Below are positions 1 to 64,000 of a stretch of DNA of 64,000 nucleotides, in pieces. The stretch comes from Escherichia coli 042. Lineage in GTDB: Bacteria > Pseudomonadota > Gammaproteobacteria > Enterobacterales > Enterobacteriaceae. The stretch lies in NCBI RefSeq assembly GCF_000027125.1, contig NC_017626.1. One strand, written 5' to 3'. Both the position numbers and the translations under genes were made by a program. The notes beneath the pieces are model-generated. The model saw nothing but the letters and a program-made list of their open reading frames with translations, was not told where the DNA came from and did not search any database. Every line of letters starts with the position of its first letter. Within the stretch, counting starts at the first letter, position 1.

Positions 1-522
1 GTTTTCCTCTTTTTTCATCTCAATCGCACTGGCGCGGATATGCACCAGCAGGCGATAGTGGTGGCCGATACTTTCTACCGGCTCAATTTGTTTCCATTCT
101 GTGGCCTGGTCGTCTGAAAAATAGGCAATGACACCGATATAACCGGTTTTCTCATCCAGCTTGATCGGCGGCAGTGTTTTTACGGTGTCCGGCAACAGGT
201 TGAAGTCCTGGTGATCGATATAGTTCTTCCCCAGCACGTCGGGCAGCGCGGTGGTGGCAATCTGATCGTAATCGGCGGCCTGGAATTTGGAGTCGTCGCT
301 CAGATACACCAACTGGACATCCACCGGCGCGGCTTCACCGTCCGCCGTCAGGTTGCTGTCCGGCTCGGTCAGCAGCGTGACGGTCAGCTCGGTTGACTGA
401 TCCATCAGCTTTCCGACCTGAATATCCGGATTGCGGATCACCTGGCTGATTTTTTTCGCTGTTTCACAGCCAGTTAACACAACGCTCATCAGAACGCAGG
501 CCAGAAACGCTTTGCCGTTCAT
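1..522 (-). CDS. tssJ: T6SS outer-membrane lipoprotein TssJ (3' end runs off the left edge of the window)
   Basis: Reverse-strand ORF not in the ORF track because it lacks an in-window stop; N-terminus MNGKAFLACVLMSVVLTGCE is a signal peptide with lipobox LTGC; its ATG (520-522) overlaps the stop of the upstream gene (ATGA); sits in a T6SS operon. Confidence 0.55.
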   Translation of the reverse strand, partial: MNGKAFLACVLMSVVLTGCETAKKISQVIRNPDIQVGKLMDQSTELTVTLLTEPDSNLTADGEAAPVDVQLVYLSDDSKFQAADYDQIATTALPDVLGKNYIDHQDFNLLPDTVKTLPPIKLDEKTGYIGVIAYFSDDQATEWKQIEPVESIGHHYRLLVHIRASAIEMKKEEN

Positions 523-1811
523 GCTTCCGGCTCCCGCTGTTTTTCGCGCAGCACCCGGTCATAGACCTGGGCATAAACTTCATTGAACAGCATTTCAAAT
601 CCCTGCTGTCGGCTGGAGGCCAGTTCATCGTAATAGTTGCTGTACATCTGCCATGCCCAGGCGTTGTCCATTTTCTGGCGCAGCTCATGGCTGCGGCGGT
701 ATTGCGCAAAGCGGCGCATCAGGTTGCCCGGCGAGAAGGCGTCCAGCATGACACGCAACGCTTCCACAATCGCCGCCCGGTTGGCCTCTTCATGATGCCG
801 GATGTTGCGCAGGCTTTCGGCGATGGCCGCAGGTGCGGCGAGATGTACCGGGCTTTTACCCTCGGCGAACATGACGTTCAGCGCGGTGGGATAGTCCATA
901 TCAAGGCGCAACGGGTTGTCTTCCAGTGGACGCAGGTGTTTATCCGACAGGCTGTTCTGTTGTTGTTGCAGACTCAGCAATCCCTTAATGGCGGCCTGCA
1001 ACGCCCGTCCGGCCTCTTCGAGAAACTCATCCGCATCCTGAGAATTGTGCAGCGTCAGCGGACACTCCATACCGCGCAGCAGCGGGGTTACGGCCAGGTG
1101 GTACTGCGCCATGGCAGAAAATTCATCGCCGTCCTCATGACGGGCATTGCCGGGCGGCAGATCCATAAACGGCGTGTTGATCCCGTTTGCACCTGTCAGA
1201 TCGGAGGCGGGGGCAACGGGCCGGGAAACGCGTGGGGCGATCGGATCATCTGCCACCATCAGGCTTTCCGTCTGGAGTGCCTGGAGCGGATCGCTGGAAA
1301 AACCGTGCGCAACCGTGGGGGCAAGCTGATGCTGGAACGGCATTCCCGGATACGCCGGTTGTCCCTCGGTGGTCAACAGGGTGTCCGCCAGACTGTCGCG
1401 GTTCATTACAATCGTTTCCGGGGTCGCCATCCGCTCGTCATAGGTAACAGCTACACCGTCATGCAGAAACACTTTCAGCGCCAGTGCGCCGAGCTGGATC
1501 TCATCCCCCTGGCGCAGGCGGATGAGCGCATCGGAAGAGACCGGGGCCAGATTAATCATCAGTCCCGGCGTCAGGCACCGCAGGCAATAGGCTCCGTCGT
1601 GCCGGATAACGGTACAGGCACGCGCAGCAATGCTTCCCGCCCGGTCCTGTACCTGCCAGTGACATTCCGGCGTATGGCCAATATCACCGCCGTTTTCGCT
1701 GAACAGGCATTTTGCGGCGCGTCCGCTTTCCAGTTCGTTGCCATTCATCACCTGTAAAGTCAGTGAGGCCTGGCGGGATTGCTGTTTTTCCTCAGCCATA
1801 AGTGGTTCCAT
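519..1811 (-). CDS. FHA-domain T6SS-associated protein (TagH/Fha-like); start placed at internal Met MEPLMAEEK 5 nt after the tssG stop
   Basis: N-terminal region (TLQVMNGNELESG...IRHDGAYCLRCLTPGLMINLAPVS...LRQGDEIQLG) reads as a forkhead-associated fold; lies between tssG and tssJ; the track ORF start at 1907 would overlap tssG by 90 nt. Confidence 0.5.
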   Translation of the reverse strand: MEPLMAEEKQQSRQASLTLQVMNGNELESGRAAKCLFSENGGDIGHTPECHWQVQDRAGSIAARACTVIRHDGAYCLRCLTPGLMINLAPVSSDALIRLRQGDEIQLGALALKVFLHDGVAVTYDERMATPETIVMNRDSLADTLLTTEGQPAYPGMPFQHQLAPTVAHGFSSDPLQALQTESLMVADDPIAPRVSRPVAPASDLTGANGINTPFMDLPPGNARHEDGDEFSAMAQYHLAVTPLLRGMECPLTLHNSQDADEFLEEAGRALQAAIKGLLSLQQQQNSLSDKHLRPLEDNPLRLDMDYPTALNVMFAEGKSPVHLAAPAAIAESLRNIRHHEEANRAAIVEALRVMLDAFSPGNLMRRFAQYRRSHELRQKMDNAWAWQMYSNYYDELASSRQQGFEMLFNEVYAQVYDRVLREKQREPEA

Positions 1812-1815
1812 AGAA

Positions 1816-2865
1816 TTATTCCCTGATTCGGATTGTGATGGCGGGCGGTACTTTCGGCTGACCAATAAAGCTGGTTCTGCCGAGGCGGGAGCTGGCAGGA
1901 TCGCCAAGGCGCATCCCTTTAGCCTGCTGTGGTGCTAGGCACAGCCGTAAATCCCAGGCAAACTGGTCGCGCAGAATAAAGGAAAGGAACATGGTCAGCG
2001 GCAGGTGATTTTCGCCATCGGGTAAAAATGAGAGATAACGCTCCCGCGACAGGCCGCCAATCTGCAACAGGAATTTTCCGCTGCGATCCGGCACCCGTGC
2101 GCCGAGGGTAAAATTAACGCCGAGTATGGAGCGTCCCGGAATATGTCCAGCCGTTTTTCCTTTCGGATTACGTACACCCAGCCGGTTCTGGTGTGCCGGA
2201 TCAATGGCGACTTTACGCAGTTGCCAGCGTTCAATGGTGACATCCGGCAAATCAAAACAGTGCGACACCAGATTACAGATAACCTCCGGCGCGCGGCCTG
2301 GTGTTGCCAGAATTCCGGCGTAGGCCAGCATTTTGCTGTGGTTAATGGCAAGCCTGTCACGCACGCTCTGATTACCCAGCCCGACCAGTGCGTACATGCG
2401 CTGTGAAAAGGTGTCAGTACCGCCGTTACGAAAGCAGATGTAGTAGCGGTATTTGCGCCAGGCATGATAGGCAAACTGTGTCCAGCGGTGGCTGAATAGA
2501 TCGAGAAATTCTTTCAGGCCGTCTTCGTTCTGTGCGGACTCCTGCGCCATCTGATCCAGATAATAGCCCGGTAGCGGCGACTGGCTGCCGGAAAAGCCCA
2601 GGAAACGGGTTTGCAGTACATACTGTCCGTTCTGGCTACGGGAAAGCACACTCAGGTCCGTACCCGGAAAACCGATATTGGCGTCAGAGCTGAAACGCAC
2701 GATCTCTTGGGCTGGCTCGGTACGCAGGGAAATATCCTGGCCCGGAGCGCCATACCGACGGTACAGCGCCTCCATCAGCACATAGAAATTGCAGTTGCGC
2801 ACATCCGCCGATAACGGCGGTTTTGTCGCTATATAAGGGCGTGCTGACCCATTTTCTCCTGCCAT
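1816..2865 (-). CDS. tssG: T6SS baseplate subunit TssG
   Basis: 349-aa ORF directly downstream of and overlapping tssF, typical TssG size and position; recognised from translation. Confidence 0.8.
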   Translation of the reverse strand: MAGENGSARPYIATKPPLSADVRNCNFYVLMEALYRRYGAPGQDISLRTEPAQEIVRFSSDANIGFPGTDLSVLSRSQNGQYVLQTRFLGFSGSQSPLPGYYLDQMAQESAQNEDGLKEFLDLFSHRWTQFAYHAWRKYRYYICFRNGGTDTFSQRMYALVGLGNQSVRDRLAINHSKMLAYAGILATPGRAPEVICNLVSHCFDLPDVTIERWQLRKVAIDPAHQNRLGVRNPKGKTAGHIPGRSILGVNFTLGARVPDRSGKFLLQIGGLSRERYLSFLPDGENHLPLTMFLSFILRDQFAWDLRLCLAPQQAKGMRLGDPASSRLGRTSFIGQPKVPPAITIRIRE

Positions 2866-4688
2866 TCCCAGGCCTCCTGACTTTCCGTGTTGATGATTTT
2901 CAGACAGTGGTACGAATTGATGCTGGCGTAGAGAGCAAAAAAGTGCGAGAGCACTGTACCAAGAAGATAAATTTCACCTTCGCAGATAAATGGATCGGGA
3001 CGTATCCACAGCGTGGTCGCCAGCCCGCGAACCGGCACGCCTTTAAACAACCTGTCAACAGGTTTGGTTTCGAGTTTTTCTATGGCATCCAGTTTCTGGC
3101 GCGACAGTCTGGCCCGCTGCGGATGGTGAGCGCCTGGCAGGTCGAAGGTCCGCAGGATCTGGATCAGTGTCTCCCTGTCCAGCAGGGATAGGTAGTTCAG
3201 GTTCATCGCGGAAATCAGCGACCAGTGCATGTCGCCGTCCGTGACTGGCCAGAGCGGCTGCGTCGGGCGTGTGACATTATGAAATGAGGCCACCGCCGGG
3301 TTTTTGTTGACGGCCACGCAGATATCGCCGATATGCAGCCGAGCAGGGATCATACGGTTGGTACAGATTAATGACGTGGTGATCACATCATCATTAAACC
3401 GTGAGCTGTCCGGAATGCTGCCGTCCGCATGGACAAAGGCGATACTATGTTCAAGCCCGCGGTGAAACAGGGATGTTTTAGTCCGGTGATGCCAGTAGAC
3501 GACTTCCCGCTGGCGGCTGTACTCCATCTGGTGCTGGAAACTTTCAAATTCGGGCCAGACACGCGCCTGGCTGCCAGGGTTGGATTCAGTACCTGAAACT
3601 TTGACTTTGCTGGTGACTGTGCTTATCTGAAAAATGTCATAAGCGTCGGGATGCCGGTGGCTGGCGCGCAGCGGGTATTCCGCTATCCGCCCATCAGGCC
3701 TGACGGGTTCCGCATAATGCGTAAACAGGTTAATGGCTGGCGTACAGTGCAGACGCAGTGAGTCCCGGCGTAGCTTGATGTCGGCAGGTAACGGGCGGTT
3801 AAAGTGCAGGCGCAGCGTAAACGCGCTGGCCGGGAAATCGTCCGGTAGTGGCGCAACATCGCGCAGATGGAAAAAAAAGAAGGCTTCGGGATAGCAGAAA
3901 TACTCCTGGAGTACCCGATAGCCGCTGTGGACATTTTTCGGCCACGGCAGCAGTGCGTCCTGGTTTTCAAATCCGGCGGCCTCCAGCCACAGATCCGGCA
4001 GCGGCAGGCGGTACTCTCCGGCAATCAGTTCCGCATCCATCAGGCATTCGCAAAACCACAGATAAAGTTGGTGTCGGGTATAATCGTCTTCATTACCCAG
4101 CCAGAACGTTATTTTGTTCAGGTCAAGCATGGCGGGGGAGACATTGTTATCTGCGGTAAAACTGATATCTATGATGCCTTCTTTCAGGCTGCTGGCGTTG
4201 TGGGTGTCGAGAATGCGCAGTGGTTGCAGCCAGATATCGCGCGCCAGCGTGAAATGACAGGCTACGGAAGAAACGATTTTATCATGATTGTCAGACAGCA
4301 CCTTCTGAGCAGCCAGGGCGGACTTTTCTGAGCGGCTTCTGATCAGTTCATTACGGCAGACTTGAACAGGGACTTTTAACTGATCGGTTTTGGGTTCATA
4401 GGCAATAACCGTCATGGCCGGAACTGGGCGTAAATAGTTTGCCCACAGCATACGGATTAGCCCATGGGTGAATTCGGGGAATTCGTCCTCAAGTTTCTGA
4501 CGCAGGCTACCGGACATAAAGGCAAAGGCTTCCATCAGACGCTCCACGTCCGGATCACCCTCTTTCTCGGCCAGAAAGTGGGCCAGATGTGGTTTTTCCT
4601 GCGCCAGCAGTTTGCCAAGCTGGCGAAGATAATCCAGCTCTTCGCGGTAGTAACGTTCTTCAAAAGCCACAGAGATCACTCCACACAA
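2829..4688 (-). CDS. tssF: T6SS baseplate subunit TssF
   Basis: 619-aa ORF, size and order (tssE-tssF-tssG) typical of TssF. Confidence 0.85.
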   Translation of the reverse strand: MCGVISVAFEERYYREELDYLRQLGKLLAQEKPHLAHFLAEKEGDPDVERLMEAFAFMSGSLRQKLEDEFPEFTHGLIRMLWANYLRPVPAMTVIAYEPKTDQLKVPVQVCRNELIRSRSEKSALAAQKVLSDNHDKIVSSVACHFTLARDIWLQPLRILDTHNASSLKEGIIDISFTADNNVSPAMLDLNKITFWLGNEDDYTRHQLYLWFCECLMDAELIAGEYRLPLPDLWLEAAGFENQDALLPWPKNVHSGYRVLQEYFCYPEAFFFFHLRDVAPLPDDFPASAFTLRLHFNRPLPADIKLRRDSLRLHCTPAINLFTHYAEPVRPDGRIAEYPLRASHRHPDAYDIFQISTVTSKVKVSGTESNPGSQARVWPEFESFQHQMEYSRQREVVYWHHRTKTSLFHRGLEHSIAFVHADGSIPDSSRFNDDVITTSLICTNRMIPARLHIGDICVAVNKNPAVASFHNVTRPTQPLWPVTDGDMHWSLISAMNLNYLSLLDRETLIQILRTFDLPGAHHPQRARLSRQKLDAIEKLETKPVDRLFKGVPVRGLATTLWIRPDPFICEGEIYLLGTVLSHFFALYASINSYHCLKIINTESQEAWEWQEKMGQHALI

Positions 4689-5101
4689 TAGCGTTGATGA
4701 TTGTCCAGCAAAATGTCAAATTCAAACACTCCCCTGGTTTCGCTGACATCGACCGTAGCCACAATATGAAAACGTAGTTCCACAGGGGCGTATTCATCCG
4801 GTGCCGCAGCCGTAACAACAACATCGGTAATACGAGGTTCGTAATGTAAAATGCACTGGCTAATGGACTTACGGATTTCTCGTCTGAAATCGCTGGAGGC
4901 CAGCGATTCATCATTTAAATCAGTAATCCCCAGCTCTGGTGAGCCATAACAACTGCCGGAGCGGGTATTCAGGACCTGTCGCAGGTTACGTCTGATGGAA
5001 CGTATCAGTGCTTCTTTTGTATTCTGGTATGAAGGCGGGTTGGCCGCCTCACGAATACGTTCAAAAAGACTGCTGGTTGGCCCTGAATCCCGTCTTTGCA
5101 T
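4676..5101 (-). CDS. tssE: T6SS baseplate subunit TssE (gp25-like)
   Basis: 141-aa ORF immediately after tssC; gp25/GPW-like small protein by size and sequence character. Confidence 0.8.
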   Translation of the reverse strand: MQRRDSGPTSSLFERIREAANPPSYQNTKEALIRSIRRNLRQVLNTRSGSCYGSPELGITDLNDESLASSDFRREIRKSISQCILHYEPRITDVVVTAAAPDEYAPVELRFHIVATVDVSETRGVFEFDILLDNHQRYCVE

Positions 5102-5105
5102 CTGA

Positions 5106-6590
5106 TTATTCCTTATCCAGTCGTCCGACCAGACTCAGGTCGAAACTGGCACCCATGTATTTAAAATGCGGTCTGACAGAAATCGCGACCTGGTACCAGC
5201 CTGGCTCACCATCCACATCAAGTACCTCGATCTTCGCCTGACGTAATGGTCGGTGGCTGCGGACTTCGGCAGGCGGATTCTCCTGGTCGGCCACATACTG
5301 GCGAATCCAGGTGTTCAGCTCACGCTCCAGGTCACTGCGTTCTTTCCATGAGCCAAGCTGTTCGCGCTGAATTACCTTGATGTAATGCGCTAACCTACTG
5401 ATTACAAATAAGTATGGCAGCTGAGTGCCGAGTTTATAGTTGGTCTCCGCAGCCTTGCCTTCGGGGGTTTTGGGGAATTTTTTGGGTTTCTGCACCGAGT
5501 TGGCCGAGAAAAAGCACGCATTATCAGATCCTTTACGCATGGTCAGTGTGATAAAGCCTTCTTCCGCCAGCTCATACTCTCTCCGGTCAGTGATCAACAC
5601 TTCAGTCGGAATTTTTGCCTGCATTTGCCCCATGGATTCATACAGATGCACCGGGAGGTCTTTGACTGCGCCGCCGCTGGAAGGGCCAATGATATTGGGA
5701 CACCAGCGATATTTAGCAAAACTTTCAGCCAGGTTCGCAGCTAGTAAAAACGAGGTGTTCCCCCACAAATAAGACTCGTGACTCTGGCTGACGTCTTCAT
5801 GGTAACGGAAGGTCCTGGCTGGGTTCTCATCTGGCGAGTAAGGGTGACGCAGCAGGAACCGGGGGGCAGTCAGTCCCAGGTAGCGTGAATCTTCAGATTC
5901 ACGCAAGGCACGCCAGCGGGAATAGGCCGGGCCTTCAAAGATTGCTCCTGGTTCTTTGATCCCTGGTAACTCTGTCCATGAGTCCAGACCGAAAAATTCG
6001 GATGATACTGATGAGAGGAACGGGCTGTGCGCCATCGCACTGACCTGGCTGATATATTTCAGCAACTTCATATCCGGCGTGGTGTTCTTAAAGGCAAAGT
6101 TGCCGATTACCGCCGCCACTGGCTCACCGCCAAATTGTCCGTAACCGCTTGAATATACATGCTTGTAATACGCAGACTGCGTGATTTCAGGTGCAAATTC
6201 GAAATCATCCAGCAGTTCTTCCTGAGTGACATTCAGGAAATGGACCTTGATGTTTTCCCGTGTATCCGCGCGTTCAACCAGCAGCTTCAGCGAGCGCAGC
6301 AGGGATTCCAGTTCCTGAAACTCCGGGGCATGAATAATGGCATCCATCTGCCTGCTGGTTCGGGCATCAATATCAGCAATCATGGCGTCAACGGCCAGGA
6401 TATTGATAGGTTCAGCGCTACTGTCGCCCTGTAACATGGCGGCAATAAAGGCGCTCACGCCCTGGCGGGTGATATCGTAGCTTTCTGATTTAGGCTGGAC
6501 GCGGGTTTGCGCCATGATTTCATCAAGCAGAGATGGGGGCGCGGCGGTTTGCGACGCGCTGACGGGAGCAATATCTTCCTTTACTGACAT
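5106..6590 (-). CDS. tssC: T6SS contractile sheath large subunit TssC (VipB)
   Basis: 494-aa ORF following tssB; sheath large-subunit size and conserved character. Confidence 0.9.
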   Translation of the reverse strand: MSVKEDIAPVSASQTAAPPSLLDEIMAQTRVQPKSESYDITRQGVSAFIAAMLQGDSSAEPINILAVDAMIADIDARTSRQMDAIIHAPEFQELESLLRSLKLLVERADTRENIKVHFLNVTQEELLDDFEFAPEITQSAYYKHVYSSGYGQFGGEPVAAVIGNFAFKNTTPDMKLLKYISQVSAMAHSPFLSSVSSEFFGLDSWTELPGIKEPGAIFEGPAYSRWRALRESEDSRYLGLTAPRFLLRHPYSPDENPARTFRYHEDVSQSHESYLWGNTSFLLAANLAESFAKYRWCPNIIGPSSGGAVKDLPVHLYESMGQMQAKIPTEVLITDRREYELAEEGFITLTMRKGSDNACFFSANSVQKPKKFPKTPEGKAAETNYKLGTQLPYLFVISRLAHYIKVIQREQLGSWKERSDLERELNTWIRQYVADQENPPAEVRSHRPLRQAKIEVLDVDGEPGWYQVAISVRPHFKYMGASFDLSLVGRLDKE

Positions 6591-6612
6591 ACTGAAAATC
6601 CTTCTGTGAAAA

Positions 6613-7116
6613 TTATTTCTGAGCGGCGATACCCAGTTCTTGGATCAGCTGCTCGCGGCTGTCTTCGTTTTCCAGTAGCGCCTGAAGTTGTGCGCGGAAG
6701 GCCGGAATATTGCCTAGTGGAGACTTAAGTGCGACCAGAGCTTCACGCAATTCGAGCAGACGTTTTATTTCTGGTACCTGGCTGGCAATATGGTCCGGAG
6801 AAAGGTCATCCATAGATTTGACTTTCAGGTTGACGTACATTTGCTCATTGGGAGCGTCACTGAGTTCAGCCGGAACAACAAACTCCCGTTCAATGTCAGC
6901 TTCTGAAATGACTGCGTTGAGGTTATAGCGGTTGATAGCAATGGCAGTTCGCTCGTCCAACGGCGTGTTATCTGGTTTCCCTTTCAGATTGCCGGTGATC
7001 AATAAATTCAGCGGCAATTCGATATCAGCAGCCACCCCATCAACTTTTGGTGTATACCGAACGCTGATTCTTTCTTTCGGCGCGACACTGCCGCCATTGT
7101 TGTTCATTTTGCTCAT
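6613..7116 (-). CDS. tssB: T6SS contractile sheath small subunit TssB (VipA)
   Basis: 167-aa ORF, first gene of the minus-strand operon, divergent from hcp. Confidence 0.9.
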   Translation of the reverse strand: MSKMNNNGGSVAPKERISVRYTPKVDGVAADIELPLNLLITGNLKGKPDNTPLDERTAIAINRYNLNAVISEADIEREFVVPAELSDAPNEQMYVNLKVKSMDDLSPDHIASQVPEIKRLLELREALVALKSPLGNIPAFRAQLQALLENEDSREQLIQELGIAAQK

Positions 7117-7818
7117 AAAAATGTTCCCGTTCAGGCCATGAGCACAGCATTTTCGTACTGCATAAAAATACCGAAGATACCGTTTCAGTGGCAGTTAGAT
7201 AATGTAACCTTCCTTCTGTTGTGATCGGTATTCTACTCATGAAATAAAATATTAAAAGAACTATTTATATTTTAGAAAGAGATGTATTCTTCCTTGCTAA
7301 TATATTATAGTGAAATAAATTTTGGTATTTATAGACTTGATGAATATGATTTTACGGTCAATAAAATGCCATAATATATTGATTTATATGTATTTATTAA
7401 ATTTATTAATAAGTTTTATGTATGGTTTTATCAATTGATTAATTGCTGGCAATACATCATAAGGAATTCCTTTAAGGAATGTCTTAATTGCGTGCTGGAA
7501 CGATGGCTGAGTAAGTGTCGTAATAATTTGTTTTTGACGCGGCTGTGGATTTTTATGGGGGGAAGGATACGTTATGGATAATTCTGCTGTTGAAGTTGAT
7601 ATATTTTTAGCTTATGTGACCGTGTTCTGAAATTGACTAAAAATATATTTAAACACCATAAAAGAGTTTTTCAGTAGGTGCTAATTACGTGTGCCTGTAA
7701 CTCGAATAAAGAAAAGGGTGTGGTTCCTGATGTGAGCCGCATCACACTCTAACCCGTCGGGGATTAACGACGGGTTGTTCGTAAAACAGCAGTTGATAAT
7801 TTCACAAGGAGTTCATAA
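7117..7818. promoter_or_regulatory. AT-rich ~700 bp divergent control region between tssB and hcp
   Basis: No credible ORF; very low GC compared with flanking genes; contains a single GATC (about 7224) and the palindrome AAGGAATTCCTT (about 7463-7474); must hold promoters for both divergent operons. Confidence 0.5.
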
Positions 7819-8337
7819 ATGCCAACCCCATGTTACATTTCAATTACAGGTCAGACCCAGGGGAACATCACTGCCGGTGCTTTCACCGCAGATTCTGTCG
7901 GCAATATCTACGTGCAGGGACACGAAGATGAAATGCTGGTGCAGGAGTTTCTGCATAACGTTACTGTTCCAACCGATCCACAGTCTGGTCAACCTTCCGG
8001 GCAGCGCGCGCACAAACCGTTCATTTTCACCGTGGCGCTGAACAAAGCCGTTCCGCTGCTGTACAACGCGCTGGCCTCCGGTGAAATGCTGCCGAAAGTG
8101 GAGCTGCACTGGTGGCGTACTTCAGTTGAAGGCAAGCAGGAGCACTACTTCACCACACGTCTTACTGACGCGACGATTGTGGACATGAACCTGCACATGC
8201 CGCACTGCCAGGACCCTGCACAGCGTGAGTTTACGCAATTGCTCGCAGTATCACTGGCATACCGTAAGGTTGAGTGGGAGCACATCAAATCCGGTACTTC
8301 TGGTGCCGATGACTGGCGTGCACCGCTGGAAGCATAA
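7819..8337 (+). CDS. hcp: T6SS inner tube protein Hcp
   Basis: 172-aa ORF with Hcp-family character; RBS AAGGAG 8 nt upstream; strong terminator downstream. Confidence 0.9.
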   Translation: MPTPCYISITGQTQGNITAGAFTADSVGNIYVQGHEDEMLVQEFLHNVTVPTDPQSGQPSGQRAHKPFIFTVALNKAVPLLYNALASGEMLPKVELHWWRTSVEGKQEHYFTTRLTDATIVDMNLHMPHCQDPAQREFTQLLAVSLAYRKVEWEHIKSGTSGADDWRAPLEA

Positions 8338-8348
8338 ATCTGAGTCAA

Positions 8349-8385
8349 CAACATCCTGCCTTCGTGCAGGATGTTGTTTTTGTAC
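8349..8385 (+). terminator. Rho-independent terminator after hcp
   Basis: Stem ACAACATCCTGC / GCAGGATGTTGT with 6-nt loop followed by TTTTT. Confidence 0.6.
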
Positions 8386-8557
8386 GTGTAAAAAATGAGT
8401 GTCAGTAAGGAGTTACGCTTTCATGAGGGAGATGGCGGATGCCGGAAACCCGGGCGGTAGCGTACCTGAAAATGTAAAGATGAGTGTAACGCTGCACTGG
8501 CACCCTTTGCTGCATGGTAAGAATCATTTGGTCCGTGAATAAATCAGGGAGGTCATT

Positions 8558-10516
8558 ATGTCCTTAAAAGGTCTGCGCTTTACGCTGGAGATTGACGGCC
8601 AGGAGCCGGACACCTTTGCAGTGGTGCATTTCAGGTTAATCCAGAACCAGTCTTATCCGTTTGTGATGAGTGTGGATGTTGCCAGCGACTCTTTTATGCA
8701 GACGGCGGAGATGCTGCTGGAGAAGAAGGCGACGCTGACCATCTGGCAGGGCGTCATCCCGCTGCGTTATGTCACCGGCGTGGTGGCGGGTTTTGGCATG
8801 CAGGAGAACAATGGCTGGCAGATGCGTTATCACCTGCGTATTGAGCCGCCGTTATGGCGGTGCGGGCTGCGGCAGAACTTCCGTATCTTCCAGCAGCAGG
8901 ATATCCGGACGATATCGGCCACGTTACTGAACGAGAACGGCGTCACGGAGTGGACACCGCTGTTTTATGAGGACCATCCGGCGCGGGAGTTCTGTGTCCA
9001 GTACGGGGAAAGCGACCTGGCGTTTCTGGCGCGGTTGTGGGCGGAGGAGGGAATTTTCTTCTTTGAGCGGTTTGCGGCGGACAGTCCGGAGCAGAAGCTG
9101 ACGCTGTGCGACGATGTGGCGGGGCTGTCACAGGCGGGAGAGCTTCCGTTTAACCCGGACACATCGGCAGGAGCGGAGACAGAGTGTGTCAGTATGTTCC
9201 GTTATGAGGCGTATGTCCGCCCGTCGTCGGTGCAGAGCCAGGATTACACGTTTAAGGTGCCGGACTGGCCGGGGATGTATGAGCAGCAGGGTGAGAACCT
9301 GAACGGACAGCTGGAGCAGTATGAGATATTTGATTATCCGGGAAGGTTCAAGGATGAACAGCACGGCAAGGATTTCACGCTGTACCAGATGGAGAGCCTG
9401 CGCAGTGATGCGGAAAAGGCCACAGGGCAGAGTAATTCACCGAAGCTGTGGCCGGGAACGCGGTTTACGCTGACGGGGCATCCGCAGAAGATGCTGAACC
9501 GTGAATGGCAGGTGGTACAGAGTATTCTGTCAGGGGACCAGCCGCAGGCGCTGCACGGCAGCCAGGGGAGAGGAACCACGCTGGGAAATCAGTTAGAGGT
9601 GATACCGGCGGACCGGACGTGGCGTCCACGGCTGCAAAGCAAACCGAAGGTGGACGGGCCACAGAGCGCCATTGTCACCGGTCCTGCGGGAGAGGAAATC
9701 TTCTGCGACGAACACGGACGTGTGCGAGTGCAGTTTCACTGGGACAGGTATAACCCGGCAACGGAGGCGAGTTCATGCTGGGTGAGGGTGTCGCAGGCGT
9801 GGGCGGGGCCGGGATTTGGTAACCTGGCGATACCGCGCATCGGCCAGGAAGTGATTGTAGACTTCCTGAACGGCGACCCGGACCAGCCGATAATCATGGG
9901 GCGGACGTACCATGAGGACAACCGTTCGCCGGGGAGTCTGCCGGGGACGAAGACGCAGATGACGATACGGTCGAAGACCTATAAAGGAAGCGGCTTTAAT
10001 GAACTGCGGTTCGAGGACGCGACGGACAAGGAAGAAATTTACCTGCACGCACAGAAAAATATGCAAGTCGTTGTGCTGAACAGCAAGGATAAGCGGGTCA
10101 ACTATGACCGGACGGTCAGCATCGGGCATGATGAATCCCTGGTGGTGGCAAATGACCGGAAAGTGACGGTTGAAGGTAAACAGGACCATAAAACCACCAA
10201 AGACCATGTCAGCCTGACAGAGGGCAATCAGGGGCTGGAGGTGAAAGGCGATCTGGCACAGAAAATAAGCGGCGCGCTGGGTATCAGCGTACAGGGCGAT
10301 ATTGTTTTACAGAGCGACAGCAAAATCAGTCTGCGGGTGGGCGGTTCATTTGTGGTGATCCATTCCGGCGGCGTGGATATTAAGGGCGCGAAAATCAATC
10401 TTAACGGCGGAGGCAGTCCGGGAGACGTGATCCTGCCGATGCGCCCGGTGATCCTGAAAGCCGCAGCCGGAAGCGGGACAATGTTTGTGGCGCACTGCCC
10501 GAAGGAGGATAAGTGA
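8558..10516 (+). CDS. vgrG: T6SS spike protein VgrG (core gp27/gp5-like, no long C-terminal extension)
   Basis: 652-aa ORF with VgrG character including the C-terminal repetitive beta-helix region (VVLNSKDKRVNYDRTVSIGHDESLVVANDRKVTVEG...). Confidence 0.9.
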   Translation: MSLKGLRFTLEIDGQEPDTFAVVHFRLIQNQSYPFVMSVDVASDSFMQTAEMLLEKKATLTIWQGVIPLRYVTGVVAGFGMQENNGWQMRYHLRIEPPLWRCGLRQNFRIFQQQDIRTISATLLNENGVTEWTPLFYEDHPAREFCVQYGESDLAFLARLWAEEGIFFFERFAADSPEQKLTLCDDVAGLSQAGELPFNPDTSAGAETECVSMFRYEAYVRPSSVQSQDYTFKVPDWPGMYEQQGENLNGQLEQYEIFDYPGRFKDEQHGKDFTLYQMESLRSDAEKATGQSNSPKLWPGTRFTLTGHPQKMLNREWQVVQSILSGDQPQALHGSQGRGTTLGNQLEVIPADRTWRPRLQSKPKVDGPQSAIVTGPAGEEIFCDEHGRVRVQFHWDRYNPATEASSCWVRVSQAWAGPGFGNLAIPRIGQEVIVDFLNGDPDQPIIMGRTYHEDNRSPGSLPGTKTQMTIRSKTYKGSGFNELRFEDATDKEEIYLHAQKNMQVVVLNSKDKRVNYDRTVSIGHDESLVVANDRKVTVEGKQDHKTTKDHVSLTEGNQGLEVKGDLAQKISGALGISVQGDIVLQSDSKISLRVGGSFVVIHSGGVDIKGAKINLNGGGSPGDVILPMRPVILKAAAGSGTMFVAHCPKEDK

Positions 10517-11355
10517 TGGAAACGGCACCCGTGCAGTACGCCATTGTGGATGGCGCTGTGGAGGAAGGATTGCTGGATTTTCTGAACGAGGTGAATCCCC
10601 CGCACTGTTGTCTGTATGCAGAACCCATACAACTGGATCTGGTCGCGCTAGCCCCCTATCTCGTGGAAGTCGTTCCGGAGGTTGAAGCATGGCTGAGTGT
10701 TAAGGCGTCGCCATGGGGAATATATCTGACTTCTGAGTCATCCATGCGTGAGCTACAGCAACACTTCAGACGTTATCTGTGGGTTAGGATCCCCGAACAG
10801 GAGAAACCTGTTCTCATGCGATTTTATGATCCCCGGAATATATGGGTATTAGTGGAAGTTCTGACCCCCCGCCAGCGTCTTTCTTTTATCAGTCCCGTCA
10901 GACAGCTAAGTACCCGTTATGGTGAAGAATGTCGTGAGGATAATTTTTCTTCCGTCCGTCCCGCAGAAACTATGAATATAAGGGCAGAACGGCCATCACA
11001 ACTGACGCTGAGTTACAGACAATATAGCCAACTGGAACGAAAGGCACGGGATAATTATCTTGATATATTATCTGCATTTATCGAAGAAAATGTAGATAAA
11101 AACGGATGGGATGATTCATCAAAAGCTGAATCATCCCGAATTCTGGCAGAAGATTATTTCTCTTTTTGCCAGTCATTAAATATAGCAGATGATCGTTCCG
11201 TCAGAACAATGACGCTTATATTACTGAAAAAAAATATAATCGATCTCAGATATATTCCGGATGACTGGTATGAACAACTCAGCAATCAGTCATACCCGGG
11301 ACATATTCGGGTACATGAACTTGCACAACAGGAACTGGGATTTATCCCACAATAA
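10516..11355 (+). CDS. DUF4123-family T6SS effector adaptor/chaperone
   Basis: Start overlaps the vgrG stop; sequence character (YAIVDGA...LAPYLVE...LMRFYDPRN) matches DUF4123 adaptors that load cargo onto VgrG. Confidence 0.75.
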   Translation: METAPVQYAIVDGAVEEGLLDFLNEVNPPHCCLYAEPIQLDLVALAPYLVEVVPEVEAWLSVKASPWGIYLTSESSMRELQQHFRRYLWVRIPEQEKPVLMRFYDPRNIWVLVEVLTPRQRLSFISPVRQLSTRYGEECREDNFSSVRPAETMNIRAERPSQLTLSYRQYSQLERKARDNYLDILSAFIEENVDKNGWDDSSKAESSRILAEDYFSFCQSLNIADDRSVRTMTLILLKKNIIDLRYIPDDWYEQLSNQSYPGHIRVHELAQQELGFIPQ

Positions 11356-11376
11356 AAAGACAAACGGATAGATTAT

Positions 11377-12948
11377 ATGACATCTCCATCTTCGACAGCC
11401 GGAAAGCCCTGTGTGGAATGCGGCATTCCTGATCCATGTATTTTTGATGTTATTAGTGATTTTCCAGAGGCCGGCGAGAAACATTTCTGGTCAAAAGAAG
11501 GAGTGGCGCGTTTTAAGCTACTGGATGATGGTTCCGGATGTGATGGTATAATTACCATTACCTACCAGTGCGATAAAAGTGGAACACATGAGGCATGGTT
11601 AGAGGAAGAATCAGAAAATAATCATAAGATACTGCAACCTTTCGGAATACCTAATAAGGTCACTTTGGATGATAACTTGTCTGAAGGTGAAATAATTGCT
11701 ATGGGTACATTTCGAGTACCATGGGATTATTTGGGGGCAATATCCTCTCCACTTAAGAATCATTATGAACCTGCCCATTATTCAGTCAGAATTGACAGTT
11801 GTTACGAATGTGGCAATTATGTTGAAATTGATGTTTATCCTACAGTGGAAATTAGGTTTACTACAGGGTTCAGCTATGAGATTTCGTCATCAAAACAGAC
11901 GAGAACAGTAAAAGAGCGGCGTGACGAAAGAATAAAAGCCAGGGACGCAATGGAGAACACCAAGCCCAGGGATAAAAATAAACTCCGTAGCGGCTGGACA
12001 AATACCACTGCTGAGTTTGAGTGGATAAACAAGACTTCCCTGACTGTCGATTTTGGCGTAAAAATAGCTAATGTTGAACACACAAGTGAATATGAAAAAG
12101 AGATAAAAAAACTTCGACAAACAAAGCAACTGGAACAGATAGGAAGAATTGACTCTCTGGTCAAGAATGTCAATAAATATTTTGCGCCAGATCCTGACAA
12201 TAATAATGGTACGCGCAAATATGCATTGTTCAGTGCAAAAATAGAACCCGTTAAACTGGGTATATCGTATGCCTATCAATATACCGATATCCAGGATGGC
12301 CCCTGTCATTTTTATGGTTTGTTTGGTGCCCCATTTTTTGAAGCGTCGTTCAGATTCGATATTATTTCATTTATATGTGCATATTGTAAAGTCGAGTCAT
12401 TGGTCAACAGATGTCGTGAATATCTCCGTAAAAACGGAGCCAGTGTTGAATGCTATATCGAGATTTCAGCGGAGATTAATCTTGATCTTGGCGCAGTATA
12501 CGCTGAAAAGGATAAAAAATGGGAGTTTAATGTAAAGGAAAGTAACATCAAGCTCGGTTTAAAAGGTGTGGTGAGTGCGACGTTTGAGGCGAATGTTTTT
12601 GTTGTACAACTGACCGCCGAAGCGACTGCCTCTATAGAAGCGAAAGCTGGATTTGGATTTGATTCACATGATGACGGACTGGACCTAGCATTATTTCATG
12701 ACGGCATTAAAGGGAAGTTTGAATTTAAGATTGATGTGTCTCATGGTGAAGTTGATGAAAAAGGAAAGGGGAAGGAAAAGAGCGAAAAACCTGAGAAGAA
12801 AGATACCGTTGAGTGGCAGTTATGTGATCCTATGGAGGTAAAGGATTCACCATTACGGGTTAATTTATACGGTAAAGAACGCACTGTGGAGAAAAAAGTA
12901 ACACCGCCGAAGCCAGTGACAACGTGGACGATAGGTATGGATTATTAA
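11377..12948 (+). CDS. Candidate VgrG-delivered T6SS effector, family not recognised
   Basis: 523-aa AT-rich ORF immediately after vgrG and DUF4123; Cys-rich N-terminus (CVECGIPDPC), Lys/Glu-rich C-terminus; no GxSxG or HxKxxxxD motif seen. Confidence 0.45.
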   Translation: MTSPSSTAGKPCVECGIPDPCIFDVISDFPEAGEKHFWSKEGVARFKLLDDGSGCDGIITITYQCDKSGTHEAWLEEESENNHKILQPFGIPNKVTLDDNLSEGEIIAMGTFRVPWDYLGAISSPLKNHYEPAHYSVRIDSCYECGNYVEIDVYPTVEIRFTTGFSYEISSSKQTRTVKERRDERIKARDAMENTKPRDKNKLRSGWTNTTAEFEWINKTSLTVDFGVKIANVEHTSEYEKEIKKLRQTKQLEQIGRIDSLVKNVNKYFAPDPDNNNGTRKYALFSAKIEPVKLGISYAYQYTDIQDGPCHFYGLFGAPFFEASFRFDIISFICAYCKVESLVNRCREYLRKNGASVECYIEISAEINLDLGAVYAEKDKKWEFNVKESNIKLGLKGVVSATFEANVFVVQLTAEATASIEAKAGFGFDSHDDGLDLALFHDGIKGKFEFKIDVSHGEVDEKGKGKEKSEKPEKKDTVEWQLCDPMEVKDSPLRVNLYGKERTVEKKVTPPKPVTTWTIGMDY

Positions 12949-13014
12949 GTGATATTACAGAAATTAAAAGTGAACAGTATAATGAGTATTTTCCCCTTTT
13001 GAGAGAGAATAATT

Positions 13015-14025
13015 ATGAAGGCAAAACATTTAATATCGGTTATTTTACTGTCAGGAGTTGTTATGGGAACTGGATTTTGCTCTAACGATAACCAGCAAAA
13101 AATTCGCAGTAAGTTTAATATTGAAGAGTCATATTGTGCCATTAAGACTAATGGCGTCCTCGGGTTCAGTAACCGAAGAAGTGCCTGGCGGGCAAATGGT
13201 GATTCAACCGGGGCCATATCCAGCACCAATGCCATGATGCTGATGGCGAATGGAGAAAATGAAATCAGTCTGGAGATTGGGGCATTAGGATGGTTTTCTG
13301 ACAAGCCTGCCAGTATGGAAGAACGGGGGCGTTTTTTTCCAAAAGCAGGATGCAGCCTGGATTTGGTTCGTTTTATTAAACAGGAGGAAACGCTGCTTTC
13401 TTCAATAAAAGTGACCATCAACCAGCAGGGCATACCTGAAGCCCGGCCAGACAGCGTGCATCCCGTTATCCGGAAAGAGATTTTGGCTGAGCAGGCGGAG
13501 CCAGGATTTATTGATCCAGATTATTTTGATGAAACCTATTTCCCGAAAGGGATGAAGGTGTATCAGTTCACTCAAAAAGTTACCGTGACAGGGCTTCCTG
13601 AATGGGCCTGGACGCGGGCAACCCCCTATACCGGAAGCGACGAGCAGTTACGGAAGTTAAAAGCCGCCTATACCGAAATGGCAAGCATCATCAGTAGCCG
13701 GGACAGGGCACGTCTGAAAGCTTATAACAAAGAGGCGCTGAAGGCATGGTCAGCCACAACCGGTGACTCTGAGGATGACATATTACTCTCACTCTTCTCA
13801 AAAGATAATGTGGAGGGAGGGAAAGCCAGAATGCAGCCCATCAGGTGGGACGATTATGCCGTCCGGGTTATGAATGGTGGACGTATGGTGCAGCTATATA
13901 ATAAATCGAAACCAATATATTCCCCACTGACTTACCGTTTTACAGATGAAAGTGGTGAAGAGCGTATGGGGTATTACGCTCCGGTATTTTCGCTGATTGA
14001 TGGTCAGTTTATCCCTGTTACTTGA
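13015..14025 (+). CDS. Exported protein, candidate cognate immunity protein
   Basis: 336-aa ORF with N-terminal signal peptide and a Cys after the hydrophobic core (MGTGFC); sits directly downstream of the candidate effector. Confidence 0.4.
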   Translation: MKAKHLISVILLSGVVMGTGFCSNDNQQKIRSKFNIEESYCAIKTNGVLGFSNRRSAWRANGDSTGAISSTNAMMLMANGENEISLEIGALGWFSDKPASMEERGRFFPKAGCSLDLVRFIKQEETLLSSIKVTINQQGIPEARPDSVHPVIRKEILAEQAEPGFIDPDYFDETYFPKGMKVYQFTQKVTVTGLPEWAWTRATPYTGSDEQLRKLKAAYTEMASIISSRDRARLKAYNKEALKAWSATTGDSEDDILLSLFSKDNVEGGKARMQPIRWDDYAVRVMNGGRMVQLYNKSKPIYSPLTYRFTDESGEERMGYYAPVFSLIDGQFIPVT

Positions 14026-14054
14026 TTAACCTGTTGGGCTACAAATCAGGATGT

Positions 14055-14098
14055 CCGGTAAGGTGATTATTACTGAGTTAAGCACCTTACCGTTTTTT
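14055..14098 (+). terminator. Rho-independent terminator after the effector/immunity pair
   Basis: Stem CCGGTAAGGTG / CACCTTACCG followed by TTTTTT. Confidence 0.55.
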
Positions 14099-14334
14099 AA
14101 ATTTTTTGTCGCTGATATTCCAGACAGGAAAACAATATGCCTTTAGCTGCCAGATTAAACGACAAAGGTACCGGCACAGGGAAAGATCACGTAACGCTGC
14201 TTTTTTGTACTAAATAATTCGCATTTTATGTTTAAAATTTGAGATATTCCTCATTACCTGAGGCTGTTTTTTATTACTTATACATGATCAAATACTCCTT
14301 ACATAATTAAGGGGAACAAAATGGAACTTAAAAA

Positions 14335-15262
14335 TTGATGGAACATATTTCTGTTATTCCCGATTACAGACAAGCCTGGAAAGTGGAACATAAATTGTCG
14401 GATATTCTACTGTTGACTATTTGTGCCGTTATTTCGGGTGCAGAAGGTTGGGAAGATATAGAGGATTTTGGGGAAACACATCTCGATTTTTTAAAACAAT
14501 ACGGTGATTTTGAAAATGGTATTCCTGTTCACGATACCATCGCCAGAGTTGTATCCTGTATCAGTCCTGCAAAATTTCACGAGTGCTTTATTAACTGGAT
14601 GCGAGATTGCCATACTTCAGATGATAAAGACGTCATCGCAATTGATGGAAAAACGCTCCGGCACTCTTATGACAAGAGTCGCCGCAGGGGAGCGATTCAT
14701 GTCATTAGTGCGTTCTCAACAATGCACAGCCTGGTCATCGGACAGATCAAGACGGATGAGAAATCCAATGAGATTACAGCTATCCCAGAACTTCTTAACA
14801 TGCTGGATATTAAAGGAAAAATCATCACAACTGATGCGATGGGTTGCCAGAAAGATATTGCAGAGAAGATACAAAAACAGGGCGGTGATTATTTATTCGC
14901 TGTAAAAGGAAATCAGGGGCGGCTTAATAAAGCCTTTGAGGAAAAATTCCCACTGAAAGAATTAAATAATCCAGAGCATGACAGTTACGCAATGAGTGAA
15001 AAGAGTCACGGCAGAGAAGAAATCCGTCTTCATATTGTTTGCGATGTCCCTGATGAACTTATTGATTTCACGTTTGAATGGAAAGGACTGAAGAAATTAT
15101 GCGTGGCAGTCTCCTTTCGGTCCATAATAGCAGAACAAAAGAAAGAGCCAGAAATGACGGTCAGATATTATATCAGTTCTGCTGATTTAACCGCAGAGAA
15201 GTTCGCCACAGCAATCCGAAACCACTGGCACGTGGAGAATAAGCTGCACTGGCGTCTGGACG
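14335..15262 (+). CDS. ISAs1-family transposase, exon 1 (reading frame interrupted by the group II intron)
   Basis: Near-identical to the intact copy-B transposase up to ...HWRLD; one base fewer than copy B in the A-run near the start codon region. Confidence 0.8.
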
Positions 15263-17153
15263 GTGTGCCGCAGGAACACAAGATAGCTGCATAAGGATAC
15301 GCAGTTAGCTTTTGTATAAGCTCATAAAGAGATGGTGGAAGGCCCACCGGGATCGGCTGTCGGAAGCAGATTCCAAACCACTTCATGCTGCTGTGGTAAA
15401 GAGCCATGGTAGTGAGCGATGAAGTAAAGCGTGAGTGAAAACTCAGCAGGTAAGATACTCATGAGACGAGTGAACCCGAACCCATGTTGACGCGTCGTAA
15501 ACCAGAGACTGACATCAAAACCGAAGGGGCGTCCAGCCTTCGGGATAAGTCTGCGAGTGAATTCCGAATGCTGCGCAGACGGTGTCCGGCGTAAAGTGGG
15601 CGTGACGGAGTATCAGGCTCTTCCTGGGAACTGCGGGAACCTGTCGTTGTGATGATAAGGGAGAAATGCAAGTCACTGAATTGGCGAGCATGAAAGTACC
15701 GATGCACAGCACAGGGACGGAGCCGTTCGTAGTAGTGATGAAGCTTCTGTAATGGAGGTGGAGCGAAGGGGCGGCATCAGACAGTCTTTGGACAGTGTTC
15801 AACTGAACATGTTCAGGAGGAGACAATGACAAAGACAAAAGCGTTTAACATTGATAAGTCACTGGTGGTCAGCGCGTACAGGCGAGTGAAGACCAGTGCA
15901 GGCGCGGCGGGAATTGATAAGCAATCGCTGGCGGACTTTGATAAACGGTTAGTTGATAATCTGTACAAAATCTGGAACCGACTTTCTTCAGGAAGTTATT
16001 TCCCACCGGCAGTGAAAGCGGTGGCAATTCCGAAGAAATTGGGTGGAGAGAGAATTCTGGGTATCCCGACAGTCAGCGATCGTATCGCGCAGACGGTGGT
16101 AAAACTGGCCTTTGAGCCACAGGTTGAGCCACATTTTCTGGCAGACTCTTACGGCTACAGACCGAATAAATCGGCACTGGATGCTATAGGGGTAACGCGT
16201 AAGCGTTGCTGGTATTACGACTGGGTACTGGAATTTGACATCAAAGGGCTGTTCGATAACATCCCGCACGAACTGATAATGAAAGCCGTGGACAAACACA
16301 ATCCGGCCCGGTGGGTAAAATTGTATATACAGCGGTGGCTGACAGCGCCGATGGTGATGTCAGACGGAGAAGTCAGAGCACGAACAATGGGAACGCCGCA
16401 GGGAGGTGTCATAAGTCCGTTGCTGGCAAACCTGTTCATGCATTATGTGTTTGATAAATGGCTGGCAAAATATTATCCGAAAGTGCCGTGGTATCGATAT
16501 GCTGATGATGGCATTTTGCATTGTCACAGCGAAGCAGAAGCGACTGAAATGCGAGAAGTATTACGCAAAAGATTTAGCGAATGCGGACTGGAAATGCATC
16601 CGGAGAAAACGCGAGTTATCTACTGCAAAGATGGAAGCCGGAAGGGTGATTATGAACATACCATGTTCGACTTTCTGGGGTACACATTCAGGCGACGCGT
16701 AGTAAAGAACGTTAAGCGAAACAGTCTGTTTGTAAGTTTTACCCCCGCAGCGAGCAAATCAGCGCTAAAGGCAATGCGTCGGGAAATCAAAGCGACAGGG
16801 ATAAGGAAAAGAGTGGATTTAAGCATTGAGCAGATAGCGAAATGGATAAATCCAAAACTGAATGGCTGGATAAATTATTACGGGCGATATACCTGTTCGG
16901 AATTATACAGCGTGTTCAGATATATCAATAAAGCACTGGTGAGGTGGGGGCGTAAGAAATATAAAATGCTCAGCCGATACAAGACAAGAGCCTCAAAATT
17001 TCTGGAAGAAATGGCGAAGCGAAGTCCACAGTTGTTTGCCCACTGGCGTCTGAAGATGAGAGGCGGACTTGTTTGATGGGAGCGGTATGAGCCGAGAGGT
17101 TCACGTACCGTTCTGCGAGAGGCTGCGGGGGAGGTTCCTGCGGCCTACTCACC
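15263..17153 (+). mobile_element. Group II intron, same orientation as the host transposase gene
   Basis: Exactly fills the gap between the copy-A junction CTGGACG|TGGTAATG and the uninterrupted copy B; starts GTGTG; encodes an RT/maturase; a domain V-like hairpin (GAGCCGAGAGGTTCACGTACCGTTC) lies near the 3' end. Confidence 0.8.
15826..17076 (+). CDS. Group II intron-encoded reverse transcriptase/maturase
   Basis: 416-aa ORF with RT motifs ([10 protein letters not shown], the YADD box in [12 protein letters not shown]) and a C-terminal maturase-like region. Confidence 0.9.
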
Positions 17154-17347
17154 TGGTAATGAATGAAGACGACTGCAAAATAAGAAGAGGAAATGCAGCA
17201 GAATTATTTTCAGGGATACGGCACATCGCTATTAATATTTTGACGAATGATAAGGTATTCAAGGCAGGGTTAAGACGTAAGATGCGAAAAGCAGCCATGG
17301 ACAGAAACTATCTGGCGTCAGTCCTTGCGGGGTGCGGGCTTTCGTAA
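17154..17347 (+). CDS. ISAs1-family transposase, exon 2 (C-terminal segment)
   Basis: Translation [64 protein letters not shown] matches the C-terminus of copy B. Confidence 0.75.
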
Positions 17348-17378
17348 TCTTTCCCTGGATGTGAAAAGCAGCTGCGGA

Positions 17379-18669
17379 CAGGGAAAGATCATCAGAAGTA
17401 CACTTTTTGTACTAAACAATTCGCATTTTATGTTTAAAAATTGAGATATTCCTCATTACCTGAAGCTGTTTTTTATTGCTTATACATGATCAAATACTCC
17501 TTACATAATTAAGGAGAACAAAATGGAACTTAAAAAATTGATGGAGCATATTTCTATTATCCCCGATTACAGACAAGCCTGGAAAGTGGAACATAAATTA
17601 TCGGATATTCTACTGTTGACTATTTGTGCCGTTATTTCTGGTGCAGAAGGTTGGGAAGATATAGAGGATTTTGGGGAAACACATCTCGATTTTTTGAAGC
17701 AATATGGTGATTTTGATAATGGTATTCCTGTTCACGATACCATTGCCAGAGTTGTATCCTGTATCAGTCCTGCAAAATTTCACGAGTGCTTTATTAACTG
17801 GATGCGTGACTGCCATTCTTCAGATGATAAAGACGTCATTGCAATTGATGGAAAAACGCTCCGACACTCTTATGACAAGAGTCGCCGCAGGGGAGCGATT
17901 CATGTCATTAGTGCGTTCTCAACAATGCACAGCCTGGTCATCGGACAGATCAGGACGGATGAGAAATCTAATGAGATTACAGCTATCCCTGAACTTATTA
18001 ACATGCTGGATATTAAAGGAAAAATCATCACAACTGATGCGATGGGTTGCCAGAAAGATATTGCAGAGAAGATACAAAAACAGGGAGGTGATTATTTATT
18101 CGCTGTAAAAGGAAACCAGGGGCGGCTAAATAAAGCCTTCGAGGAAAAATTTCTGCTGAAAGAATTAAATAATCCAGAGCATGACAGTTACGCAATTAGT
18201 GAAAAGAGTCACGGCAGAGAAGAAATCCGTCTTCACATTGTTTGCGATGTCCCTGATGAACTTATTGATTTCACGTTTGAATGGAAAGGTCTGAAGAAAT
18301 TATGCGTGGCAGTCTCCTTTCGGTCAATAATAGCAGAACAAAAGAAAGAGCCCCAAATGACGGTCAGATATTATATCAGTTCTGCTGATTTAACCGCAGA
18401 GAAGTTCGCCACAGCAATCCGAAACCACTGGCACGTGGAGAATAAGCTGCACTGGCGTCTGGACGTGGTAATGAATGAAGACGACTGCAAAATAAGAAGA
18501 GGAAACGCAGCAGAATTATTTTCAGGGATACGGCACATTGCTATTAATATTTTGACGAATGATAAGGTATTCAAGGCAGGGTTAAGACGTAAGATGCGAA
18601 AAGCAGCCATGGACAGAAACTACCTGGCGTCAGTCCTTGCGGGGAGCGGGCTTTCGTAATCTTGCCCTG
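17379..18669 (+). mobile_element. ISAs1-family (H-repeat) insertion sequence, copy B (intact)
   Basis: Same terminal inverted repeats as copy A; single uninterrupted transposase ORF. Confidence 0.8.
17523..18659 (+). CDS. ISAs1-family (H-repeat-associated) transposase
   Basis: 378-aa ORF; recognised H-repeat protein family. Confidence 0.9.
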
Positions 18670-18778
18670 GTACAGTAAACAAACGAAAGTTGTTATTTCA
18701 ATGGTCAGGGCAAGAGCATGAAGTGTTTACTACACACTATGCTCTTGTCCTGGAGTCAGGTCTTGTTTGGAGGGATAA

Positions 18779-19282
18779 ATGGTAGATATTGTCGAGGCCG
18801 ATAAAACGGATATTTATTTCATTCAGGAGAGTGTTTATGGCAAAATCGGGTTGCCAGCTTTTGGTAATACAATAGGACCATCCGCACAGCAAGTTGTTAA
18901 AAAGGTATTCGCTGTCGTTAAAGAACGAGATAAGACACATGCAAAACAGAGATTATTGTTGGAATATAATGGTAACAAACTCTGGATGAATGCTATTGAT
19001 GGCAGTGAAGCTATCCTACCAACAGAATTTTCTAAGCGATACGAACTTTCATTATTTAATACTACTAATTTTGGAGAAGATCCTTTTCCTGATGTTAATT
19101 TATATAATAATATGAAATCAAGTTTTTTTGTAAGGTTTGGTGGAACATCCCATCCCGAGGCTTGGGCTATTTATAATGCAAGTACGAAAGAGGTTAAATA
19201 TATAGAAACTGCAAGAGAAATTGATAAAATATTCAGTGATTTTAACTTGAGTGGTACATTGCCAATTCACATTGGTCGATGA
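18779..19282 (+). CDS. Hypothetical protein (AT-rich orphan ORF)
   Basis: 167-aa ORF in a low-GC segment between the IS copies and the IS remnant; no recognisable motif. Confidence 0.3.
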   Translation: MVDIVEADKTDIYFIQESVYGKIGLPAFGNTIGPSAQQVVKKVFAVVKERDKTHAKQRLLLEYNGNKLWMNAIDGSEAILPTEFSKRYELSLFNTTNFGEDPFPDVNLYNNMKSSFFVRFGGTSHPEAWAIYNASTKEVKYIETAREIDKIFSDFNLSGTLPIHIGR

Positions 19283-19348
19283 TTTTTTAAATTGTGTGAT
19301 TAAATAATTGAACATTAATGATGATTTATAGCATTATTATTCTATAAC

Positions 19349-19861
19349 ATGAATAAACGGATTGAATGTGTTATGTTAAAAATAAGTTTATACGTAATAA
19401 TATTGTTATTTTCCTTTCAGATTAGTGCAGCCATTACTAGCAAGGAAAGTGAGGTTGTTTCACCATTATTAATGGATGTTAATTCTTCACTAACAATGGA
19501 AAATATTTCTGAATTATCCACATCATCGGAACCATCGCAACAGGGGGTATTTCCTGTAATATGTACTCGACTTCATCCTGGCTCCGTAATGAAACGCCAG
19601 TTATTAACCGGCTGGGGGCCTGTTTTTATAATTGGTGATGATCCTTTTTCTCTGCGCTGGATGAGTGAACATCTGGAGATCCTTAAATCGCTAAATGCCC
19701 TTGGTTTGGTTGTTAATGTTGAATCAGTAGAACGAATGGAGGTATTACAGCAGCGGGCTGATGGGTTATTGTTATTGCCAGTTATCTGCGATAATTTCGT
19801 GCAAACTCTGCAATTAAATGCTTATCCGGTATTAATCACAGAGATGGAAATATCACAATGA
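19349..19861 (+). CDS. Hypothetical secreted protein; C-terminal motif resembles an integrating-conjugative-element protein family
   Basis: 170-aa ORF with N-terminal signal peptide; FIIGDD...GLVVNVESVE...YPVLIT recalled as typical of the PFL_4695-type ICE protein family (from memory, unverified). Confidence 0.35.
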   Translation: MNKRIECVMLKISLYVIILLFSFQISAAITSKESEVVSPLLMDVNSSLTMENISELSTSSEPSQQGVFPVICTRLHPGSVMKRQLLTGWGPVFIIGDDPFSLRWMSEHLEILKSLNALGLVVNVESVERMEVLQQRADGLLLLPVICDNFVQTLQLNAYPVLITEMEISQ

Positions 19862-19889
19862 TTAATAACATAATTACTGCAAATAATAT

Positions 19890-20105
19890 CGTAATTTTGA
19901 AAATGGTAATCCTGTTCACGGCACCATAATTAGAGTTATGTCTTGTATCCGTTCAGTATAATTTCACGAATGCTTTATTAACTGGATGCGAGATTGCCAT
20001 TCATCAAATGATAAAGACGTCATCGCAATTGATGGAAAAGCGCTTCCACACTCCTATGATAAAAGTGGTCGCAGGGGAGCGGGCTTTCGTAGTCTTAGCC
20101 CGACT
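19890..20105 (+). mobile_element. Internally deleted ISAs1-family remnant
   Basis: Transposase codons about 60-120 (ENGNPVHGTI...[24 protein letters not shown]) fused directly to the IS right end CGGGCTTTCGTAGTCTTAGCCCG. Confidence 0.6.
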
Positions 20106-20132
20106 CTCCCCGGCCCTAAACACAACACCCAC

Positions 20133-20912
20133 TCACCACAACCTAAACTCATCCGCATCCCGCCATGCCGGAAACTTTTCTCTATATTCCCGCAATGCCG
20201 CCATCGACAGCTCCGCATCAATGCGCGTTGCCTGATGCGCGTCGGCGGTGGCGATAATCTCGCCCTGTGGATTAATCACCCGGCTGTCACCGCGATAATG
20301 GCAGCCGTTGCCATCGCTGCCGACGCGATTGCATCCCGCCACATACGCTTGATTCTCAATCGCGCGGGCCGTCAGCAATGCCTGCCAGTGCAGAGAGCGC
20401 GGAGCCGGCCAGTTGGCGACGTACAGGGCGAGGTCGTAATCGTTGAGATTGCGCGACCACACAGGAAAACGTAAGTCGTAGCACACCAGCGGCAAAATAC
20501 GCCAGCCGCGCCATTCCACAATCACTCGCGCATTGCCCGCTTTATAATGCAGATGCTCATCTGCCATGCGGAACAGATGACGCTTATCATAAAAATGTAC
20601 CGTGCCGCCTGGCTCAACCAGCAAAAAGCGGTTAACCGAACCAGACTCCGTTTGTAATGCAACACTGCCTGCAATCAGCGCATTGCACTGCTGCGCTTTG
20701 GCTGTCATCCAGTTCACTACGTCATCTTGTGCTAGCGACGAAGCTGCCGCTTCCATGGCAAAGCCGCTGGTAAACATCTCCGGTAGAACGATCACATCGC
20801 GTCCGGTAATATCTTCCAGTTGACGATCAAAATGACGCAGGTTGGCAGGACCATCCATCCACACCAGTGGTTGCTGCAAAAGCGTAATCTTCAAACCAGG
20901 CACGGTGTACAA
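20133..20912 (-). CDS. yafV: Omega-amidase / carbon-nitrogen hydrolase family protein YafV
   Basis: 259-aa ORF recognised as E. coli YafV (nitrilase-superfamily). Confidence 0.9.
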
Positions 20913-21056
20913 CTCCTTTATGCGAAGGGTTTTATAACTTTAACACCTTATCAGGCAGTTGCCTTAGCGCAGAATAAATTGATAACAAATGCTGATATTG
21001 GAAATATCTGATTTGCAAATTATCGTGTTATCGCCAGGCTTTAGGAGGTTAATAAC

Positions 21057-21530
21057 ATGGGCAGGATAAGCTCGGGAGGAATGATGTTTAAGGCAATAAC
21101 GACAGTCGCCGCTCTGGTCATCGCCACCAGTGCAATGGCGCAGGATGATTTAACCATTAGCAGCCTTGCAAAGGGCGAAACCACCAAAGCTGCGTTTAAT
21201 CAGATGGTGCAAGGGCATAAGCTGCCTGCATGGGTGATGAAAGGCGGTACTTATACTCCCGCACAAACCGTAACGTTGGGAGATGAGACGTATCAGGTGA
21301 TGAGCGCGTGCAAACCGCATGACTGTGGCTCGCAACGTATCGCTGTGATGTGGTCCGAGAAATCTAATCAGATGACGGGGCTGTTCTCGACTATTGATGA
21401 GAAAACGTCGCAAGAGAAACTCACCTGGTTGAATGTGAACGATGCGCTTTCGATTGATGGTAAAACGGTGCTGTTCGCGGCGTTGACCGGCAGCCTGGAA
21501 AACCATCCGGATGGTTTTAATTTTAAATAA
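21057..21530 (+). CDS. ivy: Inhibitor of vertebrate lysozyme Ivy
   Basis: 157-aa ORF with signal peptide and the CKPHDCG lysozyme-inhibitory loop. Confidence 0.9.
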   Translation: MGRISSGGMMFKAITTVAALVIATSAMAQDDLTISSLAKGETTKAAFNQMVQGHKLPAWVMKGGTYTPAQTVTLGDETYQVMSACKPHDCGSQRIAVMWSEKSNQMTGLFSTIDEKTSQEKLTWLNVNDALSIDGKTVLFAALTGSLENHPDGFNFK

Positions 21531-21544
21531 TTAGCGGATAAAGA

Positions 21545-21570
21545 AACGGAGCCTTTCGGCTCCGTTATTC
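21545..21570. terminator. Bidirectional hairpin terminator between convergent ivy and fadE
   Basis: AACGGAGCC TTTC GGCTCCGTT stem-loop flanked by A/T-rich tracts. Confidence 0.6.
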
Positions 21571-21572
21571 AA

Positions 21573-24017
21573 TTACGCGGCTTCAACTTTTCGCACTTTC
21601 TCCGGCAACTTTACCGGCTTCGTCGCAAGCTCTTCCGGATCAAAGTCATCGACATTAATACTGCGCAGACGGCTTTCTTCAGCTTTCACAAGAATAGCGG
21701 CTTCATCTTTATCAATCAGCCCCTTCGCCAGCGCGTTATGCGCCAGTTCATCCAGACGGGTAAACGGCAGGTTTTTACCCAGCTCTTTACAGATCCGCTG
21801 ATGAATTGGGTCGGCGGCAATCACATCCACCAGCGCCTCTTCCAGTAAACCAACCGGGTTATGCTCGCTCGGGGTCAGGTACTGACCGCGACCAATACGT
21901 GAACGGGTGGCGTTCGGCACTTGTAAAATCTTCGCCACCTTATGATCCAGCTTGTCAGACGGTGCCAGATAATGACGTCCGGTCGGGAAGATCACCACAT
22001 TCAGCAGCCCGGCAACCACGCGGTTCGGGAAGTTTTGCAGTAAATCGTCCATCGCCTGCTCTGCCTGATACAGCGCATCCTGTACGCCCCAGTGCACCAG
22101 CGGCAGGTCGGCTTCATTACGGCCTTCGTCGTCATAACGCTTCAGAACGGCAGAGGCGAGGTAAAGCTGGCTTAAAATATCCCCCAGACGTGCCGAGATA
22201 CGCTCGCGACGTTTCAAGCTGCCGCCCAGCACAGCCATCGAGACATCAGAAAGCAGGGCGAGGTTGGCGCTCAGGCGGTTCAGGTGCTGATAGTAGCGTT
22301 TAGTGGCATCGCCGGTTGGCGTGCTGCTGGTTAAACCGCGCGTCAGGCCCAGCCAGAAGCTGCGAACTTTGTTGCTACCGACGTGACCGATATGTTTGAA
22401 CAGCAGTTTATCGAACGCGTTTACGTCATTGTTCTTCGCCGCTTCCATCTCTTCCAGCACGTACGGATGGCAACGAATCGCCCCCTGACCGAAGATCATC
22501 ATGCTACGGGTCAGAATGTTGGCCCCTTCAACGGTGATGGCAATCGGTGCGCCCTGGTAAGCACGGGCCAGGAAGTTGCTCTGCCCGAGCATAATGCCTT
22601 TGCCACCAGTGATATCCATCGCATCAATAATCGACTGCTGCCCACGGTGGGTACAGTGATACTTAACGATAGCCGACAGCACGGCAGGTTTTTCACCGAG
22701 CATAATGCCGTAGGTAATCAGCGATGCCGCAGCATCCATTACATAAGCGTTTCCGGCAATACGCGCCAGCGGCTCTTCAATCCCTTCCATCTTACCAATA
22801 GAGATTTTGAACTGACGGCGGATGTGCGCATACGCACCCGTTGCCAGCGCTACCGATTTCACGCCGCCGGTTGAGTTGGAAGGCAGGGTGATACCGCGGC
22901 CTACCGAGAGGCACTCCACCAGCATCCGCCAGCCTTGTCCGGCCATTTTCGGCCCGCCGATAATGTAATCGATCGGTACGAAGACATCTTTACCGCGCGT
23001 CGGTCCGTTCTGGAACGGCACGTTCAGCGGGAAGTGGCGACGACCAATTTCCACGCCCGGCGTGGTGGTCGGGATCAGCGCACAGGTAATACCTAAATCT
23101 TCTGCGCCACCCAGCAGTTTTTCCGGGTCGGATAGTTTAAACGCCAGACCAAGCACGGTCGCAATCGGTGCGAGCGTAATGTAACGTTTGTTCCAGGTCA
23201 GACGCATCCCCAGCACCTGCTGGCCCTGCCATTCCCCCATGCAGACAATTCCGGTATCCGGAATCGCGCCCGCATCGGAACCCGCTTCCGGGCTGGTCAG
23301 TGCAAAGCAAGGGATTTCCTGACCACGCGCCAGACGCGGCAGATAGTGATCTTTCTGCTCGTCAGTGCCGTAATGTTGCAGTAGCTCACCCGGGCCTAAT
23401 GAGTTTGGCACACCGACGGTAATCGCCAGGATCCCGCTCACGCCGGAGAGTTTTTGCAGCACGCGAGACTGGGCATAAGCCGAGAACTCCAGCCCGCCGT
23501 ACTCTTTTTTGATGATCATCGCGAAGAAACGATGCTCTTTAAGGTACGCCCACAACTCCGGCGGCAGATCCGCCAGCTCATGAGTAATCTGGAAATCATT
23601 CGCCATCCGGCAGGCTTCTTCTACCGGGCCGTCGAGAAACGCTTGCTCTTCTGCGGTCAGGCGCGGCTGCGGATAGTTATGCAGCTTTTTCCAGTCCGGC
23701 TTGCCCTGGAACAAGTCGCCCTCCCACCAGGTGGTGCCCGCATCAATCGCTTCTTTCTCAGTGCGCGACATCGGCGGCATTACCTTACGGAAACCGCGAA
23801 ATACCGGCGCGGAAATCATCGACTTACGCATAGGCGCAAAGTTAAATGGCACGAGGATAATGGCCAGAGGCACCAGTACCCACGCCGACCACAGACCAGC
23901 AACGCCGAGGGCGGCTGTCCAGGCGAGCAAAATCAGACTGCTGATAAATAAGCTCACGCGGTGATAGAACAACGCGCCGAGCAGGACAACCGTAGCGAGA
24001 ATACTCAAAATCATCAT
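21573..24017 (-). CDS. fadE: Acyl-CoA dehydrogenase FadE
   Basis: Recognised FadE; start placed at [13 protein letters not shown] (814 aa) rather than the longer track ORF. Confidence 0.95.
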
Positions 24018-24256
24018 AACGAAAAGCCCCTTACTTGTAGGAGGTCTGACCACTTGTGATGATATGGTTGTAGTGGATGTAAAAACATTTAGCAATGTGT
24101 TTACAATATAATTACAACAAAGCTCACATTGTTGCTGTTTTTATCCGCACTTCAGGTCAAAAAGTCCTGGTCATAGCACCTGCCCGTACTTCTCGCTTTT
24201 GGCGGTATCCGGTACACTGCATTTTGTCTATTACATTTATGCTGAAGGATATCCTC

Positions 24257-24835
24257 ATGTACCAGGATCTTATTCGTAACGAACTGAACGAAGCGGCGGA
24301 AACGCTGGCTAACTTTTTAAAAGATGACGCCAATATTCACGCCATTCAGCGCGCGGCGGTCCTGTTAGCAGACAGCTTTAAAGCTGGTGGCAAAGTGCTT
24401 TCCTGCGGCAACGGCGGCTCCCATTGCGACGCTATGCACTTTGCCGAAGAGTTGACCGGTCGCTACCGTGAAAACCGTCCGGGCTACCCGGCGATTGCCA
24501 TTTCCGACGTTAGTCATATTTCCTGCGTCGGTAACGATTTTGGTTTCAATGATATTTTCTCCCGTTACGTTGAAGCGGTAGGTCGCGAAGGCGATGTACT
24601 GCTGGGGATCTCCACCTCAGGTAACTCTGCAAACGTGATCAAAGCGATCGCGGCGGCGCGTGAGAAGGGGATGAAAGTGATCACCCTGACCGGTAAAGAC
24701 GGCGGTAAAATGGCTGGCACAGCGGATATCGAAATTCGCGTACCGCACTTTGGTTATGCCGACCGCATTCAGGAGATCCACATTAAAGTGATCCATATCC
24801 TGATCCAGTTAATTGAAAAAGAGATGGTTAAGTAA
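24257..24835 (+). CDS. gmhA: Phosphoheptose isomerase GmhA
   Basis: 192-aa [17 protein letters not shown]... SIS-domain protein recognised as GmhA/LpcA; start at the internal Met of the track ORF. Confidence 0.95.
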
Positions 24836-24841
24836 GTCTGG

Positions 24842-24980
<139 letters not shown>

Positions 24981-25040
24981 AAAATACTTAAATCAATCTT
25001 CGCCGGGGGCCATGCGCTCCCGCTGTTGTGGAGGTTACCC

Positions 25041-25808
25041 ATGTGCGAATTGCTCGGGATGAGCGCCAACGTCCCTACCGATATCTGCTTTAGTTTCACC
25101 GGGCTTGTACAGCGTGGTGGTGGAACCGGGCCACATAAAGATGGCTGGGGCATCACCTTTTACGAAGGTAAAGGCTGTCGCACATTTAAAGATCCACAAC
25201 CCAGCTTTAATTCCCCCATCGCCAAACTTGTCCAGGACTACCCGATAAAATCCTGTTCGGTTGTGGCTCATATTCGGCAGGCCAATCGGGGCGAGGTGGC
25301 GCTGGAAAATACTCACCCGTTTACCCGCGAGTTATGGGGACGCAACTGGACTTATGCCCATAACGGGCAACTGACGGGCTACAAATCACTGGAAACCGGC
25401 AACTTCCGCCCGGTCGGTGAAACCGATAGCGAAAAAGCCTTTTGCTGGCTCCTGCATAAATTAACGCAGCGTTACCCGCGCACACCGGGCAACATGGCGG
25501 CAGTGTTTAAATATATCGCCTCACTGGCGGATGAACTGCGGCAGAAGGGCGTTTTCAACATGCTGCTTTCAGACGGGCGCTATGTAATGGCGTATTGCTC
25601 GACTAATTTACACTGGATCACCCGCCGCGCGCCGTTTGGCGTGGCAACGTTGCTGGATCAGGATGTGGAAATCGACTTCAGCTCGCAGACCACACCTAAT
25701 GATGTGGTCACGGTGATTGCGACACAGCCGCTGACGGGCAATGAAACCTGGCAAAAGATTATGCCAGGCGAATGGCGCTTATTTTGCCTCGGGGAGCGTG
25801 TAGTTTGA
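25041..25808 (+). CDS. yafJ: Class II glutamine amidotransferase-like protein YafJ
   Basis: Starts [19 protein letters not shown], the N-terminal Cys nucleophile type; recognised as YafJ. Confidence 0.9.
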
Positions 25809-26519
25809 TGCCAGCTGTGGTTGCACAACTTCGTGGCTTAACGGCTTGCTGACCACGTAACGGCCATTGACCACAGAAACGGTCGGTGGCTTACGGGTTT
25901 GCTCAAAGTAGTCGTAGCCCGGTTTCAGTTGCTCCCAGAAGTCCTTAAAGTTGGAATACTTATGGCGCTTCATATTAGCGTCGGTCATACGGAACGGGTA
26001 AATACTCACTTGCACGCTCGGCTGACCAAACACCAGCGCACCAGTAACGAACTGGAAGATCTCATCAATACCCTGATTGGTCATCGCGTAGCAGCCGATG
26101 GAAACACAATCGCCGTGGATCATCAGGTATTTCCCTTCATAACCATGCGCACGGTCATAGGCATTGGGGAATCCAATATTAATCGCTTTGTAGTAACGGC
26201 TGTCTGGTTTTAACTGATTACGCTGGACGCTATAAAACCCTTCCGGGCTTTTGAAATCGCCCTGACGCTGTTTTGGTCCTAAGCCGCCGGAATATTTACA
26301 GATTTTATAGCTGTCGAGCAGTTGATATTGCTCGCCCATTTTGACGTAGAGATCGAGCGTACGTTCTTCCTTGAAGATCTGGATGTAGACAGGGGATCCC
26401 ATCAACTGCTGCTTATACTCTTTGCTCACTGGCGTGGTCGAGCTACTGCTGCCCAGCAAACCGGCAAACGAAACGCACGGGATCAACAACATCGCAAGAA
26501 TTAATGCGATTTTACGCAT
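25779..26519 (-). CDS. yafK: L,D-transpeptidase-family periplasmic protein YafK
   Basis: 246-aa ORF with signal peptide; recognised as YafK. Confidence 0.9.
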
Positions 26520-26810
26520 ACTGCTTATTCCTTGATAAAACGGTTACACACGCCAGGACGGCAAAATGGATCCCAAATCGGAATAGTCTGGATTTGGAAG
26601 GCTCACATTATCACCAAAAGAGTTTTACGCAAGCCTGTCGGCGCAGGGTTTACAAATTTAGCACAGGGGCAGTTTTCATTAGTCCGAAAAGCGCATGTAT
26701 CATTTATTTCCTAAGATTATGAAACCTCAATAGTAATATGCAAATAAGCAATTAATAATCCCGTTTACTCCTCCGGTCTTTTAAAATTCTCCCCTTCATT
26801 CAGCCGGTTT

Positions 26811-27569
26811 ATGTCCTTCATGTCTTCGTTCTTTCACGGCAGATTTCTGCATCCAGGCGTGTTTTCGTTATGCGTTTTGCTCCCTTTACTCGCCAGCGCC
26901 ACCACATCACATATCTCTTTCAGCTACGCCGCCCGCCAGCGGATGCAAAACCGTGCGCGTTTATTAAAACAGTACCAAACCCATCTGAAAAAACAGGCCA
27001 GCTATATTGTGGAAGGCAATGCCGAAAGCAGAAAGGCGCTGCGCCAGCACAACCGCGAACAGATAAAACAGCATCCAGAATGGTTTCCTGCGCCGCTCAA
27101 GGCGAGTGACAGACGCTGGCAGGCGCTGGCGGAGAACAACCATTTCTTAAGCAGCGACCATCTGCACAACATCACCGAAGTGGCGATTCACCGCCTGGAG
27201 CAGCAGCTTGGTAAGCCTTACGTCTGGGGCGGCACGCGGCCCGATCAAGGCTTCGACTGTAGCGGGTTGGTTTTTTATGCCTACAACAAGATCCTCGAGG
27301 CGAAGCTCCCGCGCACGGCCAATGAGATGTATCACTACCATCGGGCAACGATTGTGGCGAATAACGACCTGCGCCGGGGAGATTTGCTGTTTTTCCATAT
27401 TCACAGCCGTGAGATTGCCGATCATATGGGCGTGTATCTGGGAGACGGTCAGTTTATCGAGTCGCCGCGCACCGGGGAAACCATTCGGGTAAGTCGGTTA
27501 GCTGAACCTTTCTGGCAGGATCATTTTTTAGGCGCGCGCAGGATTTTGACGGAAGAGACGATTTTGTAG
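26811..27569 (+). CDS. yafL: NlpC/P60-family peptidoglycan peptidase lipoprotein YafL
   Basis: 252-aa ORF with the NlpC/P60 catalytic Cys context (GFDCSGLVFYAY) and His (HMGVYLGDGQFIESP). Confidence 0.85.
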   Translation: MSFMSSFFHGRFLHPGVFSLCVLLPLLASATTSHISFSYAARQRMQNRARLLKQYQTHLKKQASYIVEGNAESRKALRQHNREQIKQHPEWFPAPLKASDRRWQALAENNHFLSSDHLHNITEVAIHRLEQQLGKPYVWGGTRPDQGFDCSGLVFYAYNKILEAKLPRTANEMYHYHRATIVANNDLRRGDLLFFHIHSREIADHMGVYLGDGQFIESPRTGETIRVSRLAEPFWQDHFLGARRILTEETIL

Positions 27570-27655
27570 GACGGATAAGGCGTTCACGCCGCATCCGGCA
27601 ATAGTGCACCGATGCCTGATGCGACGCTGCCGCGTCTTATCATGCCTACGAGTCT
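27568..27655. repeat. REP elements
   Basis: GGATAAGGCGTTCACGCCGCATCCGGCA ... TGCCTGATGCGACGCTGCCGCGTCTTATCATGCCTAC. Confidence 0.8.
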
Positions 27656-27745
27656 GCGAATTTTTTGCGAGCTGCTTTCCCGATATAACACAACTTCATT
27701 GTCGACTTTTCCTTTTCTTCTTATCGTTGAGAAAAAGGAGTCGCC

Positions 27746-28243
27746 ATGTCTGAATATCGTCGTTATTACATCAAGGGGGGAACATGGTTTTTCACGGTAC
27801 ATTTACGGAATCGTCGAAGCCAACTTTTGACCACCCAGTACCAGACACTCCGTAACGCCATTATTAAAGTTAAGCAGGCCAGACCTTTTGAAATTAACGC
27901 CTGGGTAGTTTTGCCAGAGCATATGCACTGTATCTGGACATTACCCGAAAGTGATGATGATTTTTCCTCTCGCTGGCGGGAGATTAAAAAGCAGTTCACC
28001 CATGCTTGCGGATTGAAAAATATCTGGCAACCGCGTTTTTGGGAGCATGCCATTCGCAATACAAAAGATTATCGCCATCATGTTGATTATATTTATATAA
28101 ATCCAGTGAAACATGGCTGGGTAAAGCAGGTGAGTGATTGGCCATTCTCAACGTTCCATCGCGATGTAGCGCGAGGGTTATATCCCATTGATTGGGCGGG
28201 AGACATAACGGATTTTAGTGCCGGGGAGCGTATTATTTTATAA
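27746..28243 (+). CDS. rayT: REP-associated tyrosine transposase RayT (TnpA-REP, YafM)
   Basis: 165-aa ORF with the IS200/IS605-like HxH region (LPEHMHCIW) and catalytic Tyr region; recognised as rayT. Confidence 0.9.
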   Translation: MSEYRRYYIKGGTWFFTVHLRNRRSQLLTTQYQTLRNAIIKVKQARPFEINAWVVLPEHMHCIWTLPESDDDFSSRWREIKKQFTHACGLKNIWQPRFWEHAIRNTKDYRHHVDYIYINPVKHGWVKQVSDWPFSTFHRDVARGLYPIDWAGDITDFSAGERIIL

Positions 28244-28247
28244 TTGT

Positions 28248-28665
28248 GCGCGGATGCCTGATGCGACGCAGGCGCGTCTTATCATGCCTACAAACTTGTG
28301 CCGGATCGGTGGGCCGGATAAGGCGTTCACACCGCATCCGGCAATTGTGCACCGGTGCCTGATGCGACGCTGGCGCGTCTTATCATGCCTACAAACCTGT
28401 GCCGGATCGGTGGGCCGGATAAGGCGTTCACACCGCATCCGGTAATTGTGCACCGGTGCCTGATGCGACGCTGGCGCGTCTTATCATGCCTACAAACCTG
28501 TGCCGGATCGGTGGGCTGGATAAGGCGTTCACACCGCATCCGGCAATTGTGCGCAGATGCCTGATGCGACGCTGACGCGTCTTATCATGCCTACAAACTT
28601 GTGCCGGATCGGTAGGCCGGATAAGGCGTTCACGCCGCATCCGGCAATTGTGCACCGATGCCGGA
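28248..28665. repeat. BIME/REP array (about four ~100-bp units) directly downstream of rayT
   Basis: Unit TGCCTGATGCGACGCTGGCGCGTCTTATCATGCCTACAAACCTGTGCCGGATCGGTGGGCCGGATAAGGCGTTCACACCGCATCCGG repeats with about 100-bp period. Confidence 0.85.
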
Positions 28666-28681
28666 TTCGCCCCAAAGGCCA

Positions 28682-30775
28682 TCAACTCAACGCCCCCATA
28701 ATCTTCAACTCCAGCTCATCCGGCACTTCGTTATACGACAGCACATGCAGACCCGGCGCAAACAACCTTGCATAACGCGCCAGCAAAGGACGCAGCTGCG
28801 GCGGCACCAGCAGCACAGGGGCTTTCCCCGCTGCTTTCATCTGCTCCTTCACCTGCGGCATCGTACTCTGGAACTGGTTGAGCATATTCGGGTCAACCGG
28901 CACGCTGTCGAGCATCACTTTGCCGGCCTGTTGCGCCTGATTCACCACATTGGTCAGCAGATTTTCCAGCTCATTATTCAGCGTATACACCGTCAGCTCC
29001 TGTTTGCGAACGAACGGATGGGTAATGCTGCGCCGCAGCGCCAGGCGCACATCGGCCGCCAGCAGAATATGATCTTTGGTCAATGTGCTACTGGCGACCA
29101 GCACAGTGGCGATGGTGACGATATCGCGCAGGGAAACGCCTTCGGTCAGTAATGCACGGTACACTTTCAGCAACTGGCTGTAATTGAGCGCTGCGCTCAA
29201 ATCTTCCGCCAGTCGCGGTGCCATCGACGACAAACGATTATGCAACTGCGTAATATCGTCATAGTTAAATAAATCAGGAATATAGCTGCGCACAATCTTA
29301 TTCACATGGGTGGCAATCACGCTGGCGCTGTCGATCACCTGATACCCCATATTCAGCGCCTTCGCTTTCTGCGCGGGCTGGATCCAGGTCACCGGCATCC
29401 CGTACGCCGGGTCGTTCCCCAGCACGCCGTCAATCTCGCCGTAGGTTTCGCTGGAGGGCAGGGCCATCAGTTTATCCGCCGGAATATCCGCTTCATCAGC
29501 CTTAATGCCATTGATGAAAATGGCGTACTGGCTGGGCTTGAGGCGGAAGTTTTCCCGAATACGGATCTCCGGCAGCAGCACGCCGTTGCCGTCGGAAATC
29601 ACCTGCCGCACGCCGCGAATCCGCTGGGTGAGCGGGTTACCTTGGGCTTTATCGACTAGCGCCACCAGCTTGTAGCCGAGGCTTAAGCTGATGGGCTCGA
29701 TCAGCGGAATGGTTTCCCAACTGACCTGTTGCTCGCTGGTTTCGGTGATGGTTCGGGTCAGCGTTTCGAGGCTTTTCTCCTCCGCCTCCGCCGCCTGCGG
29801 GCGTTTGCTCATCCGCCAGCCGGTAAAGCCAAGCAGGGCGCTGAACAGCAAAAATGGCAGATGCGGCATCCCCGGCACCACCGCCAGCACAAACATGATC
29901 CCGGTGGCGGTGTAGAGCACCGACGGGCTTGCCAGCAGCTGGTGGCGCACGTCATGGGCGATATCGCCGTTGTCGCTGACGCGGGTGACGATAATTGCCG
30001 CTGCGGTGGAGAGCAGCAGGGACGGGATCTGCGCCACCAGCCCGTCGCCGATGGTCATCAGCACATACTGCTGGAAGGCGGCGTCGGCGCTCAGGTTGTA
30101 TTTGAAGATGCCGATACAGACGCCGCCGATCAGGTTGATCGCCAGAATCATCATCCCGGCGATGGCGTCCCCGCGCACAAACTTCGATGCCCCGTCCATC
30201 GCGCCGTAGAAATCGGCCTCGCTGGCAACATCTTTACGCCGGGTTTGCGCCTGCGCCTGGTTGATCAACCCAGCGTTAAGATCGGCGTCAATCGCCATCT
30301 GTTTACCGGGCATCGCGTCTAAGGTAAAGCGGGCAGAAACCTCGGAAATACGCTCGGCCCCTTTGGTGACGACGATAAAGTTGATGATCATCAGGATGAT
30401 AAACACCACAAAGCCGACGACAAAGTTGCCGCCAATCACCACCTGACCAAATGACTCAATTACCTTACCCGCCGCGCCCGCGCCGAGATGCCCGTGCAGC
30501 AACACCACGCGCGTAGAAGCAACGTTGAGCGTCAGGCGCATTAAGGTGGTGATCAGCAAAATGGTCGGGAACAGGCTGAATTCCAGCGGCCTTTTCGCTG
30601 ACACCGCCACCAGCAGTACCATCACCGCCAGCACAATGTTGAAGGTGAACAGAATATCCAGCAGCGCAGGCGGCAGCGGCAAAATAACCATCGCCAGAAT
30701 ACACAGGATCACCAGCGGCACGCCGAGATTGCCGCCGCGCAGTAGCGCGAGGAACGATTTAGTTGTTTTCGCCAT
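28682..30775 (-). CDS. lfhA: Lateral flagellar export apparatus protein FlhA homolog
   Basis: 697-aa full-length FlhA-family ORF. Confidence 0.95.
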   Translation of the reverse strand: MAKTTKSFLALLRGGNLGVPLVILCILAMVILPLPPALLDILFTFNIVLAVMVLLVAVSAKRPLEFSLFPTILLITTLMRLTLNVASTRVVLLHGHLGAGAAGKVIESFGQVVIGGNFVVGFVVFIILMIINFIVVTKGAERISEVSARFTLDAMPGKQMAIDADLNAGLINQAQAQTRRKDVASEADFYGAMDGASKFVRGDAIAGMMILAINLIGGVCIGIFKYNLSADAAFQQYVLMTIGDGLVAQIPSLLLSTAAAIIVTRVSDNGDIAHDVRHQLLASPSVLYTATGIMFVLAVVPGMPHLPFLLFSALLGFTGWRMSKRPQAAEAEEKSLETLTRTITETSEQQVSWETIPLIEPISLSLGYKLVALVDKAQGNPLTQRIRGVRQVISDGNGVLLPEIRIRENFRLKPSQYAIFINGIKADEADIPADKLMALPSSETYGEIDGVLGNDPAYGMPVTWIQPAQKAKALNMGYQVIDSASVIATHVNKIVRSYIPDLFNYDDITQLHNRLSSMAPRLAEDLSAALNYSQLLKVYRALLTEGVSLRDIVTIATVLVASSTLTKDHILLAADVRLALRRSITHPFVRKQELTVYTLNNELENLLTNVVNQAQQAGKVMLDSVPVDPNMLNQFQSTMPQVKEQMKAAGKAPVLLVPPQLRPLLARYARLFAPGLHVLSYNEVPDELELKIMGALS

Positions 30776-31898
30776 CCAGTTTAAGCACCTCTTTGGGAAT
30801 GGAAATATGTCTGTTCAGGGCCGGGCGCGGCTGTGCACCATCGCGCCAGTGTTTCATTTGCAGGACGTAGGTCAGAACGTGGGCGATAGCCCGGTAAAGC
30901 TGAAAAGGAATTTGCTGATTCACCTGAGTGGTGTAGTAAACCGAGCGCGCCAGCCGCGGGAACTCGACCACTTCCACCTGACTTTCAGCAGCGACCTGGC
31001 GAATATAGAGGGCGATTTCATCGGTGCCTTTCGCCACCACAAACGGCGCGGCGGCACGCGACTGGTCATACTGCAACGCCACGGCGTAGTGGGTCGGGTT
31101 GGTGATCACCACGTTGGCCTTTGGCACCACTTTGCGAATTTGCCCCATCGCCAGTTGCCGTTGCAGCCGCCGCACGCGCGCCTTCACTTCCGGCTTGCCT
31201 TCCTGATTTTTGTACTCTTCTTTCAGTTTTTGTTTGGTCATCTTCAGCCCTTTGGTGAACAGGGCTTTCGCCAGCGGCACGTCGAGAAGCGCAAAGAAAA
31301 TAAACAGGATGACAAAGTTGCGCATCACGCTGGCGTAGAGCGACAAACCGTCATTCATCGCCAGTTTGAACGGCAGCGCCTGCAGGCCGAGAAAGGCGGC
31401 AAAGTTATTGCGCAGGCTTACCCACAGCATCACCAGCACCACGGCAGACTTCACCGTCATCTTTCCCGTTTCCGCCAGATGTTCACTGGAAAACAGCCGC
31501 CTAATCCCTTTTAACGGACTGATTTTGCTGAAATCCGGGAGGATTTTTTTCGGCAGAAACAGCCAGCCGCCGGGCACCAGTGAGGAGAGCAGCGCGGCGG
31601 CGGGCATTGGCAGCAAGGTAAGAATAAACTTGCCGAGAATTAACAGGTGATGGCGCAGAAACTGGCCGATAGCGTCCGGGTTATTAATCTCCTGCGCGTA
31701 CTGATGCACGCTGATAAAACTCTCGCGCACAAAATCGGCATACCACGGGAAGCTGCTGGAGATCACCACAAACGCCGCAAACAGGCTCGCCGCCAGCCCC
31801 ATATCCTTCGAGCGCGGCAGTTGCCCCTCTTCACGCGCTTTACGCAGCTTTTGCGCCGAGGGTTTCTCTGTTTTTTCTTCGCTGCTGCTATCCGCCAT
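30759..31898 (-). CDS. lfhB: Lateral flagellar export switch protein FlhB homolog
   Basis: 379-aa FlhB-family ORF overlapping lfhA by 17 nt. Confidence 0.95.
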   Translation of the reverse strand: MADSSSEEKTEKPSAQKLRKAREEGQLPRSKDMGLAASLFAAFVVISSSFPWYADFVRESFISVHQYAQEINNPDAIGQFLRHHLLILGKFILTLLPMPAAALLSSLVPGGWLFLPKKILPDFSKISPLKGIRRLFSSEHLAETGKMTVKSAVVLVMLWVSLRNNFAAFLGLQALPFKLAMNDGLSLYASVMRNFVILFIFFALLDVPLAKALFTKGLKMTKQKLKEEYKNQEGKPEVKARVRRLQRQLAMGQIRKVVPKANVVITNPTHYAVALQYDQSRAAAPFVVAKGTDEIALYIRQVAAESQVEVVEFPRLARSVYYTTQVNQQIPFQLYRAIAHVLTYVLQMKHWRDGAQPRPALNRHISIPKEVLKLDGENN

Positions 31899-32670
31899 AG
31901 TGACCTTTCAGCGCGTCGAGTTGTTGCAGGACAAAATTCGCCAGATGCAGATAGTGATCCGGCAGGTTGTAAAGCAGGGTGGCAAAGCAGACCAGCCCCA
32001 CCAGCATGTTGATGGGAAAGCCGAGCGAAAAGAGGTTCAGCGGCGGCGCAATGCGGTTAAGCAGGCCAAAGCAGCCCTGCACAATCAGCATGATAAAAGT
32101 GGTCGGCAGCGCCAGCAGCGATGCGGACGCCAGCACCCAGCTAAAGGCCAGCGCGATGGTGCGCAGGGTTTGCGGATGCAGCGCGTTGCCGATCGGCCAG
32201 TAGGTGAAGCCCTTATACAAAACGCTCACCAGCAGCAGATGCCCGTCCATGGCAAAAAATAGCAGGATCGCATAGACGTTAATTAACTCCGCCAGCACGG
32301 TGGTCGATGCGCCGCTGCTCGGGTCGTTCATCACCGCCATGCTCATCCCCATATTGAACGAGAGAATTTGCCCGGCGAGTTGTAGCGCGAGAAACAGAAA
32401 CTGAAACATCAGCCCGAACAACATGCCCCATAAAATTTGCTCCACCGTCAGGATCAGGCTGTTGAGCGATAGCAAATCATGGGGAATGGGATGGGGGATC
32501 AACGGCGTGATGATGATCGCCAGCGCCAGCGACAAAATAATCCTCACACGAACGGTCAGGGCGCTGTTATCCAGCACCGGCACATAGCGCAGAAACGCCA
32601 TAATGCGCACGAAGGGGAACCACAGCCCCAGCGCCAGATCCATCAGTTGCGTAACGTCGCTTGTGCGCAT
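31888..32670 (-). CDS. lfiR: Lateral flagellar export protein FliR homolog
   Basis: Polytopic membrane ORF; start placed at MRTSDVTQLMDL overlapping the fliQ stop. Confidence 0.85.
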   Translation of the reverse strand: MRTSDVTQLMDLALGLWFPFVRIMAFLRYVPVLDNSALTVRVRIILSLALAIIITPLIPHPIPHDLLSLNSLILTVEQILWGMLFGLMFQFLFLALQLAGQILSFNMGMSMAVMNDPSSGASTTVLAELINVYAILLFFAMDGHLLLVSVLYKGFTYWPIGNALHPQTLRTIALAFSWVLASASLLALPTTFIMLIVQGCFGLLNRIAPPLNLFSLGFPINMLVGLVCFATLLYNLPDHYLHLANFVLQQLDALKGHYGG

Positions 32671-32671
32671 C

Positions 32672-32944
32672 TTAATGCACCAGCAGGGCGGCCTGGGTAA
32701 ACAGGTGAATGCAGAGATCATGCAACTGGATAATCATCCATTTGCCGCACACGCCCAGCACCACCAGCGTGACAATCAGCCTTGGCAAAAAGCTCAGGGT
32801 CTGTTCATTAATCTGCGTCACCGCCTGGAACACGCTCACCAGCAGGCCGACCAGCAGGCTTGGCACCACCAGTACCGAAACCAGCAAAATCACTACTTTA
32901 ATGCCGCTGGCGACAATGTCGGCGGCTACGTCTACGGTCAACAT
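32672..32944 (-). CDS. lfiQ: Lateral flagellar export protein FliQ homolog
   Basis: 90-aa two-helix membrane protein, FliQ size and character. Confidence 0.9.
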   Translation of the reverse strand: MLTVDVAADIVASGIKVVILLVSVLVVPSLLVGLLVSVFQAVTQINEQTLSFLPRLIVTLVVLGVCGKWMIIQLHDLCIHLFTQAALLVH

Positions 32945-32946
32945 AA

Positions 32947-33699
32947 TCAGCCCAGCCCCAGCCCGCGAATGCTGGTGGTGAGCGTACCGATGGTCAGCGA
33001 CCAGCCGTCGATCAGCACAAACAGCATCAGCTTAAAGGGCAGCGAAACGATCAGCGGCGACAGCATCATCATCCCCATCGCCATCAATACGCTGGCGACA
33101 ATCAGGTCGATAACCAGAAACGGGATGTAAATCATAAAGCCAATCTGGAAAGCGGTTTTCAGCTCGCTCAACACATAGGCGGGCACCACAATCGAGAGAT
33201 CCTGATCGGCAGCATTGCCCTTTGCGCCGCCGATGGTCATGATTTGCGCCATCGCTTTTTTGTCGGTCTGCGCCAGCATAAAGCGTTTCAGCGGCGTCGC
33301 GGCGGTGCTTAACGCATCGGTCAGGGTTATCTGATCGTTTTCAAACGGCACCACCGCGTGGTCGTAAATATTGAGCCAGACAGGGCGCATCACCAGCATG
33401 GTGAGGGAGAGCGCAATACCAATCAGAATGCGGTTTGGCGGCGTTTGTTGCAGCCCCAGCGCCTGGCGCAGCAGCGACAGCACGATAATAAAGCGCGTAA
33501 AGCAGGTCATCATCAGCACCATCGTCGGCAGCAAACCGACGAGGGTCATCAGAATCAGCACCTGGATTTTGACGCTGTACTCCTGAGTGTTGCCGTGGGT
33601 GACCACGTTAAGCAGCGCAATATCGCCCCCCTGGGCCAACGCCACCGGCGCAAGCGCCAGCAGCCCAAGGCCCAGCGTCAGTTGAGTGCGGCGTTTCAT
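32947..33699 (-). CDS. lfiP: Lateral flagellar export protein FliP homolog
   Basis: 250-aa ORF with signal peptide and FliP character. Confidence 0.9.
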   Translation of the reverse strand: MKRRTQLTLGLGLLALAPVALAQGGDIALLNVVTHGNTQEYSVKIQVLILMTLVGLLPTMVLMMTCFTRFIIVLSLLRQALGLQQTPPNRILIGIALSLTMLVMRPVWLNIYDHAVVPFENDQITLTDALSTAATPLKRFMLAQTDKKAMAQIMTIGGAKGNAADQDLSIVVPAYVLSELKTAFQIGFMIYIPFLVIDLIVASVLMAMGMMMLSPLIVSLPFKLMLFVLIDGWSLTIGTLTTSIRGLGLG

Positions 33700-34067
33700 G
33701 GTGCCAGGTCGTTGATATCGCGGGTGTTAAACTCCAGCACGCGCAGGCCGTACTTCTCGTTGACCACCACCACTTCTGCTTTGCCCAGCAGGATATTGTT
33801 CACTTTAATATCCAGCGGCTCCCCGGCGAGTTTATCCAGCTCAATCACCGTGTCGTCGTCGATGTTTAGCAGGTCGGCTAACATAATTTCCACCGACGAC
33901 ACTTCCAGCGTTAAGGTCACCGGAATGCGTTTCAACAGCGTCATCGAGTCGGAAAAGCGGTCTTCCAGGCGGGTGACCAGCGTTTCAGCGTCGGCGGATT
34001 TCGCGACAGGCGCAACTTCATCGGTGAGGCCAAAATCCCCGGCTAAAATATCTTCTTGCTTACTCAT
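33696..34067 (-). CDS. lfiN: Lateral flagellar C-ring protein FliN homolog
   Basis: Start placed at MSKQEDI (123 aa) just after the fliM stop; C-terminal SpoA-like region. Confidence 0.85.
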   Translation of the reverse strand: MSKQEDILAGDFGLTDEVAPVAKSADAETLVTRLEDRFSDSMTLLKRIPVTLTLEVSSVEIMLADLLNIDDDTVIELDKLAGEPLDIKVNNILLGKAEVVVVNEKYGLRVLEFNTRDINDLAP

Positions 34068-34911
34068 GGCTATTCTCATTTTTGCCCGCCAGCTCCGACA
34101 AAAACAGTTTGTCTTTGTCTTCCACAATCAGGGCGCTAAATAATTCAGATTGCCCAATCGCCACCGGGAACGTTTCTCCCAGCGAGATGGGTAAAATATC
34201 CCCGGCTTTTATCTGCGTGAGATCCGCGACATTCAGCGACAGCTCGGCGATTTTGACGTTCAGGGTCAGCGGCAGGGAGCGGATGATTTCTTTAATCAGG
34301 GCCGGTTTATTAACGGATTTCGCCACCTGCTGCGGTTTACTGTGCTCGCTGTGGCGGATCAGATTCAAAATAAAATCGGTGTGGGCGTCGTCGAGCAAAA
34401 TACGAAAACTGCTCTCTTCATCGTCCGCAAGGGTAAAGGTTAATTGATACGCCCAGTGGGTAATCACCGTGCTGCTGTCCAGTTTTAATTTCAGCGCAAT
34501 ACCGGAGGTTTGCAGATTAAATATCAGCGTGCAGATATCCAGCGCCAGACGGTTTTTTAAACGCGTTTCGGTTTTGGTCGGCAACCCGTTATGGGCTTTC
34601 GCCTCTTCAAGAGACGACTCCAGACCATAAAAATTGCCCAGCAGCATTAACAATAAGGAGCGATCAATATCAAACGCCAGATGCCCGACCTGGGAAACCA
34701 TCAGTTCGGCGTTTTTATTAATAATATCCATTTCGCAGCCAATCTTTTTTAAGGTGATATTGCTGCGATGCTTTTTGAGAAAGTAGCTGCCAAGATGCGA
34801 ATCAATCACGTCAAAATTCCCCGTAAACAGGGTCGGCAGGCGATGGTAGGGGCGTCCGAGCCGATTACCTTCTAATTTAAAGATGCCTGGCGTTTTACTG
34901 TACTTCAGCAT
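34060..34911 (-). CDS. lfiM: Lateral flagellar C-ring protein FliM homolog
   Basis: 283-aa ORF, first gene of the minus-strand operon lfiMNPQR-lfhBA. Confidence 0.9.
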   Translation of the reverse strand: MLKYSKTPGIFKLEGNRLGRPYHRLPTLFTGNFDVIDSHLGSYFLKKHRSNITLKKIGCEMDIINKNAELMVSQVGHLAFDIDRSLLLMLLGNFYGLESSLEEAKAHNGLPTKTETRLKNRLALDICTLIFNLQTSGIALKLKLDSSTVITHWAYQLTFTLADDEESSFRILLDDAHTDFILNLIRHSEHSKPQQVAKSVNKPALIKEIIRSLPLTLNVKIAELSLNVADLTQIKAGDILPISLGETFPVAIGQSELFSALIVEDKDKLFLSELAGKNENSHE

Positions 34912-35059
34912 GGCTTACTTTCTCTGCTGTAATGGTATGGGTGTTTCTGTGCACGCAAATCCGGCTGTGACACAAGGTGAGGTATTAAATAGAGGGGGAG
35001 TGAAAGGGGCAAATTATTAATAGGGTGAAGATATAATTAAATTATTAATGGGTGATATA

Positions 35060-35168
<109 letters not shown>

Positions 35169-35298
35169 GGTGTTGCATGTAACTGGTTGTTTAATAACAA
35201 TTAATATTTTTATTATCGTTTAATTCGAACTTGTTAATCCCGCCGGTGATACGCTTCAGAACATCCTGATTAATGTCGCTACTTATATCGTTCACCCT

Positions 35299-36279
35299 AT
35301 GTCTGAACTTATTGCAACTGCCGCTTCCAGCATTAACGCTTTTACTCTGGCAAAGCGTGTCGCCGCATTTAACGTGCCGGTGCTCATTCAGGGCGAAACC
35401 GGTGCGGGCAAAGAGTGCGTGGCGAAATATATTCACTCCGTAGCCTTTGGTGAAAACGCGCCCTATATCGGCGTGAACTGCGCGGCGATCCCGGAAAATA
35501 TGCTGGAAGCGACCTTATTTGGCTACGACAAAGGCGCATTTACCGGCGCAATTGCCAGCGTACCAGGCAAAATGGAACTGGCGAATAACGGCACCTTATT
35601 GCTCGATGAAATTGGCGATATGCCGCTGGCGCTACAGGCCAAAATATTACGCGTATTGCAGGAACAGCAGGTTGAGCGATTAGGCAGTAACCGACAAATT
35701 AAACTCAATTTTCGCCTGATTGCCTGCACCAATAAAAACCTTGAGCAGGAAGTCGCCGCCGGGCGTTTTCGTGAAGATCTCTATTATCGTCTGGCGGTTA
35801 TTCCTATTACCATGCCGCCGCTGCGTGAACGCCTGAACGATATTATCCCGCTGGCAGAGTCATTTATTAAAAAATACTCCACAGTGCTGGTGAAAAATAT
35901 CACCCTTTCAGAATCTACTCGCCGGGCGCTGCTCAATTACCGCTGGCCCGGCAACGTGCGCCAGCTGGAGAACGCCATTCAGCGTGGAATGATTTTAAAT
36001 CGCGACGGCGTGATTTTCCCGGATGCCTTAGGCCTGCCGGAAATAGACGTTGCCGATCACAGTGAACTGCAATGGCCTGTTCAGCCCTCCGTATCTGTTG
36101 CGGAAACCAGCGATTTAGGCCAGGCCGGACGTAGCGCCCAGTATCAATATATCGCCGACCTGATGCGTAAATATCAGGGCAACCGCAGCAAAATTGCCGA
36201 CCTGTTAGGCATTACCCCGCGCGCACTGCGCTATCGACTGGCCTCCATGCGCAAGCAAGGTATCGAAGTTTTCTCCTGA
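35299..36279 (+). CDS. lafK: Sigma-54-dependent transcriptional activator LafK, AAA+ plus HTH only, no N-terminal regulatory domain
   Basis: Walker A GETGAGKE about 30 aa from the start, GAFTGA motif present, C-terminal HTH (KIADLLGITPRALRYRL). Confidence 0.85.
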   Translation: MSELIATAASSINAFTLAKRVAAFNVPVLIQGETGAGKECVAKYIHSVAFGENAPYIGVNCAAIPENMLEATLFGYDKGAFTGAIASVPGKMELANNGTLLLDEIGDMPLALQAKILRVLQEQQVERLGSNRQIKLNFRLIACTNKNLEQEVAAGRFREDLYYRLAVIPITMPPLRERLNDIIPLAESFIKKYSTVLVKNITLSESTRRALLNYRWPGNVRQLENAIQRGMILNRDGVIFPDALGLPEIDVADHSELQWPVQPSVSVAETSDLGQAGRSAQYQYIADLMRKYQGNRSKIADLLGITPRALRYRLASMRKQGIEVFS

Positions 36280-36293
36280 CCCGGAAGTTAAAA

Positions 36294-36635
36294 ATGAGCA
36301 TTACCACAATCAACAGCACCATGCAGGCGCAAATCATGCAGGACGTGCAGCGGATGCAGGCCAACGCCCAGGCACCGGTGCTGCCCGCCATGACCTTCAG
36401 TTCCACCGACCCGGACGTTTCGTTTAACCGCATTATGTCCGGCGCGCTCGGTCACGTTGACCAGTTCCAGCAGGTGGCGGAGCAGCAGCAAACAGCTATC
36501 GACACGGGCAAAAGTGATGATTTAGCAGGTGCGATGATCGCCAGCCAGCAGGCGTCGCTCTCTTTCTCCGCGCTGGTGCAGGTGCGCAACAAAATCGCCA
36601 CCGGATTTAACGATCTGATGAGTATGTCGATCTAA
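36294..36635 (+). CDS. lfiE: Lateral flagellar MS-ring/rod junction protein FliE homolog
   Basis: 113-aa ORF, FliE size and character. Confidence 0.85.
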   Translation: MSITTINSTMQAQIMQDVQRMQANAQAPVLPAMTFSSTDPDVSFNRIMSGALGHVDQFQQVAEQQQTAIDTGKSDDLAGAMIASQQASLSFSALVQVRNKIATGFNDLMSMSI

Positions 36636-36639
36636 CCCT

Positions 36640-38286
36640 ATGAATGCACAAATAAAGAAGTTAACCCAGGCGTTTCCGGCGTTTCGACTGCGTCTTGCAG
36701 ATAACAAACGCTGGGCATTGATGGCGGGAGTGGGGCTTGCCGTTGCGGCGACGGCGATTATCGTTAGTGTGCTGTGGACCGGTAATCGCGGCTACGTCTC
36801 GCTCTACGGACGCCAGGAAAATCTGCCCGTGTCGCAGATTGTCACCGTGCTGGACGGTGAAAAGCTCAGCTACCGCATTGACCCGCAGAGCGGGCAAATT
36901 CTGGTGCCGGAAGACGCGTTGTCGAAAACGCGCATGACCCTTGCCGCCAAAGGCGTGCAGGCGATATTGCCCAGCGGCTACGAGCTGATGGACAAAGACG
37001 AAGTGCTCGGCAGCAGCCAGTTCGTGCAGAACGTGCGCTACAAACGCAGCCTCGAAGGGGAGCTGGCGCAGAGCATTATGTCGCTGGACTCGGTGGAGAG
37101 TGCGCGGGTGCATCTGGCGCTTAACGAAGAAAGTTCGTTTGTGGTCAGCGATGAGCCGCAAAACAGCGCCTCGGTGGTGGTGCGCCTGCACTACGGCGCG
37201 AAGCTGAATATGGACCAGGTGAACGCCATTGTGCATCTGGTGTCCGGCAGCATTCCGGGGCTGCACGCCAGCAAAGTTAGCGTCGTCGATCAGGCGGGAA
37301 ATCTGCTGACCGACGGCATTGGCGCAGGCGAGGCGGTTTCTGCCGCCACCCGTAAACGCGATCAAATCCTCAAAGATATCCAGGACAAAACCCGCGCCAG
37401 CGTGGCGAACGTGCTGGATTCGCTGGTTGGTACGGGGAATTACCGCGTCAGCGTCATGCCGGATCTCGACCTCAGTACCATCGACGAAACCCAGGAACAC
37501 TACGGCGACGCGCCGAAAATCAACCGCGAAGAAAACGTGCTGGACAGCGACACTAATCAGGTGGCGATGGGCGTACCCGGCTCGCTCAGCAACCGTCCGC
37601 CCGTTGCGGCGAATCAGATGACCAACGGTACGGAAGAAAATCGCTCGCCGGAAGCGTTATCCAAACACAGCGAAAGCAAGCGCGATTACTCTTACGACCG
37701 CAGCGTCCAGCATATTCAGCATCCCGGATTTGCGGTGAAACGCCTTAACGTGGCGGTGGTGCTCAATCAAAACGCCCCGGCGATGAAAAACTGGAAGCCG
37801 GAGCAGACCGCACAGCTTACCGCGCTGCTGAACAATGCCGCCGGGATCGACGTCCAGCGCGGTGACAATCTCACCTTATCGCTGCTTAACTTTGTCCCGC
37901 AGGCGGTGCCGGTCGAACCAATTATTCCGCTGTGGAAAGATGACAGCGTGCTGGCCTGGGTACGCCTGATTGGCTGCGGCCTGCTGGCGCTGTTGTTGCT
38001 GTTCTTTGTGGTGCGCCCGGTAATGAAACGCCTGACGGCGGTGCGTGCGCCGGTTATCACACCAGAACCGGAAGCTGTCAGCGAACCGTGGATTGCCATG
38101 CCGGAAGAGGAGCGCAAAAACGTCGACCTGCCGTCGCTGCCTGGTGATGACAGCCTGCCGTCCCAGAGTTCCGGCCTCGAAGTAAAACTCGAGTTCCTGC
38201 AAAAACTGGCCATGAGCGACACCGATCGCGTAGCCGAAGTTCTCAGACAATGGATCACCAGCAATGAGCGAATTGACAACAAATAA
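36640..38286 (+). CDS. lfiF: Lateral flagellar MS-ring protein FliF homolog
   Basis: 548-aa ORF with N- and C-terminal TM segments. Confidence 0.9.
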   Translation: MNAQIKKLTQAFPAFRLRLADNKRWALMAGVGLAVAATAIIVSVLWTGNRGYVSLYGRQENLPVSQIVTVLDGEKLSYRIDPQSGQILVPEDALSKTRMTLAAKGVQAILPSGYELMDKDEVLGSSQFVQNVRYKRSLEGELAQSIMSLDSVESARVHLALNEESSFVVSDEPQNSASVVVRLHYGAKLNMDQVNAIVHLVSGSIPGLHASKVSVVDQAGNLLTDGIGAGEAVSAATRKRDQILKDIQDKTRASVANVLDSLVGTGNYRVSVMPDLDLSTIDETQEHYGDAPKINREENVLDSDTNQVAMGVPGSLSNRPPVAANQMTNGTEENRSPEALSKHSESKRDYSYDRSVQHIQHPGFAVKRLNVAVVLNQNAPAMKNWKPEQTAQLTALLNNAAGIDVQRGDNLTLSLLNFVPQAVPVEPIIPLWKDDSVLAWVRLIGCGLLALLLLFFVVRPVMKRLTAVRAPVITPEPEAVSEPWIAMPEEERKNVDLPSLPGDDSLPSQSSGLEVKLEFLQKLAMSDTDRVAEVLRQWITSNERIDNK

Positions 38287-39274
38287 GAGCAACAGCTACC
38301 TGGAACAGGCGGCGATCCTGCTGCTGTGTCTGGGCGAAGAAGCGGCGGCGACGGTGATGCAAAAACTCAGCCGCGAAGAAGTGGTGCGCCTGAGCGAAAA
38401 CATGGCGCGGCTTTCCGGCGTCAAAACCAGCATGGCGCGCAGAGTGATCAACAACTTCTTTGATGAATTCCGCGAACAGAGCGGCATCAACGGCGCATCG
38501 CGATCCATGTTGCAGGGGATCCTCAACAAAGCCCTCGGCACCGAGATCGCCAGCAGCGTGATCAACGGCATCTACGGCGATGAGATCCGCTCGCGGATGG
38601 CGCGCCTGCAATGGGTGGAACCGCGCCAGTTAGCGATGCTGATCTCCGAAGAACATCTGCAATTGCAGGCGGTATTCCTCGCGTTTCTGACGCCGGAAAT
38701 CTCGGCAGCGGTGCTCTCTTATCTCAACGAATCGGTGCAAAACGAAATTCTCTACCGGGTGGCGAAACTCAACGATGTTAACCGCGACGTGGTGGATGAA
38801 CTGGATCGCCTGATCGAACGCGGCCTGTCGGTGCTTTCGGAGCACGGCTCGAAGGTAAAAGGCATCAAACAGGCGGCGGATATCGTCAACCGCTTCCAGG
38901 GTAACCAGCAGGTGATCCTCGACCAGATGCGCGAGCGCGACGAAGAGGTGCTGGAGCAGCTTCAGGATGAGATGTACGACTTCTTTATCCTCAGCCGCCA
39001 GAACGAAGAGGTGCGTCGACGTCTGCTCGACGAAGTACCGATGGAAGACTGGGCGGTAGCGCTGAAAGGCACCGAAGCCCTGTTGCGCCGTTCCATTTAC
39101 GCTGTGATGCCAAAACGTCAGGCGCAGCAACTGGAAGCCATTACCGCGCGTCTGGGGCCGGTGCCGGTCAGCCGTATCGAACAGATCCGCCGCGAAATCA
39201 TGGGCATTGCCCGTGAACTGGAAGAGGCGGGCGAAATTCAGCTACAGCTCTTTGCGGAACAGACGGCGGAGTAA
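38264..39274 (+). CDS. lfiG: Lateral flagellar motor switch protein FliG homolog
   Basis: 336-aa FliG-like ORF. Confidence 0.9.
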   Translation: MSELTTNKSNSYLEQAAILLLCLGEEAAATVMQKLSREEVVRLSENMARLSGVKTSMARRVINNFFDEFREQSGINGASRSMLQGILNKALGTEIASSVINGIYGDEIRSRMARLQWVEPRQLAMLISEEHLQLQAVFLAFLTPEISAAVLSYLNESVQNEILYRVAKLNDVNRDVVDELDRLIERGLSVLSEHGSKVKGIKQAADIVNRFQGNQQVILDQMRERDEEVLEQLQDEMYDFFILSRQNEEVRRRLLDEVPMEDWAVALKGTEALLRRSIYAVMPKRQAQQLEAITARLGPVPVSRIEQIRREIMGIARELEEAGEIQLQLFAEQTAE

Positions 39275-39277
39275 CCC

Positions 39278-39988
39278 ATGACCATTGAAACACTGCGCGG
39301 GCGCTATCGCCTGCACCGTTTTCCGCCGCGCCAGCGTGCGGTGACAGGAGAACCGCTCACCGCCAGCATTAGCGCCGCCGATTACCAGCGCCAGTTGATG
39401 GACGGTTTTCAGGAAGGGCTGCAAAAAGGCTTTGCTCAGGGAATGACCGAAGGTCAGGAGCAGGGCTTTAGCGAAGGTCATCAGCAAGGTTTTGCCGAGG
39501 GGCGACGCCAGGGTTACACCGAAGGCAGCCTCGCCGGGCAGCAGGAAGGGCGCAAACAGTTTGTTGAGGCGGCGCAGCCGCTGAAAGCCATCACCGGAAA
39601 AGTGAACGACTTCCTCGCCCATATCGAACGTAAACAGCGGGAAGATTTGCTGCAACTGGTGGAAAAAGTCACCCGCCAGGTGATCCGCTGCGAACTGGCG
39701 CTGCAACCGACGCAGTTGCTGGCGCTGGTGGAAGAGGCACTGGCGGCCTTCCCGGCGATGCCGGAGACCCTGCAAGTAATGCTGAGCACGGAAGAATTTA
39801 ACCGCCTGCGCGACGCGGTGCCGGAAAAGGTCAGTGAATGGGGGCTGACGCCTTCGCCGGATCTGCCGCCGGGGGAATGCCGGGTGATCACTGATAAATC
39901 AGAACTGGATATCGGCTGCGAGCATCGCCTGGAACAGTGCATGACCGCACTGAAAGAAACCCTAACGCCGGAGTCTCAGGGTGAGTGA
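39278..39988 (+). CDS. lfiH: Lateral flagellar export ATPase regulator FliH homolog
   Basis: 236-aa ORF with the AxxxG/GxxxG repeat tract (GFQEGLQKGFAQGMTEGQEQGFSEGHQQGFAEG). Confidence 0.85.
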   Translation: MTIETLRGRYRLHRFPPRQRAVTGEPLTASISAADYQRQLMDGFQEGLQKGFAQGMTEGQEQGFSEGHQQGFAEGRRQGYTEGSLAGQQEGRKQFVEAAQPLKAITGKVNDFLAHIERKQREDLLQLVEKVTRQVIRCELALQPTQLLALVEEALAAFPAMPETLQVMLSTEEFNRLRDAVPEKVSEWGLTPSPDLPPGECRVITDKSELDIGCEHRLEQCMTALKETLTPESQGE

Positions 39989-41318
39989 TTTTTCCGCTTT
40001 CGATAACGCGCTGCGCTCGCTGGAGTCGATCCCGCTGGCCCGCGTCGCCGGGCGGCTGGTGCGGCTTAACGGCATCCTGCTGGAGTGCGTCGGCTGCTCG
40101 CTAATGACCGGACAACTGTGCCGCATCGAAAGCGCCAATCACACGCTGATCGACGCGCAGGCCGTGGGCTTTAACCGCGACATCACCTACTTAATGCCGT
40201 TTAAACAGCCGGTCGGACTGATGGCGGGCGCACGCGTCTTCCCGGAAGAAAAAGCCCACGACATCCTGATTGGCGAAAGCTGGTTAGGCCGCGTGGTTAA
40301 CGGCCTCGGCGAACCGCTGGATGGCAAAGGTCGCCTGAACGGCAACGATCTTCTGCCGCCGCTGCCGCCGTCGGTCAATCCCTTAACCCGCCGATCGGTG
40401 GACGAACCGCTGGACGTGGGCGTGAAAGCGATCAACGGCCTGCTGACCATCGGCAAAGGCCAGCGCGTCGGTCTGATGGCGGGCAGCGGCGTCGGGAAAA
40501 GTGTGCTGCTGGGGATGATCACCCGCCAGACCAAAGCCGATATCGTGGTGGTCGGGCTGATTGGCGAACGCGGGCGCGAAGTGAAAGAGTTTATCGACCA
40601 CTCACTGGGCGCGGACGGGTTGGCAAAGTCTATCGTCGTCGTCGCGCCTGCCGATGAATCGCCGCTGATGCGCCTGAAAGCCACCGAACTGTGCCACTCC
40701 ATCGCTGCCTGGTTTCGCGACCGCGGGCATCACGTTTTACTGCTGGTGGATTCCCTGACCCGTTACGCGATGGCCCAGCGGGAAATAGCTCTCTCGCTCG
40801 GCGAACCGCCCGCCACCAAAGGCTATCCGCCGTCGGCATTCGGCATGATCCCCAAACTGGTCGAGAGCGCAGGCAACAGCGAAAGCTCGGGATCGATGAC
40901 CGCCATCTACACCGTGCTGGCGGAAGGCGACGATCAGCAAGATCCGATTGTCGACTGCGCCCGTGCGGTGCTGGACGGGCATATCGTATTAACCCGCAAA
41001 CTGGCGGAAGCGGGGCATTATCCGGCCATTGATATCGGCCAGTCGATCAGCCGCTGCATGAATCAGGTGACCAGCCTGGAACATCAGCAATCCGCCCGTG
41101 CGTTAAAGCAAAACTACGCCGCGTATATGGAGATCAAACCGCTGATCCCGCTCGGCGGCTACGTGGCAGGTGCCGACGCCAGCGTCGACAAAGCGGTAAA
41201 AATGTTCCCGGCTATCGAGCGGTTTTTGCGCCAGGAGATGCGCGAACCCGCCTCCCTGGAACTGGTGCAAAGCCGCCTGCAAATCCTCTTTCCTGGCGTC
41301 AAAAAGGCAGAACAGTAA
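39981..41318 (+). CDS. lfiI: Lateral flagellum-specific export ATPase FliI homolog
   Basis: 445-aa ORF with Walker A GSGVGKS and F1-ATPase-like fold character. Confidence 0.95.
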   Translation: MSDFSAFDNALRSLESIPLARVAGRLVRLNGILLECVGCSLMTGQLCRIESANHTLIDAQAVGFNRDITYLMPFKQPVGLMAGARVFPEEKAHDILIGESWLGRVVNGLGEPLDGKGRLNGNDLLPPLPPSVNPLTRRSVDEPLDVGVKAINGLLTIGKGQRVGLMAGSGVGKSVLLGMITRQTKADIVVVGLIGERGREVKEFIDHSLGADGLAKSIVVVAPADESPLMRLKATELCHSIAAWFRDRGHHVLLLVDSLTRYAMAQREIALSLGEPPATKGYPPSAFGMIPKLVESAGNSESSGSMTAIYTVLAEGDDQQDPIVDCARAVLDGHIVLTRKLAEAGHYPAIDIGQSISRCMNQVTSLEHQQSARALKQNYAAYMEIKPLIPLGGYVAGADASVDKAVKMFPAIERFLRQEMREPASLELVQSRLQILFPGVKKAEQ

Positions 41319-41320
41319 CC

Positions 41321-41755
41321 ATGCGACAAATCATCGACACCCTCGCGCAGTTGCAGCGCCTGCGGGATAAATCGGTCAAAGACAAAACTGTCGAGCTGGC
41401 AAAGCAAAAACAGATCTGCGCGGGCTATGACAACAATATTAAGGCGTTAGGCTACCTGGTAGAGAAAACGTCTGCGGGCGCGGCGGCGTCGGTGGAATCG
41501 CTGAAAAACGTCAGCGGCTACAAAGGCACCCTGCGCAAGGTGATCGCCTGGCAGGAACAGGAAAAAACGCTGGCTAACATCAAAGCCACGCGAATGCAGA
41601 AAAACCTGACGGCGGCGGCGTGCGAAGAGAAAGTGGTGGCCCTGACGCTGGACGACAAACGCCGCGAGCAGCAGGAAAGCGCCACGGCGAAAGCGCAAAA
41701 AGCGGTGGATGACATTGCCGTTCAGTGCTGGCTACGGCATAAATTAGCGGAGTAG
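41321..41755 (+). CDS. lfiJ: Lateral flagellar export chaperone FliJ homolog
   Basis: 144-aa coiled-coil-type ORF following fliI. Confidence 0.8.
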   Translation: MRQIIDTLAQLQRLRDKSVKDKTVELAKQKQICAGYDNNIKALGYLVEKTSAGAAASVESLKNVSGYKGTLRKVIAWQEQEKTLANIKATRMQKNLTAAACEEKVVALTLDDKRREQQESATAKAQKAVDDIAVQCWLRHKLAE

Positions 41756-41757
41756 CG

Positions 41758-42162
41758 ATGAAAACGGTCATCACCTTCGGCACCTTTGATGTGTTTCACG
41801 TCGGTCATCTGCGCCTTTTACAACGCGCCCGCACGCTGGGCGAACGGTTGCTGGTCGGCGTATCGTCCGATGCCCTGAACATCGCCAAAAAGGGCAGGGC
41901 ACCGGTTTACCATCAGGATGACCGCATGGCGATCATCGCCGGGCTGGCGTGCGTGGAGGGCGTATTTCTGGAGGAATCGCTGGAGCAGAAAGCGGAGTAT
42001 TTGCGGGGGTACGGTGCGGATATTTTGGTGATGGGCGATGACTGGGCGGGGAAGTTTGACGATTTCTCGTGTGTCTGTGAGGTGGTCTATTTTCCCCGTA
42101 CGCCATCGGTATCGACGACGGAGATTATTGAGGTGATTAGGGGTAAATCAGCCACCTACTGA
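41758..42162 (+). CDS. Glycerol-3-phosphate cytidylyltransferase-like protein (TagD-like)
   Basis: 134-aa ORF with the cytidylyltransferase signature TFGTFDVFHVGHLRLL (HxGH) and C-terminal RTPSVSTTEII. Confidence 0.8.
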   Translation: MKTVITFGTFDVFHVGHLRLLQRARTLGERLLVGVSSDALNIAKKGRAPVYHQDDRMAIIAGLACVEGVFLEESLEQKAEYLRGYGADILVMGDDWAGKFDDFSCVCEVVYFPRTPSVSTTEIIEVIRGKSATY

Positions 42163-42217
42163 TTTAATTCCCGCGGTGAGAGAAGATGATGCCGTCTGCC
42201 GTTTGGCTATGTTAAAT

Positions 42218-42320
42218 ATGTTTAAAAAATCGCGTTTTTTCGACATATCCCCAAAACATGTCGATGGCATAAACGTATTCCAACGACATGTTTAAAAATC
42301 GCATTTTATCGACATATCCC
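42218..42320. repeat. Two direct copies of a ~33-bp hairpin-forming element between the convergent transferase genes
   Basis: ATGTTTAAAAAATCGCGTTTTTTCGACATATCCCC (about 42218-42252) and ATGTTTAAAAATCGCATTTTATCGACATATCCC (about 42288-42320); each has an A-run/T-run hairpin core. Confidence 0.6.
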
Positions 42321-51248: not shown

Positions 51249-52034
51249 ATGAACGCAGCACTATGGATCAGCAAAACCGGCCTCTCGGCGCAGGATGCTG
51301 AAATGAGCGCGATTGCCAACAACATCGCCAACGTTAACACCACCGGCTTCAAGCGTGACCGGGTGATGTTTCAGGATCTGTTCTACCAGACCCAGGAAGC
51401 GCCGGGCGCGATGCTCGATCAGAACAACATCATGCCGACCGGGCTGCAATTCGGTAGCGGCGTGCGCATTGTCGGCACCCAGAAAACCTTCACCGAAGGC
51501 AACGTCGAAACCACCGACAACGCCATGAATGTCGCCATTATGGGGCAGGGGTTTTTGCAGGTGCAAAAGGCCAACGGCGATATCGCCTATACCCGCGACG
51601 GCAACTTGCAGGTGAACGCCGACGGCGTACTGACCAACTCGCAGGGCTTGCCGTTGCAGCCGGAAATCGACGTTCCGGCGGGGGCGACCAACGTCGCGTT
51701 TGGCGAGGACGGCACGGTGACGGCGATCTTACCCGGCGACAGCGATGTGACCGAGTTAGGGCAACTGACACTGGTGAACTTCGCCAACCCAGCGGGGCTT
51801 TCTGCCGAGGGCGACAACCTGTATCTGGAAACCGCCGCCAGCGGTCAGCCGACCGAAGGTGTGCCGGGCGAAGATGGGCTTGGCACCTTGCAGGACAACG
51901 CGCTCGAAGGCTCGAACGTGGATATCGTCAACGAAATGGTGGCGATGATTACGGTGCAACGCGCGTACGAGATGAACGCCAAAATGGTGTCGGCAGCGGA
52001 CGATATGTTGCAGTACATCAGCCAGACGCTGTAA
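51249..52034 (+). CDS. lfgG: Distal rod protein FlgG homolog
   Basis: Start at MNAALWISKTGL (261 aa); the track ORF start lies inside the REP element. Confidence 0.9.
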   Translation: MNAALWISKTGLSAQDAEMSAIANNIANVNTTGFKRDRVMFQDLFYQTQEAPGAMLDQNNIMPTGLQFGSGVRIVGTQKTFTEGNVETTDNAMNVAIMGQGFLQVQKANGDIAYTRDGNLQVNADGVLTNSQGLPLQPEIDVPAGATNVAFGEDGTVTAILPGDSDVTELGQLTLVNFANPAGLSAEGDNLYLETAASGQPTEGVPGEDGLGTLQDNALEGSNVDIVNEMVAMITVQRAYEMNAKMVSAADDMLQYISQTL

Positions 52035-52048
52035 GGGAGTGGGGGCAA

Positions 52049-52172
52049 CGTGCGGTCTGATGCCCTCACCCCGGCCCTCTCCCACAGGGAGAGGGGGAAA
52101 AGCGGTGCACGATGTAACAACGCGCACAGGTCAGTCCCCTCTCCCTTGAGGGAGAGGGTTAGGGTGAGGGGG
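52049..52172. repeat. GC-rich composite palindromic repeat, copy 2
   Basis: CTGATGCCCTCACCCCGGCCCTCTCCCACAGGGAGAGGG ... CCCCTCTCCCTTGAGGGAGAGGGTTAGGGTGAGGGG. Confidence 0.75.
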
Positions 52173-52240
52173 AACAAACAGCTCCGCACCCACTAAACAA
52201 CCGGCCACCCCCGTGGCCTGCAACACTAAACAGGCAGAAC

Positions 52241-52906
52241 GTGAAAAATTATCTCTGGCTGGTGGCGCTGCTTCCACTCCTTAGCGGGTGTGAATCACAG
52301 GCCATTCTGGTCAAAAAAGACGACGCATACTTTGCGCCACCCAAAACCGAAGCGCCGCCTCCGGCAGACGGGCGTGCCGGGGGCGTGTTTGAAACTGGCT
52401 ACAACTGGTCGCTAACCGCCGACCGGCGGGCTTACCGCGTGGGCGATATCCTGACGGTGATCCTCGAAGAATCTACCCAGTCGAGCAAACAGGCGAAAAC
52501 CAACTTCGGCAAAAACAACACCGTCGATATCGGCGCGCCGACCATTTTTGGTCACACCAAAGATAAGCTTTCCGGCTCTATCGACGCCAACCGCGACTTT
52601 GACGGCAGCGCCACTTCCCAGCAGCAGAACAGCCTGCGCGGGGAGATCACCGTTTCCGTCCATGCGGTGCAGCCCAACGGCATTCTGGAAATTCGCGGCG
52701 AAAAATGGCTCACCCTCAACCAGGGTGATGAGTACATCCGCTTAAGCGGCCTGGTGCGCGCCGACGATATCCAGAACGACAACTCGGTTTCCTCCCAGCG
52801 GATCGCCGACGCCCGCATTTCCTATGCCGGACGCGGCGCGTTAAGCGACGCCAACGCCGCAGGCTGGCTGACGCGGTTGTTTAACCATCCTCTGTTCCCG
52901 ATTTAA
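52241..52906 (+). CDS. lfgH: L-ring lipoprotein FlgH homolog
   Basis: 221-aa ORF with lipobox LLSGC. Confidence 0.9.
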
Positions 52907-54021
52907 TGCCGGAGAGTGCAATGCAAAACTGGATAAAGGCCGCAGCGATCGCTGTAAGCCTGGCGCTGCCCGGCGTGGCGCTGGCGCAATCGCTGGAGTC
53001 GCTGGTCAACGTACAGGGCGTGCGTGAAAACCAACTGGTCGGCTACAGCCTGGTGGTCGGCCTCGACGGCACGGGTGATAAAAACCAGGTCAAATTCACC
53101 AACCAGACCATCACCAATATGCTGCGCCAGTTTGGCGTGCAGCTGCCGAATAAAATCGACCCGAAGGTGAAAAACGTCGCGGCGGTGGCGGTGAGCGCCA
53201 CGCTGCCGCCGATGTACTCGCGCGGGCAGACCATTGACGTCACCGTTTCGTCGATTGGCGATGCCAAAAGTATTCGCGGCGGCACTTTATTGCTTACGCA
53301 GCTGCACGGCGCAGATGGCGAAGTGTATGCCCTGGCGCAGGGAAGTGTGGTGGTGGGCGGGATGAATGCCACCGGGGCCAGCGGTTCCAGCGTGACGGTT
53401 AACACACCGACCGCCGGGTTAATTCCCAACGGCGCGACGGTGGAGCGTGAGATCCCCAGCGATTTTCAGATGGGCGACACCATCACCCTCAACCTGAAAC
53501 GCCCGTCGTTTAAAGATGCCAACAATATTGCGGCGGCGATCAACGCTTCGTTTGGCGGCATCGCCACCGCGCAGAGTTCCACCAACGTTACCGTGCGCGC
53601 GCCCACCAGCCCCGGCGCGCGGGTGGCGTTTATGTCGCAACTGGATGATGTACAGGTGCAGGTAGAGAAAATCCGCGCCCGCGTGGTGTTTAACTCGCGC
53701 ACTGGCACGGTGGTAATGGGCGATGGCGTTGCGCTGCACGCGGCGGCGGTGTCGCACGGCAGTTTGACCGTCTCGATTAACGAAACCAGCAACGTCAGCC
53801 AGCCGAATGCCTTTGCGGGCGGGCGCACGGCGGTAACGCCGCAGAGCAATATCGCGGTGAATCACGCCCGTCCGGGGGTGGTGAGTTTGCCGGAGTCGAG
53901 CAGCCTGAAAACGTTGGTTAATGCGTTGAACAGTTTAGGCGCGACGCCGGATGACATTATGTCGATTTTGCAGGCGCTGCATGAAGCGGGCGCGCTGGAT
54001 GCCGACCTGGAGGTGATCTGA
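52906..54021 (+). CDS. lfgI: P-ring protein FlgI homolog
   Basis: 371-aa ORF with signal peptide, FlgI-like. Confidence 0.9.
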
Positions 54022-54320
54022 TGAAAGTTAACGGCAGCGGCGGGATTGATGGCAGCGACGCATTAATGGGGCCGAAGGTTCAGGCCAATGATATCAAGCA
54101 GGCTGCGGAACAGTTTGAGGCGATTTTTTTACGCAACATGTTGAAAGAGATGCGTAAAACCAACGAGTTGTTCGATTCGAAAGATAACCCGTTTAACAGC
54201 GATTCGGTGCGCATGATGCAGGGGTTTTATGACGATGAGTTGTGTAACACCCTGGCGCAGCAGCACGGGATTGGGATTGCGGCGATGATTGTGAAGCAGT
54301 TGTCGCCGAAGCATAAATGA
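54021..54320 (+). CDS. lfgJ: Rod-binding FlgJ-like protein, single domain, no muramidase domain
   Basis: 99-aa ORF with the FlgJ N-terminal rod-binding motif (FEAIFLRNMLKEMRKT); too short for a peptidoglycan hydrolase domain. Confidence 0.75.
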   Translation: MKVNGSGGIDGSDALMGPKVQANDIKQAAEQFEAIFLRNMLKEMRKTNELFDSKDNPFNSDSVRMMQGFYDDELCNTLAQQHGIGIAAMIVKQLSPKHK

Positions 54321-54335
54321 GGCTCCGACGTTCGG

Positions 54336-54420
54336 TGCCTGATGCGACGCTGGCGCGTCTTATCAGGCCTACGAGTCGCCCGTATGTAGGCCGGATAAGG
54401 CGTTCACGCCGCATCCGGCA
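54336..54420. repeat. REP elements between lfgJ and lfgK
   Basis: TGCCTGATGCGACGCTGGCGCGTCTTATCAGGCCTAC ... GTAGGCCGGATAAGGCGTTCACGCCGCATCCGGCA. Confidence 0.8.
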
Positions 54421-54495
54421 CCCGGTTTACGGAACTTAAGAATCCCCAACCTAACGCCGCTTTTAACCGGCACGATTTACCGGTAAGGATCCAAC

Positions 54496-55872
54496 ATGGA
54501 CATGATTAACATCGGCTACAGCGGCGCATCAACCGCGCAGGTGGAGCTGAACGTCACGGCGCAAAACACCGCCAACGCCATGACCACGGGCTACACCCGT
54601 CAGGTGGCGGAGATCAGCACCATCGGTGCCAGCGGCGGTTCGCCGAACAGCGCCGGTAACGGCGTGCAGGTCGATAGCATTCGCCGCGTCTCCAACCAGT
54701 ATCAGGTGAATCAGGTGTGGTATGCCGCCAGCGATTACGGCTATTACAGCACCCAGCAAGGGTATCTCACGCAACTGGAAGCGGTACTGAGCGACGATAA
54801 CAGCAGCCTGAGCGGCGGCTTCGATAACTTTTTCGCCGCCCTTAACGAAGCGACCACCAGCCCCGATGATTCCGCCCTGCGCGAGCAGGTGATCAGCGAA
54901 GCCGGGGCGCTGTCGCTGCGTATCGACAACACGCTGGATTACATCGACTCGCAAAGCACGGAAATCATCAGCCAGCAGCAGGCGATGGTGTCGCAAATTA
55001 ATACGCTCACCAGCGGTATCGCCAGCTATAACCAGCAAATCGCTCAGGCCGAAGCCAACGGCGATAACGCCTCCGCGCTGTACGACGCCCGCGACCAGAT
55101 GGTGGAAGAACTCAGCGGGATGATGGATGTGCAGGTCAATATCGACGACCAGGGCAACTACAACGTTACCCTGAAAAACGGTCAACCGCTGGTGAGCGGG
55201 CAGCAAAGCTCGACCATCGCGCTGGAAACCAACGCCGACGGCACGCCGACCATGTCGCTGACCTTCGCCGGAACCACCTCGACGATGACCACCGACACTG
55301 GAGGTTCATTAGGCGCACTGTTTGATTATCAAAACGACGTGCTGACGCCGCTGACCGACACCATCAACAGCATGGCGTCGCAGTTTGCCGATGCGGTCAA
55401 CAATCAACTGGCGCAGGGCTACGATCTCAACGGCAACCCCGGCGAGCCGCTGTTTATTTATGACGCCAGCAACGCCGATGGCCCGCTGACCGTCAACCCG
55501 GATATCACCGCCGATGAGCTGGCGTTTTCCAGTTCACCGGACGAAAGCGGTAACAGCGACAACTTACAGGCGCTGATCAATATCTCCACCGAACCGCTGG
55601 AGATAGCCAACCTCGGCAGCGTGACGGTCGGGCAGGCGTGCTCGTCAATCATCAGCAATATCGGCATTTACAGCCAGCAAAACCAGACGGAAGTCGATGC
55701 CGCGTCCAATGTCTATTCCGCAGCGCAAAACCAGCAGAGCAGCGTCAGCGGCGTCAGCATGGACGAAGAGGCGGTTAACCTGATCACCTATCAACAAATT
55801 TATGAAGCCAATCTGAAAGTCATTTCCGCCGGGGCCGAGATTTTCGATTCGGTGCTGGAAATGTGCAGCTAA
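54496..55872 (+). CDS. lfgK: Hook-associated protein 1 FlgK homolog
   Basis: 458-aa ORF with conserved axial-protein N- and C-termini. Confidence 0.85.
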   Translation: MDMINIGYSGASTAQVELNVTAQNTANAMTTGYTRQVAEISTIGASGGSPNSAGNGVQVDSIRRVSNQYQVNQVWYAASDYGYYSTQQGYLTQLEAVLSDDNSSLSGGFDNFFAALNEATTSPDDSALREQVISEAGALSLRIDNTLDYIDSQSTEIISQQQAMVSQINTLTSGIASYNQQIAQAEANGDNASALYDARDQMVEELSGMMDVQVNIDDQGNYNVTLKNGQPLVSGQQSSTIALETNADGTPTMSLTFAGTTSTMTTDTGGSLGALFDYQNDVLTPLTDTINSMASQFADAVNNQLAQGYDLNGNPGEPLFIYDASNADGPLTVNPDITADELAFSSSPDESGNSDNLQALINISTEPLEIANLGSVTVGQACSSIISNIGIYSQQNQTEVDAASNVYSAAQNQQSSVSGVSMDEEAVNLITYQQIYEANLKVISAGAEIFDSVLEMCS

Positions 55873-55886
55873 GCGGGAGCGCGAAA

Positions 55887-56816
55887 ATGCGAGTAACCAC
55901 CCAACAAACCTACGTCTCGATGACGCAAAGTTTTAATAATCTCTCCGGCGATCTGGCGCATGTGGTCGAGCAGATGGCAACCGGCAAGGAAATTTTGCAG
56001 CCGTCGGATGACCCGATCGCCGCCACGCGCATCACCCAGTTGAACCGCCAACAGTCGGCGATTGAGCAGTATCAGAGCAATATCGACTCCGCGTCGGCGG
56101 GGTTAAGTCAGCAGGAATCAATCCTTGATGGCGTCAACAACAGCCTGCTGGCGGTGCGCGACGACCTGCTGGAAGCGGCGAATGGCACCAATACCGCCGA
56201 TTCGCTCGCAAGTCTCGGGCAGGATATTGAGTCGCTCACCGAATCAATGGTCGTGGCGCTGAACTATCAGGACGAAGACGGGCATTACGTGTTTGGCGGT
56301 ACCATCAACGATCAGCCGCCGATTGTGGCGGTGGACGATGACGGCGATGGCGTGACCGACAGCTACAGCTATCAGGGCAACAGCGACCACCGCCAGACCA
56401 CGGTGTCGAACGGCGTGGAAGTGGATACCAACGTGGCGGTGAGCGATTTCTTCGGCAGCAATTTAGATGTGCTCAACACACTGAATACCCTGTCGCAGGA
56501 GTTGCAAGACCCAAACGTTGACCCGGCCGATCCGCAGGTGCAGAGCGATATTCAGAACGCCGTTGATGTGGTGGACACCGCCTCGGATAACCTCAACGCC
56601 TCGATTGCGTCGCTCGGCGAGACGCAGAACACCATGTCGATGTTGAGCGATGCGCAGACCGATATCTCTACCTCTAATGATGAGCTGATTGGTTCATTAC
56701 AGGATCTCGATTACGGCCCGGCGTCGATCACCTTTACCGGACTGGAAGTAGCAATGGAAGCTACCCTCAAGACTTACTCGAAAGTGAGTGAGTTGAATTT
56801 GTTCAGCGTTCTCTAA
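55887..56816 (+). CDS. lfgL: Hook-associated protein 3 FlgL homolog
   Basis: Start at MRVTTQQTYVSM; flagellin-like N-terminus. Confidence 0.8.
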   Translation: MRVTTQQTYVSMTQSFNNLSGDLAHVVEQMATGKEILQPSDDPIAATRITQLNRQQSAIEQYQSNIDSASAGLSQQESILDGVNNSLLAVRDDLLEAANGTNTADSLASLGQDIESLTESMVVALNYQDEDGHYVFGGTINDQPPIVAVDDDGDGVTDSYSYQGNSDHRQTTVSNGVEVDTNVAVSDFFGSNLDVLNTLNTLSQELQDPNVDPADPQVQSDIQNAVDVVDTASDNLNASIASLGETQNTMSMLSDAQTDISTSNDELIGSLQDLDYGPASITFTGLEVAMEATLKTYSKVSELNLFSVL

Positions 56817-56832
56817 CTCTTTCAGGAACAGT

Positions 56833-57810
56833 ATGCAGGTCGGACTTACATCTTCGTCACTCGCCACCGGCGGCGCGCATAGCGCTGCGGTATCGTCGTC
56901 AACCGTTGCGCCCACTCAGGCGGTGCGGCAAAAACTCCCGGCGACGGCGAGTGAATATCCGGCCTCGCCGCTGATTACCACTCGCCCGCAGCGTTACAGC
57001 GTGCAGCTTAACGACCAGCTCACCACGTTGCAGCAGGCGGATCACTATCTCGGGCAACTGGAGCAGCAGTTGCTCGATTATCGTCACAGCCAGCGCAAAG
57101 GCGGGCAGGCGCAGAGTTCGGCGCTGATGCAGATGCTGGACAAACGCACCGCGCTTTCCGGCGGTGCGGTGGACCGCCAGTTGCAGCCAGTGTTGCAGGG
57201 GGAAGCGCGGGTGACTTTTCACTCGCCGGATCTGGCGAATCTGGTACACAATCCCACGCCGGGAACGCGCATGTTCAGCGTCTCTGACGGGCGGCAGACT
57301 CAGCTTTCGGCGGTGATGCTGTCTGAGGATGACAGCGCTGGGCAGTACCAGACGCGGCTGACCAACGCCCTGCGCCGCGTGGGCGTGCAGATGCATCAAA
57401 ACGCCGATGGTATAAGTTTCTCCACCACTGAAAAACAGTGGCCCAACATTGAAAGCACCCTAAGCGTGCGCACCGATGGTGATAAATCAGCGTTTATGCC
57501 ACTAAAAACCTTTGCCGAACCGTCGCAGGCGGACCGCTTAGTGCAAAGCCTGCAACAGGGCGGAGCGGGGATTTCTCAGACGTTAGAAAGCATTAATCAG
57601 CAGCGTGTGCAGATGGCGGTACAGCAGGAAAAGGCGCGGCAGTTGATCGACGGCATGTCGCGCTTCCCGCAAACGGAAAGCGCCGTGCAGGCGTCGGAAA
57701 ATCTCGGCGGCGTGCTGGATAGCGCCAATCATAACTATCAGGTTTTATTGCAGGCGGTGAACGGTCAGGCGCGAATTTCCAGCCAGACGGTGAGGAGTTT
57801 ATTGGGTTAG
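56833..57810 (+). CDS. Hypothetical flagellar-cluster protein (possibly the Flag-2 gene named lafW; assignment from memory, unverified)
   Basis: 325-aa Gln/Ala/Ser-rich ORF directly after flgL; no recognisable catalytic motif. Confidence 0.5.
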   Translation: MQVGLTSSSLATGGAHSAAVSSSTVAPTQAVRQKLPATASEYPASPLITTRPQRYSVQLNDQLTTLQQADHYLGQLEQQLLDYRHSQRKGGQAQSSALMQMLDKRTALSGGAVDRQLQPVLQGEARVTFHSPDLANLVHNPTPGTRMFSVSDGRQTQLSAVMLSEDDSAGQYQTRLTNALRRVGVQMHQNADGISFSTTEKQWPNIESTLSVRTDGDKSAFMPLKTFAEPSQADRLVQSLQQGGAGISQTLESINQQRVQMAVQQEKARQLIDGMSRFPQTESAVQASENLGGVLDSANHNYQVLLQAVNGQARISSQTVRSLLG

Positions 57811-57831
57811 GGTTATTGTCATTGTTGCTTT

Positions 57832-57872
57832 TATAGCTATTAAGCTATAGTTTATCTATAGCATAAAAGCTA
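57832..57872 (+). promoter_or_regulatory. Palindromic operator-like repeats upstream of the toxin gene
   Basis: TATAGCTAT / AAGCTATAG / TCTATAGCA / AAGCTAT: four ATAGC/GCTAT half-sites in about 40 bp immediately 5' of the toxin ATG. Confidence 0.45.
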
Positions 57873-57882
57873 TGAGGGACCG

Positions 57883-58227
57883 ATGATGTGGGACGTCGAG
57901 ACAACGGAGACTTTCGACAACTGGTTTGATGCCCAGACTGTTGCGCTGAAAGAAGATTTACTTGCTGCAATGCTGATTCTTGCTGAGTATGGCCCACAGT
58001 TGGGCAGACCCTTTGCGGATACGGTTAATGATTCACAGTTTTCAAATATGAAAGAATTACGCGTCCAACATCAGGGAAACCCGGTACGTGCTTTTTTTGC
58101 TTTCGATCCTGCGCGCCGTGGCATTGTATTATGTGCGGGTGATAAAACGGGGTTAAATGAGAAAAAGTTTTATCGCGATATGATCAAGCTCGCTGATTCT
58201 GAATACCGTAAGCATCTGAAAAAGTAA
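57883..58227 (+). CDS. RelE/ParE-superfamily toxin (HigB-like, toxin-first arrangement)
   Basis: 114-aa ORF (MMWDVETTETFDNWFD...GPQLGRPFADT...KELRVQHQGNPVRAFFAFDPARRGIVLCAGDKTG) matching the addiction-module killer protein family. Confidence 0.7.
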   Translation: MMWDVETTETFDNWFDAQTVALKEDLLAAMLILAEYGPQLGRPFADTVNDSQFSNMKELRVQHQGNPVRAFFAFDPARRGIVLCAGDKTGLNEKKFYRDMIKLADSEYRKHLKK

Positions 58228-58236
58228 GGAACGATA

Positions 58237-58536
58237 ATGGCTACTCTAAAAGAACTGATGGCAAAGCAAAGCCCTGAAAGCCAGGCGCGTATTGCGGCAA
58301 AAGTTGAGGAAATGCGCCAGACCATCGCCTTGCATCAGCTGAGAGAAGAACTCAATATTTCGCAAACGGAAATGGCGGCAGCGATGGGCATTAAGCAACC
58401 GACTCTTGCAAAAATGGAGCAGGCAGATAACGATCCTCGGTTGTCTACGCTAAAACGCTATGTTGCGGCTTTAGGTGGGGAATTGAGTATCGACGTTAAA
58501 CTGCCGAATGGTAAGAGAATTGCATTTCAGATTTAA
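58237..58536 (+). CDS. HTH (XRE-type) antitoxin, HigA-like
   Basis: 99-aa ORF 10 nt after the toxin gene; HTH region ELNISQTEMAAAMGIKQPTLAKME. Confidence 0.7.
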   Translation: MATLKELMAKQSPESQARIAAKVEEMRQTIALHQLREELNISQTEMAAAMGIKQPTLAKMEQADNDPRLSTLKRYVAALGGELSIDVKLPNGKRIAFQI

Positions 58537-58593
58537 TTTTGGGGTGCATTTTATGAACCGGATTAGATAAAACGGTATCTAATCCGGTAAACA

Positions 58594-59487
58594 TCAGCAT
58601 TTCTGCACAGTATTTAACAACTTCTCTAAATTCTGATACATCGCGCTATTAATATCGCTATTCTGCCAGCTATCCACATTAAAAGTTAATTGCCAGCTAC
58701 CGTTGCACTGGTTGCGCAGAACAATATCACTCTCCAGTCGGTTACGAACATATTTATAATAGGTTGTCATTGTCATATTATGCGCTGACAATAAATTATC
58801 GAGTTTGTCTTTTCCTGGTGCGAGGGTTTGTGACAGTAACGGTACGGAATTATTTTCCTTTCCAGAACTAAGATGAAATATTTTTATTCTTGGACTGTTA
58901 ATTGACTCTTTTACCAGTTGCGGGGCGTCAGGTGTACTTTTCAAGTGTGAATACCCCACGGTTGAGCCAACCAATATAACAGCTGCGGCCAACGCTAACC
59001 CCATCAGTCCTTTATGTTTTTTTCTAACAGGCACATACGGTGTTGTCGAAGATATCTCTTCTGGGGCTGTATCCTGTATCTGGTCGGTAATAATCAGCGC
59101 TTCTGCAGGCGATGACTCCGGCAAAGACACATACTCTTTATTGCATAAGTAACCTTTCTTCGGAATTGTTTTAATAATGTTCTGTTGTTTGCCATCATCG
59201 TCGATAGCAACGCGCAACGCATGGATCGCCGTCGGCAGGCTGTTTCCGCCGACAATACGGTTCTTCCATACTTCGGCACATAAATAAGATCGCGATAAAA
59301 CCACATCGGCATTTTTTGCTAATGTTTCCAGCAAAATAAAATGGTATTCGCCGAGACGACGTGTTTCACCCGTTTCGCAATGTATTAAGGCATTAAGCGA
59401 CGGGTCCATCCGCCAGTTGTTGATAATAATACTCATAGTTGAGTTTACCTTAGCAAGGGATAAATGTTTCCTGATAGTGCTTTGCAT
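58594..59487 (-). CDS. lafZ: ToxR/CadC-like single-pass membrane transcriptional regulator
   Basis: N-terminal OmpR-type winged-helix region, central TM helix GLMGLALAAAVILVGSTVGY, periplasmic C-terminus; AT-rich; alternative start MSIIINNW at 59436. Confidence 0.6.
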   Translation of the reverse strand: MQSTIRKHLSLAKVNSTMSIIINNWRMDPSLNALIHCETGETRRLGEYHFILLETLAKNADVVLSRSYLCAEVWKNRIVGGNSLPTAIHALRVAIDDDGKQQNIIKTIPKKGYLCNKEYVSLPESSPAEALIITDQIQDTAPEEISSTTPYVPVRKKHKGLMGLALAAAVILVGSTVGYSHLKSTPDAPQLVKESINSPRIKIFHLSSGKENNSVPLLSQTLAPGKDKLDNLLSAHNMTMTTYYKYVRNRLESDIVLRNQCNGSWQLTFNVDSWQNSDINSAMYQNLEKLLNTVQKC

Positions 59488-59921
59488 AAAGCACAGTCTT
59501 ATACGTCCCTGAGAAGATGATTTTTCTGCGTGATAATTAATATTTTATGGTGATAAGATTATTCTTAATCACTATATAGCGTGGAAATGTAACGAAATGA
59601 CAGGACAGGTACAATAGCCAAATGTGTACTATTTGCAACGCAATGTAAATTTTGGCATCAGTACATTGAGAACAAAACGCGATAATTGATGACAATCTTA
59701 ACTATATCAAGCGTTTGATAAAGACATATTTTGATACCTGGCCATGTGGCAGATATTGCTAATAATCTTTTTATCTGAATTTAAACTCTGCTTTTTTTAG
59801 CTAAAAGTGGCATCGGATAATACGTGGCGAAAAAATTATAACGGCGATTTTAAGTTTGCTCCTGAGGTGTCGTTTTTACAGGGTATCGAAACGAAAACGA
59901 TTAATCCCAAGGAGCAGTATC

Positions 59922-60836
59922 ATGTTATCTATTAACACCAATAACGCCTCAATGGCCGCCGTTAATGCAATCAGCAAAAGCAGCTCTTCTCTGTCTACAT
60001 CTATGGAACGCCTGGCGACAGGTAACCGGATTAACTCTTCTGCCGATGACGCCGCAGGCAAACAAATTGCTAACCGTCTGACAGCACAGTCCAGCGGTAT
60101 GGGTGTTGCGCTGAGCAACATCAATGATGCCACCGCGATGCTGCAAACCGCTGACAGCATGTTCGACGAAATGTCTGACGTGCTGGGTCGTATGAAAGAC
60201 CTGTCAACTCAGGCAGCGAACGGCACCTACAGCGACGACGACCTGCAGGCGATGCAGGACGAATACGACGAACTGGGCCAGCAGATGTCTGACATGCTGC
60301 AAAACACCACTTACGGCGGCACCAACCTGTTCGGTGTTTCCGGTACCAGCAACACCGGTACTGACGGTCTGTTCCAGAGCGCGGTAACTTTCCAGGTGGG
60401 CGCGGAATCTTCCGACACCATGACCGTGAATATTTCAAGCCAGCTGAATACCCTGGTGACGGATCTTTCTGCAATCAGCAACTCCTTTAGTGCGGATCAG
60501 GCTGACACCACTGGCACCGCAGGCGTTTCTGGCGGTACTGAGCTGACTGCGTCTGGCTCGGCTAACCAGATGATCACCAGCATCTCTACCGCGATGGATG
60601 ACGTGTCTCAGATCCAGTCCAAGCTGGGTGCCTCTATCAACCGTCTGAACGACACTGCCAACAACCTGACCAGTATGCAAGACAACACCGAAGTCGCTAT
60701 CGGTAACATCATGGATACCGACTACGCGACGGAAGCGTCCAATATGACCAAACAGCAAGTGCTGATGCAGACTGGCATCACCATGCTGAAACAGTCCAAC
60801 AGCATGTCCAGCATGGTTTCCAGCCTGCTGCAGTAA
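59922..60836 (+). CDS. lafA: Lateral flagellin
   Basis: Start at MLSINTNNASMAAVNAI with RBS AAGGAG; conserved flagellin N- and C-terminal domains, short central region (304 aa). Confidence 0.9.
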   Translation: MLSINTNNASMAAVNAISKSSSSLSTSMERLATGNRINSSADDAAGKQIANRLTAQSSGMGVALSNINDATAMLQTADSMFDEMSDVLGRMKDLSTQAANGTYSDDDLQAMQDEYDELGQQMSDMLQNTTYGGTNLFGVSGTSNTGTDGLFQSAVTFQVGAESSDTMTVNISSQLNTLVTDLSAISNSFSADQADTTGTAGVSGGTELTASGSANQMITSISTAMDDVSQIQSKLGASINRLNDTANNLTSMQDNTEVAIGNIMDTDYATEASNMTKQQVLMQTGITMLKQSNSMSSMVSSLLQ

Positions 60837-60880
60837 TGGCGGACTTGCCGATGCGGCGTAAACGCCTTATCCGGCCACGA

Positions 60881-60906
60881 ACAACACCGCCTGCGGGCGG
60901 TGTTGT
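60881..60906 (+). terminator. Rho-independent terminator after lafA, adjacent to a single REP unit
   Basis: Stem ACAACACCGCC / GGCGGTGTTGT with loop TGCG followed by GCTTTC. Confidence 0.55.
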
Positions 60907-60993
60907 GCTTTCAGCGGCAGGCTTTTTTCCGCCAGAACGGAAACGTCATTTCCGCCTGTTTTTCAATCTATTGATTATTCACATAAAAAATAT

Positions 60994-61009
60994 TGGCACG
61001 CCTTTTGCC
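60994..61009 (+). promoter_or_regulatory. Sigma-54 (-24/-12) promoter upstream of lafB
   Basis: TGGCAC-GCCTT-TTGCC, consensus spacing, about 32 nt upstream of the lafB ATG. Confidence 0.75.
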
Positions 61010-61040
61010 ATTAACCTGACATCGTTACCCGGAGTCATCA

Positions 61041-62357
61041 ATGATTAACCCAAGAACCATTGCGCAAGAAATTGCTTATGCGGATGTCGCCACCCAGGCG
61101 GCAAATTTGCAGGAGAAGCAGACCGAGCTGGACGCTGAAAGCAGCGGCCTGGACTCGCTCAGCTCGGCGTTAAGCGATTTCCAGAGCGCCGTTGACGCGC
61201 TGAACAGCGATACCGACGGCCCGGTGACTTTTGCCGCCACCAGCAATAATGACTCGGCGACCGTTTCCGCTAACTCGCAGGCACAGGCGGGAAGCTACTC
61301 GTTTTTCGTTGAGCAACTGGCGCAGGGGCAGCAAACCACGTTCAGTATGGGCGACGACGCCTTTTCCGCTACCGGTACTTTTGAACTGACGATGGGCGAC
61401 AGCACCATGGATATCGATCTGTCGGCGGCAGATCAGAACGGTGACGGCGACGGTTTTATCGACGCCAGCGAACTGGTGAACGCGATTAACGACTCCGATG
61501 ATAATCCAGGCGTTTCAGCGGCGTTGGTGAAAACCGACGGCACCACCACCATTATGCTCACCTCCGATAGCACCGGGGCGCAGAGCGCGTTTTCGGTGAG
61601 CGTAACGGGGCATGATGCCAGCAACGATAGCACCAGCGCGCCCGTTGCCACGGTTGTTTCCTCAGCCCAGGACGCGATTATTCATCTCGGTAGCGCCACG
61701 GGCCCGGCGATCACCAACAGCAGCAATACGTTTGATGATGTGATCCCCGGCGTCACCATGACTTTTACCGAAGTCAGCGATTCTGACAGCGACCTCACCA
61801 CTTTTAACATCAGCGAAGATTCCAGCTCCAGCCAGGAGAAAGTACAGACTTTTGTCGATGCCTATAACACCTTGATTGATACGGTTGATTCGCTAACCAC
61901 TCACGGTGATGACAGTACCAGCGCCGGGGTATTTGCAGGCGACGCCGGACTCAGTTCACTGGCGAACCAGCTCGATGACATCGCCCATGCCAGCTACAAC
62001 GGCGTGTCGATTGTTGACTATGGCATCACCCTCGATTCTCACGGCCACTTACAGATTGACTCCGACCAGTTCAACGACGAAATGGCGAAAAATCCTGACG
62101 GTCTGACCTCTATTTTCGTTGGCGACAACAGCATGGTAGCGCAGATGGACGACCTGATTAACACCTACACGGACTCCAGCAACGGCATCATCACCCTGCG
62201 CCAGCAGAACATTGACGATCAGATGAGCAAAATTCAGGACGAAGGCGATCAGCTTACTGATACCTATAACGCCAACTACGACCGTTATCTCGAGGAGTAC
62301 ACCAACACGCTGGTCGAGGTGTACACCATGAAAGCCAGCATGGCGGCATTCGCGTAA
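61041..62357 (+). CDS. lafB: Filament cap protein FliD homolog
   Basis: 438-aa ORF with FliD-like N- and C-terminal coiled-coil segments. Confidence 0.85.
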   Translation: MINPRTIAQEIAYADVATQAANLQEKQTELDAESSGLDSLSSALSDFQSAVDALNSDTDGPVTFAATSNNDSATVSANSQAQAGSYSFFVEQLAQGQQTTFSMGDDAFSATGTFELTMGDSTMDIDLSAADQNGDGDGFIDASELVNAINDSDDNPGVSAALVKTDGTTTIMLTSDSTGAQSAFSVSVTGHDASNDSTSAPVATVVSSAQDAIIHLGSATGPAITNSSNTFDDVIPGVTMTFTEVSDSDSDLTTFNISEDSSSSQEKVQTFVDAYNTLIDTVDSLTTHGDDSTSAGVFAGDAGLSSLANQLDDIAHASYNGVSIVDYGITLDSHGHLQIDSDQFNDEMAKNPDGLTSIFVGDNSMVAQMDDLINTYTDSSNGIITLRQQNIDDQMSKIQDEGDQLTDTYNANYDRYLEEYTNTLVEVYTMKASMAAFA

Positions 62358-62379
62358 CTCAGAAGGAATATCCCTAAAG

Positions 62380-62772
62380 ATGTACCAAGTACAGGACGGC
62401 TATTCGCAATATAAAGAGATCGATCTCGCGGCGCGTACCGCGGCGGCATCGCCTCTGGAACTGGTGCTGGTGCTGTTTTCTGGCCTGATGGACGAGCTGG
62501 AACGCGCCAAAAGCCATATTGAAGGGCGGCGTTTCGAGAAGAAAGCCCAGAGCATCAATAAATGCATCGACATTCTCAATGCGCTCACCAGTTCGCTGGA
62601 ATTTGAAACCGGCGGCGAGCTGGTGGTCAACCTTTCGCGCCTCTATGACCACTGCGTTTACCGATTGTATGAAGCCAGCGGCGAACTGTCGGCAGAGAAA
62701 ATCGATGAAGTGATGCTGATCTTAAGCAACCTGCGCGAAGGCTGGGAAGGGCTTTCGGGCAAGCTGGGTTAA
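62380..62772 (+). CDS. lafC: Flagellin chaperone FliS homolog
   Basis: 130-aa ORF with FliS character. Confidence 0.85.
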   Translation: MYQVQDGYSQYKEIDLAARTAAASPLELVLVLFSGLMDELERAKSHIEGRRFEKKAQSINKCIDILNALTSSLEFETGGELVVNLSRLYDHCVYRLYEASGELSAEKIDEVMLILSNLREGWEGLSGKLG

Positions 62773-62776
62773 GACG

Positions 62777-63088
62777 ATGGAAAAACAACGCAGGCAACTT
62801 TTCGTACTGGTCGAGGCGATGAATGAAGCCCTCGACAAGCAACGCTGGCGACGCCTTCCGGCCCTGCATCAGCAGGTGATGCGCCAGTTTCACGATTATG
62901 CGACGGCGGAAACCGATGCGACGCAGTTGTGTGCGGTGAAGGCGCAACTGTACGGCGCGTTTAATGCCCTGATTAAACGACGCGAGCAGCGCGCAGAAGT
63001 GTTGAAAGCGCGTATGGAGCAGCATCAACGGCATCAGGAAGGTGTGCTGGCCTACTCAATTGTTAATTTACTTTCGGAGAAGTCATGA
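62777..63088 (+). CDS. lafD: FliT-like chaperone
   Basis: 103-aa helical ORF following fliS. Confidence 0.65.
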   Translation: MEKQRRQLFVLVEAMNEALDKQRWRRLPALHQQVMRQFHDYATAETDATQLCAVKAQLYGAFNALIKRREQRAEVLKARMEQHQRHQEGVLAYSIVNLLSEKS

Positions 63089-64000
63089 ATCCGGCATTGC
63101 TTGCCACGCTCGGAACGCTTGCGGAAACGGCGTCGCTGAAAGCGGATATTTTACCGCCGATGAGCGGTAAAAACGCGCCCGCGTTTACCCTGCCGAAAAT
63201 GGCGGTCGCGGCGGTGGCGGAGCGCGTTCATAGCGCTAAAACCAGTCAGCAACAGGCGACGCGCCCGCAGGAGAACGATCCGGTGGCGATGCAGGCGCTA
63301 ATGGCGCTGTTACTTCCGCAACCTGCCGCGACGCATCAGGACACGCCGCAGCCGCGAAACGTCGCAACATCGCCGGTTATTCAGCAATTGACGAAAGCGG
63401 TGGTGCAAAACGCGCCGCAACGCCCGACACAACAGCAGGAACTCACGACATTGCCGCCACAGTTGCAGGAACTGATCGGTCAGTTGCCGCAGGCGAAACC
63501 CGAACAGCAGGCCAGACTGGCAATTTACGCCAGTGAAGATTTACATGCCATTGCGCCGACGCAGCCGCGCGTCTCAACACAGCCCGCTCGCCCGAAACCT
63601 GAACTAACCCGTGTGACCGCGCGCCCACAGGTCGAGCGTAAAACGGAAAAAGTGCCGGACAGCGAACCGGTTATTGCGCGTGCGGTGTTGCAGGTTAAGA
63701 CGCCGGAGCTGGTCAGCCAGCATCAGGAGATTGTCGCCAAACCAGCCACGCTTTCAATGGACGAACTGGGCGAAAAACTGACGACGCTGTTGAAAGATCA
63801 GATCCACTTTCAGCTCAACAAACAACAGCAGATCTCCACCATCCGTCTCGATCCACCGTCGCTTGGCAAGCTCGAGATCGTCGTACAACTCGATAACGGC
63901 AAACTGATGGTGCACATCGGCGCGAACCAAAGTGAAGTTTGCCGCGCGTTACAACAGTTTAGCGACGATCTCCGCCAGCATCTGACGGCGCAAAATTTTA
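63085..64000 (+). CDS. lafE: Hook-length control protein FliK homolog (3' end beyond window)
   Basis: ORF starting ATG 63085 (MNPALLATLGTLAE...), Pro/Gln-rich linker then conserved FliK C-terminal region; no stop before the window end, so absent from the ORF track. Confidence 0.75.
   Translation, partial: MNPALLATLGTLAETASLKADILPPMSGKNAPAFTLPKMAVAAVAERVHSAKTSQQQATRPQENDPVAMQALMALLLPQPAATHQDTPQPRNVATSPVIQQLTKAVVQNAPQRPTQQQELTTLPPQLQELIGQLPQAKPEQQARLAIYASEDLHAIAPTQPRVSTQPARPKPELTRVTARPQVERKTEKVPDSEPVIARAVLQVKTPELVSQHQEIVAKPATLSMDELGEKLTTLLKDQIHFQLNKQQQISTIRLDPPSLGKLEIVVQLDNGKLMVHIGANQSEVCRALQQFSDDLRQHLTAQNF

Follow-up and report, generated by a model that had tools for sequence, protein, structure and literature searches.

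The window, i.e., the whole 64,000-nucleotide stretch of Escherichia coli 042 analysed here, carries the Flag-2 flagellar gene cluster and, adjacent to it, the locus of a REP-associated transposase. Positions 27566-28666 represent the canonical E. coli REPtron, which occupies its usual fixed place on the chromosome, between yafL and lfhA (fhiA), the first Flag-2 gene. It comprises rayT (tnpA-REP, yafM), preceded on the 5' side by one BIME and followed on the 3' side by a tandem BIME-2 array (Table 1). The REPtron has already been described (Ton-Hoang et al. 2012), PGAP labels the gene rayT in identical loci, and the finding is known in kind. The first-pass annotation placed the element at 27746-28665, which covers rayT and the right-hand array but leaves out the left BIME. 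Flag-2 is regarded as acquired on the basis of its G+C deviation (PMC6993521), and in the window its G+C content is 55.5% versus 52.3% in the flank. The cluster is non-essential and often deleted.

Table 1. REP-related features and second palindromic repeats in the window (Y, Z2: REP types; signs in brackets, strand).
Feature	Position	Strand	Composition
lpcA(gmhA)/yafJ spacer	24843..24975		Y(+) 24843-24877, Z2(-) 24890-24926, degenerate Y(+) 24944-24975
Left (5') BIME	27566..27649	+	Y REP 27566-27600, 12-nt linker, inverted Z2 27613-27649
rayT	27746..28243	+	ORF, 165 aa
Right (3') BIME-2 array	28242..28666	+	4.2 tandem 101-bp units, each inverted Z2 + Y
Array inverted Z2 starts	28255, 28356, 28457, 28558		37 nt each
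Array Y starts	28309, 28410, 28511, 28612		35 nt each
lfiM/lafK BIME, divergent spacer	35079..35167		Y(-) 35079-35113, Z2(+) 35131-35167, head-to-head
Second palindromic repeat, copy 1	44822..44936		glycosyltransferase/hypothetical-gene spacer
lfgF/lfgG spacer	51080..51214		Y(+) 51080-51114, Z2(-) 51127-51162, Y(+) 51180-51214
Second palindromic repeat, copy 2	52058..52172		lfgG/lfgH spacer
lfgJ/lfgK spacer	54336..54420		Z2(-) 54336-54372, Y(+) 54386-54420
lafA/lafB spacer	~60848-60880		Y(-), single, decayed; between lafA stop and terminator hairpin 60883-60912

The predicted product of rayT is RayT/TnpA-REP, a Y1 HUH single-strand DNA endonuclease/transposase. It is identical to the K-12 protein at 157 of 165 residues (95%), and the genes differ at 36 of 498 nucleotide positions. 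We consider the identity of the protein settled because it is matched by the NCBIfam equivalog NF047646 “REP-associated tyrosine transposase” (176.4 bits, cut-off 80) and by the PDB entry 4ER8 “TnpArep” (E=4.8e-113, residues 1-164), while the Pfam search gave no family at 1e-3. The active site (H59-M60-H61 and Y115) and the metal ligands (N119, H123, and E161) are intact, and the DNA-contact residues of 4ER8 are kept (R46, R78, K81, K82, Q83, T85, H86, K91, and R97); the roles of the catalytic and contact residues were taken from PMC3479197. Published biochemical work shows that RayT recognises REP as a folded single-stranded hairpin, with the 5' GTAG and the AA/GC bulge as contacts; cleavage takes place at CT dinucleotides close by, and the enzyme is able to join strands again. 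The 95% identity and the conserved contacts suggest that the RayT of the window would likewise bind single-stranded REPs and cleave at CT.

The left BIME has the same arrangement as in K-12, and the GTAG of its Y REP, lying on the plus strand, includes the stop codon of yafL (TAG, 27567-27569). The right-hand array was recovered by Tandem Repeats Finder with a period of 101, 94% matches and a score of 745, in agreement with the earlier statement that the RayT gene is followed by about four REP doublets of about 100 bp. Its Y units 1-3 have GTGG for GTAG plus an upper-stem G>A substitution, and unit 4 is canonical. Since these two private mutations are missing from unit 4 and from K-12, the array appears to have been amplified locally. 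The E. coli enzyme depends on GTAG in vitro, and as GTGG is present in three of the four Y units downstream of rayT, a large part of the array may serve RayT poorly as a substrate.

In the published E. coli layout a single BIME (y REP + z2 iREP) lies to the left of rayT and the number of BIMEs to its right varies (PMC3333891); left and right BIMEs number 1 + 4 in the window, 1 + 2 in K-12, and 1 + ~1.5 in KY177. The K-12 REPtron (Nunvar 2010, Ton-Hoang 2012, Messing 2012, Corneloup 2021) has the same gene, site, left BIME and right BIME-2 unit type, the CATGCCTAC variant of Z2 included, and differs in the number of right-hand units and in lacking their mutations; besides, the window retains an intact lfhA and the whole Flag-2 cluster, whereas K-12 has an lfhA/lafU deletion remnant. 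In strain A26 the right-hand spacer of rayT holds a different REP set, and in E2865 hicAB stands in place of the rayT unit. The yafL-rayT-array stretch is present in 3,485 of 5,426 complete genomes, a fraction that agrees with the published count of 74/110.

In addition to the REPtron, REP units were located with blastn-short in one spacer outside Flag-2 (lpcA/yafJ) and in four spacers within the cluster. All four Flag-2 sites of the first-pass annotation (about 35060, 51079, 54336, and 60845) proved to be REPs of the Y and Z2 types; its list was incomplete, missing the BIME upstream of rayT, the lpcA/yafJ triplet, and a second palindromic repeat considered below. A consensus scan of the window at no more than 3 mismatches gave 8 Z2 and 10 Y matches, with 0.00 expected from 100 shuffles. 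All 21 REP units are intergenic, and 17 of them possess GTAG, with GTGG found in the three array units and in the lafA unit. As folded DNA they show the GTAG, a 7-bp stem, a 2x2 AA/GC bulge, a 4-5-bp stem, and a 3-4-nt loop, the fold z-scores of intact units being -4.4 for Y, -3.3 for Z2, and -5.9 for the 51-kb Z2. The lafA unit, which also has a 1-nt stem deletion, reaches only -1.1, and the conserved lafA terminator hairpin lies downstream of it. Y units alternate with Z2 units of opposite orientation and occur in tandem copies; Y is on the plus strand at 5 of the 7 loci, a bias that is not significant.

The Flag-2 units are of the same Y and Z2 types as at the core E. coli loci and have linkers of the BIME-2 type. 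No donor loci could be identified by linker comparison, BIME-2 linkers being all alike. REP-containing queries matched a median of at least 28-39 places per genome. In the lfgF/lfgG spacer the REPs begin 9 nt past the lfgF stop and the Z2 loop is 1 nt shorter; REPs follow the stops of lfgF, lfgJ, and lafA at 9-16 nt. The Z2 of the lfiM/lafK BIME equals the left Z2 of the REPtron over 36 nt, including the CATGCCTAC stem variant, which occurs within the window only at 24.9, 27.6, 28.3-28.6, and 35.1 kb, and the 51-kb and 54-kb Z2 units have the CAGGCCTAC form.

Six Y+iZ2 doublets of the window fit the naRNA4/REP325 model of nucleoid-associated RNA (RF02564) at 72.1-80.2 bits against a gathering threshold of 59.5: one in the left BIME (27569-27646, 73.1 bits), three in the right array, one in lpcA/yafJ (80.2 bits), and one in lfgF/lfgG (78.4 bits). 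These matches say nothing of transcription or HU binding because the Rfam model amounts to that of a BIME doublet.

Occupancy of these spacers is polymorphic in E. coli, with solo-Y versus Y-iZ2-Y, empty versus filled, one to six BIME copies, and permuted order. The window allele of lfiM/lafK was found in 64 of about 1,268 Flag-2-positive genomes, and the majority E. coli allele is permuted, with Z2(+) preceding Y(-). The 178-bp allele of lfgF/lfgG was found in 141 of these genomes, while most Escherichia have a solo Y in a 78-bp spacer. Among strains, the lfgD/lfgE spacer is 23, 143, or 271 bp; lfgJ/lfgK ranges in Escherichia from 85 to 794 bp, the latter in Escherichia sp. MOD1-EC7003 with about 6 BIMEs, and lacks a BIME in E. 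whittamii; lafA/lafB extends from 204 to 527 bp, the latter with three Z2+Y BIMEs in A26. Strain 135, which is Flag-2-deleted and was compared only at the REPtron and in lpcA/yafJ, retains just the last Y of the latter spacer, which is 104 bp long. The status of rayT also varies in E. coli, including rayT+, precise deletion, and hicAB replacement. Differences of +100 bp (Y+iZ2) occur at lfgF/lfgG and lpcA/yafJ, while elsewhere the changes are whole-BIME copy-number steps; at lfgD/lfgE and lfgG/lfgH the whole spacer is replaced, with no clean insertion.

Outside Escherichia, we compared at least 15 Flag-2 loci from Citrobacter, Enterobacter, Phytobacter, Leminorella, and Rahnella, and the E. 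coli REP consensus had no match in their orthologous spacers. The lfgF/lfgG spacer is 12-30 bp in these genera versus 78 or 178 bp in Escherichia, and lfgJ/lfgK is about 100 bp versus 175-794 bp. The solo Y in lfgF/lfgG and the Y after lafA are present in all Escherichia species sampled (E. coli, E. whittamii, and two other species). The Citrobacter cluster possesses one REP-like hairpin in lfgG/lfgH, common with E. coli, plus rare extra units, and therefore not every Flag-2 hairpin is a gain after arrival. Citrobacter genomes reportedly host the same GTAG-3 REP superfamily (PMC3733652), and a REP-bearing host is therefore not sufficient for colonisation because the Flag-2 spacers of Citrobacter are almost empty.

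We suggest, with a probability of about 0.9, that a canonical REPtron stands here beside Flag-2 REPs which came from the genome-wide Y/Z2 population, entered the cluster in Escherichia, and were later reshuffled. The rayT gene would be a single-copy domesticated Y1 HUH transposase gene with one 5' BIME and a locally amplified 3' BIME-2 array, and its cleavage and rejoining activity represents a proposed route for REP/BIME spread in trans, which is putative in vivo. The Flag-2 REPs would be ordinary members of the genome-wide population; their entry in the Escherichia lineage is indicated by the short REP-free spacers of other genera versus the REPs in Escherichia, after which expansion, loss, permutation or replacement would have followed separately in each lineage. 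This comparison across Flag-2-positive genomes, with REPs in Escherichia, polymorphic in E. coli, and few outside, upholds the earlier proposal that the acquired locus was colonised by the host REP family. RayT may have been the agent placing the Flag-2 copies, and REP number is reported to differ little between rayT+ and rayT- strains (PMC3333891).

Could the REPs have been present in the donor and arrived with the locus? Pseudocitrobacter vendiensis, P. faecalis, and a “Citrobacter” MAG do have Flag-2 with REP/BIME of the E. coli type in the same spacers, and the lfgG/lfgH hairpin is common to Citrobacter and E. coli. However, the former loci are 95-98% identical in nucleotides to E. coli Flag-2 gene ends, i.e., within the E. 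coli diversity, and therefore export from Escherichia or mis-binned contigs are simpler explanations. Distant Flag-2 loci (LfgI 80-94% identical) have no REPs in lfgF/lfgG and lfgJ/lfgK, and the Flag-2 units belong to the same Y/Z2 types as the core loci of the window, so that arrival with the locus is very improbable. A local origin, by short-range hopping or gene conversion from the adjacent REPtron, draws on the lfiM/lafK BIME, in which the Z2 is shared with the REPtron as described, the linkers resemble those of the array, and the window allele is derived and in the minority. The CAGGCCTAC form of the 51-kb and 54-kb units speaks against it, as does E2865, which is devoid of rayT and its BIMEs but keeps REPs in five Flag-2 spacers; moreover, with about 420-580 REPs per E. 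coli genome (PMC3333891), the density of Flag-2 (4 REP loci per 35 kb) exceeds the genome average by no more than a modest margin. We consider such a local origin unlikely.

The hairpins might instead be built-in regulatory elements of Flag-2 (terminators, mRNA stabilisers or translation modulators) that are under selection and merely resemble REPs. REPs reportedly stabilise upstream mRNA and, when near the stop codon, lower expression of the upstream gene, which together with the short distances from the stops of lfgF, lfgJ, and lafA would fit this idea. Nevertheless, the units fit the Y/Z2 consensus with 0-3 mismatches, GTAG and linkers included; their presence, copy number, and order differ between strains; they are missing from orthologous spacers of other genera in which the flagellar genes are intact; and lafA has its own conserved terminator. 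We therefore find this explanation improbable. An artefact of assembly or of chance has practically no probability as the source of the spacer REPs: no support for it was found, zero chance matches are expected, the same alleles recur in 64-141 independent complete genomes, and over three of these spacers strain 118UI matches the window at 100% identity. Under the preferred reading, colonisation from the genome-wide population, the REPs likely act at present as 3' mRNA hairpins at gene or operon boundaries and as binding sites for HU, IHF, and gyrase, and likely give naRNA-type transcripts. All of these effects are known for REPs generally and none is specific to Flag-2, where the units may have a regulatory role.

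A more specific proposal is that the transition from solo-Y to Y-iZ2-Y (+100 bp) occurred independently at two loci and represents RayT-catalysed insertion of a doublet beside a resident REP. On this reading the lfiM/lafK BIME would have been replaced by a copy with the Z2 variant seen at the REPtron. Such insertions would be the first trace, left within a genome, of BIMEs spread by RayT in E. coli, and the Flag-2 locus would allow a direct test of this process. We regard it as rather improbable: the boundaries of these changes are internal to REPs, so unequal or ectopic homologous recombination between REPs would also give the doublet-step pattern, and no convincing target-site duplications or CT-dinucleotide signatures were found at the filled versus empty junctions of lfgD/lfgE and lfgF/lfgG.

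The units of the window show no difference of substance from BIME-2/REP Y and Z2 (GTAG-3 families, Di Nocera 2013), with which they share GTAG, the AA/GC-bulged palindrome, alternation in opposite orientation, short linkers, and strain-variable tandem copy number. A parallel is the REPIN/RAYT system of Pseudomonas (Bertels & Rainey 2011), comprising, as the E. coli system would, a single-copy RAYT and inverted REP doublets whose number varies between related genomes; the doublet-sized (+100 bp) change at two loci of the window resembles REPINs, but the E. coli doublets are heterodimers (Y+Z2) in tandem arrays and their mobility is putative. The Y1 transposases of IS200/IS605 (IS608, ISDra2) have in common with RayT the HUH and single-Tyr chemistry, recognition of sub-terminal imperfect hairpins, and a 5' guide tetranucleotide, whereas RayT is a monomer encoded by a single-copy gene that is not mobilised together with its flanks (PMC3333891, PMC3479197).

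As a textbook feature of E. coli, the REPtron matters little by itself, and REPs are expected in intergenic spacers. The REP content of Flag-2 is of modest use as a residence marker, which indicates a stay in the Escherichia lineage of sufficient length for REPs to populate the cluster, and it flags the Pseudocitrobacter loci as probable exports from Escherichia. The allele series (empty, solo-REP, and multi-BIME) of the Flag-2 and lpcA/yafJ spacers over about 1,270 E. coli genomes represents a convenient dataset on REP/BIME spread and on the need for RayT. Our literature search on Flag-2 and REP found no mention of the occupancy of Flag-2 spacers.

The Flag-2 spacers also hold another host repeat, unrelated to REP: the second palindromic repeat of about 115 nt, with the ends CCCTCACCCC/CCCTCTCCC ... 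GGGAGAGGG/GGGTGAGGGG, for which the name “box C” found no confirmation in the literature. Other strains have a short Z2-like hairpin instead of this repeat in lfgG/lfgH, and in KY177 the same repeat family occupies lfgJ/lfgK, where the window has REPs.

The protein encoded by rayT (tnpA-REP, yafM), a domesticated transposase gene, matches the crystallised K-12 TnpA-REP (PDB 4ER8) at E=4.8e-113 and the NCBIfam equivalog NF047646 at 176 bits (cut-off 80). The gene differs from its K-12 counterpart in 36 of 498 nucleotides (8 amino acids), and the protein is intact: the HUH triad H59-M60-H61, the catalytic Y115 and the metal ligands N119/H123/E161 are retained, as are all DNA-contact residues defined by Messing et al. 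(PMC3479197). Together with its flanking BIMEs (REP doublets such as Y+iZ2, where i stands for inverted), rayT is the E. coli REPtron, which is already known from exactly this locus and is routinely annotated. Ton-Hoang et al. (PMC3333891) placed E. coli tnpA-REP at the unique yafL/fhiA site (fhiA being the K-12 remnant of lfhA), with “invariably a single BIME” (y REP + z2 iREP) at the 5′ side and a variable BIME number at the 3′ side, and the window agrees with this layout point for point. The first-pass annotation had recognised rayT followed by about four tandem ~100-bp REP doublets as the arrangement proposed for REP mobilisation; this part stands, while the unit has to be extended by the left BIME, which was overlooked. 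The left Y unit shares the TAG of its GTAG (27566-27569) with the yafL stop codon, as in K-12, so the REP hairpin begins directly after the reading frame. The yafL-rayT-array stretch occurs in 3,485 of 5,426 complete E. coli genomes (megablast, at least 80% coverage), where the gene is annotated as “REP-associated tyrosine transposase RayT”; in strain E2865 (B1-type) hicAB replaces the whole REPtron, as published.

Repeats and gene blocks of the window, with the positions proposed in the first-pass annotation
Feature	Coordinates	Location or details	First-pass position
Type VI secretion genes, IS/intron debris	1 to ~20 kb
Core genes yafV-ivy-fadE-lpcA-yafJ-dpaA-yafL		between T6SS/IS debris and rayT
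Y-iZ2-Y	24843-24975	lpcA/yafJ (spacer 24836-25040)	overlooked
Left BIME	Y 27566-27600, iZ2 27613-27649	5′ of rayT	overlooked
rayT	27746-28243	165 aa; PDB 4ER8 and NF047646 matches	27746
Right array	28242-28666	3′ of rayT; period 101, 4.2 copies, 94% matches (Tandem Repeats Finder)	28248-28665
Intact Flag-2 (lateral flagella) cluster	lfhA 28682-30775 (-) to past 63 kb
Y(-), Z2(+)	35079-35113, 35131-35167	lfiM/lafK	~35060
Second palindromic repeat, ~115 nt, unrelated to REP	44822-44936, 52058-52172	two Flag-2 spacers	overlooked
Y, iZ2, Y	51080-51214	lfgF/lfgG	51079
iZ2, Y	54336-54420	lfgJ/lfgK	54336
Decayed single Y	60848-60880	lafA/lafB	60845

In each unit of the right array an inverted Z2 REP precedes a Y REP, and the unit number varies: four in the window, two in K-12, about 1.5 in KY177 and a different set in A26. 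Two changes, GTGG in place of GTAG and a G>A substitution in the upper stem, are common to units 1-3 and absent from unit 4 and from K-12; the extra copies have therefore come from a single variant unit that was amplified locally. Since the E. coli enzyme depends on GTAG to bind and cut in vitro, the three GTGG units may be poor RayT substrates. In 118UI, the IS3-family element ISEc31 (L003 3141-4354) lies in the linker between iZ2 and Y, at a place that corresponds to the window near 28393-28410, and one further genome carries an IS1397-family element in this region. Both cases agree with the preference of some IS for BIMEs as targets, known from work on IS1397. Several ORFs of 48-85 aa cross the array on both strands (28218-28685); one is a PGAP “hypothetical protein” in A26, and they are repeat by-products rather than genes.

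All four Flag-2 spacers in which REP units had been noticed do contain them. At up to 3 mismatches the window holds 8 Z2 and 10 Y matches, with none in 100 shuffles. Folded as DNA, the units show the shape expected of a REP: GTAG, a 7-bp stem, an AA/GC bulge, a 4-5-bp stem and a small loop. Intact units reach z-scores of -3.3 to -5.9, the decayed lafA unit only -1.1. Six Y+iZ2 doublets score above gathering with Rfam naRNA4 (RF02564), a model which is in effect the BIME doublet. The Flag-2 REPs are ordinary family members; in the literature searched we found no mention of them.

Searches with the E. coli Y/Z1/Z2 consensus covered the Flag-2 loci of four more E. coli strains and 74 loci of other species that an LfgI scan of genome contigs had found; spacer lengths were measured from anchors. 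REPs occupy these spacers in all Escherichia loci (E. coli, E. whittamii and two further species), whereas the consensus found no match in Citrobacter (10+ species), Enterobacter, Phytobacter, Leminorella, Rahnella and other loci. The lfgF/lfgG spacer measures 12-30 bp outside Escherichia and 78 bp (solo Y) or 178 bp (Y-iZ2-Y) within it; lfgJ/lfgK ~100 bp versus 175-794 bp (85 bp, no REP, in E. whittamii); lfgG/lfgH 50-102 bp versus 70-468 bp. In alignments REPs are clean extra blocks, and the REP after lafA has been inserted 3′ of the stop codon and 5′ of a terminator hairpin that all genera share. A looser hairpin scan found one REP-like hairpin, GCCGGAT(N11-15)ATCCGGC, in lfgG/lfgH of Citrobacter loci (near 9214-9260; L012-L015, L018, L023, L029) and an additional GTAG-tagged unit in two species, giving 1-2 REP-like units per 21 kb versus 7-17 in Escherichia. 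The GTAG-3 REP superfamily is reported from Citrobacter too (Di Nocera et al., PMC3733652), and the contrast is therefore one of degree. The REP units noticed in Flag-2 are real, and the initial interpretation that the host REP family colonised this locus is essentially right. C. youngae ATCC 29220 has a CTAC/GTAG-tagged doublet in lfgG/lfgH.

Three loci, from Pseudocitrobacter vendiensis (L007), P. faecalis (L010) and a “Citrobacter sp.” MAG (L009), share 95-98% nucleotide identity with E. coli Flag-2 at gene ends and 98-99% amino acid identity in LfgI, and carry E. coli-type REPs/BIMEs and the second repeat in the same spacers as E. coli. This suggests that Flag-2 was exported from Escherichia or that the contigs are mis-assigned.

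Within E. coli the REP occupancy of Flag-2 spacers is strikingly polymorphic, and change continues. The lfgD/lfgE spacer holds no REP in the window and in E2865 (23 bp), has one iZ1+Y BIME (143 bp) in 118UI and A26, and two BIMEs (271 bp) in KY177. Most E. coli strains and other Escherichia species have a solo Y in lfgF/lfgG; the 178-bp form of the window occurs in 141 genomes. The same +100-bp doublet step is seen at the unrelated core locus lpcA/yafJ, where strain 135 has a solo Y (104-bp spacer) against Y-iZ2-Y in the window. The head-to-head order iY-Z2 that the window shows in lfiM/lafK occurs in 64 genomes, while in the majority allele Z2 precedes iY at equal spacer length; the Z2 of the window is identical to the left Z2 of the REPtron over 36 nt, the CATGCCTAC variant included. 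A26 has three BIMEs in lafA/lafB, and Escherichia sp. MOD1-EC7003 about six in lfgJ/lfgK. We regard the allele series as a convenient resource, not as a discovery.

In its folded single-stranded form, REP is bound by K-12 RayT via GTAG and the bulge; the enzyme cleaves at CT dinucleotides on both sides, becomes joined to the DNA through a 5′-phosphotyrosine link and is capable of strand transfer (PMC3479197, PMC3333891). Such binding, cleavage and strand transfer, followed by local amplification, would have seeded and reshaped the Flag-2 copies. Comparison of filled and empty Flag-2 alleles gave no junction signature that tells RayT action from homologous recombination between REPs, and REP number differs little between rayT+ and rayT- strains (PMC3333891). 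We consider it unlikely that doublet insertion by RayT left its mark both in the recurrent solo-Y to Y-iZ2-Y step and in the REPtron-type replacement in lfiM/lafK.

A regulatory role of the Flag-2 REPs, as mRNA 3′ hairpins 9-16 nt past the stop codons of lfgF, lfgJ and lafA, is plausible on general grounds. Their polymorphism between strains argues against a required one.

The second palindromic repeat, which resembles the repeat called “box C”, has the ends CCCTCACCCC/CCCTCTCCC ... GGGAGAGGG/GGGTGAGGGG and fold z-scores of -5.7 and -7.4. It occupies only 1-5 places per E. coli genome (megablast), is missing from both window spacers in A26 and E2865, and stands in place of the BIME in lfgJ/lfgK of KY177. 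E. coli strains without it have a short Z2-like hairpin at the Citrobacter hairpin site in lfgG/lfgH.

Along the window, T6SS genes (1-10.5 kb) with IS/intron debris are followed by core genes, rayT and Flag-2. The lfiM-lafK part of Flag-2 was found in 1,268 E. coli genomes, in agreement with the 24% prevalence of De Maayer et al. (PMC6993521), who took its +4.8% G+C deviation as a sign of horizontal origin in Escherichia; our values (55.5% versus 52.3% in adjoining core genes) are consistent with this. Group II intron RNA domains (15334-17153; RF01999, 105 bits; RF00029, 58 bits) interrupt an ISAs1-family transposase gene, and the annotation of the collinear strain 135 includes an ltrA-type reverse transcriptase gene there. 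Within Flag-2, a RelE/ParE toxin and helix-turn-helix antitoxin pair (57883-58536), between a lafW-like gene and a regulator, is present in the window and 118UI and absent from KY177, E2865 and A26, while in KY177 a type II restriction-modification pair separates lfgM from lfgA.

Follow-up and report, generated by a model that had tools for sequence, protein, structure and literature searches.

A lateral-type Flag-2 flagellar locus in Escherichia coli with a frameshift in the proximal rod gene lfgC

The Flag-2 cluster of Escherichia coli has been published previously, and its presence here is in that respect an ordinary observation. Its published prevalence in the species is about 20%. Sigma-54 sites have been reported upstream of lfgB and of lafB in strain PCN033 (PMC4578781), a TagD-like gene has been described for variable region 1 (PMC6993521), and a toxin gene has been reported between lafW and lafZ in strain 042 (PMC3032704). 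Lateral systems have been described in the literature as lacking FliO. In enteroaggregative strain 042, the published Flag-2 defect is a frameshift in lfgC. The ST131 strain EC958, in which lfgC is intact, is the only E. coli strain to have been tested with mutants and an anti-LafA antibody, and it showed no Flag-2 expression and no Flag-2 motility; since this intact locus is silent, even intact E. coli loci have no demonstrated function.

From position 28682 to its right edge, the window (the 64,000-nucleotide stretch of DNA analyzed here) carries what we conclude with high confidence to be the chromosomal Flag-2 locus of E. coli, of the lateral (laf) type, extending from lfhA to a truncated lafE. 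This confidence applies jointly to the Flag-2 identity, the gene content, a regulatory cascade partly backed by motifs, and the inactivated state of lfgC. The locus begins directly after yafL-rayT, its left border being the lfhA stop codon, and lies in the same chromosomal slot in strains CB6837 and 3347558, with which it is collinear at 98.5% and 97.4 to 98.9% nucleotide identity, respectively. Its 40 reading frames match annotated E. coli Flag-2 loci gene for gene. In tblastn searches with the 3347558 Flag-2 proteins, all 40 products were found in the window at 92 to 100% amino acid identity and at full length, except for those of lfgC, which is split by a frameshift, and lafE, which runs off the right edge; the 38 other complete genes and the visible part of lafE are intact. 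Family assignments (Table 1) were made with NCBIfam and Pfam models, and NCBIfam confirmed FlhA, FlhB, FliR/Q/P/N, FliE/F/G/H/I/J, FlgM, FlgA, FlgB to FlgL, LafA, FliD, and FliS. In a set of 5,426 complete genomes of E. coli, 1,238 (about 23%) contain at least 80% of the segment 28682-52000.

The tblastn and NCBIfam searches recovered every class of flagellar gene listed in a preliminary description of this sequence, within the coordinates given there, and the collinearity bears out the Flag-2 identity proposed there. It had also placed the motor and sigma-28 genes beyond the right edge, and in CB6837 the remainder of lafE is indeed followed by genes for FliL, a FliA/WhiG sigma factor, MotA, and LafU and then by dinB; in relatives, lafF, lafS, lafT, and lafU come after the position of the window edge. 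Similarly, K-12 was said to retain only small remnants beside rayT, and in MG1655 the locus is reduced to pseudogenes of lfhA and lafU, located immediately after rayT. Some of its other statements need qualification. The term near-complete is apt for the gene set but overlooked the inactivating lfgC frameshift; FliD, FliS, and FliK-like homologues are present, but the FliT assignment (LafD) reflects gene position only, with no similarity to K-12 FliT and no family match in model searches; and the FliM it listed is represented by LfiM, in which only the C-terminal FliM/N domain was detected.

Table 1. Features of the locus, with products as assigned by homology
Feature	Position	Strand	Assigned product	Evidence
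lfhA	28682..30775	-	FlhA export gate, 697 aa	TIGR01398, 772.8 bits (cut-off 772.1)
lfhB	30759..31898	-	FlhB export switch, 379 aa	TIGR00328, 338 bits (below cut-off 349)
lfiR	31888..32670	-	FliR, 260 aa	TIGR01400, 176.5 bits (cut-off 168.6)
lfiQ	32672..32944	-	FliQ, 90 aa	TIGR01402, 79.6 bits (below cut-off 88.9)
lfiP	32947..33699	-	FliP, 250 aa	TIGR01103, 245 bits (cut-off 217)
lfiN	33696..34067	-	FliN, C ring, 123 aa	TIGR02480, 83.5 bits (just below cut-off 84.05)
lfiM	34060..34911	-	Divergent FliM-like C-ring protein, 283 aa	FliMN_C domain
lafK	35299..36279	+	Sigma-54-dependent activator, 326 aa	AAA+ and HTH domains
lfiE	36294..36635	+	FliE	TIGR00205, 73.5 bits (cut-off 30)
lfiF	36640..38286	+	FliF, MS ring	TIGR00206, 221.5 bits (cut-off 129.75)
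lfiG	38264..39274	+	FliG	TIGR00207, 202.5 bits (below cut-off 226.7)
lfiH	39278..39988	+	FliH	NF009925, 316 bits (cut-off 192)
lfiI	39981..41318	+	FliI export ATPase	NF005535, 769 bits (cut-off 715)
lfiJ	41321..41755	+	FliJ	TIGR02473, 58.3 bits (cut-off 50.45)
tagD-like	41758..42162	+	Glycerol-3-phosphate cytidylyltransferase-like, 134 aa (variable region 1)	TIGR01518, 113.7 bits (below cut-off)
GT2/TagB-like	42306..44777	-	Transferase, 823 aa (variable region 1)	Pfam Glycos_transf_2, E=6e-17
lafV	44956..45885	-	FliB-like flagellin lysine-N-methylase, 309 aa	NF038110, E=1.8e-11, 44 bits (below cut-off 85)
Sigma-54-type candidate	45921..45935	-	CGGCAC-N5-TTGC	One mismatch, 36 nt upstream of lafV start
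lfgN	46013..46441	-	FlgN chaperone	Pfam FlgN on record for identical-length product in another locus (L010)
lfgM	46454..46732	-	Anti-sigma-28 FlgM	TIGR03824, 49.2 bits (cut-off 40.75)
lfgA	46813..47550	-	P-ring chaperone FlgA	TIGR03170, 118.8 bits (cut-off 54.65)
Sigma-54 consensus	47580..47594	+	TGGCACAGCGATTGC	Exact match, 38 nt upstream of lfgB start codon
lfgB	47632..47967	+	FlgB, proximal rod	TIGR01396, 102.6 bits (cut-off 59)
lfgC (pseudogene)	47970..48403	+	FlgC, proximal rod	2-bp GC duplication; translation and alignments
lfgD	48403..49107	+	FlgD, hook cap	NF007198, 206 bits (below cut-off 267)
lfgE	49131..50333	+	Hook	NF005286, 534.6 bits (cut-off 467)
lfgF	50333..51070	+	Rod	NF009280, 314 bits (cut-off 210)
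lfgG	51249..52034	+	Distal rod	TIGR02488, 351.8 bits (cut-off 252.75)
lfgH	52241..52906	+	L ring	NF009072, 432 bits (cut-off 323)
lfgI	52921..54021	+	P ring	NF003676, 451 bits (cut-off 300)
lfgJ	54021..54320	+	Rod-binding domain only, 99 aa	N-terminal ~95 positions of FlgJ models
lfgK	54496..55872	+	Hook-filament junction 1	TIGR02492, 352 bits (cut-off 170.75)
lfgL	55887..56816	+	Hook-filament junction 2	TIGR02550, 197.5 bits (cut-off 127.2)
lafW	56833..57810	+	Flag-2-specific, 325 aa	Predicted flagellin/hook-associated-like fold
Toxin	57886..58227	+	Gp49/HigB-like, 113 aa (variable region 2)	Pfam Gp49, E=1.3e-20
Antitoxin	58237..58536	+	HTH (Xre-type), 99 aa (variable region 2)	Weak matches to HipB, Y4mF, and RstR HTH models
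lafZ	58594..59436	-	ToxR/CadC-like membrane regulator, 280 aa	Pfam Trans_reg_C, E=3.6e-13, residues 25-97
lafA	59922..60836	+	Lateral flagellin, 304 aa	NF033376 (lat_flg_LafA_1), 667 bits (cut-off 440)
Sigma-54 consensus	60994..61008	+	TGGCACGCCTTTTGC	Exact match, 33 nt upstream of lafB start codon
lafB	61041..62357	+	FliD filament cap	NF005955, E=2e-44, 152 bits (below cut-off 387)
lafC	62380..62772	+	FliS chaperone	TIGR00208, 79.2 bits (cut-off 53.75)
lafD	62777..63088	+	FliT-like by position only, 103 aa	ORF of similar size at same position in V. campbellii
lafE	63085..64000	+	FliK-like hook-length control	Window edge at residue 305 of ~352

By homology, the locus is a self-contained second flagellar gene system. 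LfhAB, LfiPQR, and LfiHIJ would supply its own type III export apparatus; LfiF, -G, -M, and -N the MS and C rings; LfgB to LfgJ the rod, hook, and L and P rings; LfgKL, LafW, LafB, and LafA the junction, cap, and filament proteins; LfgN, LfgA, LafC, and LafD the chaperones; and LafK, LfgM, and LafZ the regulators. LfhA, LfhB, and LfiQ are 100%, 99.7%, and 100% identical to their 3347558 counterparts, and LfgN, which matched none of the NCBIfam models, is 96% identical. LafE (residues 1-305) is 95% identical and has a YscP/FliK-type C-terminal domain (E=9e-7), and LafA is 100% identical to a widespread E. coli LafA. LfgJ, at 99 aa, lacks a muramidase domain, whereas FlgJ of K-12 has 313 aa. The N terminus of LfiM, read directly, does not contain the CheY-binding motif LSQxEIDALL.

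Seven genes were absent from the preliminary list: those for the TagD-like enzyme, the GT2/TagB-like transferase, LafV, LafW, the toxin, the antitoxin, and LafZ. By homology, the first three are cargo for flagellin modification, and the toxin and antitoxin form a further pair of cargo genes within the locus. The TagD-like protein passes the cytidylyltransferase domain model TIGR00125. The 823-aa transferase, 94% identical to its 3347558 counterpart, has an N-terminal GT2 domain and a weakly matching C-terminal region resembling CDP-glycerol glycerophosphotransferases (Pfam Glyphos_transf, E=0.004), and Pfam FliB_C is on record for a protein identical to LafV. LafW matched no family among the Pfam or NCBIfam models, and its homologues with a named source (about 120 clusters) are all from Enterobacterales. 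Its profile aligns with the flagellin C terminus (E=0.0027), and the top 11 PDB fold matches of its AF2 model (pLDDT 72) are all flagellins, with low TM-scores of 0.24 to 0.30; a flagellin/hook-associated-like fold is therefore predicted. The toxin is named a RelE/ParE family toxin in RefSeq. LafZ has an N-terminal winged helix followed by a single hydrophobic segment at about residues 152-172, as read from the sequence, and matches the CadC model (E=1.7e-8).

The core products all belong to the same broad families as those of the primary, peritrichous flagellum (Flag-1), as would be expected if these genes were simply the primary regulon of E. coli, but this reading has next to no probability. 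The encoded proteins and their K-12 Flag-1 counterparts share only 23 to 50% identity (for example, 44.5% for FlhA, 36% for FlhB, 44% for FliN, and 36% for LafA over the conserved ends of FliC), several products have no detectable match, and LafK has no Flag-1 counterpart among the K-12 proteins compared. The Flag-1 genes of K-12 lie in three other chromosomal regions, and besides Flag-1 that strain bears the lfhA' and lafU' scars at exactly the position of the present locus. For FliI, FlgH, FliH, FlgE, and flagellin, the curated NCBIfam sub-models passed by Flag-1 proteins are not those passed by the Flag-2 proteins: K-12 FliI fails NF005535 (532 bits) and passes FliI_clade1, K-12 FliH passes NF004266, and K-12 FlgH reaches only 129 bits on NF009072. 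No flhDC, flhE, fliO, or fliZ was found in the window, and sigma-54 promoters and LafK stand in place of FlhDC control. Membership of the Flag-1 regulon, which the preliminary description had named as the outcome that would overturn its proposal, is refuted by these window and K-12 data.

Equally improbable is a nonflagellar type III secretion system, such as the injectisome-like ETT2, misread as flagellar. The export proteins do match SctV, -U, -R, -S, -T, and -N models, but with lower scores; for every one of them the flagellar model outscores the Sct model, and no Sct model passes its cut-off, while flagellar cut-offs are passed only by FlhA, FliR, FliP, and FliI. Gene content refutes an injectisome identity, since the locus includes genes for rod, hook, L and P rings, junction, cap, and flagellin, and stator genes come next in relatives.

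A GC insertion in lfgC has produced a (GC)3 tract at 48015-48020. The original frame is thereby limited to 21 codons, with its stop codon at 48033-48035; the remainder of FlgC is encoded in a different frame, which starts at 48017 and gives a 116-bit match to TIGR01395. In alignments, lfgC has (GC)2 in CB6837, 3347558, and two further loci (L011 and L012), and the five relatives aligned directly all lack the extra GC. Among the 1,279 complete E. coli genomes that hold the lfgC segment, the best match is at most 97.6% identical. The frameshift is shared with assembly GCA_014583195.1, which is 99.995% identical over 20.9 kb, but the tract is still (GC)2, with no extra GC, in two assemblies that carry the same allele, so the mutation is evidently recent. 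The mutation itself is established, and from it we infer that the Flag-2 pathway is very probably switched off in the present strain: with LfgC cut after 21 residues the rod would not assemble, and therefore neither hook nor filament would be made.

Flag-2 might still work despite the frameshift, through reversion or slippage at (GC)3, cross-complementation by Flag-1 FlgC, or as a secretion-only device, a role that has been proposed for Flag-2 in the literature. The other genes are undamaged, and the gain is of a single dinucleotide unit, so the loss of one unit would restore lfgC. We nevertheless regard continued function as very unlikely. Efficient phase variation would need a longer tract than (GC)3, the LfgC remnant and Flag-1 FlgC share just 44% identity, and the intact locus of EC958 is silent; moreover, strain 042, with its frameshifted lfgC, is described as swarming-negative in PMC3032704, which cites Ren et al. 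2005.

We propose a regulatory cascade from the Vibrio and Aeromonas laf systems, with support from promoter motifs. LafK would activate the operons beginning with lfgB and lafB, and perhaps lafV; the sigma-28 gene lafS would lie in the lafB operon, beyond the window; completion of the hook-basal body would allow export of the anti-sigma factor LfgM, freeing LafS to transcribe lafA; and LafT and LafU, both encoded beyond the window, would power rotation. The exact sequence TGGCAC-N5-TTGC occurs at just two sites in the 64 kb, those upstream of lfgB and lafB, whereas a motif with 10 fixed bases would be expected to match exactly about 0.1 times. A search with the enterobacterial consensus revealed no sigma-28-type promoter upstream of lafA, nor did a motif search of the window find a sigma-54 site for the lfiM or lafK operons; motif support for the cascade is therefore partial.

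The lateral-type organization suggested in the preliminary description is upheld by comparison with the lateral locus of V. campbellii, which is closer to the present locus than Flag-1 is: identities are 60% for LfhA, 59% for LfiI, 48.5% for LafK, and 44% for LafA, and LfiG is 45% identical to the lateral FliG versus 32% to K-12 FliG. LafB is 34.5% identical to its V. campbellii homologue, and LfiM is 37% identical to FliM_L across 62 aa. LafA passes the curated lateral flagellin model NF033376, and the V. campbellii lateral flagellin passes a second LafA model. Module order is the same in the two loci, with lfiJIHGFE-lafK divergent from lfiMNPQR-lfhBA, followed by lafA and lafB-E. Both lack FliO: in the present locus a 4-bp overlap of lfiP with lfiN leaves no room for an intervening fliO, and a K-12 FliO query had no match anywhere in the window. 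The two systems differ in that V. campbellii LafK has 444 aa and aligns over its full length with response regulators, whereas E. coli LafK lacks the receiver domain and aligns, from about residue 3, with the central and C-terminal parts of the NtrC, NifA, and FlbD models; motY_L of Vibrio is also absent. Control and stator anchoring may thus differ from the Vibrio model.

The stretch from lfhA to lafE is the well-established Flag-2 locus of Escherichia coli, which was described in 2005 and surveyed across the Enterobacterales in 2020. The preliminary description had proposed, from sequence features, a near-complete lateral-type flagellar system here; its gene inventory was confirmed, its boundaries proved exact, and its interpretation is supported by tblastn, family models and collinear relatives. 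We listed the ORFs of the window, ran BLAST searches of a set of 5,426 complete genomes of E. coli, and translated the 40 annotated Flag-2 products of E. coli strain 3347558 for searches against the window. All 40 were found, at 92-100% amino acid identity, and all were full length except lfgC, which was split into two frames, and lafE, which leaves the window at residue 305 of about 352. The locus is collinear with the RefSeq-annotated flagellar blocks that follow yafL and rayT immediately in strains CB6837 and 3347558, and its gene order from lfhA to lafE agrees with the published architecture of three clusters, lfhAB-lfiRQPNM-lafK-lfiEFGHIJ, lfgNMABCDEFGHIJKL, and lafWZABCDE... (PMC6993521). 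When the full Flag-2 order was tested, variable region 1 was found after lfiJ and variable region 2 between lafW and lafZ. Alignment with annotated Flag-2 loci, a check that the preliminary description had suggested, showed high identity and the same order, with nucleotide identities of 97.3-98.1% for queries of 23 kb and 22 kb and of 98.5% to CB6837 over 34 kb.

The flanks place the locus in the expected Flag-2 slot. yafL and rayT stand directly before lfhA, and this left flank is 99.98% identical to that of strain 3347558. In relatives dinB forms the right flank, and in K-12 it comes after the lfhA/lafU scars. The motor and sigma-28 genes had been predicted to lie past the right edge, and CB6837 does carry there the end of lafE, FliL, a FliA/WhiG sigma factor, MotA, LafU, and dinB. 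K-12 had been said to keep remnants only, and in MG1655 the lfhA and lafU pseudogenes indeed abut each other right after rayT. At least 80% of the segment 28682-52000 is contained in 1,238 of the 5,426 complete genomes (23%), which agrees with the published Flag-2 prevalence in E. coli of about 20% (PMC4578781); the locus places the strain among the roughly one quarter of E. coli in which the ancestral second flagellar system is retained.

NCBIfam models confirmed FlhA, FlhB, FliR, FliQ, FliP, FliN, FliE, FliF, FliG, FliH, FliI, FliJ, FlgM, FlgA, FlgB to FlgL, FliD, and FliS. LafA scored 667 bits on NF033376 (lat_flg_LafA_1, “lateral flagellin LafA”), for which the cutoff is 440; the other LafA model came second with 280 bits, and the top nonlateral flagellin model gave 187 bits. 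LafK is a 326-amino-acid sigma-54 enhancer-binding protein that starts at its AAA+ domain, and in LafZ a winged helix of the OmpR/ToxR type precedes a single hydrophobic segment. In LfiM only the C-terminal FliM/N domain was detectable, and on reading its N terminus we did not recognize the CheY-P-binding motif (LSQxEIDALL in K-12 FliM), which prompts one to ask if the motor of Flag-2 can respond to chemotaxis signaling. Three cargo genes lie between lfiJ and lfgN, encoding a TagD-like cytidylyltransferase, an 823-amino-acid transferase with a GT2 and a weak TagB-like part, and LafV, a methylase resembling FliB; this variable region 1 (TagD, GT2, LafV) has been described as a set of flagellin modification genes (PMC6993521). 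Variable region 2, between lafW and lafZ, consists of a Gp49/HigB-type toxin and a helix-turn-helix antitoxin. For LafD, Pfam and NCBIfam gave no family, and no similarity to FliT was detected with either collection or by comparison with K-12 FliT; the “FliT” gene of the preliminary description fits by position, and the label is positional only.

LafW matched no family in Pfam or NCBIfam, and none of its homologues carries a Pfam domain. Its family comprises about 120 clusters, in which every source-named homologue is from the Enterobacterales. A profile built from 30 members matches flagellin C-terminal helices weakly (E = 0.0027). In the AlphaFold model (pLDDT 72), a central alpha/beta domain stands between a long helix at the N terminus and further helices at the C terminus, and all 11 of its significant PDB matches are flagellins, albeit with low TM-scores (0.24-0.30). 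These profile and model data are in line with the name already in use, “putative hook-associated protein”, and hold nothing unexpected.

The products belong to a second system and not to the primary flagellum (Flag-1): they are 23-50% identical to K-12 Flag-1 proteins, and several have no match there. K-12 and window proteins also pass different family models, namely FliI_clade1 and NF005535 for FliI, NF001301 and NF009072 for FlgH, NF004266 and NF009925 for FliH, and NF005953 (FliC/FljB) and NF033376 (LafA) for the flagellin. That the ORFs might belong to the primary regulon had been named as the finding that would speak against a lateral-type system; the corresponding search came out negative, the proteins being closer to Vibrio lateral proteins. 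We reject the primary-regulon reading on the low identity, the different chromosomal site, and the absence of flhD and flhC from the window. More broadly, K-12 queries found no flhDC, flhE, fliO, fliZ, motAB, or fliA within the 64 kb. A reading of the locus as an injectisome was also rejected.

For the lateral comparison, a search of 5.8 billion proteins with LafA returned, as its best 120 matches, enterobacterial LafA proteins in every case and no Vibrio protein. A Vibrio locus was instead found by tblastn of LafA against PLSDB, in which chromosome 2 of Vibrio campbellii is filed as a plasmid; the flagellin encoded there passes the second of the LafA models, verifying the locus as lateral. 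Its genes are ordered fliJIHGFE-lafK, divergent from fliMNPQR-flhBA, followed by lafA, fliD, fliS, a small ORF, fliK, fliL, sigma-28, motA, and motB, and fliO is absent. The lateral type assigned earlier is upheld by this locus, with which the window shares operon order and to which its proteins are closer than to K-12 Flag-1. Identities to the V. campbellii lateral and K-12 Flag-1 proteins are 60% against 44.5% for LfhA, 59% against 50% for LfiI, 62% against 49% for LfiP, 45% against 32% for LfiG, 39% against 24% for LfiH, and 45% against 31% for LafC; LafK is 48.5% identical to its V. campbellii counterpart and has no homologue in Flag-1. Two other lateral traits are also present. LafK lies upstream of fliE, and structural operons carry sigma-54 promoter sites; FliO, whose absence is a published lateral-system trait, is missing, lfiN and lfiP overlapping and a K-12 FliO query finding nothing in the window. 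Of a dedicated sigma-28 with its anti-sigma factor and of a dedicated stator, the window itself shows the anti-sigma factor LfgM; LafS, LafT, and LafU were seen only in relatives, outside it.

Exact matches to the sigma-54 consensus TGGCAC-N5-TTGC occur only twice in the 64 kb, 38 nt before lfgB and 33 nt before lafB, and sites upstream of the same two genes have been reported for strain PCN033 (PMC4578781). A sigma-54 site with one mismatch precedes lafV by 36 nt, and none was found for the lfiM or lafK operons. The 485-bp lafZ-lafA spacer is unusually AT-rich (GC 0.35) and has no recognizable sigma-28 or sigma-54 promoter: searches for the sigma-28 pattern TAAA-N14-16-GCCGATAA, exact and with two mismatches, found none there, and -10-like CGATA[AT] motifs were not seen by eye. 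Nothing usable above shuffle expectation came from scans of the lafZ-lafA-lafB and lfiM-lafK spacers for sigma-70 promoters and terminators. By analogy with Vibrio and Aeromonas work, the locus may be governed by a cascade from sigma-54 to sigma-28, which the motifs back in part, since no sigma-28 site precedes lafA and no sigma-54 site was found for the lfiM and lafK operons.

One core gene is defective. In the window, lfgC reads MSFTDIYQISGSAMTARKRYV and then stops (21 codons), and the remainder of FlgC resumes in another frame. Alignment identified the defect as duplication of a GC unit: the window has GGCGCGCAAACG, versus GGCGCAAACG in CB6837, 3347558, LR134238.1, and LR134246.1, the last two being assemblies with the allele of the window but without the extra GC. 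Among 1,279 complete E. coli genomes with the lfgC segment, the best match was 97.6% and none had the frameshift allele; among the matches listed, all span 329 bases of the record versus 331 in the query. An exact-protein look-up with LafV led to GCA_014583195.1, with 99.995% identity across 20.9 kb and the same insertion. The mutation is real in that it recurs in this independent assembly, and, as judged from these sequence comparisons, it arose recently and is specific to a lineage. Because FlgC belongs to the proximal rod, its loss should prevent the rod, hook, and filament from forming. The full set of intact core genes that would characterize a functional member is therefore not present, lfgC being frameshifted, which makes this a mutated copy only and leaves its membership in the Flag-2 family unaffected. 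The copy is very probably mutationally dead, as published for enteroaggregative strain 042, for which an lfgC frameshift has been reported (PMC3032704, PMC4578781); the window may be 042 itself or a close relative such as GCA_014583195.1. According to the literature, neither expression, motility, nor function of Flag-2 has been demonstrated for E. coli, and published attempts to find surface- or viscosity-induced lateral filaments for swarming in this species were negative or inconclusive (PMC3032704 among the sources). The (GC)2-to-(GC)3 change leaves natural near-isogenic pairs, lfgC on and off, in which Flag-2 activity could be tested, and such near-identical genomes, differing just by the GC unit of lfgC, are the only new handle on Flag-2 function that the window provides.

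Further features of the window, with their positions, are listed in the table. The type VI secretion cluster is 100% identical to that of many E. coli genomes. Strain 3347558 has an identical region, and there the group II intron is located within a transposase gene of the ISAs1 family. The dinJ-yafQ pair, located in K-12 MG1655 between dpaA and yafL, is absent from the window and also from CB6837 and 3347558. REP/BIME elements form four tandem 101-bp units in the rayT-lfhA gap and occur singly or in pairs in five Flag-2 intergenic spacers; the gathering score that Rfam sets for naRNA4 is reached by several of them, and they account for the tens of additional BLAST “places” in each genome. Another dispersed type of intergenic repeat is a GC-rich palindromic element (…GCCCTCACCCCGACCCTCTCCCACAGGGAGAGGG…), present in two copies that are 81% identical.

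Positions of features in the window (nucleotides unless kb is given)
Feature	Position	Remarks
Type VI secretion cluster	1-14000	tssJ, tagH, tssG, F, E, C, B, hcp, vgrG, DUF4123 adaptor, effector-like hypotheticals
Low-GC region	10-20 kb	GC 0.38-0.46; cargo and IS remnants
Group II intron	15334-17153	ltrA reverse transcriptase between the Rfam domains
Intron domains D1-D4	15334-15451	Rfam
Intron domains V/VI	17078-17153	Rfam
dinJ-yafQ gap	26520-26810	291 bp versus 906 bp in K-12
yafL	26811-27569	
REP/BIME	27566-28702	
rayT	27746-28243	
Flag-2 locus	28682-64000	28682, lfhA stop codon; 64000 cuts lafE
Conserved block	28-37 kb	About 100% identical to 3347558, CB6837
lfiM	34060-34911	
REP/BIME	35084-35110	
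lafK	35299-36279	
Divergent block	37000-51000	lfiF-lfgF, including variable region 1; 3-6% versus 3347558, CB6837
Palindromic repeat	44811-44889	Transferase-lafV spacer
Sigma-54 site, lfgB	47580-47594	
lfgC GC-unit duplication	48015-48020	
REP/BIME	51080-51215	
Conserved block	51-62 kb	About 100% identical to 3347558, CB6837
Palindromic repeat	52047-52125	lfgG-lfgH spacer
REP/BIME	54330-54420	
lafZ-lafA spacer	59437-59921	
REP/BIME	60850-60876	
Sigma-54 site, lafB	60994-61008	
Divergent block	62000-64000	lafC-lafE; 3-6% versus 3347558, CB6837

Flag-1 and Flag-2 share a core of FlhAB, FliE to FliJ, FliN, FliP to FliR, FlgA to FlgL, FliC, FliD, and FliS, and Flag-1 FliM is matched in Flag-2 by its C-terminal domain only. 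Flag-1 is spread over three regions and has flhDC, flhE, fliO, fliZ, che genes, a full FlgJ with a muramidase domain, and a 498-amino-acid flagellin, whereas Flag-2 is a single block under predicted LafK/sigma-54 control with a 99-amino-acid LfgJ and a 304-amino-acid LafA.

Flag-2 and the Vibrio lateral system have in common a short LafA-type flagellin, the sigma-54 activator LafK, and the lack of FliO, but their proteins are only 35-62% identical. The lateral system of Vibrio parahaemolyticus was described by Stewart and McCarter in 2003, as cited in PMC3032704. In Vibrio the flg cluster lies apart from the fli and laf genes, whereas E. coli Flag-2 is all one block. A MotY/OmpA-like gene adjoins lafK in V. 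campbellii (motY_L); this Vibrio lateral trait has no counterpart in the window, and motY has been reported as missing from E. coli Flag-2 (PMC3032704 among the sources). lafV, lafW, lafZ, and lafD had no match in the 41-kb V. campbellii locus examined. Vibrio LafK, of 444 amino acids and encoded at 9933-11267 of L008, the V. campbellii piece used here, carries a receiver-like domain at its N terminus and aligns over its full length with receiver-containing regulators, whereas the 326-amino-acid E. coli protein is without a receiver domain. In the spacer that precedes lafK there are AT-rich sequence and a REP element, with no remnant of a receiver domain. LafK, LafZ, LfiM, and LafW might jointly mean that the enterobacterial system is wired unlike that of Vibrio, an idea that we consider unlikely. 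LafK, its receiver domain lost, would then be active whenever it is made; LafZ, a ToxR/CadC-like membrane protein not in the examined Vibrio locus, would give sensory input; the motor, with an LfiM that has no recognizable CheY-binding N terminus, would be blind to chemotaxis; and LafW would be an additional axial protein with a flagellin-like fold.

Among E. coli Flag-2 loci, those of CB6837, 3347558, PCN033, W, and EC958, like other Enterobacterales loci (De Maayer et al. 2020, PMC6993521), have gene order and content as in the window, and other E. coli loci share variable region 1 (TagD, GT2, LafV) and variable region 2 (lafW-lafZ). Differences lie in details. lfgC is intact in CB6837, 3347558, PCN033, W, and EC958 and broken in the window; W and Crooks are without the toxin-antitoxin pair that the window has (PMC3032704); and EC958 has been reported to be without lafW and lafZ, both of which the window has. 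Strain 3347558 carries an intron-bearing IS element in the gap from rayT to lfhA (ISEc31 split by a group II ltrA intron, at 9384-12867 of L003, a piece of that genome), where the window has a REP array only. Blocks that diverge by 3-6% from 3347558 and CB6837 lie beside blocks of about 100% identity, which points to a recombinant mosaic and fits the published standing of Flag-2 as a recombination hotspot. The new points are minor: what exactly the frameshift is and how recent it is, the cargo genes, the fact that “FliT” is named by position only, LafK without a receiver domain, LfiM without a recognizable CheY-binding N terminus, and the mosaic pattern in which the central block diverges. As far as papers citing the original description go, no difference was detected between the window and the strain 042 locus (Ren, Beatson, Parkhill, and Pallen, 2005, J Bacteriol 187:1430): according to these papers it occupies the same slot after rayT, has the same three clusters, and shares both the frameshifted lfgC and the toxin-antitoxin pair between lafW and lafZ (PMC3032704).

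Follow-up and report, generated by a model that had tools for sequence, protein, structure and literature searches.

The lafK gene and its product

In the 64-kb window of Escherichia coli 042 (the whole stretch of DNA that was analysed), the open reading frame at 35299-36279 on the plus strand, part of the E. coli Flag-2 locus, encodes a protein of 326 aa, which is labelled 'sigma-54 interaction domain-containing protein' at the same coordinates in the NCBI PGAP annotation of identical E. coli genomes. The ORF corresponds to LafK, already known as the regulator of the second (Flag-2, lateral) set of flagellar genes in E. coli, a cluster reportedly first described by Ren et al. in 2005, and its product is an intact sigma-54 activator without a sensory domain. 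The features of the gene are as follows.

35299-36279, plus strand: lafK coding region for 326 aa and the stop; an AAA+ domain of the sigma-54 activator type, then a helix-turn-helix (HTH)
35392-35415, plus strand: Walker A, GETGAGKE, LafK residues 32-39, located by motif
35533-35550, plus strand: GAFTGA sigma-54 contact loop, residues 79-84, exact match
36142-36243, plus strand: Fis-type HTH_8 DNA-binding domain, residues 282-315, from Pfam

Pfam analysis assigned LafK a Sigma54_activat domain (PF00158; residues 6-170, E 2e-64), an AAA_lid_14 domain (residues 176-244) and HTH_8 (residues 282-315), with zero domains, PF00072 included, N-terminal to the AAA+ module. Together with PF00158 and Walker A, the presence of Walker B (LLLDE, residues 100-104), sensor I (residues 142-145), the arginine finger (FREDLYYRL, residues 157-165) and sensor II (GNVRQLEN, residues 218-225) identifies LafK as a bacterial sigma-54 enhancer-binding protein (EBP). 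True sigma-54 activators can be told from TyrR, DhaR and other sigma-70-dependent relatives by an intact GAFTGA motif, and LafK retains it. Since Walker A occupies residues 32-39, the ORF starts about 31 residues ahead of it, in line with the 30 or so given in the initial annotation, which had also correctly recognized GAFTGA (residues 79-84) and the C-terminal HTH (residues 282-315). The absence of a receiver or other N-terminal sensory domain, likewise proposed there, agrees with an AAA+ match that begins at residue 6 and with a reading frame that is closed upstream. With its AAA+ match from residue 6 and its HTH kept, LafK falls among the EBPs devoid of a sensory domain (type Ic, PspF-like architecture), and Francke et al. 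2011 (PMC3162934) place it alongside PspF and HrpR/S in a group of activators that have no signal domain. The initial annotation is confirmed and its interpretation supported, though not new, the receiver-less architecture of LafK being already in the literature (PMC3162934, PMC4578781); added here are the conservation of the short form, the degenerate receiver of the Vibrio protein, a palindrome-promoter module and a frameshift in lfgC.

The lfiM-lafK spacer

The region upstream of lafK contains the following features.

34912-35298, no strand: divergent non-coding spacer between lfiM and lafK, 387 bp, 43% GC
35080-35166, no strand: BIME, an inverted REP pair (35080-35113 and 35131-35166); long hairpin possible
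35221-35223, plus strand: in-frame TAA closing the lafK frame 25 codons ahead of the ATG

The 25 codons between this TAA and the lafK ATG contain no ATG, GTG or TTG; the in-frame stop and the lack of any later start codon thus exclude an N-terminal extension of LafK. The divergent spacer presumably carries the promoters of both cluster-1 operons. It had been described as some 390 bp of REP element and non-coding DNA, and this description holds for a spacer of 387 bp that contains an inverted REP pair and whose reading frames stay open for at most 60 aa. The REP elements were read from the sequence and are backed by partial matches to Rfam naRNA4, by a BIME hairpin calculated at -54.6 kcal/mol (z -4.4), and by a median REP copy number of 28 in E. 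coli genomes. The homologous spacers of Citrobacter, Hafnia and Budvicia measure 594-641 bp at 29-36% GC, and about 150 bp found just upstream of the Citrobacter lafK ATG are missing in E. coli, the two start codons being aligned. A scan for sigma-70 promoters and terminators upstream of lafK found nothing, no sigma-54-like lafK promoter was found in the spacer, and an obvious Shine-Dalgarno sequence is lacking ahead of the ATG. A weak sigma-54-like match within lafK itself (35364-35379, minus strand) was judged to be due to chance.

The upstream region was also searched in all frames for a degraded receiver, as the initial annotation had recommended, and none was detected. Upstream of lafK, tblastn with seven receiver domains returned only noise (best E 0.07, below 20 bits) and a hidden Markov model (HMM) built from the seven domains gave only negative scores; six-frame searches with FlrC receivers, the derived HMM and the N-terminus of Vibrio LafK yielded nothing in the spacer or in the whole 64-kb window. 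The N-terminal 130 aa of Vibrio LafK, the query most relevant here, gave zero matches in E. coli, Citrobacter, Hafnia and Budvicia.

Conservation of the short form and comparison with Vibrio

The short form of LafK (324-348 aa, with the same Pfam set) is present in at least 14 named genera of Enterobacterales and was seen in every enterobacterial genus sampled, at identities down to 57%. The lafK gene is under strong purifying selection, with a dN/dS of 0.038 against Citrobacter. The conservation of the short form across Enterobacterales, where it is fixed, and a dN/dS of 0.04 show that lafK is not a pseudogene, which disposes of the truncated pseudogene that the initial annotation had asked to look for among the orthologs. 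The gene order, lfiM on the minus strand followed by lafK-lfiE-F-G on the plus strand, is shared by E. coli, Citrobacter, Hafnia, Budvicia and V. campbellii, and the position that marks the LafK group, between the divergent fliM_L-flhA_L operon and fliE_L-fliJ_L, is occupied by lafK in Enterobacterales and V. campbellii. A search of 1.84 billion representative proteins returned mainly generic EBPs and multi-domain fusions, and none of the clusters looked up carried a Vibrio or Aeromonas name. Three long 'homologs' with receiver or ACT domains (P0051, P0066 and P0077) were rejected as full-length relatives and are assembly chimeras: all three lie on ENA contigs of 2.6-5 kb, their C-terminal halves are identical or nearly so to E. 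coli LafK from FREDLYYRL onward, and their N-terminal halves derive from other EBPs, probably NtrC- and TyrR-like ones.

The Vibrio ortholog was taken from V. campbellii chromosome 2, which is filed as a plasmid in PLSDB. V. campbellii LafK (L130, 4635-5969) has 444 aa, 118 more than E. coli LafK, and is 48.5% identical to it across E. coli residues 1-326; since generic EBPs reach similar identity, the orthology of the E. coli and Vibrio proteins rests on synteny. The N-terminal 120 aa or so of the V. campbellii protein have no counterpart in E. coli LafK. They give a weak Pfam match to Response_reg (E 3.5e-4) and, aligned to FlrC, carry PN in place of DD, Ser in place of the phospho-acceptor Asp, Val in place of Thr and Arg in place of Lys; every phospho-chemistry residue is replaced, and this receiver is degenerate and non-phosphorylatable. 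The gene for Vibrio LafK (VPA1538 in V. parahaemolyticus, represented here by the V. campbellii ortholog) lies, as in E. coli, between the divergent fliM_L operon and fliE_L, and Vibrio LafK is sigma-54 dependent like its E. coli counterpart. However, the Vibrio protein has a degenerate receiver-like domain whereas E. coli LafK begins exactly at the start of the AAA+ domain, and a motY-like gene precedes lafK in the same operon in Vibrio whereas E. coli has neither a motY-like gene nor a remnant of one. The shortening of enterobacterial LafK relative to that of Vibrio is an old, fixed domain loss and not decay.

Relationship to FlrC, PspF and HrpR/HrpS

The comparison with Vibrio LafK and PspF that had been suggested returned a longer ortholog on the one hand and a protein of the same architecture on the other. 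PspF, in which a C-terminal HTH follows the AAA+ core and an N-terminal regulatory domain is missing, has a layout identical to that of LafK, and the term 'PspF-like' stands as far as domain architecture is concerned. It does not extend to the family: LafK scores 239.5 bits against the PspF equivalog TIGR02974 and 206.6 bits against PRK11608, where the cut-offs are 443.55 and 529, respectively, and FlrC is closer. The best solved relative of LafK is the AAA+ domain of FlrC (4QHS, E 1.7e-76), PspF (E 2e-54) being among the more distant solved bacterial EBP cores. Furthermore, PspF has its antagonist PspA and a psp context (pspABCDE), neither of which occurs at lafK, whose neighbours are the flagellar genes lfiM and lfiE-J. 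The resemblance between LafK and PspF is one of convergent domain loss.

The FlrC/FleR/FlaM proteins have the AAA+ plus HTH_8 core in common with LafK, and their genes, like lafK, lie directly upstream of fliEFGHIJ, as exemplified by flrB-flrC in a polar flagellar system; the 'GATDYL.(K/R)PF' end of the receiver can still be made out in Vibrio LafK. In FlrC the receiver is phosphorylatable, and a cognate kinase, FlrB, is encoded next to it, whereas E. coli LafK is without both. In the alignment, LafK starts after the receiver and linker, which separates it from NtrC-type response regulators with their phospho-acceptor Asp, and no histidine kinase is annotated in the Flag-2 cluster, in contrast to loci L004 and L131, where flrB precedes flrC. 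The best Aeromonas caviae match was the polar flrA-flrB-flrC locus and not a LafK. HrpR and HrpS are, like LafK, sigma-54 activators without a sensory domain that control a secretion or flagellar-type export apparatus, but in Pseudomonas syringae they form a paired hetero-oligomer with an antagonist, HrpV, whereas lafK is a single gene. From its position upstream of fliEFGHIJ and from FlrC being its best structural match, LafK is probably descended from a response regulator of the FlrC/FleR type, a descent suggested by synteny, the ranking of bit scores and one alignment. The loss would have been stepwise, from a working receiver and kinase in FlrC, through a dead receiver in Vibrio LafK, to none in enterobacterial LafK.

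Sigma-54 promoters and a conserved palindrome

Three sigma-54 promoter cores, each with an upstream palindrome, were found in the window.

47580-47594, plus strand: sigma-54 core TGGCAC-N5-TTGC of the lfgB (rod/hook) operon, lfgB ATG at 47632 (PMC4578781)
60994-61008, plus strand: sigma-54 core TGGCAC-N5-TTGC of lafB (fliD-like), ATG at 61041 (PMC4578781)
45920-45935, minus strand: third sigma-54 promoter candidate, CGGCAC-N5-TTGCA, upstream of a 309-aa gene
47514-47528, no strand: candidate LafK enhancer GGAAATAAAACTTCC, separated by 52 nt from the downstream GGCAC core of lfgB
60939-60953, no strand: candidate LafK enhancer GGAAACGTCATTTCC, separated by 41 nt from the downstream GGCAC core of lafB
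45976-45990, no strand: candidate LafK enhancer GGAAACGGATTTTCC, separated by 41 nt from the third, downstream GGCAC core

For lfgB and lafB, the upstream sigma-54 sites have already been published (PMC4578781), and the sites at 47580 and 60994 that the initial annotation had named as targets are indeed exact TGGCAC-N5-TTGC sequences directly upstream of these two genes. GGCAC-N5-TTGC occurs exactly three times in the 64 kb, once each ahead of lfgB, of lafB and of the 309-aa gene; the predicted regulon has promoters of the sigma-54 (-24/-12) type. The third core lies upstream of a weakly FliB-like gene (45885 to 44956, the 309-aa gene), followed by a gene for an 823-aa glycosyltransferase. GGAAA-N5-YTTCC is likewise found at only three places in the window, against 0.31 expected, a number reached by none of 100 shuffles, and the palindromes and GGCAC cores pair one-to-one with gaps of 41, 41 and 52 nt.

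A genome-wide scan for the combined pattern, carried out by exact pattern matching, gave at least 22 matches in Enterobacterales and Vibrio. For 21 of the 22 matches listed, residue 1-2 of an ortholog of LfgB, LafB or the 309-aa protein (Hyp309) is encoded 31-138 nt downstream. The module is seen again at the orthologous promoters of other Enterobacterales genera and of one Vibrio, where it precedes a lafB homolog (L082) as in E. coli. Among the matches listed from elsewhere, a flagellar gene lay downstream in 1/100 and the gaps were spread evenly over 35-60 nt. As an exact-match scan of listed matches, this analysis speaks to the association and not to the frequency of the module. Positions -2 and -1 of the palindrome, left free in the search pattern, are G at 21 of 25 and C at 17 of 25 sites. 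The 10-kb flanks of Hafnia and Citrobacter lafK contained no palindrome-promoter module; these flanks do not reach lfgB, glycosylation islands lying between. The palindrome was not found described in the searchable literature. An IHF-like site was seen by eye in the lafB spacer and is not claimed here.

The conserved palindrome probably marks the LafK binding site, but another protein could bind it instead. There is, in our estimate, an even chance of the fuller proposal that (GC)GGAAA-N5-YTTCC(GC), of 15-19 bp and 41 or 52-56 nt from GGCAC, is a LafK enhancer kept from Vibrio to E. coli alongside the stepwise loss of the receiver, the two forming a simple, default-on pair of EBP and enhancer.

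A model for LafK control and its alternatives

Taken together, the data favour, with a probability of roughly 0.8, a reading in which lafK encodes the sigma-54 EBP of Flag-2, descended from an FlrC/FleR-type regulator, binding the palindrome, active by default and controlled upstream of the protein. Once made, LafK would assemble and be active by default, and its HTH would bind the palindrome, whose centre lies 48 or 59 bp ahead of the point where the -24 element, (T/C)GGCAC, begins, the 11-bp difference corresponding to one helical turn. It would then meet the sigma-54 holoenzyme through GAFTGA across an AT-rich spacer and open the three promoters with ATP. The lfgB promoter is expected to drive the genes for rod, hook and hook-associated proteins; the lafB promoter, that for the filament cap, the first gene of the lafB-to-lafU cluster, which includes the sigma-28 gene lafS; and the third promoter, the flagellin-modification pair. 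If LafK is active by default, control lies upstream of the protein; it would act at transcription of lafK from the long AT-rich divergent spacer, possibly together with a trans-acting antagonist, and, by analogy, LafK activity would be set by its expression level.

Anti-activators are known for several EBPs, namely PspA for PspF, HrpV for HrpS and FleN for FleQ, and c-di-GMP is a ligand of the FleQ AAA+ domain. A near-constitutive LafK gated after translation by an anti-activator or by a small ligand on its AAA+ core, with lafK transcription not being the control point, is possible if rather doubtful. Such gating would be compatible with, and not opposed to, control of a default-on LafK upstream of the protein. 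The c-di-GMP site of FleQ is presumably the Arg-Asn pair that follows Walker A, and at this position LafK has, by eye, Lys-Tyr, which speaks against a ligand of this kind; nor is a PspA-, HrpV- or FleN-like gene present in the PGAP annotation of the cluster. In favour of gating, PspF and HrpS, which also lack a sensory domain and are classed with LafK (PMC3162934), are controlled by antagonists, and in V. parahaemolyticus the repression of surface-sensing genes by the degenerate EAL protein LafV depends on the presence of LafK (PMC9303241). The promoter scan at lafK, which came back empty, would fit as well, but lafK transcription in V. parahaemolyticus is under strong regulation, changing 50- to 100-fold under the repressor OpaR (PMC4406679).

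It is improbable that Flag-2 is cryptic and the short LafK a decaying, truncated and non-functional leftover of a Vibrio-type regulator, as might be argued from the additional 118 aa of the Vibrio ortholog, the frameshift of lfgC in the window, the BIME in the promoter region with the loss of about 150 bp of the upstream DNA seen in Citrobacter, and the lack of an obvious Shine-Dalgarno sequence. Flag-2 flagellin was, moreover, not detected in strain EC958 under laboratory conditions (PMC4637896), an observation that also weighs against the favoured reading. However, all the enterobacterial genera that were sampled share this short form, with identities as low as 57%, and the E. coli gene has all catalytic motifs intact, a dN/dS of 0.038, a start codon aligned with that of Citrobacter, and conserved predicted target promoters and palindrome. 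The idea that the N-terminal domain is encoded separately, or was missed through an upstream start or a programmed frameshift, was considered only for the extra 120 aa of the Vibrio ortholog and found no support. With the in-frame stop at 35221 and no alternative start after it, with six-frame receiver, HMM and Vibrio searches empty in the spacer and the 64-kb window, and with the Vibrio N-terminus finding nothing in Citrobacter, Hafnia and Budvicia either, it is refuted at the sequence level and is given practically no weight.

Implications for lateral flagella

About 24% of complete E. coli genomes contain Flag-2. LafK belongs to the small class of sigma-54 activators that lack a sensory domain, so that whether lateral flagella are built would be decided at lafK expression or by a partner protein. 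Ectopic lafK should wake a cryptic Flag-2 system if lfgC is intact, which it is not in the 042 window; with lfgC frameshifted, the Flag-2 regulon may be inert in E. coli 042. The palindrome offers a mutable target for LafK binding and an aid to forecasting which genes LafK controls in other genomes. FlrC, Vibrio LafK and enterobacterial LafK, taken as a series, would represent a natural case of a two-component regulator becoming expression-controlled, and, if the proposal is true, LafK and its palindrome would be among the simplest natural pairs of EBP and enhancer, combining one proximal site with a defined regulon of three promoters, among them that of a flagellin-modification operon.

LafK and its genomic context

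The stretch around lafK was found to be 100% identical to complete E. coli chromosomes, on which the PGAP annotation gives one strand flhA, flhB, fliR, fliQ, fliP and two genes of the FliM/FliN family, and the opposite strand a 'sigma-54 interaction domain-containing protein' with fliE, fliF, fliG, fliH, fliI and fliJ behind it. The gene order lfhAB-lfiRQPNM-lafK-lfiEFGHIJ has been described as cluster 1 of the Flag-2 (lateral-type) locus (PMC6993521), and the lafK region, present in 1284 of 5426 complete E. coli genomes, is this cluster. The initial annotation had the LafK reading frame beginning about 30 residues before Walker A, with GAFTGA, a C-terminal HTH and neither a receiver nor another N-terminal sensory domain, and each of these points was borne out by the following features.

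Features of lafK and its upstream spacer
387 bp, lfiM-lafK spacer, holding a BIME, the remainder AT-rich
35080-35113 and 35131-35166, two inverted REP elements forming the BIME, read from the sequence
35299-36279, + strand, lafK ORF, 326 aa
LafK residues 6-170, Sigma54_activat (Pfam, E 2e-64)
LafK residues 32-39, Walker A
LafK residues 79-84, GAFTGA
LafK residues 100-104, Walker B
LafK residues 142-145, sensor I
LafK residues 157-165, arginine-finger motif FREDLYYRL
LafK residues 176-244, AAA_lid_14 (Pfam)
LafK residues 218-225, sensor II
LafK residues 282-315, HTH_8 (Pfam)

No Pfam domain was found N-terminal to the AAA+ domain, and the lafK frame is shut upstream of the ATG by an in-frame TAA at 35221, with no start codon among the 25 codons between them. 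The roughly 390 bp upstream had been read as a REP element and AT-rich non-coding DNA, in agreement with a longest stop-free stretch of 60 aa in any frame of the spacer. The BIME is supported by partial Rfam naRNA4 matches, folds into a hairpin of -54.6 kcal/mol (z -4.4), and a query containing it matched E. coli genomes at a median of 28 places each. Divergent promoter regions are an unusual site for REP elements, and the BIME (35080-35166) is placed within one. Spacer length is conserved among Flag-2-carrying E. coli strains; just upstream of the lafK ATG, where no clear Shine-Dalgarno sequence was seen, E. coli is without about 150 bp present in Citrobacter. The LafK allele most frequent in E. 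coli has 328 aa; relative to it, Asp-Asn is missing here at residues ~52-55 (window 35452-35463; AFGENDNAPYIG versus AFGENAPYIG), an in-frame deletion in the loop after the Walker A helix that is probably neutral.

Origin of the short architecture

A short EBP of this kind could be a truncated pseudogene or the remnant of a gene whose receiver has decayed upstream. The best 120 database relatives of LafK, with identities down to 57%, include proteins from Citrobacter, Leminorella, Enterobacter, Scandinavium, Pseudescherichia, Atlantibacter, Siccibacter, Budvicia, Paramixta, Pantoea, Hafnia, Regiella and Erwinia, and the full-length ones are 324-348 aa long with the same Pfam set as LafK. Citrobacter, Hafnia and Budvicia carry lafK at the equivalent position, 3' of a longer non-coding spacer (594-641 bp, 29-36% GC) in which no genes are called, and the dN/dS of lafK between E. 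coli and Citrobacter is 0.038. Because of this uniform form, conserved position and spacer, and low dN/dS, the short LafK is a fixed architecture and not a product of decay, and the orthologs argue against the truncated pseudogene that the initial annotation had considered. Its proposed search for a degraded receiver returned nothing: tblastn with seven receiver domains, and an HMM derived from these, yielded nothing above noise, and neither did the N-terminus of Vibrio LafK and the adjacent motY-like gene against four enterobacterial spacers and the whole window.

Three proteins among the best 120 (P0051, P0066 and P0077) carry receiver or ACT domains; these were rejected as full-length relatives, being assembly chimeras from short metagenome contigs in ENA. 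In each, a C-terminal half that equals or nearly equals that of E. coli LafK is joined at the FREDLYYRL motif to an N-terminal half from another EBP, probably NtrC- or TyrR-like. Such artefacts could mislead surveys of domain architecture.

The earlier description of LafK as PspF-like holds for architecture and not for family. Its best solved relative is the AAA+ domain of V. cholerae FlrC (4QHS, E 1.7e-76), followed by NifA, NtrC1, NtrC, FleQ, FlrA, ZraR and LuxO, with PspF appearing later (E ~2e-54), and LafK reaches none of the NCBIfam equivalog cut-offs, those for PspF included. Its behaviour is probably PspF-like. In a polar flagellar system (L004), fleQ, flrB and flrC directly precede fliEFGHIJ, the slot taken by lafK in Flag-2. 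Another retrieved locus (L002, 890-1906) encodes a distant 338-aa receiver-less EBP directly upstream of fliEFGHIJ, whose closest relatives are a mixture of receiver-less proteins of ~330 aa and receiver-bearing FlrC-like proteins of ~445 aa. Receiver-less FlrC-like EBPs (324-351 aa) before fliEFGHIJ are common in other Gammaproteobacteria, e.g. Ectothiorhodospira and Thioalkalivibrio, and interleave with the ~445-aa receiver forms at 60-70% identity; the receiver may have been lost more than once in the FlrC-like lineage.

The Vibrio ortholog was taken from the lateral locus on V. campbellii chromosome 2, which is held in PLSDB as a plasmid. This 2.06-Mb replicon (NZ_CP050465.1) is nearly unannotated, as is the 4.94-Mb Aeromonas caviae chromosome (NZ_AP026896.1), also entered there as a plasmid. 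On one strand of the V. campbellii locus lie lfiP, lfiN and lfiM homologs; the opposite strand carries a motY-like gene of the OmpA family (350 aa), the gene for an EBP of 444 aa, and fliE, fliF and fliG homologs. The EBP is 48.5% identical to residues 1-326 of E. coli LafK, from which it differs by ~120 additional N-terminal residues with a weak Pfam Response_reg match (i-E 3.5e-4, 21 bits). Aligned to FlrC receivers, it retains the C-terminal 'GATDYL.(K/R)PF' segment, and DD is replaced by PN, the phospho-acceptor Asp by Ser, Thr by Val and Lys by Arg. Since the residues of receiver phospho-chemistry are replaced, phosphorylation of Vibrio LafK is unlikely. The start of enterobacterial LafK coincides exactly with the end of the receiver and linker, the dead domain having been dropped. 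Together, synteny, score ranking and alignment suggest that LafK descended from an FlrC-type regulator.

Probable target promoters and a shared palindrome

The 64-kb window contains exactly three copies of the sigma-54 core GGCAC-N5-TTGC. The promoters that the initial annotation had placed at 47580 and 60994 were recovered upstream of lfgB and lafB, sites reported earlier for strain PCN033 (PMC4578781), and a third core precedes a 309-aa gene. Comparison of the three upstream regions exposed a shared palindrome, GGAAA-N5-YTTCC.

Sigma-54 cores, palindrome copies and associated genes
45885 to 42306, - strand, 309-aa gene, then 823-aa glycosyltransferase gene
45920-45935, - strand, third core (CGGCAC-N5-TTGCA; GGCAC from 45934), 36 nt before ATG 45885
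45976-45990, palindrome, 41 nt before the GGCAC core of the 309-aa gene
47514-47528, palindrome, 52 nt before the lfgB GGCAC core
47581, + strand, lfgB core, 38 nt before lfgB ATG 47632
60939-60953, palindrome, 41 nt before the lafB GGCAC core
60995, + strand, lafB core, 33 nt before lafB ATG 61041

The third promoter candidate (45920-45935) is not mentioned in the literature examined. The product of the 309-aa gene is weakly FliB-like (lysine-methylase-like; 44 bits, cut-off 85). The position of this core before the 309-aa gene and the glycosyltransferase gene suggests that the LafK regulon takes in genes for flagellin modification. A further REP element and a GC-rich hairpin (60848-60915), placed between lafA and the candidate enhancer and promoter of lafB, are consistent with a terminator dividing lafA from the LafK-dependent lafB operon.

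The palindrome occurs in only these three places in 64 kb, against 0.31 expected, and none of 100 shuffles reached this count. Its right flank, TTCCGCCTG, is the same in all three copies, and its centre lies 48 (309-aa gene), 59 (lfgB) and 48 bp (lafB) from the first base of (T/C)GGCAC, so that the spacings differ by one helical turn. When 100,044 species genomes were scanned for exact matches to the palindrome, a 35-60 nt gap and the core, at least 120 stretches matched, with about 100 expected by chance (19 specified bases, 298 Gb). Among the matches listed, 22 are from Enterobacterales or Vibrio (several Enterobacter, Enterobacteriaceae RIT691, Pantoea, Pseudocitrobacter, Mangrovibacter, Cedecea, Budvicia, Yersinia thracica, Lelliottia, Rahnella and Vibrio rotiferianus), and for 21 of these, residue 1-2 of an ortholog of LfgB (12), LafB (7) or the 309-aa protein (2) follows 31-138 nt downstream. 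The gap in these listed modules measures 52-56 nt at lfgB and 40-43 nt at lafB and the 309-aa gene, Vibrio lafB being the exception with 53 nt; the other 100 matches listed have a flagellar gene downstream in only one case and gaps spread evenly over 35-60 nt. Positions outside the search pattern are also conserved across 25 sites: -2 is G in 21 and -1 is C in 17, and TTCC is followed by G/C and then C. Among the matches listed, the module is conserved before the lfgB, lafB and 309-aa-gene orthologs of about 10 further enterobacterial genera and of V. rotiferianus.

This is strong comparative evidence that the palindrome is a cis-element tied to LafK-dependent promoters, and we infer that it is bound by the LafK HTH, making it a candidate LafK enhancer. 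The literature open to search, which excludes key subscription papers, gave no account of where LafK binds. The 15-mer GGAAATAAAACTTCC, identical to the E. coli lfgB palindrome with its five spacer bases included, lies within the motY-like gene upstream of V. campbellii lafK (L130, 3836-3850); no sigma-54 core is near it in that locus, and it could be a chance occurrence or an autoregulatory site.

Proposed control and state of the system

Since LafK lacks a receiver and a kinase and has all its catalytic motifs intact, it would be active whenever present. From the proximal palindrome it would drive open-complex formation at the three promoters; that of lafB would head the downstream lafB-to-lafU gene cluster, an operon structure suggested by gene order, which includes the sigma-28 gene lafS (PMC6993521), and sigma-28 would then drive the late genes. 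Control would thus fall on lafK expression. In V. parahaemolyticus, OpaR lowers lafK mRNA 50- to 100-fold and binds AT-rich sites upstream of the lafK operon (PMC4406679), on which several further regulators converge (PMC9029033). Consensus scans of the 387-bp spacer yielded no E. coli lafK promoter; speculatively, a long AT-rich spacer conserved across genera fits a region under heavy regulation, possibly silenced by H-NS. LafZ, encoded in the locus, is an obvious candidate for the input to lafK and for an upstream regulator of the locus; its layout is ToxR/CadC-like, with no receiver:
58594-59487, - strand, LafZ, N-terminal Trans_reg_C (OmpR/PhoB-type winged helix) at residues 42-114

A post-translational antagonist could possibly act on LafK as well.

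Compared with the intact flgC of strain 118UI, lfgC (47969-48403), which stands second in the LafK-dependent rod operon, has a 2-bp insertion at ~48015-48016 that shifts the frame after residue 16, the remainder continuing in another frame; this defect has been reported for strain 042 (PMC4578781). LafK is intact in the window, but its regulon is probably not productive in this strain, where the lfgC frameshift probably leaves Flag-2 non-functional. In EC958, where lfgC is intact, Flag-2 flagellin was undetectable (PMC4637896).

That LafK is a sigma-54 activator without a sensory domain and of PspF-like architecture is correct and already published (PMC3162934), as is its action on the lfgB and lafB sigma-54 promoters (PMC4578781), and would not surprise a specialist. 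What may be new is the Vibrio pseudo-receiver contrast, the argument from the position of FlrC, the third promoter candidate and the palindrome with its conservation, all modest extensions of a known system.

Follow-up and report, generated by a model that had tools for sequence, protein, structure and literature searches.

The duplicated A-run/T-run element that lies between a tagD-like cytidylyltransferase gene and a glycosyltransferase (GT) gene in a 64,000-nucleotide stretch of Escherichia coli 042 (NC_017626.1; the whole stretch is referred to here as the window) is very probably the orphaned distal part (unit 2 and the unit 3 core) of a promoter/operator array with a 70-bp period that belonged to sofic, a gene deleted from this position. 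SoFic, a single-gene anti-phage defence, is toxic and difficult to clone without tight repression (PMC12249575), and the array is most likely the operator by which the protein would repress its own gene, present here as an orphan relic, as judged from shared motifs and from a characterized relative. The element would then be a deletion scar and not a regulatory device of the flagellar locus in which it lies, and it marks a place where a hot spot for flagellar cargo genes, variable region 1 (VR1), once held an anti-phage toxin gene.

The element lies in Flag-2, the secondary (lateral) flagellar locus. E. coli chromosomes with which the stretch shares 96% identity are annotated there as fliI-fliJ-cytidylyltransferase / glycosyltransferase-lysine-N-methylase-flgN-flgM-flgA, and flgN is also found in the window. 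The slot between lfiJ and lfgN is VR1, a hot spot for cargo that is mostly devoted to flagellin glycosylation, such as TagD, GT2 and LafV (PMC6993521), and the term 'Fic' occurs nowhere in that comparative paper on Flag-2. The features of the slot and their positions are given in Table 1. The tagD-like protein matches TIGR01518 at 5.6e-33, which is below the model cut-off, and it ends in ...RGKSATY; the ending KSATY is common to sofic-bearing loci, versus ...GLL in the sofic-less strain LR-33, and the last tagD codons overlap the 3' end of the former sofic gene.

Table 1. Features of the Flag-2 VR1 slot, remnants of sofic and its array, and blocks aligned to the UCPROB-002 locus (L003), in window coordinates
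Feature	Position	Strand	Basis or description
fliI (FliI)	39981-41318		Flag-2 gene beside the element
fliJ (FliJ)	41321-41755		Flag-2 gene beside the element
tagD-like glycerol-3-phosphate cytidylyltransferase, 134 aa, VR1 cargo	41758-42162	+	ORF; Pfam CTP_transf_like 2.7e-20
sofic 3'-terminal remnant, 19 nt	42156-42174	-	Codons ...RELNQ + TAG stop; blastn to UCPROB-002
Internal sofic remnant, 37 nt	42177-42213	-	Encodes NIAKRQTASSSL, SoFic residues 316-327, wHTH domain; blastn 97% to L003 452-488; tblastn 11/12 identical at 42213-42178
Array unit 2, full 70 nt	42218-42287	-	42215-42329 aligns to L003 1501-1616 at 87%
Unit 2 core, 31 nt (copy 1)	42218-42248		ATATGTCGAAAAAACGCGATTTTTTAAACAT
Unit 2 half-site	42240-42248		TCGACATAT
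Unit 2 inverted half-site	42256-42264
Central palindrome	42254-42293		AAACATGTCGATGGCATA / TATTCCAACGACATGTTT; strongest hairpin of the region (fold of 42190-42335)
Array unit 3, core only (copy 2)	42288-42317	-	ATATGTCGATAAAATGCGATTTTTAAACAT
Unit 3 half-site	42309-42317		TCGACATAT
Flag-2 VR1 glycosyltransferase ORF, 847 aa, GT2 domain	42306-44849	-	Pfam Glycos_transf_2 2.4e-17
Flagellin lysine-N-methylase-like ORF	44956-45924		Opposite strand to fliI/fliJ/tagD
Colinear block 1	41800-42174		tagD end + last sofic codons and stop
Colinear block 2	42177-42213		Internal sofic fragment, 37 nt, 97%
Colinear block 3	42215-42329		Repeat units 2 and 3
Colinear block 4	42338 onwards		GT 3' end

The two direct copies of about 33 bp with an A-run/T-run hairpin that the initial annotation had described were borne out: 42218-42251 and 42288-42320 (33-34 nt) are identical at 31 of 34 aligned positions with one gap, and a repeat search returned 42222-42251 and 42291-42320 as a direct repeat of 30 nt with 90% identity and a spacing of 69 nt. 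Copy 1 reads AAAAAA-TCGCG-TTTTTT, and copy 2 is a degraded version of it, AAAAA-TCGCA-TTTTA. The repeat is above chance, since the top 30-mer direct repeat in 41800-42800 matches at 27/30 positions, versus 18-22, and a single 24, in 300 first-order Markov simulations, and no further occurrence of the 34-mer was found in the 64-kb window at up to three mismatches. The region is A+T-rich (GC 38.5% vs 53% for the whole window), and a third palindrome lies between the copies, with 18-nt arms that are 89% complementary; it is part of the 70-bp unit, and its arms are opposed CGACATGT half-site-like motifs, located inside unit 2 and at the boundary of units 2 and 3. The copies do lie between the cytidylyltransferase and GT genes, as annotated, except that copy 2 is partly inside the GT ORF, overlapping its final codons and the TAA stop (42306-42308). 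The flanking genes, which had been called convergent, are so today, but only since the third gene between them, sofic, was deleted.

Comparative searches connect the copies with this missing gene. A distant blastn search of 42140-42340 against 5,426 complete E. coli genomes found the same intergenic region at the Flag-2 site in 107 genomes (about 2% of them), and about 280 genomes match query positions 77-190 only, directly upstream of a gene for a 358-aa 'protein adenylyltransferase Fic', these sofic arrays being elsewhere in the chromosome. The E. coli matches upstream of 358-aa fic genes occur in three different genomic contexts; in UCPROB-002 the fic gene occupies the same slot, between the cytidylyltransferase and GT genes, and in strains 55989 and EC9 it is found inside integrative islands with a MobH relaxase. 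The Fic proteins encoded downstream of the array are SoFic, a Fic AMPylase with a C-terminal winged helix. They contain Fic_N, Fic and SoFic-like_C (wHTH) domains, NCBIfam NF046030 gives 589.6 bits (cut-off 550) for the intact orthologue from the same slot, the PADLOC SoFic model is matched at 3.7e-121, and the E. coli Fic protein aligns to PDB 9VJC (EcSofic) with 706 bits.

The gene scraps beside the repeats belong to the same SoFic family as this EcSofic defence system, but the window is without a functional sofic, 19 nt and 37 nt being all that is left. A full-length SoFic of about 358 aa is absent from the window, over the whole of which tblastn returned only residues 316-327 (11/12), and no sofic was found elsewhere in the 64 kb. 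The 3'-terminal remnant matches the end of intact Fic proteins, ...LLRELNQ, and window positions 41800-42174 align to L003 1-375 at 92% by blastn, including the annotated fic end at L003 357. Since the stop codon of sofic is overlapped by tagD, the Flag-2 slot leaves no room for an AS1-like small gene behind sofic.

Aligned by blastn to UCPROB-002, the window falls into four colinear blocks (Table 1). An intact sofic with 95% protein identity is present in the same slot of Pseudocitrobacter faecalis DSM 27453, which matches the window colinearly across GT and the array, the only additional sequence there being unit 1 with sofic (~1011 bp) and another 75 bp from the 3' part of sofic. Sofic with three units in exactly this slot is found in P. 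faecalis and in six E. coli genomes, the only complete E. coli genomes that have the intact gene there, and in most Flag-2-positive E. coli (e.g. LR-33 and 2022H047) both sofic and the repeats are missing, and a BIME/REP pair alone is present. An ancestor of this locus had the layout kept in P. faecalis, in which GT, the unit 3 core, unit 2, unit 1 with the promoter, and sofic follow one another and tagD faces them, and two deletions, of ~1011 bp and ~75 bp, took unit 1 and all of sofic but the two remnants. A third deletion, of 222 bp between the array and GT, which was part of a first model built from UCPROB-002, was dropped because P. faecalis, with its intact sofic, shows the same direct GT-array junction as the window; the segment of 222 bp, which carries a REP, sets the UCPROB-002/E1V33 lineage apart, by either a gain or a loss. 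The deletion junction AAACATATT/TAACATAGCC is common to all relic-bearing E. coli aligned, and this sharing indicates one ancestral deletion event that was followed by small further changes, such as a 7-bp loss in the scar of strain A3 and changes of T-run length, which also occur among relic variants. In the relic-bearing strain E. coli 118UI, the intergenic region is 100% identical to that of the window. The toxin gene was lost in a single shared deletion event, carried by about 2% of complete E. coli genomes.

The anatomy of intact arrays was obtained from 79 loci encoding SoFic relatives, drawn from 100,044 species genomes. In 38 enterobacterial loci from about 25 genera, a 31-nt core, ATATGTCGATAAAA-N5-TTTTTTAAACAT, recurs at -31, -101, -171 and so on from the start codon with a strict 70-bp period, and the half-site ATATGTCGAT, together with this core, occupies fixed positions upstream of the sofic orthologues. 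Three units per locus are commonest (16 loci), and two units (11 loci), four units (5), one unit (5) and, in a single Citrobacter locus, ten units are also found. In E. coli 55989, nine units fill the entire gap between an Xre-type gene and sofic, and TRF reports 7.4 copies with a period of 70, while on the window it called no array, because only 1.4 units, that is, one full unit and a 30-nt core, remain there. Within the 250 bp that precede sofic, the heptamer ATGTCGA has a density of 13.05 per kb, versus 0.099 per kb elsewhere in the same loci, and the motif persists upstream of homologues at only 55-58% identity.

The units are position-specific, with a consensus that is conserved across genera (for unit 2, from 18 genomes). 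Unit 1, whose consensus is cGTGACATGTtTATgGcATCGACATAttATGgctATATGTCGATaAAAaCGGtTTTTaTAAACAT, holds a sigma-70-like promoter, GTGACA-N17-TATTAT (TAttAT), which in UCPROB-002 is GTGACA-17-TATGAT (10/12); its inverted repeat ATCGACATAT-N7-ATATGTCGAT spans the -10 hexamer and the predicted transcription start, and its A4-N5-T6 leader reaches the ATG. Unit 2 retains the half-sites, with ACAcGTTttgg in place of the -10 hexamer, and in unit 3 conservation is confined to the 31-nt core, in intact loci too. The two copies in the window correspond to the cores of units 2 and 3, and the sequence between them is the remainder of unit 2. At the promoter hexamer positions, unit 2 of the window has GGAATA and TGTTTT, the latter at the -10 position, and no promoter-like site was called in the array of the window, where unit 1 is missing.

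That the array is an operator is suggested by the precedent of CccR and by the presence of the same motifs in a SoFic-bound Shewanella fragment. In Yersinia pseudotuberculosis, CccR, a Fic toxin whose C-terminus carries an HTH, acts as the repressor of its own promoter by binding as a dimer to two inverted 10-bp boxes near -35/-10, as established by footprinting, EMSA, ITC and reporters (PMC9755527). Both systems have a Fic AMPylase with a C-terminal wHTH and inverted-repeat half-sites at the -35/-10 region of the toxin's own promoter, and dimer-dependent binding and negative autoregulation of a toxic product are, by analogy, candidate likenesses for the SoFic array. The half-sites differ, being AGATAATCAT for CccR and ATATGTCGAT for the sofic array, and so does the spacing, which is 10-N26-10 in CccR versus N7 plus a 31-nt imperfect palindromic core here; CccR has a single operator, in contrast to a sofic unit repeated at a 70-bp period (1-10 times, usually 3). 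The geometry of CccR is not transferable because operator sequence and spacing differ. The alignment between CccR and EcSofic is weak at best, with non-SoFic PDB matches at ~1e-11 to 1e-12, and in the window the sofic gene is deleted.

The Shewanella protein is closer. According to a 2026 preprint (bioRxiv 10.64898/2026.07.09.737422), S. oneidensis SoFic shows specific binding to the 100 bp directly preceding its own gene when dimeric, and none as a monomer; this protein (mloA) is orthologous to EcSofic (~500 bits). The bound fragment, F1 in the preprint supplement, holds ATTATGTCGATAAAAGAAGGTTTTTTTAAAC and ACATGTCGATTGAATCGACATAAG in the order ...AAACATGTCGATTAACTAAGTTTTGTAAACAT...ACATGTCGATTGAATCGACATAAG...ATTATGTCGATAAAAGAAGGTTTTTTTAAAC and then ATG, and the upstream order is alike in Shewanella and the Enterobacteria, ...ACATGTCGAT-TGA-ATCGACATAAG...ATTATGTCGATAAAAGAAGGTTTTTTTAAAC-ATG, with a second core further upstream. 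The link that this suggests between SoFic and the motif is one of motif identity with a 100-bp fragment and not of a footprint. Unlike Shewanella, the enterobacterial form is a regular 70-bp array with three position-specific units, and the window has only the two distal units of it, as against the promoter fragment of Shewanella.

According to the proposed mechanism, dimeric SoFic would bind pairs of half-sites through its wHTH domain and repress its own toxic gene, with unit 1 as the promoter-operator and units 2 and 3 as probable auxiliary operators that would tighten the repression. EcSofic is too toxic to be cloned behind one lac operator, and three lac operators are needed (PMC12249575), its H194A mutant being non-toxic; auxiliary operators would fit the need to silence such a toxin, and the array suggests how cells may do so. 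The Xre-type HTH gene upstream of the 55989 array was considered as a general regulator and judged unlikely, because the other contexts lack this gene. As a kind of element, the autoregulatory operator of wHTH-Fic toxins is already known. The candidate SoFic operator outlined here consists of the half-site ATATGTCGAT, the core ATATGTCGATAAAA-N5-TTTTTTAAACAT and three position-specific 70-bp units, and this specific motif and multi-unit array are absent from the published work that could be searched, including the accessible text of the SoFic preprint, which defines no motif, half-site or repeat unit and localizes binding to the 100-bp fragment.

In the window itself, the element most likely does nothing and is a neutral scar, since it has lost its promoter, its gene and with it the cognate protein. 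Homologous units stand directly upstream of a wHTH-Fic gene in all the intact loci examined (38 enterobacterial loci, E. coli UCPROB-002, 55989 and EC9, and P. faecalis), but the window element does not, and inverted-repeat half-sites over -35/-10 are a feature of intact unit 1 that is absent here. The gene being deleted, the element is therefore a relic of this operator class and not a working member of it. The protein-binding site proposed in the initial annotation is accordingly right by descent, as the element is homologous to the operator-like units upstream of sofic, but what is found at this place is most likely an orphan.

A sofic copy elsewhere in the source genome could still use the relic, and the broader proposal is that it remains a working binding site, for a SoFic-type protein from elsewhere in the genome or acquired horizontally or for another regulator, and acts as a decoy or influences GT or tagD. 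None of the three half-sites is disrupted, either in the window or in any of the relic variants aligned, sofic arrays are present elsewhere in the chromosome of about 280 E. coli genomes, and CccR-type proteins can regulate genes besides their own (PMC9755527). However, relic-type genomes have this sequence at one place per record, with no second array detected, the relic is no less diverged from intact loci (86-87% identity) than are the neighbouring genes (88-94%), and further indels have accumulated in the scar, so that residual binding is quite unlikely; at such low divergence, the intact half-sites speak neither for nor against constraint. A bolder version, in which the array is a higher-order operator whose variable copy number (1 to at least 10 units) sets how tightly SoFic is silenced and whose two-unit relic is still read in trans, is highly improbable. 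CccR has been reported to be delivered between cells, and if the bolder version were true, a SoFic protein from another island or another cell would couple flagellin-glycosylation genes to a phage-defence regulator.

Other explanations place the function of the sequence at the level of RNA. The initial annotation had put a bidirectional terminator pair first; a Rho-independent pair would serve the convergent tagD and GT transcripts, and the position between convergent genes, the folding of copy 1 (z = -3.09, + strand) and of the central palindrome (z = -3.84 over the 146-nt region), which is better than that of shuffled sequences, and the lack here of the BIME/REP pair of sofic-less strains, which leaves the copies as the sole structured sequences available, are in keeping with it. 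Like Rho-independent terminators and REP/BIME elements, the copies are palindromes between convergent genes, and in sofic-less Flag-2 loci a BIME occupies the very same position. Even so, this terminator function is very improbable and finds no support in the hairpins, because they are weak, almost pure A-U stems (-7.4 / -3.8 kcal/mol on the + strand and -7.7 / -11.9 on the - strand), with no G+C-rich stem and no trailing U-tract, and a consensus scan of both strands of 42163-42320 called no site; furthermore, the same sequences are upstream, not downstream, of a gene in all intact loci, and copy 2 is inside the GT reading frame. It is also unlikely, though less so, that the 31-nt core acts mainly as a 5'-leader hairpin that occludes the sofic start codon, the window copies then being dead duplicates. 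The unit 1 core begins at the predicted transcription start and extends as far as the ATG; two nucleotides of the start codon, A and U, belong to its outer stem (AUAUGU/ACAUAU), a Shine-Dalgarno sequence cannot be seen ahead of the ATG, and 96.5% of cells are pairable across 31 distinct sequences. Pairing in shuffles is, nevertheless, 96.1%, and a count as high as the one observed, a single pair changed on both sides, occurs in 204 of 500 shuffles, so that there is no covariation beyond chance; an RNA hairpin under selection was rejected on these pair counts, made on 33 unit-1 cores, which give conservation without covariation. Moreover, the cores of units 2 and 3, which stand upstream of the sole promoter-like site, show the same degree of conservation, in Shewanella this DNA is bound by SoFic in vitro, and Rfam gives no match: with Rfam 15 (E up to 1), no relevant match was obtained for 41700-42800, the sole one being a chance snoRNA (E = 0.6) elsewhere in the stretch, and none for the 40-kb locus of 55989 with its nine-unit array.

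A small mobile or dispersed element (MITE, REP/BIME, ERIC-like) or a site-specific recombination site, inserted by chance, could be imagined from the first distant blastn search, with its median of 7 places per genome, from the A+T-richness and from the location in a known cargo hot spot. The multiple places, though, are tandem 70-bp units at a single locus (nine in 55989), copies were found nowhere but ahead of sofic, each at a set distance from the start codon, neither terminal inverted repeats nor target duplications are present, and the sofic coding scraps alongside show that the copies arrived together with the gene. The element has no sequence similarity to REP and is not dispersed in the genome, and a dispersed repeat or MITE was ruled out once the E. 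coli copies proved to be confined to two settings, the Flag-2 scar and tandem arrays of units ahead of sofic; the chance of any element of this group is close to nil. The preferred reading remains that of an orphaned operator array left behind by the deletion of sofic.

The one visible effect of the relic is on the GT gene, to which it lends the final five codons and the stop, and the scar has in this way altered the C-terminus of a flagellin-modification glycosyltransferase. The native protein ends in ...IVEALG in sofic-less strains and in UCPROB-002, and in ...IVEALVGRKP in P. faecalis, versus ...IVEALAGKESSGICR in the window (tail ...EALAGKESSGICR). The TAA stop of the P. faecalis GT gene is TCA in the window, and the ORF runs five codons longer, to the TAA at 42306-42308 in the unit 3 core. 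In strain XJ6.1 the TAA of unit 3 is mutated too, and the GT ORF extends further.

The 201-bp region around the scar of the deleted sofic gene (which encodes SoFic) matches E. coli 118UI, EC31 and further strains at 100% identity, whereas the surrounding 2 kb reaches only 95.7% identity to these strains. Such a difference suggests that the flanking tagD/fliJ or glycosyltransferase (GT) genes are a recombination mosaic. The deletion junction creates the sequence CTATGTTAAAT, in which 10 of 11 bases agree with the E. coli dif XerD arm (TTATGTTAAAT). As no XerC arm is adjacent to this junction sequence, the resemblance is probably a coincidence.

Loss of the stop codon beside the sofic array has given the Flag-2 GT a new, scar-encoded C-terminal tail: where the native protein ends in ...EALG, that of the window ends in ...EALAGKESSGICR and that of strain XJ6.1 in ...EALADKESSGICRYNSIF, each followed by a stop. 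At the other end of the gene, the mechanically called GT reading frame begins at a GTG and has 847 aa, while its RefSeq homologues are annotated as 812-823 aa, and the true start is therefore probably further downstream. Pfam recognizes only an N-terminal GT2 domain in this reading frame.

The array upstream of sofic is expanded in two strains, and in E. coli 55989 it occupies the whole interval from an Xre-type HTH gene to sofic. A 140-bp higher-order repeat with 96% identity in this strain suggests that blocks of two units were recently amplified in tandem. The island in which this array and sofic lie also has a MobH relaxase and an integrase, as well as copies of IS1.

Coordinates of the features discussed (L numbers denote loci of the strains named)
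Feature	Location	Description
Scar region	window 42140-42340	201 bp
Surrounding region	window 41300-43300	2 kb
Deletion junction	window 42205-42215	
GT reading frame	window 42306-44849 (-)	
GT tail, window	window 42306-42335	
GT tail, XJ6.1	L001 6993-7035	
Expanded array, E. coli 55989	L008 19339-19908	9 units x 70 bp
Expanded array, Citrobacter sp. 18056	L012 about 1770-2500	at least 10 units x 70 bp
tagD 3' duplicate, Escherichia sp. E1V33	L009 2009-2302	matches window 41845-42143
Segment and BIME, UCPROB-002	L003 1617-1838	
Segment and BIME, E. coli ZH063	L006 2500-2720	
REP/BIME-like sequences	window 24843-24875, 27565-27601, 28612-28647, 35078-35113, 51080-51112, 51126-51215, 54359-54418, 60850-60876	

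REP/BIME-like sequences of 33-37 nt are scattered across the window, some of them in Flag-2 intergenic spaces, and they are 89-100% identical to the REP beside sofic in E1V33 and in locus L010. In sofic-less strains, such a BIME stands at the site of the duplicated hairpin repeats, in their place.

In E1V33, the stretch from the GT gene to the sofic array includes a duplicate of about 300 bp of the tagD 3' region (87.6% identity), adjoining a REP-like sequence, a sign that the hot spot has been rearranged further. The segment of about 110 bp that, together with a BIME, separates the sofic array from the GT gene in UCPROB-002 is also found in ZH063, where the pair adjoins unrelated hypothetical genes and not tagD and sofic; this arrangement is another cargo state of the Flag-2 slot.

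What the first reader, a model, noticed from the sequence alone, without database searches (positions are those of the whole stretch)
54021..54320. FlgJ homolog lacks a muramidase domain
The 99-aa ORF contains only the rod-binding N-terminal module. A peptidoglycan-cleaving activity needed for rod penetration must therefore be supplied by a separate enzyme not obviously encoded in this window.
Basis: partly seen in the sequence, partly recalled or inferred. Interest (0 to 1): 0.3.

Follow-up and report, generated by a model that had tools for sequence, protein, structure and literature searches.

The report
Flag-2 rod-cap gene without hydrolase domain
The 99-codon gene is lfgJ of the well-described second (Flag-2, lateral-type) flagellar locus of E. 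coli: it really encodes only the rod-capping half of FlgJ and no cell-wall-cutting domain, a known type of arrangement, so the finding is correct but ordinary.

Summary
The ORF at 54021-54320 (+) is real. It is lfgJ of the E. coli Flag-2 locus, which RefSeq names 'rod-binding protein'. It has one Pfam domain, Rod-binding (PF10135, E=3e-14), and matches only the N-terminal third of the full FlgJ model.

It is not a truncation artefact:
- No frame of the 64-kb window resembles a glucosaminidase or SLT domain.
- Only 175 bp, filled by two REP elements, separate it from lfgK.
- The 99-105 aa form recurs in 25 enterobacterial species, and the region lies in about 1,244 complete E. coli genomes.

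No peptidoglycan glycan-cleaving enzyme is encoded in the locus. The conserved unknowns are a flagellin-like axial protein (LafW) and a FliB-like methylase relative.

The syntenic lateral cluster of Plesiomonas has a 328-aa two-domain FlgJ and branches as sister to the single-domain clade. This points to one domain loss.

The most likely mechanism is that LfgJ only caps the rod and an enzyme encoded elsewhere opens the wall. That enzyme would be a housekeeping lytic transglycosylase or, in E. coli, the Flag-1 FlgJ.

In this window lfgC is frameshifted, so this copy of Flag-2 probably builds no rod at all. Single-domain FlgJ is a known class, so interest is low.

The parts
54021..54320 (+). lfgJ: 99-aa single-domain FlgJ homologue (rod cap/scaffold), stop codon included
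   Evidence: ORF list. Pfam PF10135 only. RefSeq name 'rod-binding protein'. 34 % identity to residues 30-102 of E. coli Flag-1 FlgJ and 37 % to residues 25-105 of Plesiomonas lateral FlgJ.
54144..54299 (+). Rod-binding domain (residues 42-93)
   Evidence: The most conserved block, QFEAIFLRNMLKEMRK...SKDNP...GIGIA, holds 25 invariant columns over 16 sequences down to 49 % identity.
54021..54083 (+). Variable N-terminus (residues 1-21) with no hydrophobic signal peptide, predicted disordered
   Evidence: Alignment A1 and the AF2 model (pLDDT <50 for residues 1-17). This is consistent with, but does not prove, export by the flagellar type III system.
54009..54013 (+). GGAGG ribosome-binding site for lfgJ, inside the end of lfgI
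   Evidence: Read directly from the sequence.
52906..54021 (+). lfgI (P-ring protein); its stop overlaps the lfgJ start by 1 nt
   Evidence: PF02119, E=7e-134.
54337..54419 (.). Two REP elements in inverted orientation (54337-54372 and 54386-54419) filling most of the 175-bp lfgJ-lfgK spacer
   Evidence: 8 REP copies in the window against 0 expected. Inverted arms. They cause the ~38 places per genome.
54496..55872 (+). lfgK (hook-associated protein 1), the next gene
47970..48403 (+). lfgC (proximal rod), disrupted by a net +2-bp insertion near 48014
   Evidence: Alignment to 118UI. Translation stops at codon 22, against an intact 143 aa in 118UI.
56833..57810 (+). lafW: conserved Flag-2 protein without a family assignment, predicted to be a flagellin/HAP-like axial protein and not an enzyme
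   Evidence: No Pfam or NCBIfam hit. AF2 pLDDT 66. Foldseek PDB top hits are flagellins, E=6.5e-7.
44956..45924 (-). FliB_C-like protein (relative of flagellin lysine-N-methylase) in variable region 1
   Evidence: NF038110, E=2e-11. PF27117 on the orthologues.
28682..64000 (.). Flag-2 locus from lfhA to lafE (cut by the window end; lafF, lafS, lafT and lafU lie beyond it)
   Evidence: Annotation transfer from NZ_CP032515.1.

Best explanation
The ORF is lfgJ of the E. coli Flag-2 (lateral-type) flagellar locus, a single-domain FlgJ. Shown here: it consists of a variable, probably disordered N-terminus plus the helical Rod-binding domain and nothing else. It is translationally coupled to lfgI within the lfgB-L operon. 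It evolves under purifying selection. Inferred from Salmonella, Rhodobacter and Borrelia: it is exported by the Flag-2 type III apparatus as an early substrate and caps and scaffolds the growing rod (LfgB/C/F/G), but cannot cut peptidoglycan itself. The hole for the distal rod is then made by an enzyme encoded outside the locus. The most likely source is a Sec-exported housekeeping lytic transglycosylase acting at, or recruited to, the rod tip. In E. coli, the glucosaminidase of the Flag-1 FlgJ is an alternative. The hydrolase domain was probably lost once, on the stem of the enterobacterial Flag-2 clade after it split from the Plesiomonas lateral system. In the strain sequenced here the question is moot, because lfgC is frameshifted.
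For: Identity and domain content.

Not an artefact: no hydrolase-like sequence in any frame; 175-bp spacer occupied by REPs; 104 homologues of 55-134 aa carrying only PF10135; 25 species with a 99-105 aa gene in the conserved lfgH-I-J-K...lafW synteny; lfgJ-lfgK spacers of -1 to 369 bp in five further loci.

Selection: dN is 0.09-0.16 against Citrobacter and Scandinavium-like loci where dS is saturated, and dN/dS is 0.22-0.26 where it can be computed.

No lytic enzyme in the locus; no hit within +-10 kb in the 25 loci; none in the Tatumella, Citrobacter, Scandinavium-like and Pseudescherichia loci. LafW is flagellin-like and also present in Plesiomonas.

An enzyme other than Flag-1 FlgJ must suffice somewhere: Tatumella LfgJ is 124 aa with Rod-binding only. 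Tatumella, Budvicia and Pragia are reported to lack flag-1 yet to be flagellated and motile (PMC6993521).

Domain loss: the Plesiomonas lateral cluster is syntenic and has a 328-aa Rod-binding+Glucosaminidase FlgJ. It is sister to the single-domain clade in both the FlgI and FlgG NJ trees, with two-domain polar systems as outgroups.

Precedents: SltF-FlgJ in R. sphaeroides (PMC7277832); BB0259-FlgJ in Borrelia (PMC8517470); MltE used by the E. coli T6SS (PMC5841429).
Against: No experiment or tool result links any particular enzyme to Flag-2. Flag-2 was not expressed in E. coli EC958 under laboratory conditions (PMC4637896), so function in E. coli is itself unproven. At 99 aa, LfgJ is shorter than the 151-residue N-terminal fragment reported as the minimal functional unit of Salmonella FlgJ (Hirano 2001 as cited in PMC6913195). 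The 112-aa Liberibacter FlgJ failed to complement Agrobacterium (same paper). The NJ trees have no support values. The AF2 model of LfgJ is of low confidence (pLDDT 55).
Confidence: 0.6

Rival explanations
1. The two-domain Flag-1 FlgJ of the same cell supplies the glucosaminidase activity in trans. It would either be secreted through the Flag-2 apparatus or act from neighbouring Flag-1 basal bodies.
For: Flag-1 flgJ (313 aa, Rod-binding + Glucosaminidase) is present in 5,425 of 5,426 complete E. coli genomes, hence in every Flag-2 carrier. The two N-domains are homologous (34 % identity).
Against: Tatumella, Budvicia and Pragia carry Flag-2 with a single-domain LfgJ, reportedly lack flag-1, and are motile, so this cannot be the general solution. 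At only 34 % identity, cross-recognition by Flag-2 rod proteins is uncertain.
Confidence: 0.12
2. No dedicated or recruited enzyme is involved. The rod passes through gaps that ordinary peptidoglycan turnover opens, at lower efficiency.
For: From my own recollection of Hirano et al. 2001, not checked here: Salmonella producing only the N-terminal half of FlgJ retains weak motility. No lytic gene is linked to 25+ Flag-2 loci.
Against: Established knowledge is that the distal rod is much wider than the natural peptidoglycan mesh, and that the FlgJ enzymatic activity is described as essential for rod formation in Salmonella (PMC6403190). In all single-domain systems examined experimentally a specific lytic transglycosylase was needed.
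Confidence: 0.15
3. lfgJ, and Flag-2 as a whole, is a decaying relic in E. coli. The short gene would be a non-functional remnant, so no enzyme is needed.
For: lfgC is frameshifted in this window. Flag-2 is deleted in most E. coli: it is present in about 1,244-1,279 of 5,426 genomes. LafA was not expressed in EC958.
Against: The short form is not E. coli-specific. It is intact and conserved across genera, with 25 invariant columns and dN well below dS. It is also the form found in organisms reported to move with Flag-2 only.
Confidence: 0.08
4. A peptidoglycan-lytic enzyme of unrecognised fold is hidden among the Flag-2 proteins of unknown function (LafW, LafD, the FliB_C-like protein).
For: These proteins have no Pfam assignment above threshold.
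Against: LafW folds like a flagellin or hook-associated protein and has a homologue in Plesiomonas, which keeps the two-domain FlgJ. The 321-aa protein is a relative of the cytoplasmic methylase FliB. LafD is 103 aa and occupies the FliT position. None has a signal peptide or any similarity to lytic domains. Lengths were compared directly only for FlgB-FlgK, using Flag-1 sizes and Flag-2 sizes: FlgJ shows the large deficit and LfgK is also clearly shorter. Agreement of the other core proteins with their Flag-1 counterparts rests on my recollection of K-12 protein sizes.
Confidence: 0.04
5. A sequencing or assembly error truncates a normal two-domain FlgJ.
For: None found.
Against: (no coding remnant, 175-bp REP-filled spacer). 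(the same length in hundreds of independent assemblies and in 25 species).
Confidence: 0.01

Closest known systems
FlgJ / SltF of Rhodobacter sphaeroides Fla1 (PMC7277832)
   Same: The FlgJ lacks the muramidase domain and acts only as rod scaffold. Wall cleavage is delegated to a separate, Sec-exported enzyme.
   Different: sltF lies inside the flagellar flgG operon. No SLT-type or any other lytic gene is present in the E. coli Flag-2 locus or within +-10 kb of lfgJ in 25 related loci.
Single-domain FlgJ / LTase BB0259 of Borrelia burgdorferi (PMC8517470)
   Same: A single-domain FlgJ whose partner lytic transglycosylase is encoded elsewhere in the genome and binds FlgJ.
   Different: Spirochaete periplasmic flagella. 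There FlgJ is needed for the hook and filament rather than for the rod. No partner is known for Flag-2.
E. coli / Salmonella Flag-1 FlgJ (313-316 aa)
   Same: Homologous N-terminal Rod-binding domain (34 % identity). Same position between the P-ring gene and the HAP1 gene.
   Different: Flag-1 FlgJ carries a linker and a C-terminal GH73 glucosaminidase domain (residues 160-295). LfgJ ends at the position equivalent to about residue 102.
Lateral FlgJ (FlgJ_L, 328 aa) of Plesiomonas shigelloides (PMC4481668; L089)
   Same: Orthologous, fully syntenic lateral/Flag-2-type cluster in the same bacterial order. Sister lineage in the FlgI and FlgG trees.
   Different: It keeps the glucosaminidase domain. 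The E. coli, Citrobacter and Tatumella clade lacks it.
Recruitment of housekeeping MltE by the E. coli type VI secretion system (PMC5841429)
   Same: A trans-envelope machine of E. coli that encodes no wall-cutting enzyme of its own and uses a housekeeping lytic transglycosylase.
   Different: A different machine. It is cited only as a precedent, with no evidence for MltE at Flag-2.

Membership tests
FlgJ rod-binding (rod cap) family, Pfam PF10135 | Rod-binding domain above the Pfam gathering score | tested here: met
   53.7 bits against a cut-off of 25.1, E=3e-14, full profile 1-51.
FlgJ rod-binding (rod cap) family, Pfam PF10135 | Gene located between the P-ring gene (flgI) and the HAP1 gene (flgK) of a flagellar operon | tested here: met
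   lfgI-lfgJ-lfgK order in the window and in 30 related loci.
FlgJ rod-binding (rod cap) family, Pfam PF10135 | Export by the flagellar type III system and binding to rod proteins | not testable with these tools
   Only indirect evidence: no Sec signal peptide, and a variable, disordered N-terminus.
Two-domain 'flagellar assembly peptidoglycan hydrolase FlgJ' (NCBIfam TIGR02541) | Whole-protein score above the curated cut-off | tested here: not met
   68.1 bits against a cut-off of 193. Only profile positions 20-91 of 294 are matched.
Two-domain 'flagellar assembly peptidoglycan hydrolase FlgJ' (NCBIfam TIGR02541) | C-terminal GH73 glucosaminidase domain (PF01832) | tested here: not met
   Absent from the protein and from all six frames of the window. 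Present in the Flag-1 FlgJ and Plesiomonas lateral FlgJ controls.
Single-domain FlgJ with a locus-encoded dedicated lytic transglycosylase (SltF type) | FlgJ without an enzymatic domain | tested here: met
Single-domain FlgJ with a locus-encoded dedicated lytic transglycosylase (SltF type) | Signal-peptide-bearing SLT-domain gene inside the flagellar gene cluster | tested here: not met
   No SLT hit in the window (best E=1.1). None in 25 related loci at E<=1. None in the PGAP annotation of the whole locus.
Single-domain FlgJ with a locus-encoded dedicated lytic transglycosylase (SltF type) | Physical interaction between FlgJ and the lytic enzyme | not testable with these tools
   Needs pull-down or two-hybrid experiments.
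Enterobacterial Flag-2 locus (Ren et al. 2005; De Maayer et al. 2020, PMC6993521) | Three clusters, lfhAB-lfiRQPNM-lafK-lfiEFGHIJ / lfgNMABCDEFGHIJKL / lafWZABCDEFSTU, inserted between rayT and dinB | tested here: met
   Gene order-9 matches the published description. The window ends inside lafE.

The most novel reading that the evidence does not exclude
The glucosaminidase domain was lost once at the base of the enterobacterial Flag-2 clade. This left a minimal 99-124 aa FlgJ, shorter than the 151-residue fragment considered the minimal functional unit in Salmonella. In organisms such as Tatumella it would still support flagellum assembly by directly recruiting one specific housekeeping lytic transglycosylase through an unknown interface. 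That would give a genetically tractable gamma-proteobacterial model of how a trans-envelope machine borrows a housekeeping autolysin.
Probability: 0.3. Interest if true: 0.35.

Novelty: already known. Interest (0 to 1): 0.15.

Why it matters
It matters little beyond correct annotation. The gene should be called a rod-binding or rod-cap protein, not a 'peptidoglycan hydrolase', as some sources and older tables label LfgJ. The useful by-product is comparative. Within one bacterial order, orthologous lateral-type flagellar loci exist with a two-domain FlgJ (Plesiomonas) and a single-domain FlgJ (Escherichia, Citrobacter, Tatumella and others). E. coli also carries both forms of FlgJ in one genome. 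That makes the open question of which autolysin opens the wall for a flagellum lacking its own enzyme addressable with enterobacterial genetics. It is the same question already answered in Rhodobacter and Borrelia, and Flag-2 has not been shown to be expressed in E. coli.

Tried and rejected
1. A longer reading frame or a frameshifted hydrolase remnant. Rejected by the six-frame HMM and tblastn searches and by the 175-bp REP-filled spacer.

2. A hidden lytic enzyme among the unknowns.
- LafW was modelled and fold-searched and is flagellin-like.
- The 321-aa protein is FliB_C-like.
- A PDB sequence search with the 321-aa protein gave nothing useful.

3. A small 150-170 aa signal-peptide ORF next to lafZ in Citrobacter and other loci was considered as a possible EtgA/IagB-sized transglycosylase. 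I rejected it: it has no Pfam hit, is only 17-24 % conserved, has no ES motif, overlaps lafZ like a ToxS-type partner, and is absent from E. coli.

4. L056 (Paludibacterium) and L051 seemed to show a 'split' FlgJ, with a separate glucosaminidase gene 7 kb away. L056 is an error-rich assembly, its short FlgJ contains internal stops, and the glucosaminidase belongs to an adjacent second flg cluster. It was not used.

5. The best-scoring two-domain relative, P0110, turned out to be the polar FlgJ of Plesiomonas, not the lateral one. The lateral one is P0195/P0287.

6. A PDB profile search with the LfgJ alignment found no solved homologue of the N-domain.

7. The AF2 model of LfgJ has low confidence (pLDDT 55), so no fold search was run on it.

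8. The consensus scan found no sigma-70-type promoter or intrinsic terminator around lfgJ.

9. dS against other genera is saturated, so only rough dN/dS values are available.

10. Ren et al. 2005, Garcia-Ramos et al. 2018 and Stewart & McCarter 2003 are not held in the library. I could not check whether they already comment on the short LfgJ, nor confirm the length of V. parahaemolyticus LfgJ.

11. yafL (C40 peptidase), dpaA and ivy, just upstream of Flag-2, are core genes also present next to the deleted locus. They are not glycan-cleaving enzymes and were not considered partners.

Full report
WHAT THE WINDOW IS. Megablast places the window on the E. coli chromosome. It is 99.9 % identical to strain 118UI (NZ_CP032515.1) over most of its length. 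Positions 1 to about 20,000 are a type VI secretion island with IS remnants. Next come the core genes yafV-ivy-fadE-lpcA-yafJ-dpaA-yafL-rayT. From 28,682 to the end lies the Flag-2 (lateral-type) flagellar locus, lfhA through lafE. The gene order matches the published description of Flag-2: lfhAB-lfiRQPNM-lafK-lfiEFGHIJ, a variable region, lfgNMABCDEFGHIJKL, then lafWZABCDEFSTU (PMC6993521).

THE OBSERVATION. A 99-codon ORF lies exactly at 54021-54320 (+). Its ATG overlaps the TGA of lfgI by one base, and a GGAGG lies 7 nt upstream. Pfam finds only PF10135 Rod-binding, at residues 42-93 (E=3e-14). The NCBIfam model of full-length FlgJ (TIGR02541) is matched only over positions 20-91 of 294 and far below its cut-off. 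RefSeq calls the identical protein 'rod-binding protein'.

IS IT A TRUNCATION ARTEFACT? No.
- I built HMMs from the C-terminal glucosaminidase domains of 18 two-domain FlgJ relatives and from the SLT domains of two FlgJ-SLT fusions. I searched all stop-to-stop segments of the six frames of the window. The best E-values were 4.6 and 1.1, which is noise.
- Twenty two-domain FlgJ proteins align by tblastn only through their N-terminal ~70-90 residues, at 54045-54314.
- The spacer to lfgK is 175 bp and is filled by two inverted REP elements, 54337-54372 and 54386-54419. There is no room for a ~150-residue domain.
- All 104 close homologues in the 5.8-billion-protein set are 55-134 aa and carry only PF10135.
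- In 25 enterobacterial species from a scan of 100,044 genomes the gene is 99-105 aa. The genera include Escherichia, Pseudocitrobacter, Citrobacter, Phytobacter, Leminorella, 'Enterobacter' and Pseudescherichia. It always sits in the lfgH-lfgI-lfgJ-lfgK...lafW synteny.
- In five further loci the lfgJ-lfgK spacer ranges from -1 to 369 bp.
- The gene is under constraint. There are 25 invariant columns in an alignment reaching 49 % identity. dN is 0.09-0.16 where dS is saturated, and dN/dS is 0.22-0.26 where it can be computed. This is somewhat more relaxed than lfgG/H/I/K, at 0.02-0.13.

IS A WALL-CUTTING ENZYME ENCODED NEARBY? Not detectably.
- PGAP names no lytic transglycosylase, muramidase or glucosaminidase anywhere in the locus, including the four genes beyond the window end.
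- Pfam scans of 20 Flag-2 proteins show only the expected flagellar domains.
- Flag-1 sizes and Flag-2 sizes can be compared for FlgB-FlgK. FlgJ shows by far the largest deficit (313 against 99 aa), and LfgK is also clearly shorter. For the remaining core proteins the match in length rests on my recollection of K-12 sizes.
- The 321-aa 'hypothetical' protein (44956-45924, -) is a relative of the flagellin lysine-N-methylase FliB (NF038110, E=2e-11; PF27117 on orthologues).
- LafW (56833-57810) has no family. AlphaFold2 gives a model with a confident core (pLDDT 70-90 over residues ~60-270, mean 66). Its best PDB matches are flagellins (E=6.5e-7, probability 1.0). So it is an axial or hook-associated-type protein, as the literature guessed, not a lysozyme-like enzyme. 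It also has a homologue at the same position in Plesiomonas, so it was not gained when the domain was lost.
- Within +-10 kb of lfgJ, none of the 25 related loci has a glucosaminidase or SLT hit at E<=1. The precomputed Pfam lists for the Tatumella, Citrobacter, Scandinavium-like, Pseudescherichia and one metagenomic locus show none either.
- The only peptidoglycan-related genes in the window are yafL (C40 peptidase), dpaA and ivy. These are core genes outside Flag-2, and none cleaves glycan strands.

EVOLUTIONARY CONTEXT.
- A full HMMER search of 1.84 billion representatives gave 5,071 relatives. Of the 141 best outside the close family, 55 carry a glucosaminidase domain, 6 carry an SLT domain, and 32 are 140 aa or shorter (Pfam check of examples). 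Single-domain FlgJ is therefore common.
- The literature says two-domain FlgJ is typical of beta- and gamma-proteobacteria, and single-domain forms are typical of alpha-, delta- and epsilon-proteobacteria and spirochaetes (PMC8517470; PMC6913195).
- E. coli itself carries the archetypal two-domain Flag-1 FlgJ (313 aa) in 5,425 of 5,426 complete genomes. LfgJ is 34 % identical to its residues 30-102.
- The lateral flagellar cluster of Plesiomonas shigelloides (L089) is fully syntenic with Flag-2. It encodes a 328-aa Rod-binding + Glucosaminidase FlgJ (table in PMC4481668).
- In neighbour-joining trees of both FlgI and FlgG it is the sister of the single-domain Flag-2 clade, which includes E. 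coli, Citrobacter, Leminorella, Pseudescherichia and Tatumella. Two-domain polar systems (Plesiomonas polar, Glaciecola, Colwellia) are the next outgroup.
- The parsimonious reading is a single loss of the hydrolase domain on the Flag-2 stem. This is an inference: the trees lack support values, and Vibrio and Aeromonas were not sampled.

MECHANISM.
- Shown: LfgJ is a small protein predicted (at low model confidence) to be all-helical, with helices at 22-52, 61-69, 72-81 and 86-94. Its N-terminus is variable and disordered, and it has no signal peptide.
- Inferred from Salmonella, Rhodobacter and Borrelia work: it is exported by the Flag-2 type III apparatus and caps the growing rod.
- Because it cannot cut peptidoglycan, the opening must come from elsewhere. 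I favour a Sec-exported housekeeping lytic transglycosylase.
- One reason is that Tatumella, Budvicia and Pragia are reported to lack flag-1 yet to be flagellated (PMC6993521). Tatumella's LfgJ is also single-domain, with no lytic gene in the 20 kb examined.
- Precedents exist in Borrelia (BB0259, encoded elsewhere in the genome) and in the E. coli T6SS, which uses MltE (PMC5841429).
- In E. coli the Flag-1 FlgJ is a possible alternative source.
- Passive use of turnover gaps cannot be excluded.

CAVEATS SPECIFIC TO THIS WINDOW.
- lfgC (47970-48403) carries a net +2-bp insertion relative to 118UI and terminates at codon 22.
- None of 1,279 complete genomes shares this lesion.
- An lfgC frameshift was reported for strain 042 and taken to inactivate Flag-2 (PMC6993521; PMC4637896).
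- Flag-2 was not expressed in ST131 strain EC958 under laboratory conditions.
- So in this strain the rod that would need a hole is probably never built.

VERDICT. The thing itself is a named gene of a described locus, annotated as a rod-binding protein, and belongs to a described class (single-domain FlgJ). I rate it already known and of low interest. The only mildly new points are the inferred single domain loss relative to the Plesiomonas lateral system and the absence of any locus-linked lytic enzyme across the Flag-2 clade.

Noticed in passing
window 47970-48403 (+), lesion near 48014: lfgC (proximal rod protein) has a net +2-bp insertion plus adjacent substitutions relative to E. coli 118UI, giving a stop at codon 22. 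None of 1,279 complete E. coli genomes shares it (best 96.7 % over 151 nt). An lfgC frameshift is the lesion reported for strain 042. It could also be a sequencing error.
   Followed up: partly
window 31205-49105 versus 49113-64000: The left two-thirds of Flag-2 is only about 97 % identical to strain 118UI. Region 44000-49100 is at most 96.4 % identical to any complete E. coli genome. The right part and the upstream flank are 98.9-99.9 % identical. This is a mosaic, consistent with recombination within the locus.
   Followed up: partly
window 24891-28594, 35131-35166, 54337-54419; also about 51075-51250 and 52040-52240: REP/BIME elements are scattered inside and around Flag-2. They include a tandem array of four 101-bp-spaced REPs between rayT and lfhA (28256-28594) and a pair in the lfgJ-lfgK spacer. 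ORFs reading 'MRRERLIRPT...' are REP translations. The REPs at about 51075-51250 and 52040-52240 were inferred from such ORFs and were not among the pattern matches.
   Followed up: partly
window 28393 (junction); L002 27103-28316: Strain 118UI has an ISEc31 (IS3 family) insertion between rayT and lfhA that is absent from the window.
   Followed up: no
window 57883-58536 (+); L004 14436-14948, L006 13749-14228, L007 13787-14242, L008 13715-14188 (all -): Between lafW and lafZ, E. coli carries a RelE/ParE-like toxin gene plus an HTH gene. Citrobacter, Scandinavium-like, Pseudescherichia and a metagenomic Flag-2 locus instead have a poorly conserved 150-170 aa signal-peptide ORF. That ORF overlaps the end of lafZ (a ToxR-like regulator) and may be a ToxS-like partner.
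   Followed up: partly
window 44956-45924 (-): A 321-aa 'hypothetical' protein in variable region 1 matches only the C-terminal part (profile positions 106-363) of the flagellin lysine-N-methylase FliB model, below its cut-off. It lies next to an 846-aa GT2/glycerophosphotransferase-like protein and a cytidylyltransferase. Together these look like a flagellin-modification module.
   Followed up: partly
window 56833-57810 (+): LafW has no sequence family but is predicted to fold like a flagellin or hook-associated protein, with disordered termini, long terminal helices and a central alpha/beta insert. A distant homologue (26 % identity) occupies the same slot in Plesiomonas, where a published table lists a 349-aa protein as Maf-5.
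   Followed up: partly
P0143, P0152, P0160, P0184, P0198, P0233; L070 2801-3748: Some FlgJ relatives fuse the Rod-binding domain to an SLT lytic-transglycosylase domain instead of the GH73 glucosaminidase (Pfam confirmed for P0143). This is a third architecture of the same functional pair.
   Followed up: partly
L003 6910-9701: In the Plesiomonas polar flagellar cluster the gene order is flgG-flgI-flgJ-flgH, with the L-ring gene after flgJ, unlike the usual flgH-flgI-flgJ.
   Followed up: no
window about 10516-14025 (L002 9217-12726): In the T6SS island a DUF4123 adaptor gene is followed by 523-aa and 320-aa proteins with no Pfam match. These are likely an orphan effector/immunity pair downstream of a truncated vgrG.
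   Followed up: no
L025 (record title 'Chryseobacterium sp. 18061'): A complete enterobacterial-type Flag-2 segment (LfgJ 80 % identical, LfgI 79 %) sits in an assembly labelled Chryseobacterium. It is nearly the same as the neighbouring 'Citrobacter sp. 18056' record, so it is probably a mislabelled or contaminated assembly.
   Followed up: no
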